Shown one piece after another: positions 1 to 64,000 of a stretch of DNA of 64,000 nucleotides. The notes below the pieces were generated by a model. The model ran no database searches and was not told the origin of the DNA. It saw nothing but the letters and a program-made list of their open reading frames with translations. Made by a program: the position numbers and the translations under genes. Within the stretch, counting starts at the first letter, position 1; each line of letters begins with the position of its first letter. The DNA comes from Macrostomum lignano. Lineage: Eukaryota. The stretch covers positions 7,018 to 71,017 of the forward strand of contig NIVC01003895.1 in assembly GCA_002269645.1 (NCBI GenBank), read 5' to 3'.

Positions 1-249
1 AATTCCGGCCGATTCCCATGGTCTCCGTCACTCTTGCGACGTCTGGAATGTCTCAGTGTTCAGAATGTAATTAACGACCCCCCACATACAGGCATGCAAC
101 CCTTTGAAGTGGAAGCAGACTTTTAGGGCGGCCTGCACTCACCCTTTGCACTGCCGTCCTCCAGCGCTTGTGGCTTTTTGTAGAGTGCAGCTGTCCACAA
201 CTACTACACTCCACCACGCTCTGATAACAGTGCAATTTGCTAATTCCCT
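1..249. repeat. Inverted repeat arm (partner at 2146-2398), truncated by the window start
   Basis: 1-249 is the reverse complement of 2146-2398 with scattered substitutions (aattccggccgattcccatggtctcc / ggagaccatgggaatcggccggaatt). Confidence 0.85.
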
Positions 250-853
250 AACCTAAATTCTAAGTCCTATCCCTAATACGTAGTTCCTACGATAGTCCCT
301 AGATGACAGTCGATTGCCGTTCTTATACCAACCTGCTCAGGTGCACGAGCTTTTCGCGGTCAGCCACTGCGAAAAAATTGCAAAAAAAATCGACACGCGC
401 TTGGCGGGTCAGCGAGAGTCGCTTCGCACGAAATAATCGCCACCCAAGCCGGGGCACGTGACCAAAGCCCGGCCCACCACCCCCACCCCGCACCAACACA
501 CAAGAGCCACTCGCTCAACACCCAACCAAGCTACGCCCGGTTGAACCAATACAGCACTCACAGACATTCAATTGAAGTAAATTAGGTTTATGATGCTCAA
601 ATTCGATTGCGCAACGTACAGTCAAGTCAAGCAGGCACACCAATAAAGTCAGCTCAGCTTCTGTCGTAACGGATTGCTGTCGAGCTCGTCGCTCTCAGTC
701 GTCCTGCAGACGGGCATCCCGCTATTCTGCCGACTCAGCCGATTGACCTTGAGCTGACCGATCTGCGTTTTTCTTAGAACAACTAAGATTTAAAAACAGT
801 GTGAATACCATCAATACTGTCTTCCGTGTCACCGTCTGTTTCTCTCTCGAAAT

Positions 854-1782
854 CCGCTAGCGGTAAGAATCCCAGAGCCTACTCTTCCCACAGCCGTAAC
901 GTCGGCAGCTTTACAACCAAAATGGCGGTTGGCTGTGTTTTATTATATAGTTTAATTTAATTTATTATTTACTTGTACTCTTTCAGCTTGGAGTCGCCGT
1001 CCATGTATACAAGAAAGTTTTGGAGTTCGATTGTGCAAGTGAGGCAATAAATCTTAACAGATCTCCAAAAAACGAGTTGCACCGCTCGGGAATGCGGCCT
1101 CATCTATTTCATAGGCATTTGGATTTTCCATTCCCTGCCGCCGGTTGAGTGGTCTGCAATGGCAGGGGATTATGAAAGGATTGAAAGCTATTATATGATG
1201 ATTTTCTCTGGTTCATACATTAGACTTGCGTGTTTGGACGGGGCGAGGGTAGATTTATTTGCATGGTTTTGGGCGCTTTTGCTTTGCATGAGTTGGAGCA
1301 ATTAGAGGAGGCCATTCTGTGAGCATTTTGTGACTCGGTTCGCAGGTCCACCCCTCGGTTGCTGCGCTTCTCGGGGTCCACCGCCGGTCTTGGGTGCGCT
1401 CGCTCCTCCTCACCCTCCGGCGGACTCCGGCCCGGCCACGTGCTGCGCTCATTAATCTTCTGCTGCTGGCTGGCCTCGCCTGTCAACCGCCTTGCCCAAA
1501 CTCGCCGTCTCGCCTTTTCTTCTGTCTGGAATGGATGGCGGCTGCTGTAGTCTTGTCACACTTGTCACTCCAGTTGCCTTCCACTGTGGGCCTCTATTGT
1601 CTCATTTATTCGCTCTATCTTTCTCATTGTGCCACTATTATACTTGAGCTGGCCTCGCCTCACTCTGCGTATTTCTTGGCTTGGCTCGTTTTCTGCGTGG
1701 CTCTTTCTTATGAATTTGTAAACACCATACAGCGAAATACGGAAAGACGGATATACGGATATATTGGCATATGGATAATACG
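854..1782. repeat. ~0.9-kb direct repeat, copy 1
   Basis: Aligns to 2979-3881. The 5' ~430 bp is clearly diverged; the 3' ~480 bp is near-identical apart from a 24-bp indel near 1598-1620. Confidence 0.9.
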
Positions 1783-2023
1783 TCTCTCACCGCATCGTCT
1801 ATCGGTCTCTCACCGCATCGTCTATCGGTCTCTCACCGCATCGTCTATCGGTCTCTCACCGTATCGTCTATCGGTCTCTCACCGCATCGTCTATCGGTCT
1901 CTCACCGCATCGTCTATCAGACTCTCACCGCATCGTCTATCGGTCTCTCACCGCATCGTCTATCGGACTCTCACCGCATCGTCTATCGGACTGTCACCGC
2001 ATCGTTTATCGGAATCTCACCGC
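1783..2023. repeat. 23-bp minisatellite (tctcaccgcatcgtctatcggtc), ~10 units
   Basis: Tandem units read directly. Confidence 0.95.
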
Positions 2024-2145
2024 TAGACTCTCTCATTTTATTTTGTGGGGCGGATGTGTAAGCCGCAGAAAATCTTCATATCTTCTATTCCGTGGCTGTC
2101 AGCCAACCCAAGACACTGAGTCAGCAGTCCACAGCGTCTTAGGGA

Positions 2146-2398
2146 AGGGAATTAAGGAATTGCACTGTTATTAGAGCGTGGTGGAGCGTAGCAGTTGAGG
2201 ACAGCTGCACTCTTACAAAAAGCCACAAGCGCTCGAGGACGGCAGTGCAAAGGGCGAGTGCAGGCGGCCCTAAAAGTCTGCTTCCACTTTAAAGGGTTGC
2301 ATGCCTTTATGTGGGGGTGGGGGGTTAATTACATTCTGAACACTGAGACATTCCAGACGTCGCAAGAGTGAGGGAGACCATGGGAATCGGCCGGAATT
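2146..2398. repeat. Inverted repeat arm (partner of 1-249)
   Basis: Reverse-complement match to the window start. Confidence 0.85.
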
Positions 2399-2978
2399 GC
2401 GACGATGTCTGGAAGGCGTGAGAAGTTGCTAACGCGGACAGTTTTGCAGTGACTGCATCGGGAAATTTCACTATAAATAAGCGAGGAATTAAATGCCTAA
2501 TCTTTACTCGCTTTACTAACTTCTGACTTGCTTGAAAAACTCGTTTGCACATCGTTGTTGTGATCTAAGCGTACCTATTGCTTCTGCAGACACCTGTGAA
2601 TGGTGGGTAAGACTGAGCACTGCCATGGCTATTGATATATGAATATTAGCGTATTGGTCTCAGACCAAGTAGATAGGCGTAAGCTATATACAATACGAGA
2701 TAGATTACTATAAGAGCATTGGAGTAGCTTAGTTATACCGTAGTGTCTCGGACTTATTCTCTCTGCCTGTAGCTCGCTTATCTGTTTACTTACTTACTTA
2801 TTCAAACCGTAAAACGAAGTTATCAAATTTACTATATGGTTAATCGGAAAATACCGTCTACCTCGTTTGTTTTAGCGGAGTTATTATTACTCATATGTAG
2901 GCTCGTAAGTTTCTAGTTAGCGGCCGGCTAGAGCCTTATACTCTGTCTCCGACATCATCATCTTTTTCGCTATATTTT

Positions 2979-3881
2979 CCGCTAGCAGTATGAATCCCAG
3001 AGCCTATACTCTTCCCCCCAGCCGTAATGTCGGCAGCTTTACAACCAAGATCGCGATTCGCTGTGTTTTTTTATATAGTTAAATTGATTTTAATGTTTAC
3101 TTATAACCTTCTAGCTTAGAGTCACCGTCCATTTATACAAAAAATATTGGGGTTTGATTATGCAACTGTAGCAAGAAATTTCAGGAAGCTCCGGATAACG
3201 GCGAATTGTACCGCTCAGAACTGAGGCCTCATCTATTTCATAGGCATTTGGATTTTCCATCCACTTCCGACAATGTCGTGATCAGAAATGGCAGGGGCTT
3301 AAAAAAACAATTATATCAAGATTTTCTCTGGTTCAAAACATTAAACTTGTGTGTTTCGACGGGGCGGGGTGGATTTAACTGAATGGTGTTCTGCGTTTTT
3401 TCTTTGCTTGAGTTGGAGCAATTAGAGGAGGCCATTCTGTGAGCATTTTGTGACTCGGTTCGCAGGTCCACCCCTCGGTTGCTGCGCTTCTCGGGGTCCA
3501 CCGCCGGTCTTGGGTGCGCTCGCTCCTCCTCACCCTCCGGCGGACTCCGGCCCGGCCACGTGCTGCGCTCATTAATCTTCTGCTGCTGGCTGGCCTCGCC
3601 TGTCAACCGCCTTGCCCAAACTCGCCGTCTCGCCTTTTCTTCTGTCTGGAATGGATGGCGGCTGCTGTAGTCTTGTCACACTTGTCACTCCAGTTGCCTT
3701 CCACTGTGGGCCTCTATCTTTCTCATTGTGCCACTATTATACTTGAGCTGGCCTCGCCTCACTCTGCGAAATTCTTGGCTTGGCTCGTTTTCTGCGTGGC
3801 TCTTTCATATGAATTTGTAAACAACATACAGCGATATACGGAAAGACGGATATACTGATATATTGGCATATGGATAATACG
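2979..3881. repeat. ~0.9-kb direct repeat, copy 2
   Basis: Aligns to 854-1782 and ends ~240 bp upstream of the FReD start codon. Confidence 0.9.
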
Positions 3882-4021
3882 GATATGCAGATACATGGAC
3901 ATCTGGATAATACGGATATGCAGATACATGGACATCTAGATAATACGGATATGCAGATGCATGGACATCTAGATAATACGGATATGCAGATACATGGACA
4001 TCTGGATAATACGGATATGCG
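3868..4021. repeat. 33-bp minisatellite (ggataatacggatatgcagatacatggacatct), ~4.5 units
   Basis: Tandem units read directly. Confidence 0.95.
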
Positions 4022-4122
4022 AATCCTCTTAGCGCAGTGTCATTCGGGTATATATATTCCTAGTTTTGCCGCGGCCCTCATCACTCAGTCAAGCACTCTA
4101 ACAAGCTCAACTTGCACCCAAA

Positions 4123-5537
4123 ATGCAGTCCTGGACTCTGCTCACCGGCCTTCTGCTGGGTCTCGCCTGCTGCACGCTTTCTGCAGATTCCAACGGACAG
4201 TCGGGTTACATGGACGTGAGCAGCTTCGCTCGAGTCGGCACCACCACGTTCAAAGGATCGAAGTTGGGCGTCTTTGAAATCGATGGCGTTCGCGTTGCCG
4301 AGCCGAGAGTTGCTTTCCAGTCCTCATGCAGTGCCGTGAACTTCAACTGGGGGTACAAGAAGTACCAGCTGACTCTGTCGATTCGCATCGATCCCAACGC
4401 GCTCCGATCGCGCAAGGGCTCGTCGAAGAAAGTCGGCCGCGTGTCGATCATCGGGCTGAATGTGAAGGCGGACCAAGGCTTGTCCAGCCGACAGTCCGGG
4501 CTTTCCGTGATGGCGAAGGTAAAAAACTCGGGCAGGAGTGTCGACCTCGTCTTTCTGTGCAGCTCGTTCCGCAGGTGCCAGCAACTTACAAACGAGCTCG
4601 TGAGCAACCCGTCGAACATCGGCCGGGCGCTGCAGTTTGAAGCTCTCGGCAGAGTCGGCAGCATTCCGGTGAGGTTCGGCTTCAGGAGCAGCGCCAACCT
4701 GCCGAGGCTGAGGTGCAACCGGCACCGCTGGATCGTGTTCCAGAGGCGGGTCGACGGCAGCCTCTCGTTCGCTCAGAACTGGGACTCCTATGTGAAGGGA
4801 TTCGGAAATCCCAGCTCCAACTACTGGATGGGTTAGTTGAGCTGATCAGTGGATATAAAATGCAATTAGAAAGCCCTCGTTCCAGGGCTCCTTGGTCGTC
4901 GATTTCTACGCTCGTTCTGTATCTAAGCTCCTTCCATGCTTGCATAATTAGTTGATAAAGAACGTCAGGTATCTTGTCAACTACCTTCCGGTTCTTTTCA
5001 TGAAATTTCAAACCTTTATTTTAAAGTTTTACAAAGTTTTACAAAAATACTTGGAATTGATAGTGGTTTATTCTCTATTTTCAAACCACAGGCTTGGACC
5101 GTCTGTCCGAGATGACGAAAACAGGTGAAAAGAACGGCTACGCCCTGACTTCCCGGTGCCGGTTGAGAATCGAGGTCCAGAGCTTCAGCGGCAGGAAGTA
5201 CAGAGCCGAGTTCCGAATGTTCCAAGTGCTCGGTCCTGAGCAGCAGTACCGCCTGCGCGTCGGACTGCAGGTCGGCAGGTCGGTGTTGGGCAACGGGTTT
5301 CAGGGGCACAACGAGATGAGGTTCAGCACATTCGACCGAGATCACGACACTTGGAAGCATTCGTGCTCTCGAAAGTTTGGCTACGGTGGTTGGTGGTTTA
5401 ACAGTTGCCATAGCGTGAACCTGAACGGAGCCTACGCCACAGACAGGAAGATCACTAACAATCCAACGTACATGAGCTTCGTCGTGCACGGGAAATACGT
5501 TCCAATGCGGCGCACTCTGATGAAATTCAAGTGCTAA
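4123..5537 (+). CDS. Secreted fibrinogen C-terminal domain (FReD/FBG) protein, 2 exons, 384 aa
   Basis: Exons 4123-4831 and 5092-5537, phase-1 GT(TAGT)...CACAG intron, joined reading NYWMG|LDRL. Signal peptide MQSWTLLTGLLLGLACC. FBG motifs WIVFQRRVDGS, WDSYVKGFG, FSTFDRDHD, GGWWFNSCHSVNLNG. Confidence 0.92.
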
Positions 5538-6880
5538 TGATCTTATCGCGCTCACACGAGCTGCTGTTCAGCAGACAGTTCTGACTCATGACTGCTTATC
5601 TTTATTCAAGGCTTCTTGGTGCATGGTGCTTTTCTGAATTCGGGTTAAAAAATTGATTCAATTATTTTGTTTTAGCTTCCTCGTGTGAGATCATGCTCAA
5701 AATTTCAACTAATATGACAAGAGGAAAACGCAAAATAAATAAAATTTATTCTCGTTGATTTTAGATGCACGGTGTTTCGTGAAGTTTTAATTAATAATTG
5801 TGAGATGCGATCAATGTTTTGAATATACAGTGAAAAGTGTATCTTTAAAATCTCGGAAAGCCGCCTTGTTTGTTCTTGCTTTGCTCTCCAAACAGCGGCA
5901 TTGGTCTGTCCCATCACAACTTTTATACATATTGGGCGAGGGGCTTCGGAGCACATTCTCGCACCCTTCAGGAACACAGAAACAGTCTGTACAAGTATCT
6001 GTGAGTTCTGGTACAAGCCAAGCTTCGAACGCTCAAGAGAATATTCGCTTCAGATTATTTCATTGCTACTCGTCAGTAGGCAGAAACTTCCAGAGAGTTA
6101 AAGAGACAAAAGCTCGGCTTGTTTTAGCAAGTGTAGCTTGGTGATCGCTGATTGCGAACCGGCATTATAAGAGCTGGCAGATACCTGCAGACAAACATTG
6201 ATAAGTTCATTAGCTGAGGTTTTTTGAGTTTTGTTTTAACTGCGCGATAGTTGTTAGGTGCAAGACTGTAGTTGCTTTCAATGAATCTTCGATCCCATTT
6301 TGCATCCTCCAAGGTTTTGTTAAACATATAGTTTTCGCTATAACTACTGAGTGCAATTCCCTCACTCAGAAAATTGGACACAGAGGTGGGTGAATGGCCA
6401 ATGCTGCACTCTAAAGACGATAATAAAAAAATACATCTTCGCATATCTTGCACGATCATTTGGATATTAAGTCACCAGTTGCACAAATTGATGGCATTTG
6501 AAGCTCAGTTAGGATTTTTATTGAACAGTTCCGCGTCCATGTACGCTTGACTTGCTGTGTTCAAGGACTTCACTTGCCTGAACACAGCAGCTCGAGCTGG
6601 TGAAATTCGCTCAGATTTAAAGCTACAAGGCTGACCCCGTAGCAGAGCATGGCTCTATCAGACACTTCGAGTCAGCCGATGACAGTCCCACATTCAGTTG
6701 CTCGAATGGACCAAAGACACATTGATGCAGAATTGCAGCACGCCCGCTCCGATGAATGAGAACCCCGGAGACATTTGAAGAAATTTAAAAAAAATTCTGT
6801 TGGGACTTTTACTGACTGTGCCTTTAGACACTTCGTGATTTCTCGGACTAGCTCAAACCTGCCTTCTGGCTAGTTTACAT

Positions 6881-8260
6881 TGGTGGTAGCGGTCTCTAAA
6901 TCAAGCCGGTTCACTCATGGTGCATGAAAATGCACTTTTGCCACCAAAGTTTTCGTGTGCAGACGACACCGACATTAACATATGGCTGCAAATTTTTGAA
7001 GATTTTTCAGCAGATTCAGGGTGGAACGATGCTAAAATGGCCTCAAAAAGCAAGCTTCTTCTGTGCGGCGAAGCGCTGGTGTTCGTCTGGGACCTGCCAG
7101 AGGACGAGAAGAAAAGCTTCAAGAGTGTAAAAAGCAAATTCATCCAGTTCTACAGCAGCAAGGAAAACTACTACCTCTCCATTTCAGAGTTTGAGAGATT
7201 GCGAAGTGCGACACCGAATGCTGGTACTGCTGCCTTCGAAAGAGGCCGATTGCGACGAAGTCAGCCCTGAACGCTTGGCGGACCGCGCCACGACCCTGGA
7301 AAGCATCGGCAGCAAAGGAGTCTCTGCAAGCGTTGCAGTGACATCGATTAGCAATCAAGTGTCTGATCGGCTGGAGCAGATTTAGGAGCAGCTGGCAGAC
7401 TTGGCCGCGACAGTCGCCACGATCAGCAGCCGTGGCAGTCTACGTGGAAGAAGAAGAGGAGCCGGACGCAAAGGCAGCAGCCGGGGAAGATGCTTCAACT
7501 GCGCTCAGCCAGGCAAATTTCGCGGCTCAGTGCCCCAGCAGGAAGGCCGCACTGAAAGTCAATAGCTTTAGCTCTGAAGTTGTGACAAAAGTTTATTGAA
7601 GTCAACCTTAGATCGGAAACACATTTAATAAGCATCGCAGCATAGCATTTGGGGGTGGGTGACAGAGATAAGGCATGCACGATGGAATAGAGAATGAACA
7701 ACGATGTACACAGAGTACGCGAACCCTCACCAGACAAATAACCCACCCCAAACACTGATCCCAGAGCCCACAGTCCATAAAAGATCAGAGTCAGTGGACT
7801 CATCAGAGTGAGTCCAACACCGCACCAACCATGCCGTCCGTGCGCGGCCGCTGCTCAGGCAAAGGACACCAAGCCGAGGTCTGCCCGACACCAGCTTCGG
7901 GAAACTTCTGAGGACTGGTGACCGCGGGCCATCACCAGCCCTGCCTAGCACGGCCTAAACCGCTTCCATCTTCCTTCCCTTCAGCATTGCTGGCCGGCCC
8001 TGCAGGTGGCTGTTTGACACCGGTGCGCAGGTGACGCATGGTATCAGCAGGAATCGCTGCTCAGCTGCATTCCACTCTCAGCTCTCCGGTCGATATCGAC
8101 GGCTGACGCTCGGAGTCCCCAGGAATTGCAACGCTAGCCATACAGCTGGACGGTCTGCCGCCAACAGAGCATCAGGTGATAGTGGTCACCGACATTCAGC
8201 CAGAATGCGTACTCGGCTTGGATGCCATCGGCAAGATGCTCTCAAGTTTCAGCGTGAACC
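6881..8260 (+). mobile_element. Decayed Ty3/Gypsy-type LTR retrotransposon fragment (PBS, gag, zinc knuckle, protease)
   Basis: LTR-like end TACA (6876-6879) followed by PBS TGGTGGTAGCGGT (6881-6893), matching the tRNA-Leu 3' end consensus. gag-like PPKFSCADDTDINIWL (6917 ORF). Degenerate CCHC GRCFNCAQPG near 7485-7535. Protease LFDTGAQVT (8010-8036) and CVLGLDAIG. Frameshifts and stops; no RT or 3' LTR found. Confidence 0.8.
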
Positions 8261-9369
8261 TGGACGTCTTCTATCCAGCTTGGTTCAAACAGGATTCCCA
8301 TTGTCCCTGACAGGAGCCCCACGCCAGCCTGCCGAGTGGTGTTTGGTGGTGCTGCCACTCGAGTCGGCCGTGAAAGTCGTCCAGGTCGTAGTCGGTCTCA
8401 AAGTGCAGAACACTATACTCGTAGTAATGGCGTAGAAACCAAAAGGCTCTGATCGTGGCGTAGCAATCCAGATTTTTCATAATTATCAGCACGAATTCAA
8501 GCAGTACGAGCTATTTTAAATGTCATAAGGTGCTCCGAATTCCGGCACATGCAGCTTGTCGATTCGTAGCCCTTTAGAGCGCCCAGTCTACCTGTTGATG
8601 CTGAGTCATTTACTAGCTAGCATTGTCCGACACTTGCTCGCCTTACGTCAGTGCTCTGATGGCAATTATCCTTCTGTTGCGTTTCATAGACGCGTATGCC
8701 TCTATTTTAAGAAGCGAAAGAGTGACTGACAGGTGCTTCAGATATCAGTTTGTTGATTTGCAGGCCTTTAAAGTATGAGGATATGTTTTGCCATCGAAAT
8801 TTTACCTTTGGAACTCTCAAGCCATCGACATATTGAAATCAATGTCGTGTGTCGTAGCAATTGTCACAGCAGTGACAAGGTTATGAGTTTGAGTAGAAAA
8901 CCGCCTTATTTTCTCACCATAGTCATCATTAGTACGCCGCCAGCTGCTGTGGTTGAAATCCGTATTGAAACAATGTTGTGACAATATTATTAAGTTAGAC
9001 AGAAAATCATAAATTAAGTGATAACCAGATACTTCTGATTCACAAATTACGTTCTGAACGTTAAGCCCCGGCCTATATGGCCAAGGCCAATCCTTTTCTG
9101 GAAACTTAATGACCGGCGAAAGCTTTAATTTGGGTCAGTGCTGAATAATTACAGTTGAACAAGTCTGGAATTGATTTTGTGGTCATGTCATTTTTTCCTT
9201 TTTCTGCCGTTATGCTTTGTTTTAATTTTTGTTGTCTTAATCGATGTCATATAAATTCTCCGTAGACTGACTGTCGTTTGGCGAATGCCTCGTTGCTTAT
9301 ACCGGTATAGTTTGTTTTGTGAGTGCACTGTGGATATCTGTAGATTATCTGATTTGTTTTGTAAATTTA

Positions 9370-9600
9370 CATTGGCTTAAATGCTTTTTAATGAAGGTCT
9401 TGTTGCTTACATGCTTTTTGATGTAGGTCCTGTTGCTTACATGCTTTGTGATGTAGGTCCTGTTGCTTACATGCTTTGTGATGTAGGTCCTGTTGCTTAC
9501 ATGCTTTGTGATGTAGGTCCTGTTGCTTAAATGCTTTGTGATGTAGGTCCTGTTGCTTACATGCTTTGTGATGTAGGTCCTGTTGTTTACATGCTGTCGT
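9370..9600. repeat. 30-bp minisatellite (tgtgatgtaggtcctgttgcttacatgctt)
   Basis: About 7 tandem units. Confidence 0.95.
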
Positions 9601-9629
9601 TTTGGATACTCCATAGCCTACCTAGCCCC

Positions 9630-9990
9630 GTAGCTTAGGTAATTCGTTTTGTGATAGACCACTAGCTTAGATAATTTGTTTTGTGATAGACCAGTAGCTT
9701 AGGTAATTTGTTTTGTGATAGACCAGTAGCTTAGATAATTTGTTTTGTGATAGACCAGTAGCTTAGGTAATTTGTTTTGTGATAGACCAGTAGCTTAGGT
9801 AATTTGTTTTGTGATAGACCAGTAGCTTAGGTAATTTGTTTTGTGATAGACCAGTAGCTTAGGTAATTTGTTTTGTGATAGACCAGTAGCTTAGGTAATT
9901 CGTTTTTTGATAGACCAAGCTTAGGTATTTGTTTTGTATTAGACCAGTAGCTTAGGTAATTTGTTTTTTGTTAGACCAGTAGCTTAGATA
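9630..9990. repeat. 32-bp minisatellite (agcttaggtaatttgttttgtgatagaccagt)
   Basis: About 11 tandem units. Confidence 0.95.
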
Positions 9991-10822
9991 GTTTGTCTTT
10001 TCTTTTCCTTGCTTTCGTTAATTTTTGCTTAAAATTATAATTTATCCCAGATTTTCAGACTTGACTGGATCAAGCAGTGATTAGTTAGAAGTTTAGAAAT
10101 TCCTATTTGTGTTTTACTTTGATATTTTACGCAACTAAATTGGTTTGAACTGCTTTTAGATAGTTTTTTTATGAGTCTAAAGCAATTACACAAGAAGAAA
10201 ACACGATAGCTGGTATTTTGTGACGAAAAAGGATATAACTTTTCTATTAATCAAGACGAGTTCTATCATTATTCTATAATTTTCGGCAACTCACGAGCTG
10301 ACGAGCGCGCTATTCTTGTGCCGACATGTACTGCCTCGCTCACTTGGACCATTCACCTCAGCTGATGTTTGGCAGCTTGTGCTGTGACGGAGTGACCAAG
10401 GTCTCGCATGCTGAACCAGCTGCCCCAGGGTGGTTAAAGATGCGCACCAAAAGTAAATGAGACTGGACTCTCAACCATCTACGGGCAAAGATTCAAGGGC
10501 ACCTGTAGTCTAGTCATGGCCGATCTAAGGGTCTCTGCGATGGTATCGACTGAACAGCCCAACAGAGAAATGCTGGTTCGACCCCCTACTACCAGGACCT
10601 CTCGACCAATAGAATAATTTCTCAACAGTACCGCTCTAACTAAAAATTCCAAAAATATTAACGGATCCTACCCCAGAAACTCGCCATGTTTTCTCAACCT
10701 ATCGAATCGCAAAGGGCTGAAGCCCCATCTGCAATAATCACACGTCACCACACGCGATCCTCTCCAACTATGGACACTAGCTCTGGACACTCATTCTTGT
10801 GTGTCGAATGGACACACTTCCA

Positions 10823-11240
10823 CAAGTCATGAACACCCATTTCTCAGTGTCATCGGGTACTCATCCCCAAGTCATGGACACCCATTTATGAGTGTCATTG
10901 GGTACTCATCCCCAAGTCATGGACACCCATTTCTGAGTGTCATTGGGTACTCATCCCAGAGTCATGGACACCAATTTATGAGTGTCATTGGGTACTCATC
11001 CTCAAGTCACGGACACCCATTTCTGAGTGTCATTGGGTACTCCTCCTCAAGTCATGGACACCCATTTCTGAGTGTCATTGGGTACTCATCCCCATGTCAT
11101 GGACACCAATTTATTAGTGTCATTGGGTACTCATCCTCAAGTCACGGACACCCATTTCTGAGTTTCATTGGGTACTCATCCTCAAGTCATGGACACCCAT
11201 TTCTGAGTGTCATTGGGTACTCATCCCCAAGTCATGGACA
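10823..11240. repeat. 45-bp minisatellite (caagtcatggacacccatttctgagtgtcattgggtactcatccc)
   Basis: About 9 tandem units; explains the 10801 ORF. Confidence 0.93.
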
Positions 11241-12094
11241 CTCACCAAAAGGACTTCCTAACCCCCTGACCCGTCTCCGACATGCCAATCAGCGACGTGC
11301 GCCAGACCGACTCTTTCTACCTTCCTACCGCTCCTTGGGTAGGGATGCCTTAGAGTCATCGGCTGTATTATCTCACTGAAGCCATGCTCTCGTATCCTTA
11401 CAAGAACCGAAGGTGTGTAAGCATGTGCACATGATGCTCTCAAATGGCATGACTTTAAAGCTGCCTCAACGTTTTTTGAGCAAATGCTCCGCTGTTTTGT
11501 CTATGACCATGTTTTTATTCTTACTGACTGGAGCAATTGCTCTGCAGCCGAGAACTTTCTCATGAATCTGAGTTGGAGCATTTGCTCAGTTTATTCATAC
11601 GGCCTAATTTTTTTATTTCCACTCCCAGATGTCAGCTTTTCCACGGTGTTTTTCACGGTAGACAATGGCTCTTTAAGCCTACAAAATATCGTCAATGCAG
11701 AAGGGACTGTCAACTTAGAATTTTAATGGAAAAGGCTAATTAACACAGCGGATATCCGCGTGCCGGTGTCGAATACCAGTGCGTTGGACTGAAGGCAGAG
11801 CAGCTCAGCGGTAGAGTGTACATGACTGACGATTAGAGTGCTGTGCCTGCGTACAGCACTGGTGCGCTTGTATGTGCTCAGGAGCCAGCGGAATGGAAAG
11901 AATTGCCTCGGACGAATGTCTCTGAAAGCGTTGTTCCAGGATGCCCACAGCGCATCATTAATATTTTTATTTTCATTACTACTACTATTGCTACTATTAT
12001 TATTAATATTATTATTATATTCTGAAAATTTAACTTGGGCCGGCAATAAGTGAAGGTAAAATATCATTTGAAAACCATTTCTCTCTACGTCAGA

Positions 12095-12230
12095 CAGGGT
12101 TTTTACAGTCGGAATTTCAAGTCGAATCCAGTCTATAGACAATGCTGGACTAGATTAGAACTAGCCTAGACTAGATTTCAAATCCGATTTGATTTGACTT
12201 GAAATTCCGACTGGAAAACCCCCCCCCCTG
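12095..12230. mobile_element. MITE-like foldback, ~135 bp
   Basis: cagggtttttacagtcggaatttcaagtc ... gacttgaaattccgactggaaaaccc(c)nctg form imperfect terminal inverted repeats starting CAGGG. No clear TSD. Confidence 0.5.
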
Positions 12231-14343
12231 CGGGAACTTCTCATAGACCCCTGCAGACCACGTCTAAGAAGTGGCAAAAATTTGAGCTCCTGTCAATCCA
12301 TTGTTGGATTGGGGCGTCGCTAAATTGCCGCGAGGAGATCTCTTAAAACAGCGGATGCTGGAAACAAAGTCGCGTCCGACTGTCCGAACACTTTTCCAAC
12401 TATCTGACTCCCTGAAATAAGCTGTCTAAATCTCCGGATCAAAGTTCTTTGCTGCTTGTTAATTGCGCGTCGAATGTGCTGAACTGCTTTTTCTTAAAAA
12501 ATGCAGAAAAACCCACTGGCAAATTTGTTGTTTAAACAGAACAGTACTGTTTTTGTCGAAGGCATCGCTTAATTACAGCAAAAGCCAACATACTCATCTA
12601 CAAGATGCTTTTTTCAGCGCATTGGTTGCTGCATGATGTGTTCCGATTGAATGTTGAAAGATGCATTTAACTACTTTTTGAAGAGACCGCTGTTTTCGAT
12701 ATTCTTTTTGAATTAGTACACGTGCATGATGTCAGGTAAACAAGCAAATACGAGCAACACAATCAATTTTCTCAGTGGCTAAATTATTAAAGCACTATTG
12801 TTTTAAATTGCTTTCAGTTCGTGTAAAAAACAAAAATGTGTTTTTCAAAAAGTTCTTTTCAGAAAATATTCAGGTAAGGTATGACAGCTATTATTTACTT
12901 CAGAAATGTAATGAGCACTACATTTGAGAGCCAGCAAGTGTTTAAAAAGCATCTGACATTTTGTTGATTAACCATTATCTCATGTAAAGGAATAGTAATA
13001 TTGATAGTATGATGGGTTCGGCCTTTTTAAGCCTACAGCTTCAGGCCTCAGAACTCAGAAATGAATCACTTAGAACTCTGGCCTCTTACTCCTGTCAGAT
13101 GGTCAGCCCCATGGTAGCTAGATTGTGGGCGAGCAGCAAGGTCCTATAGCTAAGAGAAGACAGCGAGAGACAAGCAGGGAGAATTTGAAAGGTAGAGATT
13201 AGCTAATCCGCAGATCAACTAACCCGCTGCCACCAGCCCGTGCGCCCCGGCTCACCAAACCGGAGCTATCGAAATCGGACTTCCGACTAGAGGGGCACTG
13301 CACTTACCTGCCATCTAGTGTCTTTTAGCTGTCTAAATCTCGAAAAGTGATAGCTGAATAGAAGGGACGCTGCTGGGACTAAGATCGCATTGGCCATGCA
13401 GGGACAGAGAGGACTTTTGCAGGGGGTTCTTGCGCTGGCGAGCCTTCATACACTACTAAAAGTACTATTTAATTACCAAATTTCCAGAAGTACATGTACA
13501 AGTACACGTAACTGCACGCTTTTGGCACTAAATGTGTTAACACGTCGACAGATAGCGATGATGTAGATGCATTGTTACTTTTGGAGACCGTTAGACTAAT
13601 ATTTAACTTTGTTTAGCCGCTTAGCTGCCTGAGACTGCACGAAAGTGCCAGTCTGGCACTGAATTCGCATGCTTATCATGATTTCTGAGATCAACTGATT
13701 GACTGGGAACTGCGCCGCTTCCGGTCCACTGTGACCCCTGCCTCTAGATCTAGTCGCTCATCTCAGCTGGCATTGCGAAGAAAGAAAGAACACGCTAAGT
13801 CTTTAATTTCCAGATTTAACTTTCTCACTTAATCCGCAATCCTTGACACTTTAGATTGAGTTGGAGCGAATGGCTACTTTTAATATTAACTGACACTTCT
13901 GCCTCGAGATTGGCACACAAAAGCAAGTAAGCAAAAGTGCAAATCCTATCGGACTACCTAGGAAGGGGTCAGACAAAGGGCGCACCCAGTTAAGCAGGTC
14001 AAGAGAGCCTCTCACCAAACCAATCAGAGGACCTATCTGCCGGTAGCCAAGGAATCCACAGAGACCGAAGCGCTCAGACGGGATGCTGCTGCCGATCTTA
14101 ACTGATGCGTGACGCCGTTGCTCTTCACTTGCCGGTGGTTGACGCTGCTCTTAGCTCACGGCCAGGAAGTACTGACGATGCCTTTCAGGGGGGTCTTGGC
14201 TGTAGTAGCCGAAGTTGCCGGGGGAAAAAGGACCAGACGTCGAAGACGCTGCAGAAGCCGACGGGGATCAGGTTGGCAGGTCTGGCCAAGGCCAAGGCAA
14301 GGAAAACGACCGGGTTTACTAGAGCGCGGGTCGAGTTGCCGCC

Positions 14344-14476
14344 TTTTATAGCTCTCACGAGGCCGATTTGTTATAACGCACGCCGAATTTTCCGATTGGC
14401 TGAGAGCTTAAAATAGGCGCCGAATCTTCTGATTGGTCGAGCCGGGGGCAGTCAGGTCGTCTCTGATTAGCTGAGC
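14344..14476 (-). promoter_or_regulatory. Pol II promoter-like module: TATAAAA plus tandem CCAAT repeats
   Basis: Minus-strand TATAAAA at 14350-14344, CCAAT at 14399-14395 and 14436-14432, and a degenerate third copy at 14470-14466, in ~35-bp repeats (cgccgaatYttcYgattgg). Confidence 0.45.
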
Positions 14477-15051
14477 TCAAGACCCCAAAACCCACCCCAC
14501 CAGGTGGCCTTCAGACCACAGGAAAGATGACAGGTGCGGTCATAAATCATGCGCAAAACATAATAAAAGCCACTTGTCTAGACATCCTGGCGCCAAAAGT
14601 GACAGCAAAACACCCATAAATTAAAGGAGAAAGTAACAGAGCGAGTGGGGAGAAAGCTAGAAAGACCTCTTTGACCCAGAAAGGCTGGAGCCAAAAGTGA
14701 CAGCTAGACGGCCATAAATCACTGAAATCAGTGAAAAAGCCGCAAATCTGGGGTCAGAATGGGGTTGAAACCATTCCTCCCAGACTTGTGTCGCCCGTCT
14801 AGACTGCTAGAGGTCAATCCGTCTCAAACCCAGACAGTCTGACCTTCAAAGATGCGTAAACAATCCAAAATTAGAATCCTAAGAGAAGTACATTGAGTAT
14901 TTATCATAATTAATAGTGATAGCATAAATTAGTGTAGAACTTAGCCTGGGTGAGAGAATGGAGAGAGATTCCTAAGCTAGCCTACTGACAGTAGGGGAAA
15001 AGCGCATCGAAACGAAATGTGCGGTTTTAAGATTGAAAAAAGATGCGTCCT

Positions 15052-15369
15052 CATCAAATAATAATGATACTGATTACACCTGCCCCAGTGGGCAGATGTG
15101 CAATCGACAGCTCGATCAGCCGCAGCTATTGCGCGGCGCATCTGAAGGCTGCGTACGGCTGTTTAGTCTAAGGACTGGGGTGTCGGGTCGCCACACACCC
15201 TCAATTACCCCAGCTAATGCTGGCACCTATTTTACGGCTGGGAGGACTGAACCAATGCAGAGTTAAGTGTCTTGCTCAAGGACACAAATTGTTTCGAGTT
15301 GGTCGAGAATCGAACCCCCGACCTTTTAGTCGTGAGTCCGACGCTCTAACCACTATAGGCTACAACCCC
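15052..15369 (-). mobile_element. tRNA-derived SINE with V-domain-like core
   Basis: Minus strand: GTAGCCTATAGTGG (A-box-like), GGTTCGATTCTC (B box), core TGTGTCCTTGAGCAAGACACTTAAC as in V-SINE/MetaSINE families, short (ATT)n tail. Confidence 0.75.
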
Positions 15370-15495
15370 AAAGGAAAGTGCTCGTGATAGAATGGATTAT
15401 CGCATGTGATCATTTAGGCATGCAATAACGATAAAAAGTTTCGATGTTGGACTCGTGTATTGTTCAGCGCTTAAAGAATTGCAGACTAAGGTGCC

Positions 15496-16685
15496 TTACA
15501 CACCTGACTTTGGAATCAGATTCTTGCACCAGCTGCTGAGTCCATCGAGCTGCTGCAGATCGAACAGACCCTCCGCAATGGCAAAGCATTCAATCCAGCC
15601 TTGAATCGAGTTCTGAAACCGTGGAAATTTTCCCGAACTATTAATGAACCGTCGCTTCTTCTGCTCATACGGATCGTCGAAGCGAAAGATGAGCTTGTCT
15701 TTTTCAGGATCAAACAACACCAGGCTTGCGAAACCTCCAAAACTGCAATTGTGCAGGCTGAAAACCACCGAGCGTGCAGCACTGCAAGCGATGGGTTCGG
15801 AAAGCAAATGTGCGGTTGGTGGCAAACACTTTAAAATTCTTATTTGCAACCAATGCAACTACACTTTTATGTTACAGATGTACTTTCTAAAGTACTCACC
15901 TCGAGTTGAATTCGTACTTGGCTCGCATGAACACGGTTACGTTGGGCTCGGGCACAAACAGGTCCTCGATTCCGTTGGCCGTGCTCACACCGATGAAGGA
16001 GTCAGACTCTCCCGTCACGAACGCGCCCGCAGACCTGTTGAGCACAGCCGACACGAGCACCGGAGTGTGCGGATTCCGGTGCACAGGCGCCAGGTTGAAC
16101 GAGCCCACACGGAAGTGGTACAGAATCCGCAGCGAGCTCACCGCGATGCTGCTGGGCAGGTCGGTCGTGTGAGCTGCAATTCGATAACGATGTGAGTACA
16201 GCTGCAGTCACGCACTGCATGGGCACAGCTGCAGTCACACACTGCATGGGCACAGCTGCAGTCACACACTGCATGGGCACAGCTGCAGTCACGCACTGCA
16301 TTGGCACAGCTGCAGTCACTCATGACTTCTCACCCTGCTGGAACTTTGCCAGCCTTCGCCTGTTCACAAACGAGTCGCACTGGCCGTGTCCGTACAGCCA
16401 TGCAGTGAGGAAGGCCTCGGCAGTCGCCAGCAGACACCAGTGATGCTCAGCGACCATGCTGGCAGCTGCACAGCTCTCTGTCGTGTGGCAGCTCAGCACG
16501 CAGCCAGCGATGCTGCGTTCAGGCAGTTGATGAGGATCCAGCTTCCGCACTCCATCAGCGGGCAGGTCGTCAGACGGACAGGCGTGCAGTTTGTCGTAGT
16601 CGGCGAGTCGGGACGCCGAGGAGACGGCGATGAGGCAGCAGAGCAGCGGCAGAAGATGGCGGAGAGAGCACGTCTTTTGGTTCAT
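15496..16685 (-). CDS. Secreted PAN/Apple + LamG/pentraxin-like protein, paralogue 1 (3 exons, ~322 aa)
   Basis: Exons 16685-16334, 16173-15900, ~15838-15496 (969 bp; last acceptor weak). GTGAG donors with matching phases. Signal peptide, PAN Cys pattern GCVLSCHTTESC...WCLL, LamG-like end IQGWIECFAI...LSSWC. Confidence 0.72.
16197..16319. repeat. 27-bp intronic minisatellite (acagctgcagtcacacactgcatgggc), ~4.5 units
   Basis: Inside intron 1 of paralogue 1; same family as 33745-34292. Confidence 0.9.
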
Positions 16686-17161
16686 TTTATTAGAAAACAG
16701 ACGAATAAATTCGTCCGCTTTGGTTGGGTTTTCAGGCGACTTTGGAATGTCAGATACTGCTCTGCGGAAGCAAAAAACTTTTTTAGTAAGCAGCTTCGAG
16801 CAGCAGCTACTGGGTAGCCGTCAGAAAGACGTTTTGCTAGTGGGCATCATCAATTTTGCATCAATTTTTGTGAAAAAAATCGTTTCCTTACACACTATTC
16901 CTTCTTTCAGACCACAGCTGCATTCTTTCTAGGAAAAGTTTTCGGCTTAGCTTTCTAATATCGATTTTGGAGTTGCTTTCCAGAAAGTTGGCATGCGGAC
17001 GGAATTTCCGGCCACAGGCATTGTACGTACAACGACTTAACTCAGGAAACGGTTTAGTGTACTCATTGCCAAGATGAGGTAAAGACGGATGCTGGAAACA
17101 AAGTCGCTTCTCATTCTACTAATGTCGTTTCCTGAATGACTTGTTGCTTCTTTGCTGATCC

Positions 17162-23642
<6,481 letters not shown>

Positions 23643-24213
23643 TTTTTAGCGAGTGTCGGATCAATAATTCAAACTTCAATACCTTGGCAGCTAGTAATGT
23701 ACTCATGCTTCTTAATACTAGAACAGTTAATAGGATTTCATTTTGTTCAGAAAGTGTAAACTTTGTTTCATAAGGACAAAAACTTACAACTAGCATGCAG
23801 AAAAGATGACGGTAGCTTTTATAAACTCCAGTGGCAAGAAACTGCTCTATCGAATATGTTCTGACTGCATGCAAACATTGGAATATTCCGCTGTTTGCAT
23901 TTATCAAACACGCGAGACTTCCTGCCTTGCTTCAGAGTTTAATAACAGCTGACAGCTGACCTGAATTGGTTTTTTTCTGATAGGGTAGTTGGTATAGCTG
24001 GCGGATATGAAAACATCCAACTGCTGCAATGTTTCACGGCTTTTGGTTGTCAAGGAGTAGAATTTCAGGAAGCAATGTTGTGTTTGATGAGGCACCTGAT
24101 TCTTCCCCGCGAACCAGCATCCCCCAGTCTTTCACTTCATCCTACACGGAAATTTCGGCGCGCATTTTTGTCTTATTTGTCTTTACGTTCCCTGACGTAT
24201 CCTTAGGCCCTCG

Positions 24214-24535
24214 GGCAGTCACGCACTGCATGGGCTCAGCTGTGCTCAAACACTGACTTATGCAGAAATGCAGGAATGACGGAGCATGACTTCTCACCCT
24301 GCTGGAACTTTGCCAGCCTCCGCCTGTTCACAAACGAGTCACACTGGCCGTGTCCGCGCAGCCATGCAGTGAGGAAAGCCTCGGCAGTCGCCAGCAGACA
24401 CCAGCGATGCTCAGCGACCATGCTGGCAGCTGCACAGCTCTGTCGTGTGGCAGCTCAGCACGCAGCCAGCGATGCTTTGGTCAGGCAGTTGATGAGGCTC
24501 CAGCTTCCGCACTCCATCAGCGGGCAGATCGTTTG
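24214..24535 (-). pseudogene. Fragment of a third PAN/LamG paralogue (3' half of exon 1 plus start of intron 1)
   Basis: Near-identical to 16320-16565. Lacks the signal peptide and exons 2-3. A remnant of the 27-bp minisatellite sits at 24214-24245. Confidence 0.8.
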
Positions 24536-24649
24536 ACACATAGACAAGCAGTAGCTGTTGGTGTGGTGTAAAAGTGTTTTGTAACTACTGGCAGTCTTCT
24601 TGTTGGTATGCATGCCTATCTCTTATTTTCCCAGTTGTATACATCACTT

Positions 24650-25010
24650 CCATACATATGTCTATGTAGGTATCTATCAATGTGTGCGATCGATTTCAGA
24701 AAAAAAACGGCTCAACCGATTTTTCTCAAACTTACACGATTCAATCACAAATTTTCCCGTGACGGCAGCTACATGTTTCGTAGATAAGAAATTGCATGAA
24801 TTATTGCACTGGCTGAGAAAAGGATTATTGCACTTTATGAGTAAAATATTATTGCACTAGCTGAGGAAATTTTGCACTAGCTACTTGCTATTTGGGGGAT
24901 GCTTGCTGTCTGGGAGATGCTTTCTATTTACGGGGAATGTCTGCTATCTTTGTGAAGGCTTTATTTTATTTTCTCCTTTTGTTACTTTTAGAAATAAAAG
25001 AGATTCATAC
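24650..25010 (+). mobile_element. Old, internally deleted relative of the Helitron family
   Basis: Contains diverged 5' (gatttcagaaaaaaaacggctcaaccgattttt) and 3' (ctagctacttgctatttgggggatgcttgc, tttgtgaaggc) pieces of the family. Confidence 0.65.
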
Positions 25011-25057
25011 ATAGCAAACATCTTCGTCCGTGACAAGTTTAATTAAAAAAGGTCATT

Positions 25058-28000
25058 TCCTATATACTAAAAATGAAATGTGTGTCTCTGTGAGATAGAT
25101 TTCAGAAAAAACGGCTTAACCGATTTTCTTCAAACTTGCACCATTCGATCAGAAATTTTCCTGGGACGGTACATGCATCTTGGCTAAGAAATTGCTCAAT
25201 TTTAAAGGGATTAAATATTCGAAAAACATGCTTGTTTGCAAAGGTCAAGCAGCTCTTTCGACCTGAAATGCATTGTAAGAATGCTAGAGAAAAAACTGAC
25301 TGACTGAATTCTGATTCTGACAAAGATTGCATCACAACAAGTTGAAAACAGTGCCGAAGAAATGCACACACGACTTGAATGAAATTGCGTAACCATATTG
25401 GCAACTTAAATTGAGACTGATTCTGGCTGACTGAGAAATTGATTATGTCATAACTTTTTACTCCAATTGACTTGCTGTAAGAATTGAATTATAAGGGCCA
25501 CAATTTATGTTCTCCAATTGAAAAAGATAGCCCAGATGCGAACAGACTGGAATGCTAATGTAGCGACTTGGGTTCGAATCTTAGTAGGGCAAAAAAGATT
25601 TTTTTTTATTAAAACACCTTAAAAACACAAAACTTCTAAACATAAAAGAAGCGCAATGTCAAACATAGAAGAGCCACCATGTCGAACATAAAAGAGCTAA
25701 CATATCGAATATTAAAGAGCCACCATGTCAAACCTAAACGAGCCACCATGTCTAATATTTAAGAGGCACCATATAAAACATATAAGTGACTTTATGTCAA
25801 ACATAAAAGAGCCACCATTTCTAACATTAAACAGCCACCATTTCGAACATTAAAGAGCCACCATGTCGAAAATAAAAGAGTCACTATTTCGAACATCAAA
25901 GAGCCACTATGTCAAACATTTAGGAGCCACTTTTTCGAACATTAAAGAGCCACCATGTCAAACATAAAAGAGCCAACATGTCAAACATAAAAGAGCCAAC
26001 ATGTCAAACATAAAGAGCCACCATGTCAAACATTTAAGAGCCACCATGTCAAACATATATGTGACTTTGTGTTAAACATTAAAGAGCCACCATTTCGAAC
26101 ATTAAAGAGCCACCATGTCAAACATGAAAGAGCTATAACATGAAGAATATTAAAGAGCCACCATGTCGAACATAAAAGAGCTGCCATGTAAAATAACAAA
26201 GAGCTACCAAGTTAAACATAAAAGAGCCACCATGTAAAACATTAAAGAGCCACCATGTGAAACATTAAAGAGCCACATTGTCAAACCTAGAAGAGCCACC
26301 ATGTCGAACATAACAGAGCTACCAAGTCAAACATTAAAGAGCCACCATGTCAAACATTCAAAAGTTACATTGTCAAACATTGAAGAGCCACTATGTCAAA
26401 CATTTAGGAGCCACTTTGTCGAACATTAAAGAGCCAACATGTCAGACATTAAAAAAGCCACCGTATCAAATAAAAAGAGTTAACATGTAGAACAAAAAAG
26501 AGCCACCATTTCGAACATAAAAGAGCCAACATGTCAAACATAAAGAGCCACCATGTCAAACATTTAAGAGCCACCATGTCAAACATATATGTGACTTTAT
26601 GTCAAACATTAAAGAGCCACCATTTCGGACATAACAGAGCTACCATGTAAAACATTAAAGAGCCACCATGTCAAACATTAAAGAGCCACCATGTCGAACA
26701 TAAAAGAGCCACCATGTCAAACCTAAAAGAGCCACCATGTCGATAATAAAAGAGCCACTATTTCGAACATTAAAGAGCCACCATTTCGAACATTAAAGAG
26801 CCACCATGTCGACCATAAAAGAGCCACTATTTCGAACATTAAATATCCACCATGTCAAACATAAAAGAGCCAACATGTCAAACATAAAAGAGCCAACATG
26901 TCAAACATAAAGAGCCACCATGTCGAAAATGAAAGAGCCACTATTTCGAACATTAAAGAGCCACCATTTCGAACATTAAAGAGCCACCATGTCGACCATA
27001 AAAGAGCCACCATGTCAAACATGAAAGAGCTATAACATGAAGAATATTAAAGAGCCACCATGTCGAACATTAAAGAGCCACCATGTCGAACATTTAAGAG
27101 CCACCATGTTAAACCTAAAAGAGCCACCATGTTAAACCTAAAAGAGCCACCATGTTAAACCTAAAAGAGCCACCATGTTAAACCTAAAAGAGCCACCATG
27201 TCAAACCTAAAAGAGCCACTATTTCGAACATATAAGTGACTTTATGTCAAACATTAAAGAGCCACCATGTCAAACATTAAAGAGCCACCATGTAAAACAA
27301 AAGAGCCACCATTTCGAACATTAAAGAGCCACCATGTCAAACATTTAAGAGCCACCATGTTAAACATAAAAGAGCCACTATGTTGAACATTAAACAGCCA
27401 TCATGTCAAACCTAAAAGATCCACAATTTCGAACACTTAAGAGCCACAATGTAGAATATTAAAGAGCTACCATGTCAAACATTTAAGAGCCACCATGTCA
27501 AACATTTAAGAGCCACCACGTAAAACATTAAAGAGCCACCATTTGAAACATTAAAGAGTCACCATGTCAAACATTTAAGAGCCACCATGTCAAACATTTA
27601 AGAGCCACCATGTCAAACCTAAAAGAGCCACCATGTCAAACCTAAAAGAGCCACCATGTCGAACATAAAAGAGCCACCATGTCAAACCTAAAAGAGCCAC
27701 CATGTCGAACATAAAAGAGCTATACCATGAAAAAAATTAAAGAGCCACTATCTCGAACATTAAAGAGCCACCATGTCAAACATTTAAGAGCCACCATGTC
27801 AAACATTTAAGAGCCACCATGTCAAACCTAAAAGAGCCACCATGTCAAACCTAAAAGAGCCACCATGTCAAACCTAAAAGAGCCACCATGTCGAACATAA
27901 AAGAGCTATACCATGAAAAACATTAAAGAGCCACTTTCTCGAACATTAAGGAGCCACCATGTCAAACATTTAAAAGCCACCTTGTCAAACATTAAATAGC

Positions 28001-28882
28001 CACTTTGTCGAACATTAAAGAGTCACTGTGTCAAACATAAAAGAGCCACTGTTTCAAACATAAAAGAGCCACCAGGTTAAACATTAAAGAGCCACCATGT
28101 CAAACAATAAAGAGGCACCATGTCAAACATAAAAGAGCCACCATGTCTGACATTAAAAAGCCATCGTTTCAAACATAAAACAGTTGCCATGTAGAACTTA
28201 AAACAGCCACCATGTCAAACATAAAATTTATACAATTTCAAACATAAAAGTAAGCGAATTTTAAAGGAGCCACTATAATGCTAAGGAAATTATCGCACTA
28301 GCTACTTATTGTCTGGTGGATGCTTGCTATTTGGGGATGCTATCTATGTAGGGGATGCTTGCTATCTGGCGGATGCTTGCTATCTGGGGGATGCTTGCTA
28401 TCTGGGGGATGCTTGCTATCTGGGGGTTGCTTGTAATCTGGAAGATGCCTGCTATCTGGCGGATGCTTGCTATCTGGGGGATGCTTGCTATCTGGGGGAT
28501 GCTTGCTATCTGGGGGATGCTTGCTATCTGGGGGATGCTTGCTATCTGGGGGTTGCTTGTAATCTGGAAGATGCTTGCTATCTGGCGGATGCTTGCTATC
28601 TGGAAGATGCTTGCTATCTGGCGGATGCTTGCTATCTGGGGATGCTTGCTATCTGGGGGATGCTTGCTATCTGGGGGATGCTTGCTATCTGGGGGTTGCT
28701 TGTAATCTGGAAGATGCTTGCTATCTGGGGGATGCTTGCTGTCTTGGGATGATTTCTTTTTGCTTCCTTTGAGTATTTTGTCTGTTTTTTTTTGTGAAGG
28801 CCTTTTTTGGCTATCTTTTTGTTACTTGTAGAGAACAGAGGTTCTATACAGATGTCCCCCAACGGGGGGCGAAGATTGCTAG
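25058..28882 (+). mobile_element. Non-autonomous Helitron, copy D (3825 bp)
   Basis: 5' TCCTATATACTAAAAATG; 3' GC hairpin cccccaacggggg then GATTGCTAG; no TSD (T|T site). Internal 23-bp array (~25660-28230) and 18-bp array (~28310-28745). Confidence 0.88.
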
Positions 28883-29550
28883 TATAAAACTGAAGAAGGA
28901 ACTGGTTCTTTAAAAAAAGTAGCATAAAAGCATAAATAATTATTGTTTCATGCTTATTGGCCGCCCCAAAGGTTGTTAGTATCATCTAAACCTGTTGCAT
29001 AACAGGACATCGTCTTTGGGTTTAGGCTAATGAGACATACATTTAAAAATCATGAATTTGATATTTCAGTACTTCATGACATATTCACTTAGTTATATAG
29101 ACTTTCGGTTCCTGGCATGAAGAAATGTTTTCTGGGAATAAAACTCGAGTTTTATAATATCAATTTGTTTATGCTTAGTCAAGCTAGGAGAAATTAAATG
29201 CAATGGTAGATCTCCTTCCAGTATTCTTCACTCGATTGTACGCGCACTCATTAACCCCAGATCAGAGTTTGCAGACCGCGGCATCTCTTAGGCGGGTCAG
29301 CTAGGTAGCACAATGGCATGGCTCTTTTTAGGGGTTTACAGCCCCAGGCCCTGACCGATGCTTTTGTGTGCTGCGAGACGAACTGTACGCGCGGCTATTG
29401 TACCCGAGCAGTTTTAGTGTGCAGCCAGCTCTTACTCACTGTTCTTTTCTAACTTGTATTTAAGCGTCGAGCCAGTGCACAGTTAGCAAGATAACTACTT
29501 TTGAGAAATTTTTGTGCGTTTCTTCGTTAACAATAAGATAGAGAGACTCA

Positions 29551-31089
29551 ATGGCTGAATCAGTTGATGGTGGAGTCGAGGTCCGGTCCATGCAAACGGT
29601 GCTTGGCTTCGAAGATGAAGGTAATTCAACCAACGACGCCTACAACGTTGTTGTGAAAGACCATGGAACAAAGTCTGGCATGAAATACGACAGTGTCTGC
29701 ATCACTCCGGCTGCTGAACTCACTTACGATGAGTTGCCTGAGAAGACACTGCAGGTGCTATTCACCAAGGAAGAGCAGCACGACGGACTCAGCTATGCAA
29801 CCATTGCTGTCCATGAAACCCCGGTAGAGTACAATGAATCTACCACCATGTCGAGGATCGTCCACCTAAGAGGTAGCAAAAGATCGACTCTCGATGCGGA
29901 TGGTCAAAAACAGGAAGGTGTGATCGCCTCCGACTCTGATACCCAAAACAGCATTCGATATGGACGCGTGCCTGATTCAGGTGGATCAAGTCAACAGTTC
30001 GGAGTCATGGAATCCAATCCCGAGGCTCACATGGGAATAAGGACAGGAGCTTCAAGCAACGACGAACAAGAGGGCGTCTTCGCATCCGACCCTGAAGCTT
30101 TAAAGTACATCAAGTTCGGTCCGAAGCCTGGAGCGAAAGCCAGTGGAGCGTCGAGCAATGACGAGCAGGAGGGCATCTTTGCCTCAGACCCTGAAGCTCT
30201 AAAATACATCAAGTTCGGTCCGAAAGACGGTGCCTCGAGCAACGACGAGCAGGAAGGCATCTTTGCGTCGGACCCGGAGGCCATGAAGTACATCAAGTTA
30301 GGTCCGAAGTCTGGAGCGAAAGCTAGTGGAGTGTTGAGCATTGGCGAGCAAGAAGGCATCTTCGCGTCAGACCCCGAAGCTCTAAAGTTAATCAAGTTCG
30401 GTCCGAAAGACGGTGCCTCGAACAACGACGAACAAGAGGGCGTCTTCGCATCCGACCCTGAAGCTCTGAAGTACATCAAGTTCGGTCCGAAGCCTGGAGC
30501 TAAAGTCAGTGGAGCGTCGAGCAATGACGAGCAAGAGGGCATCTTCGCATCCGACCCTGAAGCTCTGAAGTACATCAAGTTTGGCCCGAAGCCCGGAACG
30601 TCAAGCAACGACGAGCCGGAGGGTATCTTTGCGTCAGATCCAGAAGCCCTGAAGTACATCAAGTTCGGTCCAAAACCTGAAGCTAAAGCCACTGGAGCGT
30701 CAAGCAATGACAAGCAGGAAGGCATCTTTGCGTCCGACCCGGAGGATTTAAAGTACTTTAAGCTCAGTCCTGAGCCTGCAAAGCAAGAGGAGAATCCACC
30801 AAAGGATCAAAAAGTTGTAGAATTCGGTACGGAAGCCCAGTCGGCTACGCTTGAAGAAGGCGAATTTGTAGCCGAGGCGACTGGTGTGCAACTCAAAGAC
30901 GAAAAGACCTACACGGTGAGGGTCACTGGTCACGATCTGCCCAATGGCCAACAGAAGAAATTCATCTCCGTGCGCAGCGCCGACGGAAGCGGAGGCCTGA
31001 CGCCCCAGGAGGTCGACAACTTGGATGTCAAAGTGGAAACTTGCGTTGGAGAAGACGGAATGGTGGAGAAGTTCGTTGTGGTTGAGTAG
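29551..31089 (+). CDS. Uncharacterised 512-aa protein with EGIFASDPEALKYIKFGPK repeats
   Basis: Long uninterrupted ORF with non-repetitive N- and C-termini. 8 conserved and 2 degenerate repeats differ mostly at synonymous positions. Confidence 0.8.
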   Translation: MAESVDGGVEVRSMQTVLGFEDEGNSTNDAYNVVVKDHGTKSGMKYDSVCITPAAELTYDELPEKTLQVLFTKEEQHDGLSYATIAVHETPVEYNESTTMSRIVHLRGSKRSTLDADGQKQEGVIASDSDTQNSIRYGRVPDSGGSSQQFGVMESNPEAHMGIRTGASSNDEQEGVFASDPEALKYIKFGPKPGAKASGASSNDEQEGIFASDPEALKYIKFGPKDGASSNDEQEGIFASDPEAMKYIKLGPKSGAKASGVLSIGEQEGIFASDPEALKLIKFGPKDGASNNDEQEGVFASDPEALKYIKFGPKPGAKVSGASSNDEQEGIFASDPEALKYIKFGPKPGTSSNDEPEGIFASDPEALKYIKFGPKPEAKATGASSNDKQEGIFASDPEDLKYFKLSPEPAKQEENPPKDQKVVEFGTEAQSATLEEGEFVAEATGVQLKDEKTYTVRVTGHDLPNGQQKKFISVRSADGSGGLTPQEVDNLDVKVETCVGEDGMVEKFVVVE

Positions 31090-31613
31090 GCCTTGTCTGG
31101 TTTGCTTCTGTGTGAGGGAGATTGTGTTGAAATCAAAACAAGCTTTTTTATTGTTTAACAACTGCATCTCGGAAAAATTACTGTACTCATTTTATTGTGT
31201 ATGAATTAACAAAGATCTGACAGTCATCTAGTTTCAATCAATGTTTGGGGATCGAAAAAGTCCTTGAAAAATATACCAATCCAACAAAACAAAATCTAAA
31301 ATGCTAAAATTTAAATATTTACCAATTAAGTGTTTTGTTTTAATCAGCAGATTGTTTCTAAGAGAAATCTTTGCGGCAATCCGTCCAGCTTTATCTGTAT
31401 GCATCGGATCTGTGAATGCAGTGCTGGTTGCACGATAGCACATGCGCAGCTAGACCAATCGGAAGCCAAACGAGGATGACAAATTGTCAAATTATTGGCT
31501 CCAAAAATGAGTAATAATTACTTGTAATTCTTCCATTCCGACGTGTCTCTTTATACAGTAAGTATGAGCACGATAGAAATTCTAGATTGCTGAAGCTTTA
31601 GATTGACAAAAAT

Positions 31614-32839
31614 ATGAATATGCTTGCTTTGGCAATATTGATCGTTGGCTCGAGTTGCACTTCGGCATCCATCGTGGGTCTCGCCGACTACGACAGACTG
31701 GACGCCTGTCCACTTGACGACCTGCCCGTTGATGGAGTACGGAAGCTGGATCCTCATCAACTGCCTGACCGAAGCATTGCTGGCTGCGTGCTGAGCTGCC
31801 ACACAACAGAGAGCTGTGCAGCTGCCAGCATGGTCGCTGAGCATCGCTGGTGTCTGCTGGCGACTGCCGAGGCCTTCCTCACTGCATGGCTGCACGGACA
31901 CGGCCAGTGCGACTCGTTTGTGAACAGGCGGAGGCTGGCAAAGTTCCAGCAGGGTGAGAAGTCATGAGTGACTGCAGTTGTGCCCAGTTCATTCACTGGC
32001 GAGTCCATGCAGGCATCGATGTGCTCATATCGCTATATCGTTATCGAATTGCAGCTCACACGACCGACCTGCCCAGCAGCATCGCGGTGAGCTCGCTGCG
32101 GATTCTGTACCACTTCCGTGTGGGCTCGTTCAACCTGGCGCCTGTGCACCGGAATCCGCACACTCCGGTGCTCGTGTCGGCTGTGCTCAACCGGTCTGCG
32201 GGCGCGTTCGTGACGGGAGAGTCTGGCTCCTTCATCGGTGTGAGCACGGCCGACGGAATCGAGGACCTGTTTGTGCCCAAGCCCAACGTGACCGTGTTCA
32301 TGCGAGCCAAGTTCGACTTCAATGGAGAGTGAGTAAGTATTTACGAATAGCGCTTTTTAATCTTTTTACAACTAACGTATTTCATTCTTTCTTATTTTCA
32401 GCGAGAATTCTAGTGTAGTTTTTCGCTTTTCAAGATGTCGGAACTTCAGAAAAGGGATGGTAGCCAGACTAAAGAACGATGGCAGCATTGTGTATCGGTA
32501 TGTGGAGCACAGGAATATGCAACTTTTAAGATTTGCCCATTGTAAGGCGACTTCAAACGGACGATTGTCGGACTTGGCTTCACATTTAGAAAACGCGATT
32601 TGCTGCACTACTTCAACAGAAGCCTGGAGCACAAAACTGCTAAAGTATTGAACTCGACACATGAGGGCAGGCGTGGTAATTTCAGGTGCCTCAGTCTTGG
32701 CAACGAACGTCGTAATTCACTTCGCAACTTTAAAGGCTTCATCGAGTGCTTCGCTATTGCCCAAGGTCTGATGAACTTGAAGCAGCTGGATGCTCTTGAT
32801 GACTGGTGCACCGGAAAAAATAGACAGCTGCAGATCTGA
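31614..32839 (+). pseudogene. PAN/Apple + LamG-like paralogue 2, apparent 1-bp frameshift in exon 3
   Basis: Exons 31614-31953, 32055-32328 (274 bp, same as paralogue 1) and 32435-32839 total 1019 bp, one short of in-frame. The frame switches near 32544, and the end FKGFIECFAI...LDDWC matches paralogue 1. Could be a consensus error. Confidence 0.7.
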
Positions 32840-33744
32840 ATACGAGCGTATTAACAAATTTTATCACTTGATGACTTACTATCAATTCTTGATAAACAAG
32901 TTTAATATACTTTAGAGAACTAAAATTAACACTGATTTAACCAATTATAATGTTTTTTATTAATTGTTATTTAAAAATGTTTTTTAAAGTAACGGCTAGG
33001 ATCAGTTATGATCACTTCCTGTAAAGAAGCAAGGTACTGATTGCAACAATTGTGGCCTACAGGCAATCTGCTGTCAATGTCTGTCACCACTCGAAGCAAT
33101 ATGCTCTGTTTGCCATTTGTCAATAGTAAATCTACATTTACCTGCATAGGAATTACAAGAAATGCAAATTTATGCAATTTTCAATGCTTCAATCTTATGC
33201 TGAAATTGATCAGCACGTGGCAGTCTCGAACCATTTATGCAAAGGAAATTCAAGACAAAGCATTTATGCAAAATTAAAAAATATGCTTTTGGCAAAAGCT
33301 GTGCGGTCTAGAGATAAAAAATAACTTGAAGATTTTAATTGGATCCTTGCTAGACATGCGCAGGCAGACAAGCGCTATCTATATGCTTTCTATTTGAGGA
33401 ACAATCAAAATGAGTAAGGTCGACCTGGAGAATGAGGAGGAGGATCAGCCAAACTATTCTCTAATCTTCAAGAAAAATACCACCTGCTGCAAATCGCTCC
33501 TAGGAACAAACGGCTGATAGAATTGGCTTCGATAATTAGTGAATGTGTCAAGAAGGCCGGGTCGCTGGTTATTTTAGACATTATAGCTAGAGTAGTATTG
33601 CAGCTTTTATTGCGTGGTTACATGTACTCATATACATGTACGAGGCTCGTAGAACTAAAATAAACAAATGATACAATGTGCATGCAATGTACACGATTAA
33701 GAGCTTACTATGAATATAGCTATTAGCTGAGCAAGAATGGGTGT

Positions 33745-34292
33745 GTGTGACTGCAGCTGTGCCCATGCAGTGTGTGACTGCAGCTGTGCCTATGCAGTGC
33801 GTGACTGCAGCTGTGCCCATGTAGTGCGTGACTGCAGCTGTGCCCATGCAGTGAGTGACTGCAGCTGTGCCCTTGTAGTGCGTGACTGCAGCTGTGCCCA
33901 TGCAGTGCGTGACTGCAGCTGTGCCCATGCAGTGCGTGACTGCAGCTGTGCCCTTGCAGTGCGTGACTGCAGCTGTGCCCATGCAGTGTGTGACTGCAGC
34001 TGTGCCTATGCAGTGTGTGACTGCAGCTGTGCCCTTGCAGTGCGTGACTGCAGCTGTGCCCATGCAGTGTGTGACTGCAGCTGTGCCTATGCAGTGTGTG
34101 ACTGCAGCTGTGCCCATGCAGTGCGTGACTGCAGCTGTGCCCTTGCAGTGCGTGACTGCAGCTGTGCCCATGCAGTGTGTGACTGCAGCTGTGCCTATGC
34201 AGTGTGTGACTGCAGCTGTGCCCATGCAGTGTGTGACTGCAGCTGTGCCCATGCAGTGTGTGACTGCAGCTGTGCCCATGCAGTGCGTGACT
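33745..34292. repeat. 27-bp minisatellite (gtgactgcagctgtgcccatgcagtgt), ~20 units
   Basis: Same family as the PAN-gene intron repeat; ends ~15 bp before the Polinton. Confidence 0.95.
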
Positions 34293-34307
34293 ATTAAGTT
34301 AATAGAC

Positions 34308-34836
34308 AGTAGAATGCATGAGGGGGCTTCTGGGACAAAATTTTTCACGTCCTCCATAATCCACCTAAATCCATCCATATTATCCCTGACAGAATCAGAA
34401 AAAAAGGGGGGTCGCACTTGCTCCGAAAACGTCCTCCATAATCCCATTAAATCCATCCATATTATCCCCGACAGAATCATAAAAAAGGGGGGTCGCACTC
34501 GCTCACAAAACGTCCTCCATAATTCACCTAAATCCATCCATATTATCCCTGACAGAATCATGAAAAAGGGGAGGGGCCGCACTTGCTCCGAAAACTTCGA
34601 ACATAATCCCATTAAATCCATCCATATTATCCCTGACAGAATCAGAGCAGGTGTCCACTGATACCTGTTATGCTCACTGACACTGACATAATCCACTGAC
34701 ATCCACCCATAGCATTTTCGAAACAATAAGAAAATAATCTGCATTCTTCTTCCCACATTCAATTTGCAACGCGAAACCAGATCCCTAAAACTTTAAATCA
34801 TCAGCGCAGGGTCCTTACCCATTGAAAAAAATCTAA
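34308..34836 (+). repeat. Polinton left TIR, outer part (contains ~82-bp subrepeats)
   Basis: Reverse complement of ~62071-62595, differing mostly by homopolymer indels. Confidence 0.95.
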
Positions 34837-37800
34837 TCCTATATACTAAAAATGAGTTGTCTGTGGGTAGGTAGGTAGGTAGGTATGCGATAGATTTCAG
34901 AAAAAATGGCTCAACCGATTTTCTTCAAACTTGCATTATTCGATCAGAAATTTTCCTGGGACGGTACATGCATCTTGGCTAAGAAATTGCTCAATTTTAA
35001 AGGGATTAAATATTCGAAAAACATGCTTTTTTGCAAAGGTCAAGCAGCTCTTTCGACCTGAAATGCATTGTAAGAATGCTAGAGAAAAAACTGACTGACT
35101 GAATTCCGATTGTGATAAAGATTGCATCACAACAAGTTGAAAACAGTACCGAAGAAATGCACACACGACTTGATTTAAATTGCGTAACCATATTGCTAAC
35201 TTAAATTGAGACTGATACTGGCTGACTGAGAAATTGATTATGTCATAACTTTTTACTCCAATTGACTTGCTGTAAGAATTGAATTATAAGGGCCACAATT
35301 CATGTTCTCCAATTGAAAAGAGATAGCCCTGATGCGAACAGACTGGAATGCTAATGTAGCGACCTGGGTTCGAATCATAGTAGTGCAAAAAGATTTTTTT
35401 ATTAAAACACCTTAAAAACACAACAAAACTGCTAAACATCAAAGAAGCGCAATGTCAAACATAGAAGAGCCAACATATCGAACATAAAAGAGTTACCATG
35501 TCAAACATAAAAGAGCTACCATGTCGAACATTAAAGAGCTACCATGTCGAACATTAAAGAGCCACCATGTCAAACATAAAAGAGCCACCATGTCAAACAT
35601 AAAACAGCCACCATTTCGAACATTAAAGAGCCACCATTTCGAACATTAAAGAGCCACCATTTTGAACATTAAAGAGCCACTATGTCAAACAATTAAGAGC
35701 CACCATGTCAAACATAAAAGAGCCAACATGTCAGACATTCAAAAGCCACCGTATCAAACATAAAAGAGTTACCATGTAGAACAAAAAAGATCCACCATGT
35801 CGAACATAAAAGAGCCACCATGTCAAACATAAAGAGCCACCATGTCAAACATTTAGAAGCCACCATGTCAAACATATATGTGACTTTATGTCAAATATTA
35901 AAGAGCCACCATGTGAAACATTAAAGAGCCACCATGTCAAACATTTAAGAGTCACCATGTCAAACCTAAAAGAGCCACCATGTCGAACATAAAAGAGCCA
36001 CAATGTCAAACATTAAAGAGCCACCATTTCAAACCTAAAGGAGCCACCATGTCGAACATTAAAGAGCCACCATGTCGAACATAAAAGAGCCACCATATCA
36101 AACATAAAAGAGTTACCATGTCAAACATTAAAGAGCCACCATGTCAAACATAAAGCAGCCACCATTTCGAAAATTAAGGAGCCACCATTTCGAAAATTAA
36201 GGAGCCACCATGTCGAACATTAAAGAGCCACCATGTCAAACATTTAGGAGCCACCATGTCAAACATATATGTGACTTTATGTCAAATATTAAAGAGCCAC
36301 CATGTGAAACATTAAAGAGCCACCATGTCAAACATTTAAGAGTCACCATGTTAAACCTAAAAGAGCCACCATGTCGAACATAAAAGAACCACAATGTCAA
36401 ACATTAAAGAGCCACCATTTCAAACCTAAAGGAGCCACCATGTCGAACATTAAAGAGCCACCATGTCGAACATAAAAGAGCCACCATATCAAACATAAAA
36501 GAGTTACCATGTCAAACATTAAAGAGCCACCATGTCAAACATAAAGCAGCCACCATTTCGAAAATTAAGGAGCCACCATTTCGAAAATTAAGAAGCCACC
36601 ATGTCGAACATTAAAGAGCCACCTTGTCAAATATTAAAGAGCCACAATGTCAAACATTAAAGAGCCACCATTTCAAACCTAAATGAGCCACCATGTCGAA
36701 CATTAAAGAGCCACCATGTCGAACATAAAAGAGCCACCATGTCGAACATAAAACAGACACCATTAAGAACATTAAAGAGCCACCATGTCGAACATTAAAG
36801 AGCCACCATGTCAAACATTAAAGAGCCACCATGTCAAACATAAAAGAGCCACCATTTCGAAAATTAAGGAGCCACCATTTCGAAAATTAAAGAGCCACCA
36901 TGTTAAACATTAAAGGGCCACCTTGTCAAATATTAAAGAGCCACCATGTCAAACATAAAACAGCCACCATTTCGAAAATTAAAGAGCCACCATGTCGAAC
37001 AATAAAGAGCCACCATGTCAAACATAAAACAGACACCATTAAGAACATTAAAGAGCCACCATGTCGAACATTAAAGAGCCACCATGTCAAACATAAAACA
37101 GCCACCATTTCGAAAATTAAGGAGCCACCATTTCGAAATTTAAAGAGCCACCATGTTAAACATTAAAGGGCCACCTTGTCAAATATTAAAGAGCCACCAT
37201 TTCAAACCCAAAAGAGCGACCATGTCGAACATACAAGAGCCACCATGTCGAACATAAAAGAGCAGCCATGTAGAACATAAAAGAGCCACCATGTCGAACA
37301 TAAAAGAGCCACCATGTCAAACATAAAAAAGCCAGCATGTCAAACATAAAAGAGCCAACATGAAGAACATTAAAGAGCCACCATGTCGACCATTAAAAGA
37401 GCCACCATGTCGAACATACAAGAGCCACCATGTCAAACATTCAAGATATACAATTTCAAATGTAAAGGTATAAAGCGCCATGCTAATTTAAAGGAGCCAC
37501 TATAAAGCTAAGGAAATTGTCGCTCTAGCTACTTTTTGTCTGGTGGATGGTTGCTATTTGGGGGATGCTTGCTTTCTGGGGGATGCTTGCTATCTGGGCG
37601 ATGCTTGCAATTTGGGGGATGCTTGCTATCTGAGGGATGCTTGCTATCTGGTGGATGCTTGCTATCTGAGGGATGCTTGCTATCTGAGTGATGCTTGCTA
37701 TCTGGGGGATGCTTGCTATTTGGAGGATGCTTGCTTTCTGGGGGATGCTTGCTATCTGGGCGATGCTTGCAATTTGGGGGATGCTTGCTATCTGAGGGAT

Positions 37801-38313
37801 GCTTGCTATCTGGTGGATGCTTGCTATCTGAGGGATGCTTGCTATCTGAGTGATGCTTGCTATCTGGGGGATGCTTGCTATCTGAGGGATGCTTGCTATC
37901 TGAGGGATGCTTGCTATTTGGGGTATGCTTGCTATCTGAGGGATGCTTGCTATCTGGGGAATGCTTGCTATCTGGGGAATGTTTGCTATCTGGGGAATGC
38001 TTGCTATCTGGGGGATGCTTGCTATCTGGGGGATGTTTGCTATCTGGGGGATGCTTGCTATCTGGGGGATGCTTGCTATCTGGGGGATGCTTGCTATCTG
38101 GGGGATGCTTGCTATTTGAGGGATGCTTGCTATCTGGGGAATGCTTGCTATCTGGGGGATGCTTGTGGTCTTGGGAAGATTTCTTATTGCAATTCACTTC
38201 ATTTGAGCAGTTTGTCTGGCTCTTTGTGAAGGCTTTTCTGGCTGTCTTTTTGTTACTTGTAGAGAACAGAGATTCTATCCAGATGTCCCCCATCGGGGGG
38301 CGAAGATTGCTAG
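34837..38313 (+). mobile_element. Non-autonomous Helitron, copy A
   Basis: Host A | TCCTATATAC at 34837; hairpin plus CTAG ending 38313; 23-bp and 18-bp arrays. Confidence 0.88.
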
Positions 38314-41300
38314 TCCTATATACTAAAAATGAGTTGTCTGTATGTGGGTATGCGATAGATTTCAGAAAAATTGGCTCAACCGCTTTTCTTCAAACTTGCA
38401 CCATTCGATCAGAAATTTTCCTGGGACGGTACATGCATCTTGGCTAAGAAATTGCTCAATATTAAAGGGATTAAATATTCGAAAAACATGCTTTTTTGCA
38501 AAGGTCAAGAAAAATTTTCGACTTGAAATGCATTGTAAGAATACTAGAGAAAAACCTGACTGACTGAATTTCAATTCTGATAAAGATTACATCATAACAA
38601 GTTGAAAACAGTGCCGAAGAAATGCACACACAACTTGATTTCAATTGCGTAACCATATTGCTAACTTGAATTGAGACTGATACTAGCTGACTGAGAAATT
38701 GAAACTTTTTACTCTAACCGACTTGCTGTAAGAATTAAATTATAAGGGCAACAGTTCATGTTCTCCAATTGAAAAGAGATAGCCATGATGCGAACAGACT
38801 GGACTGCTAATGTAGCGACCTAGGTTCGAATCTTAGTAATGCAAAATAATTTTTTTATCAAAATACACTCAAACACAAAATGCCAAACATAAAGGAAGCG
38901 CGATGTAAAACATTAAAGAGCCAACCATCTAAAACATTAAAAGAGCCACCATGTCGAACATTAAAGAGCCACCATGTCAAAGATAAAAGAACCACCATGT
39001 CAAACATATACGTGACTCCATGTCAAACATATACGTGACTCCATGTCAAATATTAAAGAGCCACCATGTCAAACATAAAAAAACCACTATGTCAAAAATT
39101 AAAGAGCCACCATGTCAAACATTAAAGAGCCACCATGTCGAACATTAAATAGCTACCATGTCAAACATTAAAGAGCTACCATGTCAAACATTAAAGAGCC
39201 ACCATGTCGAACATTAAAGAGCTACTATGTCAAACATTAAAAAGCTACCATGTCAAACATTAAAGAGCCACCATGTCGAACATTAAAGAGCCACCATGTC
39301 AAACATAAAAAAACCACTATGTCAAAAATTAAAGAGCCACCATTTCAAACATTAAAGAGCTACCATGTCAAACATTAAAGAGCCACCATGTCGAACATTA
39401 AAGAGCTACTATGTCAAACATTAAAAAGCTACCATGTCAAACATTAAAGAGCCACCATGTCGAACATTAAAGAGCCACCATGTCAAACATTAAAAGAGCC
39501 ACCATGTCGAACATTAAAGAGCCACCATGTCAAACATATACGTGACTCCATGTCAAACATATACGTGACTCCATGTCAAACATATACGTGACTCCATGTC
39601 AAATATTAAAGAGCCACCATGTCAAACAAAAAGAACCACTATGTCAAGCATTAAAGAGCCACAATTTCGAACATTAAAGAGCTACCATGTCAAACATTAA
39701 AGAGCCACCAGGTCGAACATTAAAGAGCCACCATGTCAAACATTAAAGAGCCACCATGTCAAACATTAAAGAGCAACCATCTCAAAGATAAAAGAACCAC
39801 CATGTCACACATATACGTGACTCCATGTCAAACATTAAAGTGCCACAATGTAAAACATTAAAGGGCTACCATGTCCAACATTTAAGAACCACCATGTTAA
39901 ACATATACGTGACTCCATGTCAAACATATACGTGACTCCATGTCAAACATTAAAGAGCTACCATGTCAAACATAAAAGAACCACTATGTCAAGCATAAAA
40001 GAGCCACCATTTCGAACATTAAATAGCTACCATGTCAAACATTAAAGAGCCACCATGTCGAACATTAAAGAGCCACCATGTCAAAGATAAAAGAACCACC
40101 ATGTCAAACATATACGTGACTCCATGTCAAACATATACGTGACTCCATGTCAAATATTAAAGAGCCACCATGTCAAACATAAAAAAACCACTATGTCAAA
40201 AATTAAAGAGCCACCATTTCAAACATTAAAGAGCTACCATGTCAAACATTAAAGAGCCACCATGTCGAACATTAAAGGGCCGCCATGTCAAACATTAAAT
40301 AGCCACCATGGCGAACATTAAAGAGCCACCATGTCGAACATTAATGAGCCACCATGTCAAACATTAAAAGAGCCACCATGTCGAACATTAAAGAGCCACC
40401 ATGTCAAACATATACGTGACTCCATGTCAAACATATATGTGACTCCATGTCAAACATATACGTGACTCCATGTCAAATGTTAAAGAGCCACCATGTCAAA
40501 CATAAAAGAACCACTATGTCAAGCATTAAAGAGCCACCATGTCAAACATTAAAGAGCCACCATGTCGAACATTAAATAGCTACCATGTCAAACATTAAAG
40601 AGCCACCATGTCAAACATTAAAGAGCAACCATCTCAAAGATAAAAGAACCACCATGTCACACATATACGTGACTCCATGTCAAACATTAAAGAGCCACCA
40701 TCTCAAACATTAAAGGGCTACCATGTCAAACATTTAAGAACCACCATGTTAAACATATACGTGACTCCATGTCAAACATATACGTGACTCCATGTCAAAC
40801 ATTAAAGAGCTACCATGTCAAACATAAAAGAACCACTATGTCAAGCATAAAAGAGCCACCATTTCGAACATTAAATAGCTACCATGTCAAACATTAAAGA
40901 GCCACCATGTCAAACATTAAAGAGCAACCATGTCAAAGATAAAAGAACCACCATGTCAAACATATACGTGACTCCATGTCAAACATATACGTGACTCCAT
41001 GTCACACATATACGTGACTCCATGTCAAACATTAAAGAGCCACCATGTCAATCATTAAAGGGCTACCATGTCACACATTAAACAGCCACCATGTCGAACA
41101 TTAAAGAGCTACCATGTCAAACATTAAATAGCCACCATTTCGAACATTAAAGAGCTACCATGTCAAACATTAAAGAGCCACAATTTCGATTATTAAAGAG
41201 CTACCATCTCAAACATTAAAGAGCCACCATGTCGAACATTAAAGAGCTACCATGTCAAACATTAAAGAGCTACCATGTCAAGCATTAAAGAGTCACCATG

Positions 41301-42491
41301 TCAAACATTAAAGAGCCACCATGTCAAGCATTAAAGAGCCACCATGTCAAACATTAAAGAGCTACCATGTCAAGCATTAAAGAGCCACCATCTCAAAGAT
41401 AAAAGAACCACCATGTTAAAAATATACGTGACTCCATGTCAAACATATCCGTGACTCCATGTCAAACATATCCGTGACTCCATGTCAAACATTAAAGAGC
41501 CACAATTTCGAACATTAAAGAGCTACCATGTCAAACATTAAAGAGCCACCAGGTCGAACATTAAAGAGCCACCATGTCAAACATTAAAGAGCCACCATTT
41601 TGAACATTAAAGAGTCACTATGTCAAACATTAAAGAGCCACTTTGTTGAATATTAAAGAGCCACTATGTCAAACATTAAAGAGCCACCATGTCAAACATT
41701 AAAGAGCCACCATGTCGAACATAAAGGAGCCACCATGTCGAACATAAAGGAGCCACCATGTTGAAATTTAAAGAGCCAACCTGTAAAACATTTAAAAGAT
41801 TCACCATGTCAAACATATAAGACACTTCATTTCAAACATAAAAGAGCCACCATGTCAAACATAAAAGATACACAATTTCAAACGTAAAAGTGAGCGAATT
41901 TTAAAGGAGCCACTATAATACTAAGGAAATTGTCGCACTAGCTACTTATTGTCTGGTGGATGCTTGCTATTTGGGGATGCTATCTATCTGGGGGATGCTT
42001 GCTATTTGGGGATGCTATCTATCTGGGGGATGCTTGCTATCCGGGGGATGCTTGCTATCCGGGGGATGCTTGCTATCTGGGGGATGCTTGCTATCTGGGG
42101 GATGCTTGCTATCTGGGGGATGCTTGCTATCTGGGGATGCTTGCTATCTGGGGGATGCTTGCTATTTGGGTGATGCTTGCTATCTGGGGGATGCTTGCTA
42201 TCTGGGGGATGCTTGCAATCTGGGGGATGCTTGCTATCTGGGGGATGCTTGCTATTTGGGTGATGCTTGCTATCTGGGGGATGCTTGCTATCCGGGGGAT
42301 GCTTGCAATCTGGGGGATGCTTGCTATCTGGGGGATGCTTGCTGTCTTGGGATGATTTCTTTTTGCATTGCACTTCATTTGAGTAGTTTGTCTGTTTTCT
42401 TTGTGAAAGCTTTATTTGGCTATCTTCTTATTACTTGTAGAGAACAGAGATTCTATACAGATGTCCCCCAACGGGGGGCGAAGATTGCTAG
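38314..42491 (+). mobile_element. Non-autonomous Helitron, copy B
   Basis: Exact CTAG|TCCTATA junctions at both ends; distinct array unit variant aaacatatacgtgactccatgtc. Confidence 0.88.
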
Positions 42492-45400
42492 TCCTATATA
42501 CTAAAAATGAAATGTGTGTCTCTGTGAGATAGATTTCAGAAAAAACGGCTTAACCGATTTTCTTCAAACTTGCACCATTCGATCAGAAATTTTCCTGGGA
42601 CGGTACATGCATCTTGGCTAAGAAATTGCTCAATGTTAAAGGGATTAAATATTCGAAAAACATGCTTTTTTGCAAAGGTCAAGCAGCTCTTTCGACCTGA
42701 AATGCATTGTAAGAATGCTAGAGAAAAAACTGACTGACTGAATTCTGATTCTGACAAAGATTGCATCACAACAAGTTGAAAACAGTGCCGAAGAAATGCA
42801 CACACGACTTGAATGAAATTGCGTAACCATATTGGCAACTTAAATTGAGACTGATTCTGGCTGACTGAGAAATTGATTATGTCATAACTTTTTACTCCAA
42901 TTGACTTGCTGTAAGAATTGAATTATAAGGGCCACAATTTATGTTCTCCAATTGAAAAAGATAGCCCAGATGCGAACAGACTGGAATGCTAATGTAGCGA
43001 CTTGGGTTCGAATCTTAGTAGGGCAAAAAAGATTTTTTTTTATTAAAACACCTTAAAAACACAAAACTTCTAAACATAAAAGAAGCGCAATGTCAAACAT
43101 AGAAGAGCCACCATGTCGAACATAAAAGAGCTAACATATCGAATATTAAAGAGCCACCATGTCAAACCTAAACGAGCCACCATGTCTAATATTTAAGAGG
43201 CACCATATAAAACATATAAGTGACTTTATGTCAAACATAAAAGAGCCACCATTTCTAACATTAAACAGCCACCATTTCGAACATTAAAGAGCCACCATGT
43301 CGAAAATAAAAGAGTCACTATTTCGAACATCAAAGAGCCACTATGTCAAACATTTAGGAGCCACTTTTTCGAACATTAAAGAGCCACCATGTCAAACATA
43401 AAAGAGCCAACATGTCAAACATAAAAGAGCCAACATGTCAAACATAAAGAGCCACCATGTCAAACATTTAAGAGCCACCATGTCAAACATATATGTGACT
43501 TTGTGTTAAACATTAAAGAGCCACCATTTCGAACATTAAAGAGCCACCATGTCAAACATGAAAGAGCTATAACATGAAGAATATTAAAGAGCCACCATGT
43601 CGAACATAAAAGAGCTGCCATGTAAAATAACAAAGAGCTACCAAGTTAAACATAAAAGAGCCACCATGTAAAACATTAAAGAGCCACCATGTGAAACATT
43701 AAAGAGCCACATTGTCAAACCTAGAAGAGCCACCATGTCGAACATAACAGAGCTACCATGTCAAACATTAAAGAGCCACCATGTCAAACATTCAAAAGTT
43801 ACATTGTCAAACATTGAAGAGCCACTATGTCAAACATTTAGGAGCCACTTTGTCGAACATTAAAGAGCCAACATGTCAGACATTAAAAAAGCCACCGTAT
43901 CAAATAAAAAGAGTTAACATGTAGAACAAAAAAGAGCCACCATTTCGAACATAAAAGAGCCAACATGTCAAACATAAAGAGCCACCATGTCAAACATTTA
44001 AGAGCCACCATGTCAAACATATATGTGACTTTATGTCAAACATTAAAGAGCCACCATTTCGGACATAACAGAGCTACCATGTAAAACATTAAAGAGCCAC
44101 CATGTCAAACATTAAAGAGCCACCATGTCGAACATAAAAGAGCCACCATGTCAAACCTAAAAGAGCCACCATGTCGAAAATAAAAGAGCCACTATTTCGA
44201 ACATTAAAGAGCCACCATTTCGAACATTAAAGAGCCACCATGTCGACCATAAAAGAGCCACTATTTCGAACATTAAATATCCACCATGTCGAACATAAAA
44301 GAGCCAACATGTCAAACATAAAAGAGCCAACATGTCAAACATAAAGAGCCACCATGTCGAAAATGAAAGAGCCACACCATGGGGGGCCGTAGCCCAGCGG
44401 TAGCGCAGCTGCTCTGGTGTGCCGCGACCCAGGCTCGATTCCAAGTGCAGCCACATTAATTTGGGGCTGGATTGGAATCTTGGCTTGGCTCGCTTGTGCA
44501 ATTAACGGCCTTGAGAGCCAACCCCCCCAAGGCGCAGTGAAGTGTACATGCCTAACAATTGATAAAAGTTAGGGCCGCTGTACACTCCTGTGTGAGTGTG
44601 TGCCTGCGTAACGTATCCGCGCGCTTGTATGCCTGCTCAGGGGAGTCGGCGGAATGGGCAGTAATGCCTCTCGCCGGTTGTGTGCCTATGACGCTTAAAT
44701 TGCGCCAGGGTGCACACAACCCCCCTGCCTCTAAAAAAAAAAAAAATAAAAAAAATAAATAAAAAAAATAAAAAAAAAATAAAAAAAGAGCCACCATGTC
44801 GAAAATGAAAGAGCCACAATTTCGAACATTAAAGAGCCACCATTTCGAACATTAAAGAGCCACCATGTCGACCATAAAAGAGCCACCATGTCAAACATGA
44901 AAGAGCTATAACATGAAGAATATTAAAGAGCCACCATGTCGAACATTAAAGAGCCACCATGTCGAACATTTAAGAGCCACCATGTTAAACCTAAAAGAGC
45001 CACCATGTTAAACCTAAAAGAGCCACCATGTTAAACCTAAAAGAGCCACCATGTTAAACCTAAAAGAGCCACCATGTCAAACCTAAAAGAGCCACCATTT
45101 CGAACATATAAGTGACTTTATGTCAAACATTAAAGAGCCACCATGTCAAACATTAAAGAGCCACCATGTAAAACAAAAGAGCCACCATTTCGAACATTAA
45201 AGAGCCACCATGTCAAACATTTAAGAGCCACCATGTTAAACATAAAAGAGCCACTATGTTGAACATTAAACAGCCATCATGTCAAACCTAAAAGATCCAC
45301 AATTTCGAACACTTAAGAGCCACAATGTAGAATATTAAAGAGCTACCATGTCAAACATTTAAGAGCCACCATGTCAAACATTTAAGAGCCACCACGTAAA

Positions 45401-46759
45401 ACATTAAAGAGCCACCATTTGAAACATTAAAGAGTCACCATGTCAAACATTTAAGAGCCACCATGTCAAACATTTAAGAGCCACCATGTCAAACCTAAAA
45501 GAGCCACCATGTCAAACCTAAAAGAGCCACCATGTCGAACATAAAAGAGCCACCATGTCAAACCTAAAAGAGCCACCATGTCGAACATAAAAGAGCTATA
45601 CCATGAAAAAAATTAAAGAGCCACTATCTCGAACATTAAAGAGCCACCATGTCAAACATTTAAGAGCCACCATGTCAAACATTTAAGAGCCACCATGTCA
45701 AACCTAAAAGAGCCACCATGTCAAACCTAAAAGAGCCACCATGTCAAACCTAAAAGAGCCACCATGTCGAACATAAAAGAGCTATACCATGAAAAACATT
45801 AAAGAGCCACTTTCTCGAACATTAAGGAGCCACCATGTCAAACATTTAAAAGCCACCTTGTCAAACATTAAATAGCCACTTTGTCGAACATTAAAGAGTC
45901 ACTGTGTCAAACATAAAAGAGCCACTGTTTCAAACATAAAAGAGCCACCAGGTTAAACATTAAAGAGCCACCATGTCAAACAATAAAGAGGCACCATGTC
46001 AAACATAAAAGAGCCACCATGTCTGACATTAAAAAGCCATCGTTTCAAACATAAAACAGTTGCCATGTAGAACTTAAAACAGCCACCATGTCAAACATAA
46101 AATTTACACAATTTCAAACATAAAAGTAAGCGAATTTTAAAGGAGCCACTATAATGCTAAGGAAATTATCGCACTAGCTACTTATTGTCTGGTGGATGCT
46201 TGCTATTTGGGGATGCTATCTATGTAGGGGATGCTTGCTATCTGGCGGATGCTTGCTATCTGGGGGATGCTTGCTATCTGGGGGATGCTTGCTATCTGGG
46301 GGTTGCTTGTAATCTGGAAGATGCCTGCTATCTGGCGGATGCTTGCTATCTGGGGGATGCTTGCTATCTGGGGGATGCTTGCTATCTGGGGGATGCTTGC
46401 TATCTGGGGGATGCTTGCTATCTGGGGGTTGCTTGTAATCTGGAAGATGCTTGCTATCTGGCGGATGCTTGCTATCTGGAAGATGCTTGCTATCTGGCGG
46501 ATGCTTGCTATCTGGGGGATGCTTGCTATCTGGGGGATGCTTGCTATCTGGGGGATGCTTGCTATCTGGGGGTTGCTTGTAATCTGGAAGATGCTTGCTA
46601 TCTGGGGGATGCTTGCTGTCTTGGGATGATTTCTTTTTGCTTCCTTTGAGTATTTTGTCTGTTTTTTTTTGTGAAGGCCTTTTTTGGCTATCTTTTTGTT
46701 ACTTGTAGAGAACAGAGGTTCTATACAGATGTCCCCCAACGGGGGGCGAAGATTGCTAG
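42492..46759 (+). mobile_element. Non-autonomous Helitron, copy C (near-identical to copy D, plus a SINE)
   Basis: TCCTATA at 42492; CTAG at 46756-46759 followed by host T. The 443-bp excess over copy D equals the SINE, its TSD and a 1-bp indel. Confidence 0.9.
44376..44784 (+). mobile_element. tRNA-derived SINE with poly(A) tail
   Basis: A box TAGCCCAGCGG, B-box-like GGCTCGATTCC, A-rich tail from 44733, flanking duplication aaagagccaccatgtcgaaaatgaaagagccac (44343-44375 / 44785-44817). Absent from copy D. Confidence 0.9.
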
Positions 46760-47012
46760 TTTTTCTCTAAAAATGTTTCCAGTTGTCTCTCCAGGTTCTT
46801 ATTACAAAGCGCACGAGCCTAATTACAAGAGTAAGTACCAATGCAAGAAGGAATGCAGCGAGTACATGAGAAAATATTGGCCCGATGTTGATATCAATGC
46901 CCCTAATATTAATCTAGCTCTTCAAAGACACTGGTTTCATAAGTACGGAGTAACCTACGTAAAAGATTACGACAGCTATTATAACTTTGCAGAAGTTATA
47001 AGGCAGTTGTAG
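46760..47012 (+). repeat. Polinton left TIR, inner part
   Basis: Reverse complement of 61819-62071; joins seamlessly to 34836 once the Helitrons are removed (atctaa|tttttctctaaaaatg). Confidence 0.95.
46773..47012 (+). CDS. 79-aa ORF in the left TIR (MFPVVSPGSYY...VIRQL)
   Basis: Intact in both TIRs, TAAAAATG start, and differences between the copies are synonymous or conservative. Confidence 0.6.
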   Translation: MFPVVSPGSYYKAHEPNYKSKYQCKKECSEYMRKYWPDVDINAPNINLALQRHWFHKYGVTYVKDYDSYYNFAEVIRQL

Positions 47013-47071
47013 TAGCCAACTACAAGGTTGTACCTGGCGGCTTATATCAATGTTACAAGTCTGAAGACGAC

Positions 47072-47929
47072 TCACATTCTCTCAATAATAATTGTTAGCA
47101 CAAACTCTTCCCCGTTAAAATCGACACCAACTCCATCCGCTGTTTCAAACTGCAGAACGATTTCATGTATCTCTCTATTACTCAGAATCACTCTTTTCAC
47201 GGGGTTTGGCTTTTGCACAAGCATTTTGCCACCAGCAACAGAGTTTGAAATGTTAAAAAGTATGTTGGTTCGTTTGCCCTTGAATATCCAATCATGGCTC
47301 AGATTGCTGCGAATTAATATATTCAAGCCTTTGACAATGTCAGCGATATTTGGCGCCAAGTACATACCGGATATTAGCCGGGACACAGCAACAGTGCCAG
47401 GCGCCTGCGGCGGGCTTTGGTCTGTGGCGCCACCATAAACTCTCTTTTCAAATCCCAACTCGCGATACCAAGTGCCATCTTTAAACTCTACCTCTGCGTC
47501 CTTATGAACTTGCAAGACAACTCTCATGACAGTTAGATCATAAGTTAATCTAACAGGGAACAGTTTATTTTCTGGTTTGCTTTCATCCGGTATCTCAAAA
47601 TGCTTTCGTTTAGTGAAGACGTTCTCCAAGAAGTAATTATAAGTATCCACGCTCTGTGTGCTGACAGGAAATATCACAACCTCTGTTGTAGTACGCTTCC
47701 ATTTGTAATAAAACTTGTTATTTTCCGCTGTCACATTGGGAACATTTGACCACCCAGTGAAATCATTGAGATAGACGTGGTAATTCGCCTCGGGATCCAA
47801 ACGAAGTGGTTGCTCCAATTTTTGAATGAAGATTCCGTTTGACTCAGTAATGCGACCCGCTACAGTGATTGGAATGCTCTCCTTAGAGTGTGAAACAATG
47901 TTGTTCAGTCTTTCGGCTATGGCTTCCAT
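47072..47929 (-). CDS. Minor capsid protein (penton-like), 285 aa
   Basis: Motifs LEQPLRLDPEANYHVYL and WSNVPNVTAENNKFYY are typical of Polinton pentons; adjacent to the MCP. Confidence 0.8.
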   Translation of the reverse strand: MEAIAERLNNIVSHSKESIPITVAGRITESNGIFIQKLEQPLRLDPEANYHVYLNDFTGWSNVPNVTAENNKFYYKWKRTTTEVVIFPVSTQSVDTYNYFLENVFTKRKHFEIPDESKPENKLFPVRLTYDLTVMRVVLQVHKDAEVEFKDGTWYRELGFEKRVYGGATDQSPPQAPGTVAVSRLISGMYLAPNIADIVKGLNILIRSNLSHDWIFKGKRTNILFNISNSVAGGKMLVQKPNPVKRVILSNREIHEIVLQFETADGVGVDFNGEEFVLTIIIERM

Positions 47930-47950
47930 TTTTTTATTGAAAAAAATTAT

Positions 47951-49246
47951 TCAAACTTTACTAGACAAGTTATTGATCATATTGACCTTGATCTTCCTCT
48001 CAAATGCATAGATAATAAACAGATCAACAGCCGTTGCGGCACCAAATTCTTTCCGCTCGATATTAGTCACAATGTTAACAGGGCTATTGTCTGTAGGCAT
48101 TTGTCTAGCAGTCACATCAACACCAAATATTGGATATAGTTTTTTATACTGCAAGGTTGTCAAAACAATACCGTTATTCTCTTTGACAGCCAGGTCCGAC
48201 AGTTCATTGTAAAACTTACTAATCTTGTTCTCCGAGAAATTCCCATTTTGTGGCAATGCAGGGTATAAATTGTCACTGATCTCATGTTGAATCGATCGAA
48301 CGTTTCCATGTAGATATCTACCTACATTAGTCGTACTCCTCATAGTGACGATAATGTACCTTGGATTGCTATAGGAGCCTTCTTTAATGCAAATATTGTG
48401 TCTTGCGTCATTGCGCTCATCTCTGCACATATAAGCTGTATAAGCAACATCAATGTCTTTCTCAATCGCCTTCAAGTATTCAGCTTTGAGTGCAGTCTTG
48501 GGCTCAATAATTTCTAAGTACAGCTCCACGCTAGTTAGCTTAATCTCCATCGATGTATGATTGGCCCCCGACCAAATTCCTCTGTTCCGATCATCTCTAG
48601 TCAGTCTAAATGTGTAGCTAAAGTTGCTTGTCAACCGATTGAAACTATTACAGAAACCACTCATAAACCTCAAAGGTACAAAAATATCTACAGACCTAAA
48701 CAACGGATTCTTAGCAGCATCGTTCTCACCAGCAAGAGCATAGTTGTATCTCTCCTTTCTCTTTTTGTAACCAGGGTCATTCTCATCTCCTGTCTGTTCA
48801 TTGGGGATGAATCCAGCACCGCTCCCCATCTGAATAAAATCCGGGTTCTCAATCAAGCATTGGGTATCATAGACCACACCAAAGTTTGCTATTCTTTCCA
48901 ATTCTGTACTTCCATTGGACACAATAAACTCTTTGAGCATATAAGCCCAGAAATTACTGGTTAGTGCGACATCCGCATTGTGTAGATCATCATTAGCATG
49001 AGCGGCGTCTGCGCCTCCTTTAGTTTTGAATTGATACGTCATATAGAAGCCGCTCCTTAGACTGTGGACACTGACCAAAGACGAACATCCGTTGTATGTG
49101 AATGTCAGCGTTTGACCTGGACCCAAATTAGTTTCATTCTGATTTTCCTGACTGGGAACTCTTACCTGAGTCGCTTTGATTGTGCTATCATCACTCAAAA
49201 TAGGCTTGTTAATTTTGTAGAAAACTAGAGTCAGTGGGTCGTTCAT
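47951..49246 (-). CDS. Major capsid protein (double jelly-roll), 431 aa
   Basis: Size, position, N-terminal DDS...NL..G.TLTF pattern, IFVPLRFMSGFC and C-terminal PIFGVDVT resemble Polinton MCPs. Confidence 0.82.
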   Translation of the reverse strand: MNDPLTLVFYKINKPILSDDSTIKATQVRVPSQENQNETNLGPGQTLTFTYNGCSSLVSVHSLRSGFYMTYQFKTKGGADAAHANDDLHNADVALTSNFWAYMLKEFIVSNGSTELERIANFGVVYDTQCLIENPDFIQMGSGAGFIPNEQTGDENDPGYKKRKERYNYALAGENDAAKNPLFRSVDIFVPLRFMSGFCNSFNRLTSNFSYTFRLTRDDRNRGIWSGANHTSMEIKLTSVELYLEIIEPKTALKAEYLKAIEKDIDVAYTAYMCRDERNDARHNICIKEGSYSNPRYIIVTMRSTTNVGRYLHGNVRSIQHEISDNLYPALPQNGNFSENKISKFYNELSDLAVKENNGIVLTTLQYKKLYPIFGVDVTARQMPTDNSPVNIVTNIERKEFGAATAVDLFIIYAFERKIKVNMINNLSSKV

Positions 49247-49278
49247 TTTTTTTAACTAAAAATAAAATAAAATAAGAA

Positions 49279-50022
49279 ATGAAGCGAAAAAGTACACAGC
49301 AGATATCTGAATTGGAGAAGCTAGCACAAGCAGAGAAACGAGTTACCGGACTAATAAATAAGGAGCAACAATCCTACAATGAGTTTGTCCAAGCAGCCAC
49401 AGAGTTTCATAAGCCTGGGTATGGAGAAGCTAAGAAAAATATTGATCAAGTCAAAGAAACTATCGACGACATACAGGAAACCCAAGTGCAAAAGGTTTTG
49501 GGCAAAATTCCAGAAGCACCACAGATACAACCGCAGCGACAGATACAGCCACAACCACAACAATCACAACAACAACAATCACAACCACAACAACAGCAAC
49601 TAAAAGTGACAGATAACATTTTTGGACCAGTAGAGCGTGTAGAACATGATGGGAAATATGTATTTGGAATAAGTATGTGGAGAAAAAATATTTATAATGA
49701 ACCAGTGAATAATATATCAACATTAAGGAAAATATTTCTGTTGTCAAAGGCTCAGAAACTAAGAGCATTCCTTTCACAGAAACCTTACTGAATTTTATGA
49801 CTAAGAACCAAGAGAGAATCTCGGACAAGCTGCTAAAGAACTACAAAGATCTAGTGACTTTTTCTCTTGCTAGAGATATAGAAATACTAAAGGTCCCAGA
49901 AGTTCTGAAACACATGTACGATAGCGGTGTCAACCTGACTAGATTCAAAAAGTACAAGCACATCAAAGTATGGTTCGGTTTGCCAGATCAGGAAGAAGTC
50001 ATTGATCAGATGAAATATCTAG

Positions 50023-50057
<35 letters not shown>

Positions 50058-50876
50058 CCACAACCACAGCAACAACATTTTACAGAAGTACTCAGGCAAC
50101 TGGAAAATGCAGATCCGACTCAAGTAGCTAAATATAAAAATGATCACCCAGATGCCTGGCAACGCTTAGAACAACACTCTCCAGATCGAATGAATAGAAT
50201 CAATCAAAGAGTTTTCACACCTCAACAAAGACAGGCACCACATGACAGTTCCATCTCTGAAAGCGAGCAGTCTTTTGCGTCACCTCCCCAGCAGCTACAA
50301 GCCCAACCGACTCCACAACCCCAAGACCAACCGCCCTCAACTGGAAAAGGAATTTCTGAAATCTACAAACGAGTAGCGGTTCTTCTAGGAGCGGCAAAGA
50401 CCGGAATGAAAGATGAAAATAGAAAAGAATTTGTCAACATCCTGGACAAAATGCTTGAGAGAAAATACATCGATAAGAGGGCGAGAGAGCTTCTGCTTTC
50501 GCGTTCAACAAAAAATAATTTATTTCAAGTAAAAATGCCGATTATTTTTGAGAAAGACGTGGACAAATACTATGACAAAGAGGAACTTAATCTTATTAAA
50601 CGCGGATCTGGACTTTTCCCTGCAGGCCACTATCCAAGAAAAGAACGCTCTGGGAATGGCCTTGCCGATTTGATCGCTCAGGGGGCCAAGATTTTTAAGG
50701 TCATTGGAGAGAACAAAGAGAACATCAAGAATGTTGCCGAAGCGGCTGGCAGTGTAGCCACAGCAGCCAAAAAGATAAAGGATACTGTAACACCTAAACA
50801 AGAGATTCAGCCTCCACTAGCCCCGCTGGCTCCACTGACCCCAAATCCAGACAGTGTGGACCCTGCAGTCTATTAG
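49279..50876 (+). CDS. Q-rich Polinton core-like protein(s); ORFs 49279-49791 and 49797-50876 are probably one frameshifted gene
   Basis: The frame of the second ORF is open from 49713 (YINIKENISVVKG...LLNFMTK). Poly-Q tracts, the VLLGAAKTG...EFVNILDKML block and GxG motifs are present. Confidence 0.6.
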
Positions 50877-50967
50877 AAGATGAGAGCTAGCATTAAAAAA
50901 GGAAGTGGTTTCAAATTTGACTAAAGGGTACTTTCCGAGGGTACAAGAAATGTAAAGGTACAAGACT

Positions 50968-51070
50968 AGTCCCAAAATGACATACCTAAGTCCCGAAATG
51001 ACACATCTAAGTCCCAAAATGACACATCTAAGTCCCGAAATGACACATCTAAGTCCCAAAATGACACATC
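50968..51070. repeat. 21-bp intergenic tandem repeat (agtcccaaaatgacacatcta)
   Basis: About 4.5 units upstream of the ATPase. Confidence 0.9.
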
Positions 51071-51114
51071 TTCTAAATTATTTATTATTAAAAAAATTTT
51101 CATCATAGAAAAAA

Positions 51115-51915
51115 ATGGACTTTTCAAACGACTTCAATCCTCACTGGACACGTAATCAGATTAAGTTTTCTCATCACGAGTCGATCCCAAGTCACTTCAG
51201 ATGCATTGTTGTTGGTTCATCAGGTTCAGGTAAAACATTCAGAGTCTTTAACATGCTTCTTAGACCTGGCTTTATCGACTATGACACTCTGCACATCTAC
51301 TCTCCCACACTGTATCAAGATGAGTATAAAATGCTGATTTCTGGATTGCAAAACAAACTGAACAAAGAGGACATTATTCAATGTTTTAATAACCAACAAA
51401 ACCTTCCCAGCAACCCAGAAATTGTAGCTGCTGAATATGCAAAGCACCTCAAAGACAATGAAAAATGGCAGAACATTAAAGTGTTCACCTATGGAGATCC
51501 ACAGGCTGATCCAAAGACCAAACTTCTACCCCAACCAGATGAGCTAGAAAAAGGGAGAAAGCATTTGATCGTCTTTGATGATTGTATGACAGGCCCACAG
51601 AAGCAGATAGAAAACTATTTTACAAGAGGACGACATAACAATTGTAATGTAATTTAGATTGCACAGAACTGGTTCGAGCTCCCGAACAAAACAATTCGTG
51701 GGAACTGTAATCTGATTCTCCTGTTTCCAACCATTCCACAGGATAGGCTAAAAAGATTTTACAATGAGGTCATTGCGCCAGCCTATTTTATAAATCCAAC
51801 AAAAAACTCAAACAGAAAGATTTCACAGGAGGAATTCGTTAACCTCTGCTTCGAAAAGTGGAACCAACCCTATCAGTTTGTCGTGATCAACAAGGAAAAA
51901 AGAACTGTAATCTAA
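51115..51915 (+). pseudogene. A32/FtsK-like packaging ATPase with an in-frame TAG at 51655-51657
   Basis: Walker A GSSGSGKT, Walker B LIVFDD, FTRGRH. The frame continues past the TAG (IAQNWFELP...KWNQPYQFVVINK) to TAA at 51913-51915. Confidence 0.92.
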
Positions 51916-51931
51916 AATTTGCTATTAAAAG

Positions 51932-52915
51932 ATGTCTATTAATTTTGCAGGTGAATCCATTTCTGGCAACAGCGCTCTTACATCAGCTCAGATATCCATC
52001 CTTGAAGGCGATATATCAACAGCGACGAAAAGATCCCAGAGATCAAACTGAATAAAAACAGACTGAAAGCCCTAGAGCGCTCCATGCACCAGTTGCAAAT
52101 AAACATGGAAGATCTCAGGCTTAAAGTAGCTAGGCAGAAGTTTGAAAGTGATAAGCTTTTTGTTGCTCATATTGAGGTGCACTAGGTGCTGTGGGAGCAT
52201 TTGGATCATAAAGAGAATTTTGAGCATCCATTTTTAGAGAATTTTTAAAAAAAATTGACAACTAGTTGGTGGTGGTTAGATTTGTTTTACGTTTGATTGT
52301 TTCGTCTGCAGTTGGCGCCAGCAGGTCTCTTCGAATCTACCTTTTTATTTGTCTATGCGCTCCATTCTACACTTGATCTCAAACAAACCGGTTAGCTCAC
52401 GAAATTTTGGGTTAGTGGTCAAATTGGTTGGCTCACGAAATTTGTGGTCAGTGGTCAAGTCGGTTGGATCACTTATTTCCCTTGTGGTCTGTGGTGCCTC
52501 TTCAACAGTATCAATATCAGGAAGATTGTGTACTCCCTCAAGACGACTGATTCTTCTCAACGATTTCTGCCATTCGGTAAAAATTAAATCTAAATAGACT
52601 TTAATTGCATCAAGTCTTTTTTTAATTCTATCATGCAACGCTGTTGACTGGTTCATGAACTCTTCTAAATTCCTCACTTTACCTGTGTTGGTTGCGACGT
52701 TTTCTTTAATTCTATCATGCAGCGCTGTTGACTGAGTCATGAACTCTTCTAAATTATTTACTTTAGCTTTGTTTGTGAAAGCTCCTCCTTCAAGAATACG
52801 CATCCGTCTATCAGTGGAATTTCCCAGAAGATTAACTGATGATCTCAAGCCGTTGATTAGCGAGACTATCGAAGTTATTTCTGACCTCAGTTCATTAGTT
52901 GCGTTTAACAACGGC
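51932..52915. pseudogene. Coiled-coil gene A split by an inversion (51932-52163 on +, 52915-52345 on -)
   Basis: Un-inverting gives ...FESDKLFV-PLLNATNELRS... in frame. One extra A in the run at 52028-52031 is also needed for a 267-aa product. Confidence 0.75.
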
Positions 52916-53483
52916 ACAAAAACTCTACCCCGTCATTACTTGTAACTCTCAGCAGTTTCGAATGGTGGAGATTCAAAAAATGCGCGATGATCTTGAAAAA
53001 AATATTTTCCACAACACAAAGAAAATTAAGCGCTATGACAGCCACTGTAAATTTTTCGACTACAGCAATATGATTCTAGGATCTGCGTCTGTTCTATCTG
53101 GATCTGCTGCAGCTGTCTCAGTGTTGCCAGTCATCACAGCCCCAATCGCAATCCCGCTCGGCTCTGTGGGTGCTGCATGTGGACTTATTTCAGCAATTAC
53201 TGGAGCATTAGCGCGAAACAGGCGAAAAAAACTAAAACAGCTACAGGAGAAGCAAGTAAAAGAGAAAGGGGTGCACACTTCAATCACAGGGTACGTTTCA
53301 AGGGCAATCGAGGATAAGTTCATTTCAGAGGATGAGTTCAAAACCATTCAGGATCTTTATGAACAATCAATTCGAATGAACTTGAACATGGTCGGTACTG
53401 ATGACATGAGTCAGCTGAAAAATGAACTCGAGAAAGTTTTTCAACATTATGCGGCAAGAAGGACAACGAGAAATGCACAATGA
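52164..53483. pseudogene. Transmembrane gene B split by the same inversion (52231-52164 on -, 52916-53483 on +)
   Basis: Un-inverting gives an intact 636-bp ORF, MDAQNSLYDPNAPTAPSAPQYEQQKLYPVITC...FRMVEIQK, with two hydrophobic segments and an ISEDEF motif as in a conserved Polinton membrane protein family. Confidence 0.8.
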
Positions 53484-53487
53484 ACCC

Positions 53488-53889
53488 CTATGAAACACAG
53501 GTACGAATAATTTCCTTGTAGGTCTTTCGTGTTTTGGTCATTGCATACAAAACAGTCATGCACAGCTCACCGCAAATATCACTGCTAAGACCTTGGAGAA
53601 TAAAGTCTGAGTGGTAAATTTTTTTATTATTTTTCCCCTTCATATAATTTCTTAGCTCTTCTGGTACTGCCGTCCCATAGCTATCAAAGTAATAACACTT
53701 GTGCTTGCGATCGGGATCAATCACCCAGCAAACCCAATGAGATCCTGGCTTGTCGGTGGTGTCAAAGTTCATGATGCCGCATTCTTTTCTTAGAGGAAAA
53801 TCAGGCAGAGTGTCCCTCATAAATATTCCTCTAAAGTTTGGGATTTCCAGTTCGTTAGCCAAATCTTCAAGAAAGTTATTTGTCGTCAT
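53488..53889 (-). CDS. Adenain-like cysteine (maturation) protease, 133 aa
   Basis: GSHWVC (His), YFDSYG (Asp), LQ...ICGELC (Gln/Cys). Confidence 0.92.
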   Translation of the reverse strand: MTTNNFLEDLANELEIPNFRGIFMRDTLPDFPLRKECGIMNFDTTDKPGSHWVCWVIDPDRKHKCYYFDSYGTAVPEELRNYMKGKNNKKIYHSDFILQGLSSDICGELCMTVLYAMTKTRKTYKEIIRTCVS

Positions 53890-53930
53890 TTTTTATGTCA
53901 TTTTTTATGAGGTTTATTAAACTTTCTCTT

Positions 53931-54033
53931 AAACCTAAACCCAATCTCCAGTGCCCGAACCCAATCTCCAGTGCCCGAACCTAATCTCCACCTCCTAAAC
54001 CCAATCTCCTAAACCTAATCTCCAGTGCCCGAA
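53931..54033. repeat. Short tandem duplications (~20 bp) at the PolB 3' end
   Basis: ccaatctccagtgcccgaac repeated. Confidence 0.8.
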
Positions 54034-57000
54034 CGGTAGACTGTTAATATTGTCATCAAAAATGAATCTCTTGTTATCTGCACCTGACAGTCCAATCTTC
54101 TTTTGCTGAATTGTGTGAATAATATGGTTTTTTGATTGTAGCTTTGAGAACTCATGTGATGTCTTTTTGTTGCAATTCAAGGCGTCTCTGTATTCAGCTT
54201 CATTAATTTCCTTCCTTACGACGCGTTTCGGAATTCCCTTTGATTTTTTATTGGGTCTGACGACTCACATTTTACAAAATAGGACTTTGCTCTCAACCCA
54301 ATGAATTCAGTGATTATGTCACCAGCAATCTCGTCCTTCATTTTCCCAATCACTTTTTTGTTAGTGGCGTCAAACACTTGATCGCCATTCTGTGTCCTGA
54401 AAGATTCATCATACTCAGACAAGTCAAACATATCTTTTTGCTGCAGCATATCCTGATAAATGTCTTCTGTTTGAATGTCCATAATAAAACTGTCTGTGTC
54501 AGTGTACAAGAGTTTCATTTTATCCTTGTACTGCTGCTTCATGCCATAGAAGAACTGGTACATCAGACGTTTTGATTCGTCGAGAACAGTGACACCTGTA
54601 TAGATCGGCTTGCGCAGCGTCACCTTGGTTTTGTAAAATATGATCACACCTAAGTAGCTATTAAAGATATGGAGTTCTTTGAACGTTGGCTTTGACATAT
54701 TTGCCTGAATAACAGCAGGCTCTGATGAGGTAACAAGTTTCAGGTTTGTTCTTTTCCGCTCATTCTCAAGAGTCTTGCCATAGACAGAGTTGTTGGCCAA
54801 CTTAAAGAGGTTCTTGTCAAAGTCGTTGGTTGCTTTGGTCCTAAACTGGGTGTTCTTATCAATGTAGGGTTTCATCCACGCTTCCTCTGTAAATGTAACA
54901 GCCCTGTGAACTTTGGTGACCCTGCAACCAAGTGAGATAAAATACTGAAGCAGTTTGTAATGGATTTTGTAACGTGTCTTGTTGTTTAGATTCTGTGTTA
55001 GTTTTTCTGTATGTTCTTTTTCTGTTCCTGACAGGTGCCAAGTTCCATTGGGAGTTTCGATTATTTTCGGGCACTTGATGTTCTCTGGGAAGGGTGGAAA
55101 GTCAGAGAAATAGTCGTGAAGCTCTGGTGGAATGTAAACATCAACCTGATAAATGGCAGCCAATGAAAAGTCCCATTTGAATTCTGATGAGGGTAGCCAT
55201 CGAAAATCTCTAACTGGAAGATCTTGACTCATCGCCCACCCGTAGAGATTATTAGCGTCCAAGTAAGTAATGTAGTTTGAGGGCTGCTCCTTATTGTAAG
55301 ATTCAATGTAGGGATTGTTTGCTTTTGCATACCTGTTAACGCAAATTGAGATTCCCCCTCGCTTTGACGATTCGACAAAATTGTACATGTCAATGTCTGT
55401 AAGAAGTTCAATGTACCAATCTGGATCTTGATCCCATTTCATTTTAAGCAAAGATTCCCAGCTAGTGGCAGGCAGAGACACATAATGTGCTGGATCTGCT
55501 GTGTACCAGGTGTATCTGAAGGTTTCAAACACATCGGCCAGCAGAAACACATCTGTGTAGAGGTAAAGCATGTGATACTGGAAGAAGTTTTGACAATTAA
55601 AGTAATTATAGACATGCTTCGCGTGCTCATAGTCTTTGTCAGAGATTCCAGAGTCTGTTAGCTTTGAAAAGAACTTCTCCTGTGGTGGTAAACCTTCTTC
55701 AAATACGTGATACCCAGTAATATTTTCATAGGGTAGAAGCCTTTGGTTCTCAGGAGTTTAAATGATTCATCACTGTTGTAAACTTTACTTGCAAACGTCT
55801 TTGTATATGTACATTGTTCATCTTTTAGATTCTTGCTTAGTTCGTCTAGACTGGCAGCTAGAAATTGATATGAATCCTTCAGTCTTATTTTACCTTTACC
55901 CGAATTATCCTGTTTAATATCAACACACTTAAACTTCTCCTTGTTCTCTGCGATGCAATCAAGGTGTATGTCTGGAATCATGCCGATTTTTTCAACTATT
56001 AAATGCATGTCATAGTTCTTTGCGTTGTGGCAAAATATCGTTAGATCATGAATGTTCGATTTTAGCTTTAGATTACAGGTGTTATGCGCTGCACCTCTAA
56101 ATTTCCCAGTATAGTGGTAGTGGTCTCTAACGGTCGGGTTTTTAATATCAGTGCAAGTTAACTGTTTCCTGCAGATGTGAGAATGAATTGCTGATAGGAA
56201 ATTGCTTTCATCCTCCTCAGTCATCATTATTGGAACAGGTTGAAGCTAGGGTGCTAATCAATTTTTGCAACTCTAACATTCTGGCAATAAACTGCTCCAC
56301 ACACTGCTCTCCAAAGAAATAATTATACTCAACAAGTCCTTTTGTATTAATAAAGGCATATGCTACTGAATTGGGGACATGTTTTTGAGTTTGAGTTTGT
56401 TTTTGAGTTTCTGGCATGATTGAGCATTCGAAATCAGCATATACAACAAATGGGAGCTTCTCCATCTTGTGATAGTTCTTAAACCGGAATACTTCTCTTC
56501 AGCTGAAGGAAGAGAGCAGTTTGTTGGGTGATCCTCGCATGATAATTCATGCTCTGCTAGTTTTTCAAGCGTTCAGGTCCACTGTAATGCTTAAGGCACA
56601 AGCGGCAGATGGCAACAGCCTCGTGATGATTATTCAACTGCTTGTGAATGAGTCTTGAAAGATCTTTAATCCAAACATAGTGAGCCTCCTCTAGTAAATT
56701 ACCAATCACTAGAAGATCCACTTCAGTCCGCCTTTTCCCCTCAGGATCTAAAACGTCTTTGCTACATCTGACCGGTTGAACTTTCTCAGTTTTTTCACTC
56801 CATTCAAAGACTGTGATTCTAATTTTGTTATTAAACACTTCTTCTAGCTTTGGGATCTGAGAGATCGCCAAGCCTCCTTTGTCAAACCTGATTCCCTTCT
56901 TTTCGCATTCGATGAGATAGTAGTTGAAATAATTTTGATAATTTGAGGTTCTTTCGGGGTGGTGAGGTACACTAAAAAGTGCAGAAAGAACTGCCCATAG

Positions 57001-57807
57001 AGCACAGCAATTGTCTTTATTTTTAACATTTATGCAAGCTTTTTTGCCGGCTAGCTTATGCGGGAGCTCTATATAAGAGGAGGCTTTAAGTGGGTCATAT
57101 TTCATGACCATGACAGTCGCTCTTTGAATCCCTCCTACGACCCATCCGGAACCTCTGGATGTAAACGCTTCAATTTTCTTAGTGACATCTTGAAGGAAAG
57201 GATCCAGTGTGTCTGTAGGGGTGAATGGCTTTGCCTTTGTTGTCATGTAATACTCGAGATGCTCAGTGGGTTTTGCAGGCATATAAAACGCAATCTTGAA
57301 TGATATCTGTAGTTTAAAAGTCTTGCGTGTTTTGAGTGTGTGATCAACAACTGATTGGATGCTATCTTTATAGTCGTAGATGTTTGCGGTGGTATCCTTA
57401 ATTGGGATTGTGTACTCTATGTAATGTTCTGTAAACTTCCTCTGTGCAAAATTAATCTCTTCAATGGCAAGCTCCGACTCTTTTAAATGGATTAATTGCT
57501 CTAATTTCTCTTGTTCCTGCTTATTTTGTGGGTACTTTGCTTTTTCACCAGTGAGAGTTTCGTATTTGTTAACTAAGTTGCGACTCCTCTCTTGGTGTTC
57601 CTTTGCAGGATTTTTTATAGGCGCATACTGGTTGGATTCTAATTGATTGATGATTTCCAACTGTTTTTCATAGCTTCCCAGGTGACCAGGGTCGGTGTTA
57701 AACTTTTGTTTACATGCTTCTCTTAGTAAATTACTTTTGTCTTGAAATGAGACGCCTTTTGAAAAATATTTGTTGACTAAATCTTTTGCTGGATTAGCTT
57801 TTGGCAT
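53995..57807 (-). pseudogene. polB: Protein-primed family B DNA polymerase with Endonuclease VII-like insert, several frameshifts
   Basis: Fragments 56557-57807, 56217-56465, 55658-56227, 54216-55571 and 53995-54180. Motifs YADFE, HNAKNYD, YLDANNLYGWAM, KLANNSVYGK, YTDTDS, KKVIGKMKDE, and DHYHYTGKFRGAAHNTCNL. Confidence 0.95.
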
Positions 57808-57930
57808 TTTTTCTCTAAAATAAAAAAAATTTTTGAGGGTGACCACCCTGATAGAAAAGTTGAACTGTTTCTACATCCTATCAGTAGCGTTAGGTTTATG
57901 AAGCTGGATAAAGTGGGGTTTAAAACCTCA

Positions 57931-58377
57931 TCACATGCGCATTATTGTAAACCCAGCATTGTGCAGTGTCATGATTGCTTTGACAATGTCAGACTTGCTT
58001 ACAGAATTTTCATGCTCACAATCATCACAATCAGGGCAACCATCTCCTGCCTTAATTGTTATACCTTTGTCTCTTGCAATCTTTTGCAATTCTAGCTGGT
58101 GGGCTCTATCATTACCAGCTTTAACAGCAGTTGCTACACCTCCAGCTACACCACCTGCGGCACTTACAGCGCCTGCAATGATTGGGATAAGAGCTGCTAA
58201 TGGTAGGATTCCTCCTGACTTTTCATCTGTGATGCTGTGTCTTTGCTCATTACACTCAACTATTTGCTGTGTGGGATCGATTTTTACTTTGATACCTTTA
58301 ATTGATACAAGACCTGGTTTCTTTGATTCAATGATTTTATTGAGTTTATTGAGGGTTCTAGTTTCAATCTTTGTCAT
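57931..58377 (-). CDS. Adenovirus pX-like core protein, 148 aa
   Basis: SGGILPLAALIPIIAGAVSA resembles the adenovirus pX C-terminus RGGILPLLIPLIAAAIGA. Confidence 0.65.
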   Translation of the reverse strand: MTKIETRTLNKLNKIIESKKPGLVSIKGIKVKIDPTQQIVECNEQRHSITDEKSGGILPLAALIPIIAGAVSAAGGVAGGVATAVKAGNDRAHQLELQKIARDKGITIKAGDGCPDCDDCEHENSVSKSDIVKAIMTLHNAGFTIMRM

Positions 58378-58392
58378 TTTTTATTTTTATTT

Positions 58393-59426
58393 TTAATTAA
58401 TTTCTGTGTCAGCTAGTATCACTAGGAGTTCAGCTCTAGTGAATGACCGCGTGGGGGATTTAGGGTTAAAGGTTTGAGATAAAAAGTAATAGTCACCGGA
58501 GTCGGAGGTAAAATGTCTGTCTATTTTATGTACATCAAGGCTGAAGTATGGATCTGTAGCTCTTCTTTTGTGTCCTTCTCTAGCTCTCCAGGTAGATATA
58601 AAAAGCGTAGAAACTCAGAGTTTGTCAGTATGTATGGTGATTCAACTGCTGGAAGCTTAGGGTAGTTCGAGTGTGTTTTGTGTTGTGTGTGTTGTGTAGG
58701 GGTTGTCGTGTTGTTGTCTGTTCTATGAGTTGCCTTAAGTTCGACAGTGTCTTGTTTAATTGCATGGGACGGTTTCAATCCAGTCATGCGTGTGACTTCA
58801 TTGTTCAGTTGCTCTATAACAGTGGGGAGCCGGTCTGTCCATTTTGAATAGTACTGACCACTTTTTAGTTTCAGCTCCTCAGCTGTCTGCTTAGTGAATA
58901 GCCTCTTGGCTAGAGTTAGATTGAATCTCTCACGTACGCTTGGTCTCTGTGCAAGTTTGTTCTGCCATAGCGAATTTTTGTGTCATACTTATGTAGGAGA
59001 CTTCGTACTGCCCCATAGAATTCCTTACCCTGATCGGCCATGAACATTTCTGGATAGGTTAGAGGAGAGTTTCATAGATCTCTTGCAGTGCGCTGGCAAC
59101 AACCTCTGACTTCTTCGTCTTGAGTGGGCGAGCTTCCTTATATCTGGAAGCAACGTCTATAATTGTAAGAGCATACTTGTAGCCTGAGTCGTTGGGAGAA
59201 ACAAAAGATCTGCTTGGTGCGCTTCATTAGGTTTATAGATGCTAAAGTGAGGTCTTGTAAATTTTACTGGTGGGAAATAGACTTGAAAGACAGCCTGCTT
59301 AGAGAGCCACTTTTCTACTGTAGCTTTTGGTTCCTTACTTAGTTCTGCGAGTTTGGTGACTGCATTTTTTCCTACAAAGAATCCTTTTTCGCTGTAGTAG
59401 AGCTTTTGAAGTTTCTGATCTGTCAT
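58393..59426 (-). pseudogene. Retroviral-like (rve) DDE integrase, frameshifted
   Basis: HQADLLF, LTIIDVASRY, ADQGKEF, ERFNLTL, MTGLKP, GELEKD and C-terminal PTRSFTRAELL, spread over several frames. Confidence 0.9.
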
Positions 59427-59467
59427 TTTTAAAAAAAATTAAATAAAAGAAAATTTTAAATAAAATA

Positions 59468-59830
59468 TTGCAGTGCTATGGTGGTAAAATAGATTCACAT
59501 GGACTGATAGAAAAGCTTCCTCATCCAAACAAAGGCTGGACAGTTCCCGGGTACAAATATTGTGGGCCTTTGAATCCACTTGAAATACAGTTAGATAAAA
59601 ACAATAATCCAAATCCTGGGCATGAGCCTGTGAACGAGCTAGACTCTGTCTGCATGTGGCATGACATCTAGTATAGAGATTTTCCTGAGGAGAAGAATCG
59701 GTGGGACAAAGAAATGCTTAGGAGATTAGACCATATGGGGGCTTCAAGCGGATTTCGTGAGTCGATTGCTAGGAAATTAGTCAAGGCGGTTATTTTTGGA
59801 AAGACAAAATTGGGTTGGGGGTGTACGCCG
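59468..59830 (+). pseudogene. Parvovirus-type phospholipase A2 (PLA2X-like) with an in-frame TAG at 59669-59671
   Basis: Ca loop PGYKYCGPLNPL, catalytic HD (WHDI). The same frame continues YRD...WDKEMLRRL...KTKLG. No ATG at the expected start. Confidence 0.85.
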
Positions 59831-59946
59831 AGGGCGGGGTGGGCTTTGTATTGCACGCACCAAGTAAAAAAACTAGGCAGACTGCTGAAAGAGCTGGGGT
59901 TGAGAGAGCAGAATGATTCAAGCAAGAATATTCAGCTCATTCTTTT

Positions 59947-60052
59947 GAGAGACAACTGGAAAACATTTTTAGAGAAATTATTTTTTTCGGAGGATGAGCA
60001 CCCTGGGTTTAGGTAATTAAAGTCTTTGGGATCTGGTTTCGCGAATTGAATG
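59947..60052. repeat. Degenerate internal copy of part of the right TIR
   Basis: gagagacaactggaaaacatttttagagaaa...gggatctggtttcgcg...ttgaatg matches 62040-62152. Confidence 0.8.
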
Positions 60053-60196
60053 ATCGACTTTACTACATGTACCAAATTAAAGGAAGACTTCCAAAATTGA
60101 TATTAATAATTAACTATTATAAAACAATATATTTGAAATTAAATAGGATAAAAATTTAAATTAAGAGAAATACCGAGAATGTTCAGTGTAGTTATA

Positions 60197-60413
60197 GAAA
60201 AATTGTAACTTTTCCTGATCGTTCAGGATTTTTATTCAGGATTTTTTTTCAGACATTAACATTACTAACTACTAACAGTAGAAAAATCGCAACTTTTCCT
60301 GATCGTTCAGGATTTTTATTCAGGATTTTTTTTCAGACATTAACATTACTAACTACTAACAGTAGAAAAATCGCAACTTTTCCTGATCGTTCAGGATTTT
60401 TATTCAGGATTTG
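60197..60413. repeat. 84-bp tandem repeat with a CCTGA-TCGT-TCAGG palindrome
   Basis: About 2.6 units, period 84 (60281 vs 60365). Confidence 0.9.
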
Positions 60414-60568
60414 TTAGTTCCTGAAGTCGCAGTAGTAAAATCTTAACTTAACATTCAAAGTAAATAAAATAAATAATGTTACTCATCTACTACCGAAGCG
60501 TTATTCCATTCCATATTTGTTTCGTCCAACAGATCGTCATCTTCTTCTCCTTGAAATACAATCTCAAA

Positions 60569-61320
60569 TCAACCTCTAGTTTCGAACAAAAATTGTCGTC
60601 TTGGTCGGCTTCTTTTTTCGATCGTTTTCTTAAACGCTAACAACGTCTCCATTGAGTATCCAGTCAACGCCAGATTAGGATATTTTCTCATAAGATTATG
60701 GAATGTGAATAGCCGCTCGGCAAACTTTATCCCAATGTCCAACCGCTTGGCCGCCACTTCTGTGCTCACCCCTAGTTGATTTTTCAGTTCGGCCAGAACT
60801 TCAGCCTGCTTTTTCCTGGCCAAACAGCTAAGTGTTTCTATCTCCGCGATGAACATTTCAAGGGTGTTGAATTGCAGTCGTTTGCCGTCCACATCAGCTT
60901 GAAACAGGTCCCATACAAAGATTTTTAACTCGGAGAACCTAAAGGAAAGAATATTGGATCATAATGTGAATAAGGTCAAAGGTTTGCTTGCAAAAAATAT
61001 CCAATCTATGTCCAATTTCTAAAAATAAGCAAGACTTACCTCGTCTTAATCACCAGCTGTTCGTTTTTTATTGAATTAATTTTTTGCTTCAAGCGAGCTA
61101 AAAACCGAGCTTTCCGGTCTTCTTTATCTTGAGTACAAGATTTCTCTTTCTCCGAACGCTCTTTTCTTATAGAATTTACGTCTACTTTTTGTAAAATTTT
61201 TAAAAGTAAAGCTCTTTCGTGATCTTCTAGATTAGCAATGGCGATTGCCGTACTGGCGGAATCTTTACTACTAATACTCCTTAGCGTATTCAGAATTTTT
61301 ACAGCGTCGCTGGAACTCAT
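60569..61320 (-). CDS. Spliced Polinton accessory gene (exons 61320-61040 and 60938-60569)
   Basis: AG|GTAAGT donor, pyrimidine tract plus TTTAG acceptor, 101-bp phase-2 intron joining two ORFs in frame (VIKTR-FSELKIF...VDGKRL). The C-terminus may be frameshifted near 60615. Confidence 0.72.
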
Positions 61321-61384
61321 GACGAGGCGGAGCAGACCCTGCGGCGGGTAGGCGGGCTGGGGCGAGGGCGGTGTGAATCGGCTG

Positions 61385-61399
61385 TTTATATACCATTGG
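61385..61399 (-). promoter_or_regulatory. CCAAT + TATATAAA promoter of the spliced gene
   Basis: Minus strand accaatggTATATAAAcagc, ~65 bp upstream of the ATG at 61320, with GC-rich sequence downstream. Confidence 0.6.
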
Positions 61400-61818
61400 T
61401 GTGGGCTCGGGAATCCATGGATTCTCTTTTTATTCTAGAATATTCTAGAATAAGGGAAACCCACAGATTTTCAACTTATAGCCAGTATTTTCTATTAATG
61501 GTTGATTGGGGTTGCCTGGAAAACGGACGGGTTATGTAAAGAACTAGGAAGACTACTGAAAGAGTTGGGGGTTGAGAAGGTTGGGGTTTAAACAAGGAAC
61601 TAAATGGGCGTTTCTGAAGCTAGGCAAGGGATCCTTTGAGCTAGTTAAGGCTTGAGCTGGGCAAGCTTTTTCTCTATGCTGCACCACGCCGCTCGCGCTA
61701 TGATAAGAAACAGCTGCCATACCCATTCCGCTATCACCCACCCACCACACAGCAAAATACCATGCGTAAAAATATCTATTAATGCAGTCTTAGTCTTAAA
61801 GCGTATTGTAGCGACATT

Positions 61819-62058
61819 CTACAATTGCCTAATGATTTCTGCAAAGTTATAGTAGCTGTCGTAATCTTTTACGTAGGTTACTCCGTACTTATGAAACCAG
61901 TGTCTTTGAAGAGCTAGATTAATATTAGGGGCATTGATATCAACATCGGGCCAATATTTTCTCATGTACTCGCTGCATTCCTTCTTGCATTGGTACTTAC
62001 TCTTGTAATTAGGCTCGTGCGCTTTGTAATAAGAACCTGGAGAGACAACTGGAAACAT
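61819..62058 (-). CDS. 79-aa ORF in the right TIR (MFPVVSPGSYY...IIRQL)
   Basis: Mirror of 46773-47012. Confidence 0.6.
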   Translation of the reverse strand: MFPVVSPGSYYKAHEPNYKSKYQCKKECSEYMRKYWPDVDINAPNINLALQRHWFHKYGVTYVKDYDSYYNFAEIIRQL

Positions 62059-62595
62059 TTTTAGAGAAAAATTAGATTTTTTTCAATGGTAAGGACCCTG
62101 CGCTGATGATTTAAAGTTTTAGGGATCTGGTTTCGCGTTGCAAATTGAATGTGGGAAGAAGAATGCAGATTATTTTCTTATTGTTTCGAAAATGCTATGG
62201 GTGGATGTCAGTGGATTATGTCAGTGTCAGTGAGCATAACAGGTATCAGTGGACACCTGCTCTGATTCTGTCAGGGATAATATGGATGGATTTAATGGGA
62301 TTATGTTCGAAGTTTTCGGAGGCAAGTGCGGCCCCTCCCCTTTTTCATGATTCTGTCAGGGATAATATGGATGGATTTAGGTGGATTATGGAGGACGTTT
62401 TGAGCGAGTGCGACCCCCCTTTTTTCTGATTCTGTCGGGGATAATATGGATGGATTTAATGGGATTATGGAGGACGTTTTCGGAGCAAGTGCGACCCCCC
62501 TTTTTTCTAATTCTGTCAGGGATAATATGATGGATTTAGGTGGATTATGGAGGACGTGAAAAATTTTGTCCCAAAAGCCCCTCATGCATTCTACT
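61819..62595 (-). repeat. Polinton right TIR (uninterrupted)
   Basis: Reverse complement of 34308-34836 plus 46760-47012. Confidence 0.95.
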
Positions 62596-63483
62596 ATAGA
62601 CCAATCAAGATCCAAATATTTTGTCTGTAAAAAAACATCGAAGATTAGATTTGTTTACTTTCAAGGCCTATTTAGTCTTTGTTTCAAATTCTCCATTTGA
62701 AGAATTTTGCTTCATTCCATGTGCTTCAATATTTGTGAGCCAAAACGATATCTAAATTTTTATTTTTTTGGTCAATTGCAACGGCTGTCATCGCTTTAAG
62801 GCCTATAACACCCAGTGCCAGAACGTGTGATGGATTAATCCAGAAATTAGTAGTGGCTACAAGCCAACATATTTAGACTTGACCGGCGATGATACCCCGA
62901 CTTCTCGACCTCCTACACTCCTACATGGCATAACTCATAACTAACTAAATCTGTCATGGTTTGATAATTATGCAATTAGAAGCAAGCGTATTTCTTTAAA
63001 CTTTAGTCAAGATTACTACCAGTACTTCTTAAGTGTTATAATTATGTGCATAAATTTTTTCTAGTTTTTTAATAATAAGTTATTTTGTTTAATTAGACTC
63101 CGCTTCCAAGAAATTCGACACATACGATTTTAAACATGCAACTTATGTAATACAACTTATTACAGTCTTTTCTGTAAGCATGTGGCAGCAGTCTTTGACT
63201 TTGATCAAGCAGTCTATGTGCTGTGACCGTAGGATGCACTGGTTGTGCAGGAAACTCATTTTACGTATAGTATTCGCAGATGGCTAATCGTAGCCAGGCA
63301 ATTAAAGCTTTTTTATTTGAAACCGATGGGAGGCTAGTATTACAGCAAGCGGACTTTAATAACGTGGGATTTAGGACATATAATACAACAGAATGCATAG
63401 AATGCTTGGGCTTGAAAACACACTAACACTATGCAAGATTCAAACGTTTCAGACTAATTAGAATCTTTTCCGTCTGCATGTAT

Positions 63484-63605
63484 CTAATAATAATAATAGT
63501 AATAAAAATAATGATAATAATAATAATAATAATAATAAAAACAATAATAATAATCATCATCATAACCATAATCATAATCACAATCATAATCATAATAACA
63601 ATAAT
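63484..63605. repeat. (AAT)n/(CAT)n compound microsatellite
   Basis: Read directly. Confidence 0.9.
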
Positions 63606-64000
63606 ACTATTTCCTTAAACTATTATGATTATGATTATGGTAACTATTTCTTTAGCAAATCGTTCAGGCCTGACAGGCGTAGTCACTGAATACGTACTAC
63701 TACTAGAACCGTGCTATATAGTCTCCGGTAAATACTCGTAAATGAGCCGGAGTCGTTACAAAAATTACGCTCGTATTTAAGTTGCGATGCAAACGAAATC
63801 AATTAGCATTTTCATATTAGGAACGAAATAAGATAGCATAATCATATAATAACAATATCTCTTCATGCAGACTTAAACTACTTTATTTCTGGTATACTTG
63901 TAGCTCAAGCGCAGATTTTATTCGACTCGAATCAAGATCGATATATTGTCGTACAAAAATGAAATATCATATGCTAGCTGATGCGACATAGATGCTTCTT

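Follow-up and report, generated by a model that had tools for sequence, protein, structure and literature searches.

The locus examined here raises the question of whether a virus-like element in a flatworm chromosome is an old remnant or a recent copy from a family that still moves, and whether that family makes capsids. The window analysed is a 64,000-nt stretch of Macrostomum lignano DNA (contig NIVC01003895.1). It very probably holds a copy of a high-copy Polinton family (eupolintovirus/adintovirus type) that was inserted recently and is defective today; the family likely spreads as a virus-like element that recombines and forms capsids, and Helitrons would have entered the left end of this copy later.

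Boundaries, age and gene content

The Polinton occupies positions 34308-62595 and measures 16,365 bp without an inserted Helitron stack, close to the 16.4 kb proposed in an earlier sequence-only reading. Its termini, AGT at 34308 and ACT ending at 62595, are flanked by the target-site duplication ATAGAC on the forward strand (34302..34307 and 62596..62601), as that reading had placed them. The duplication was also assessed by comparing the flanks with an empty site: a third copy of the locus (G000:C3437), 89-97% identical to the window locus, lacks the element and carries one hexamer, TTAGAC, a single mismatch from ATAGAC. A lone hexamer had been predicted for the empty allele, and the insertion is thus polymorphic. 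The terminal inverted repeats (TIRs) had been put at about 760 bp; they are present, with a length of about 790 bp instead. The left TIR is split into a distal part of 529 bp (34308..34836, forward strand; 97.9% identical to the right TIR, with internal repeats of 79-81 bp) and a proximal part of about 266 bp (46760..47025, forward strand), and the right TIR lies at 61806..62595 on the reverse strand. A twin locus (G000:C211) carries the same Polinton. The TIRs of the twin are mutually 98.5% identical, and only 19 substitutions separate window and twin across about 17 kb; both values are counted as signs of youth.

The insert at 34837-46759, already recognized as parting the left end from the genes, is an 11.9-kb stack that is missing in the twin. 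It consists of three Helitron-type units on the forward strand. Unit 1 (34837..38313) is non-autonomous, with TC...CTAG ends, a 3' hairpin and arrays of 23-bp and 18-bp repeats. Unit 2 (38314..42491) has ends 88-90% identical to those of units 1 and 3. Unit 3 (42492..46759) holds a SINE-like insert of about 440 bp (approximately 44373-44814) with poly-A and a direct repeat of at least 30 bp, in which a tRNA scan found none; its ends are 99.6-99.7% identical to those of a solo unit at 25058-28882. The stack begins with TC, ends with CTAG and a 3' hairpin, and sits precisely between A and T without a target-site duplication. Non-autonomous Helitrons with internal tandem repeats have the same ends, hairpin, target and head-to-tail stacks, and nothing in this stack is unusual. 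The genome contains 1,418 of the family's 5' ends, frequently 3-5 kb apart. A single rolling-circle concatemer was rejected as the origin of the stack, the units being 4-15% apart at their ends; the three elements would have entered the left end after the Polinton insertion, on this haplotype.

Every gene named in the sequence-only reading was found. The double jelly-roll major capsid protein (MCP; 47951..49246, reverse strand, 431 aa) matches PF21738 (6e-8), and the penton or minor capsid protein (47072..47929, reverse strand, 285 aa) matches the mavirus penton (E 3e-6); both are open and belong to capsid allele A. As had been predicted, both model as jelly-rolls. The MCP model matches the Sputnik and PBCV-1 MCPs (E ~1e-11) at a sequence identity of merely 7-13%, and the penton model aligns as a single jelly-roll (Z 9.1, rmsd 7.1, 209 aligned residues), the two models being moderately confident (pLDDT 62 and 63). 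An A32-like packaging ATPase (51115..51915, forward strand) matches PF04665 at 7.8e-5 in the window and at 7.5e-7 in a sister, with ATPase motifs seen. The adenain-like maturation protease (53488..53889, reverse strand, 133 aa) scores just below the PF00770 cut-off (3.6e-4) and keeps the His/Asp/Gln/Cys motifs. A Gln-rich gene of about 400 aa with no assigned function (49279..50540, forward strand) precedes a small basic protein (50535..50924, forward strand; mostly 123-129 aa in sisters), for which we infer a core role.

The protein-primed DNA polymerase (PolB; 53990..57807, reverse strand, low boundary approximate) has a broken frame in the window, where exonuclease and polymerase motifs are retained; a sister open reading frame matches PF03175 (5.5e-17), and a comparison with PDB sequences gave no match. 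Its Cys and His motifs at the N-terminus sit where a vOTU is expected and may mark that domain. Besides the putative vOTU there are an exonuclease, an endonuclease-VII-like insert and the polymerase motifs; TP and vOTU domains are expected at the PolB N-terminus (PMC11161782). An intron at the PolB front was considered and found unnecessary, as sisters have unbroken frames of up to 1,315 aa. The remaining genes are a separate, open pX/mu-like core protein (57931..58377, reverse strand, 148 aa; PF05829, 4.6e-7), an rve integrase (58400..59426, reverse strand, low boundary approximate; PF00665, 7e-11 for the twin frame) and a parvovirus-type PLA2 (59474..59905, forward strand; PF08398, 9e-14 for a sister). 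Rfam returned no group I intron in the window or in eight sister loci, and avoidance of GGNCC was rejected, with 18 sites in the element.

Long TIRs with AG...CT termini are the rule for Polintons. Such termini occur here together with a 6-bp duplication, protein-primed PolB, rve integrase, double jelly-roll MCP, single jelly-roll penton, ATPase and adenain; by this set it is a textbook case of a Polinton, a known kind, and the sequence-only identification of an adintovirus-type element with a complete virion module is supported. As far as the available text of Starrett et al. (PMC8502044) goes, it shares with their Alpha adintoviruses, a family now called Eupolintoviridae in the order Amphintovirales (PMC12451622), the TIRs, the 6-bp duplication, a pfam03175-type PolB, rve integrase, adenain, ATPase, double jelly-roll hexon, penton, PLA2 and a pX-like sequence. 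In contrast to their fused PLA2X, pX is a separate gene here, and PF05829 matched this gene and not the 166-aa PLA2 of a sister; the element is therefore not filed under the Alpha adintovirus genus. Rhabditophoran flatworms are reported to contain related insertions (10.1101/2025.04.19.649669).

Genuine lesions and likely assembly errors

PolB, integrase, ATPase and PLA2 had all been described as disrupted. For the ATPase and one PolB frameshift this description stands, whereas the twin has unbroken frames for the integrase (345 aa) and PLA2 (143 aa), and four of the five PolB frameshifts occur in the window only. Between position 50940 and the contig end, window and twin differ by 43 small indels and just 16 substitutions, with nine of the indels in host flank; over about 145 nt of single-copy flank, three gaps and no substitutions separate short-read contigs from the window. 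Most of the window-only breaks (integrase, PLA2, four PolB frameshifts) are likely assembly errors, and the PLA2 stop at 59670-72 is either such an error or a new mutation. Calls of disrupted genes near this assembly's contig ends are often consensus errors.

The same indel excess could suggest that the copy is nearly intact and that all its breaks arose in long-read assembly. This is very improbable, since five lesions are identical in two contigs assembled separately: a frameshift near 49706 in the Gln-rich gene, a premature stop at 50874-76 in the small basic protein, a stop at 51655-57 in the ATPase, an inversion at 52157..52922 and a PolB frameshift near 56243. The PolB frameshift is missing in 35 of 35 aligned sisters and the Gln-rich frameshift in 17 of 17; apart from window and twin, no fetched locus showed either of the two stops or the inversion junctions. 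Inverted microhomology of 7 bp flanks the inversion, which interrupts the coiled-coil gene that begins at 51933 and the front part of the gene that ends at 53483. A phase-variable invertible segment was also considered here and rejected: every matching sister has the opposite orientation, and the 31-mers spanning the junctions occur in window and twin only.

The inversion and two of the other shared lesions were absent from the earlier list. Given the ATPase stop, the PolB frameshift, the inversion and the two further real lesions, the copy is still judged non-autonomous, as previously held, on another lesion set. The MCP, penton and protease are open, as had been stated, and so is pX. This copy could not replicate or package alone; its ends could be mobilised in trans, the TIRs of the twin being undisturbed.

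Selection and exchange among copies

The exact 19-nt termini occur 486 times in the genome (control, 0), and 663 MCP candidates were found; among the best 97 of these, which were scored, most have no stop. Of 37 sisters examined, 24 have both ends; 18 of these show perfect target-site duplications and two more show one mismatch. In the other four the hexamers at the two ends are unrelated, for which reason assembly chimerism or ectopic recombination may account for some of the mosaics. When elements were chosen by termini alone, the MCP was open in six of nine. All seven short genes were open in none of these nine and in four of 37 elements overall, a count that is a rough heuristic lowered by assembly noise and stretch edges. 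Five of 66 PolB matches have an open frame of at least 1,250 aa, and the current autonomy of the family is therefore not established. This copy had been proposed as a donor of capsid proteins, which is possible; such a role would be unimportant given how often the MCP is open among terminus-picked elements and how many termini the genome holds.

Between alleles, dN/dS was 0.08 for the MCP, 0.05 for the penton and 0.02 for the ATPase (0.04-0.40 over all 18 pairs tested); judged by these ratios, the capsid and ATPase alleles are under purifying selection. This selection means that the capsid genes are useful and does not show virion formation. Two capsid alleles, 79% identical, exist in the family, and penton and MCP always move as one block. 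Among 16 elements with matching duplications, each pairing of capsid, ATPase and Gln-rich alleles is seen in all four possible combinations, and identity switches sharply near 49160, 50360 and 51860; by these comparisons, the family is a block mosaic among sisters. Replication and morphogenesis modules are known to reassort in Polisuviricotina (10.64898/2026.10.13.758929; 10.1101/2023.08.22.554363, as far as their available text goes). What differs here is that exchange proceeds block by block within a single genome, between copies that are very young, and that two capsid alleles sit on PolB genes 95-99% identical.

The open MCP, penton, protease and pX at this locus might also suggest that the host has domesticated the capsid module while the replication genes decay. 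We regard this as extremely improbable, because the insertion is polymorphic and because, in terminus-picked copies, capsid genes (six of nine open) are not clearly better kept than the ATPase or protease (five of nine each). The impression that capsid genes are preferentially kept was itself a sampling effect: the way in which the first sample was chosen had favoured clean capsids. A check for expression of the capsid genes found no RNA holder on record. Sequencing runs X5 and X17 cover 0.72 and 0.66 of the capsid words and show a spliced joint; DNA or read-through could account for these words, which are not counted as capsid expression.

From known Polinton biology, PolB would copy the linear genome from its TIRs, the integrase would insert that genome and thereby duplicate 6 bp of the target, and packaging into shells of MCP and penton, matured by the protease, would fall to the ATPase; exchange of blocks at conserved junctions between co-replicating copies is the step that we add. 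It is possible, if rather unlikely, that the family is instead a pure transposon whose copies multiply and recombine in the nucleus by gene conversion, the capsid genes having an intracellular role or hitchhiking, and infectious particles never being made. Hundreds of integrated templates are open to conversion, and 79 pattern matches to free viral relatives in IMG/VR yielded none confirmed. Against this stand the strong selection on both divergent capsid alleles and their constant movement as a penton-MCP block, the selection on PLA2 (dN/dS 0.23), an entry-type protein according to the available text of PMC8502044, and close MCP relatives (40-75%) on short contigs of assemblies. Spread as a recombining, capsid-forming element is the preferred reading. 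The life cycle is proposed here from sequence and models; neither particles nor a free linear genome nor capsid protein were seen.

The hypervariable slot

From PLA2 to the right TIR extends a hypervariable slot, whose terminal gene the sequence-only reading did not mention. At its inner edge lies a degenerate internal TIR copy (59947..60052, forward strand, 79%). The cassette gene lies on the reverse strand and comprises exon 1 (61040..61320, 94 codons, helical and coiled-coil-like), a spliceosomal GT..AG intron (60939..61039; 100 nt in the twin) and exon 2 (60479..60938, about 150 aa, with a weak HTH signal). The intron is spliced out in low-depth contigs from two studies (runs X5 and X17); sisters carry intronless homologues. 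A word-indexed search found no homologues of the protein, whereas a profile search gave 57. Its comparison with Pfam and PDB profiles gave weak matches only: the best HTH match in PDB had E 0.51, and the Pfam HTH matches were single-member, among 42, with E 0.03-0.05. Downstream of the gene lie 84-bp repeats (60195..60412), each with a 16-bp palindrome (60213, 60297, 60381). Upstream, on the reverse strand, are a TATA box (61385-61392) and, 40 nt from it, a perfect four-unit heat-shock element (61433-61450); one was found against 0.03 expected.

The least certain part of the reading, rather unlikely on balance, is a switch in which host heat-shock factor (HSF) would turn on the slot gene, whose product would bind the palindromes behind it. 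In this copy the spliced slot gene might then encode a DNA-binding protein that has the palindromic array as its own operators. A prophage-like stress switch across this animal Polinton family, with interchangeable slot genes under host HSF control, is equally tentative and on balance doubtful. Somewhat easier to credit, if still questionable, is that the motif is a site for an element-encoded protein or a functionless passenger. The downstream palindromes of some alleles (L088, L089, L091) resemble it, a perfect upstream motif precedes just 12 of 23 members of the cassette gene family, 18 of 29 slots have no heat-shock motif, and the spliced transcript comes from runs without stated treatment. 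The perfect repeat and its distance from the TATA box argue the other way. So does its distribution: heat-shock elements occur in nine of 29 slots, with none in 416 kb of element cores and none in 100 shuffles, and three distinct versions of the motif precede three unrelated cargo genes.

Heat-shock elements are also borne by the stress-responsive plant retrotransposon ONSEN. Caenorhabditis Helitrons carry them as well (PMC6927752, in its available part). Mobile elements with such motifs are common to all these cases; the difference is that the motif here stands in front of a cargo gene proper in a virus-like element rather than within an LTR or a non-coding repeat. The available text of PMC8502044 makes no mention, for Alpha adintoviruses, of a hypervariable slot whose spliced gene has a heat-shock element, although its supplementary maps may show such genes, and the literature searched on Polintons with heat shock, HSF, stress or introns, or with flatworms or Macrostomum, yielded no paper on a heat-shock cassette in Polintons or on the present family. 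If the switch is real, it would couple host stress to the reactivation of integrated virus genomes and would offer a first means of learning at what point Polintons exit the chromosomes of animals.

In sum, the value of this locus lies in its family: a flatworm genome harbours hundreds of copies that are young, polymorphic and recombining and whose capsid genes are under selection. With such copies, observation can test whether virions are formed by animal Polintons, and the slot with its heat-shock element is a candidate trigger.

Identity and insertion history of the element

The element at 34308-62595 carries the Polinton gene set. Its MCP matches PF21738 in Pfam, and a structure search with the predicted MCP model returned the double jelly-roll capsids of Sputnik, PBCV-1 and iridovirus (E ~1e-11); a 285-aa ORF was modelled as penton, with the mavirus penton as its nearest structure. 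Both models agree with the jelly-roll folds expected in the sequence-only reading. The A32 ATPase, adenain, pX, rve integrase, parvovirus-type PLA2 and a PolB with an endonuclease-VII-like insert are backed by Pfam or motifs. Together with the TIRs and flanking hexamers, these genes and folds support the earlier identification as an adintovirus-type Polinton with a full virion module. According to Starrett et al. (PMC8502044), pfam03175 PolB and PLA2 mark the Alpha class of adintoviruses; the presence of both here points to a putative Alpha member. Unlike the Alpha adintovirus described there, in which pX and PLA2 are fused, pX is separate from PLA2 here. The current family name is Eupolintoviridae (PMC12451622).

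The hexamer ATAGAC flanks both ends of the element (34302-34307 and 62596-62601), and the termini are AGT at 34308 and ACT at 62595, exactly as first proposed. The TIRs are also present, at ~790 bp rather than the ~760 bp claimed; the left one is split into 34308-34836 (97.9% identical to the right end) and 46760-47025, where the match resumes. Without its insert the element measures 16,365 bp, in line with the predicted ~16.4 kb. A search with the right flank recovered three copies of the locus. The twin on G000:C211 shares these flanks and also carries the Polinton, but lacks the 11,923-bp Helitron-type stack. The locus on G000:C3437, 89-97% identical, has no Polinton and, as predicted for an empty allele, one hexamer, although this differs from ATAGAC by one base. 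Since C3437 is empty and the twin is stack-free, the Polinton arrived after C3437 had diverged, and the stack later still, in one haplotype. The landing point is the end of a minisatellite array beside the ORF at 31551-31967. This ORF and that at 16326-16817 are related, small and Cys-rich (PAN/apple-like by eye), and each adjoins a 27-bp minisatellite.

The stack is an ordinary feature, made of three non-coding units with a TC start, a CTAG end and a 3' hairpin, targeted between A and T; this Helitron family has 1,418 exact 5' ends genome-wide. The units are 4-15% apart at their ends and are therefore separate insertions; in the simplest route, successive units would have re-used the A|T site left at the 5' end by each insertion. 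Unit 3, which contains a SINE-like insert, has ends 99.6-99.7% identical to those of a solo unit (25058-28882), which lies 17 kb upstream and is missing from the twin, and this near-identity suggests a possible local hop. In the twin, a 273-bp satellite array (17162-23642, ~21 copies) between TCTA microsatellites is either missing or far shorter. The window also holds an open frame of 515 codons (29542-31089, +), which encodes about eight acidic repeats of 28-33 residues, and ORFs with what we take to be fibrinogen C-terminal-like motifs (4102-5537, +), likely a host gene.

Lesions of the copy and variation of the family

The end of the window coincides with the end of its contig. From 50940 on, small indels (43) outnumber substitutions (16) between window and twin, whereas 5.85 kb of left flank show 34 substitutions and 4 indels; in the single-copy right flank, the window differs from short-read contigs by gaps only. 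PolB had been called broken, and is: one of its five frameshifts is shared with the twin, the other four are confined to the window sequence, and the twin carries one PolB break of its own. The claimed integrase and PLA2 breaks are likewise window-only, both frames being open in the twin, and the earlier list of lesions is corrected accordingly. Window and twin have five lesions in common that were seen in none of the sisters: two frameshifts, one near 49706 and the PolB one near 56243, two stops, at 50874-76 and 51655-57, and an inversion spanning 52157-52922. With the sites private to this copy (66/11,933 core sites, errors included), they fit neutral decay after insertion.

The genome holds 486 exact 19-nt Polinton termini and 663 MCP candidates; among the 97 scored for identity, 28 fall at 97-100%, 4 at 85-92% and 65 at 82-83%. 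The capsid allele in the window is the rarer one, the other being found in eight of nine terminus-picked elements (MCP is absent from the ninth). Perfect TSDs were found in 18 of 24 sisters having both ends. Between the alleles, dN/dS is 0.08 for MCP, 0.05 for penton and 0.02 for the ATPase, within a range of 0.02-0.40 over all 18 tested pairs. Across 16 TSD-matched elements, every pairwise combination of capsid, Gln-rich and ATPase blocks is present on a near-constant PolB, with sharp switch points. Part of the chimeras may be assembly artefacts, because in four of 24 sisters the hexamers at the two ends are unrelated. At larger scales, module exchange is already known (10.64898/2026.10.13.758929; 10.1101/2023.08.22.554363). 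Fully open copies are scarce in this noisy assembly, and autonomy of the family is a candidate property.

The C5022 element (loci L013, L015, L017, L018) has a left flank in common with C2192 and a right hexamer equal to the left hexamer of C4651, and is either the product of ectopic recombination or a chimera of the assembly. The TIR of some sisters (L030:2883-3344, L040:2876-3337, L068:3838-4299) has expanded to take in the penton gene's 3' half, which suggests end-to-end copying. A 1,930-codon frame (L043:394-6186) joins a large insertion in frame to the Gln-rich gene. Genes of more distant Polinton-like elements, with the same Helitron inserted, lie beside or within copies of the family (L038:2-5451, L057:289-6089), and MCP genes are paired in opposite orientation, ~7-40 kb apart on one contig, on G000:C1652, C633, C2829 and C2787.

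The terminal slot and its cassette gene

Between PLA2 and the right TIR lies a hypervariable slot; 35 such stretches form 23 clusters, and the distance from PLA2 to the terminus ranges from 1.4 to 5.9 kb. Two minus-strand ORFs in the window each match one half of an intronless protein from a sister (E 1e-9 and 3e-18) and are separated by a 100-nt GT..AG intron. This intron is skipped in contigs of two of four sequencing runs, from different studies, at a depth <3, with short-side overlaps at the joint of 62 nt (X5) and 28 nt (X17); the X13 contig is unspliced through it, and X19 has no coverage there. The spliced transcript is not assignable to the window copy, because four assembled loci have the same cassette allele. 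The cassette gene family comprises 95 matches at 25-100% identity. We examined 26 of its loci, and the 23 with an exon-2 match serve as the base for counts: the splice donor is at the same position in 17, four are intronless, and 21 have a repeated downstream palindrome whose sequence varies with the allele (counted without a shuffle control). The protein has a weak HTH signal, and its nearest named relatives are Macrostomum lignano proteins, which makes this flatworm the probable host.

A perfect four-unit heat-shock element (1 found versus 0.03 expected) lies upstream of the cassette gene, 40 nt from a TATA box. The perfect motif precedes 12 of the 23 cassette genes and occurs in 9 of 29 complete slots; its sequence comes in three versions, upstream of three unrelated genes, so that the nine slots represent only three independent types; none was found in 416 kb of cores or in 100 shuffles. 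We hypothesize that host HSF drives the slot gene and that the product of this gene binds the downstream palindromes. It is possible, if rather unlikely, that the slot is a stress switch. A literature search, supplements aside, found no description of a heat-shock slot gene in Polintons. In other sisters this slot holds two more, unrelated families of cargo genes (L008:5247-5924, L030:4351-5034 and their relatives; also the slots of L064, L072 and L042), part of them preceded by their own perfect four-unit heat-shock element; two cargo genes searched against Pfam gave no match above the cut-off.

Proposed life cycle

Polintons are described as replicating from the TIRs by pPolB, integrating by rve and being packaged by MCP and penton (PMC11161782). 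By analogy, pPolB would replicate this element from its TIRs, the rve integrase would insert it and MCP/penton shells would package it, steps predicted from established Polinton biology. That two capsid alleles are both under selection argues for a role of shells in spread, and the block mosaicism argues for recombination among copies, during replication or after integration.
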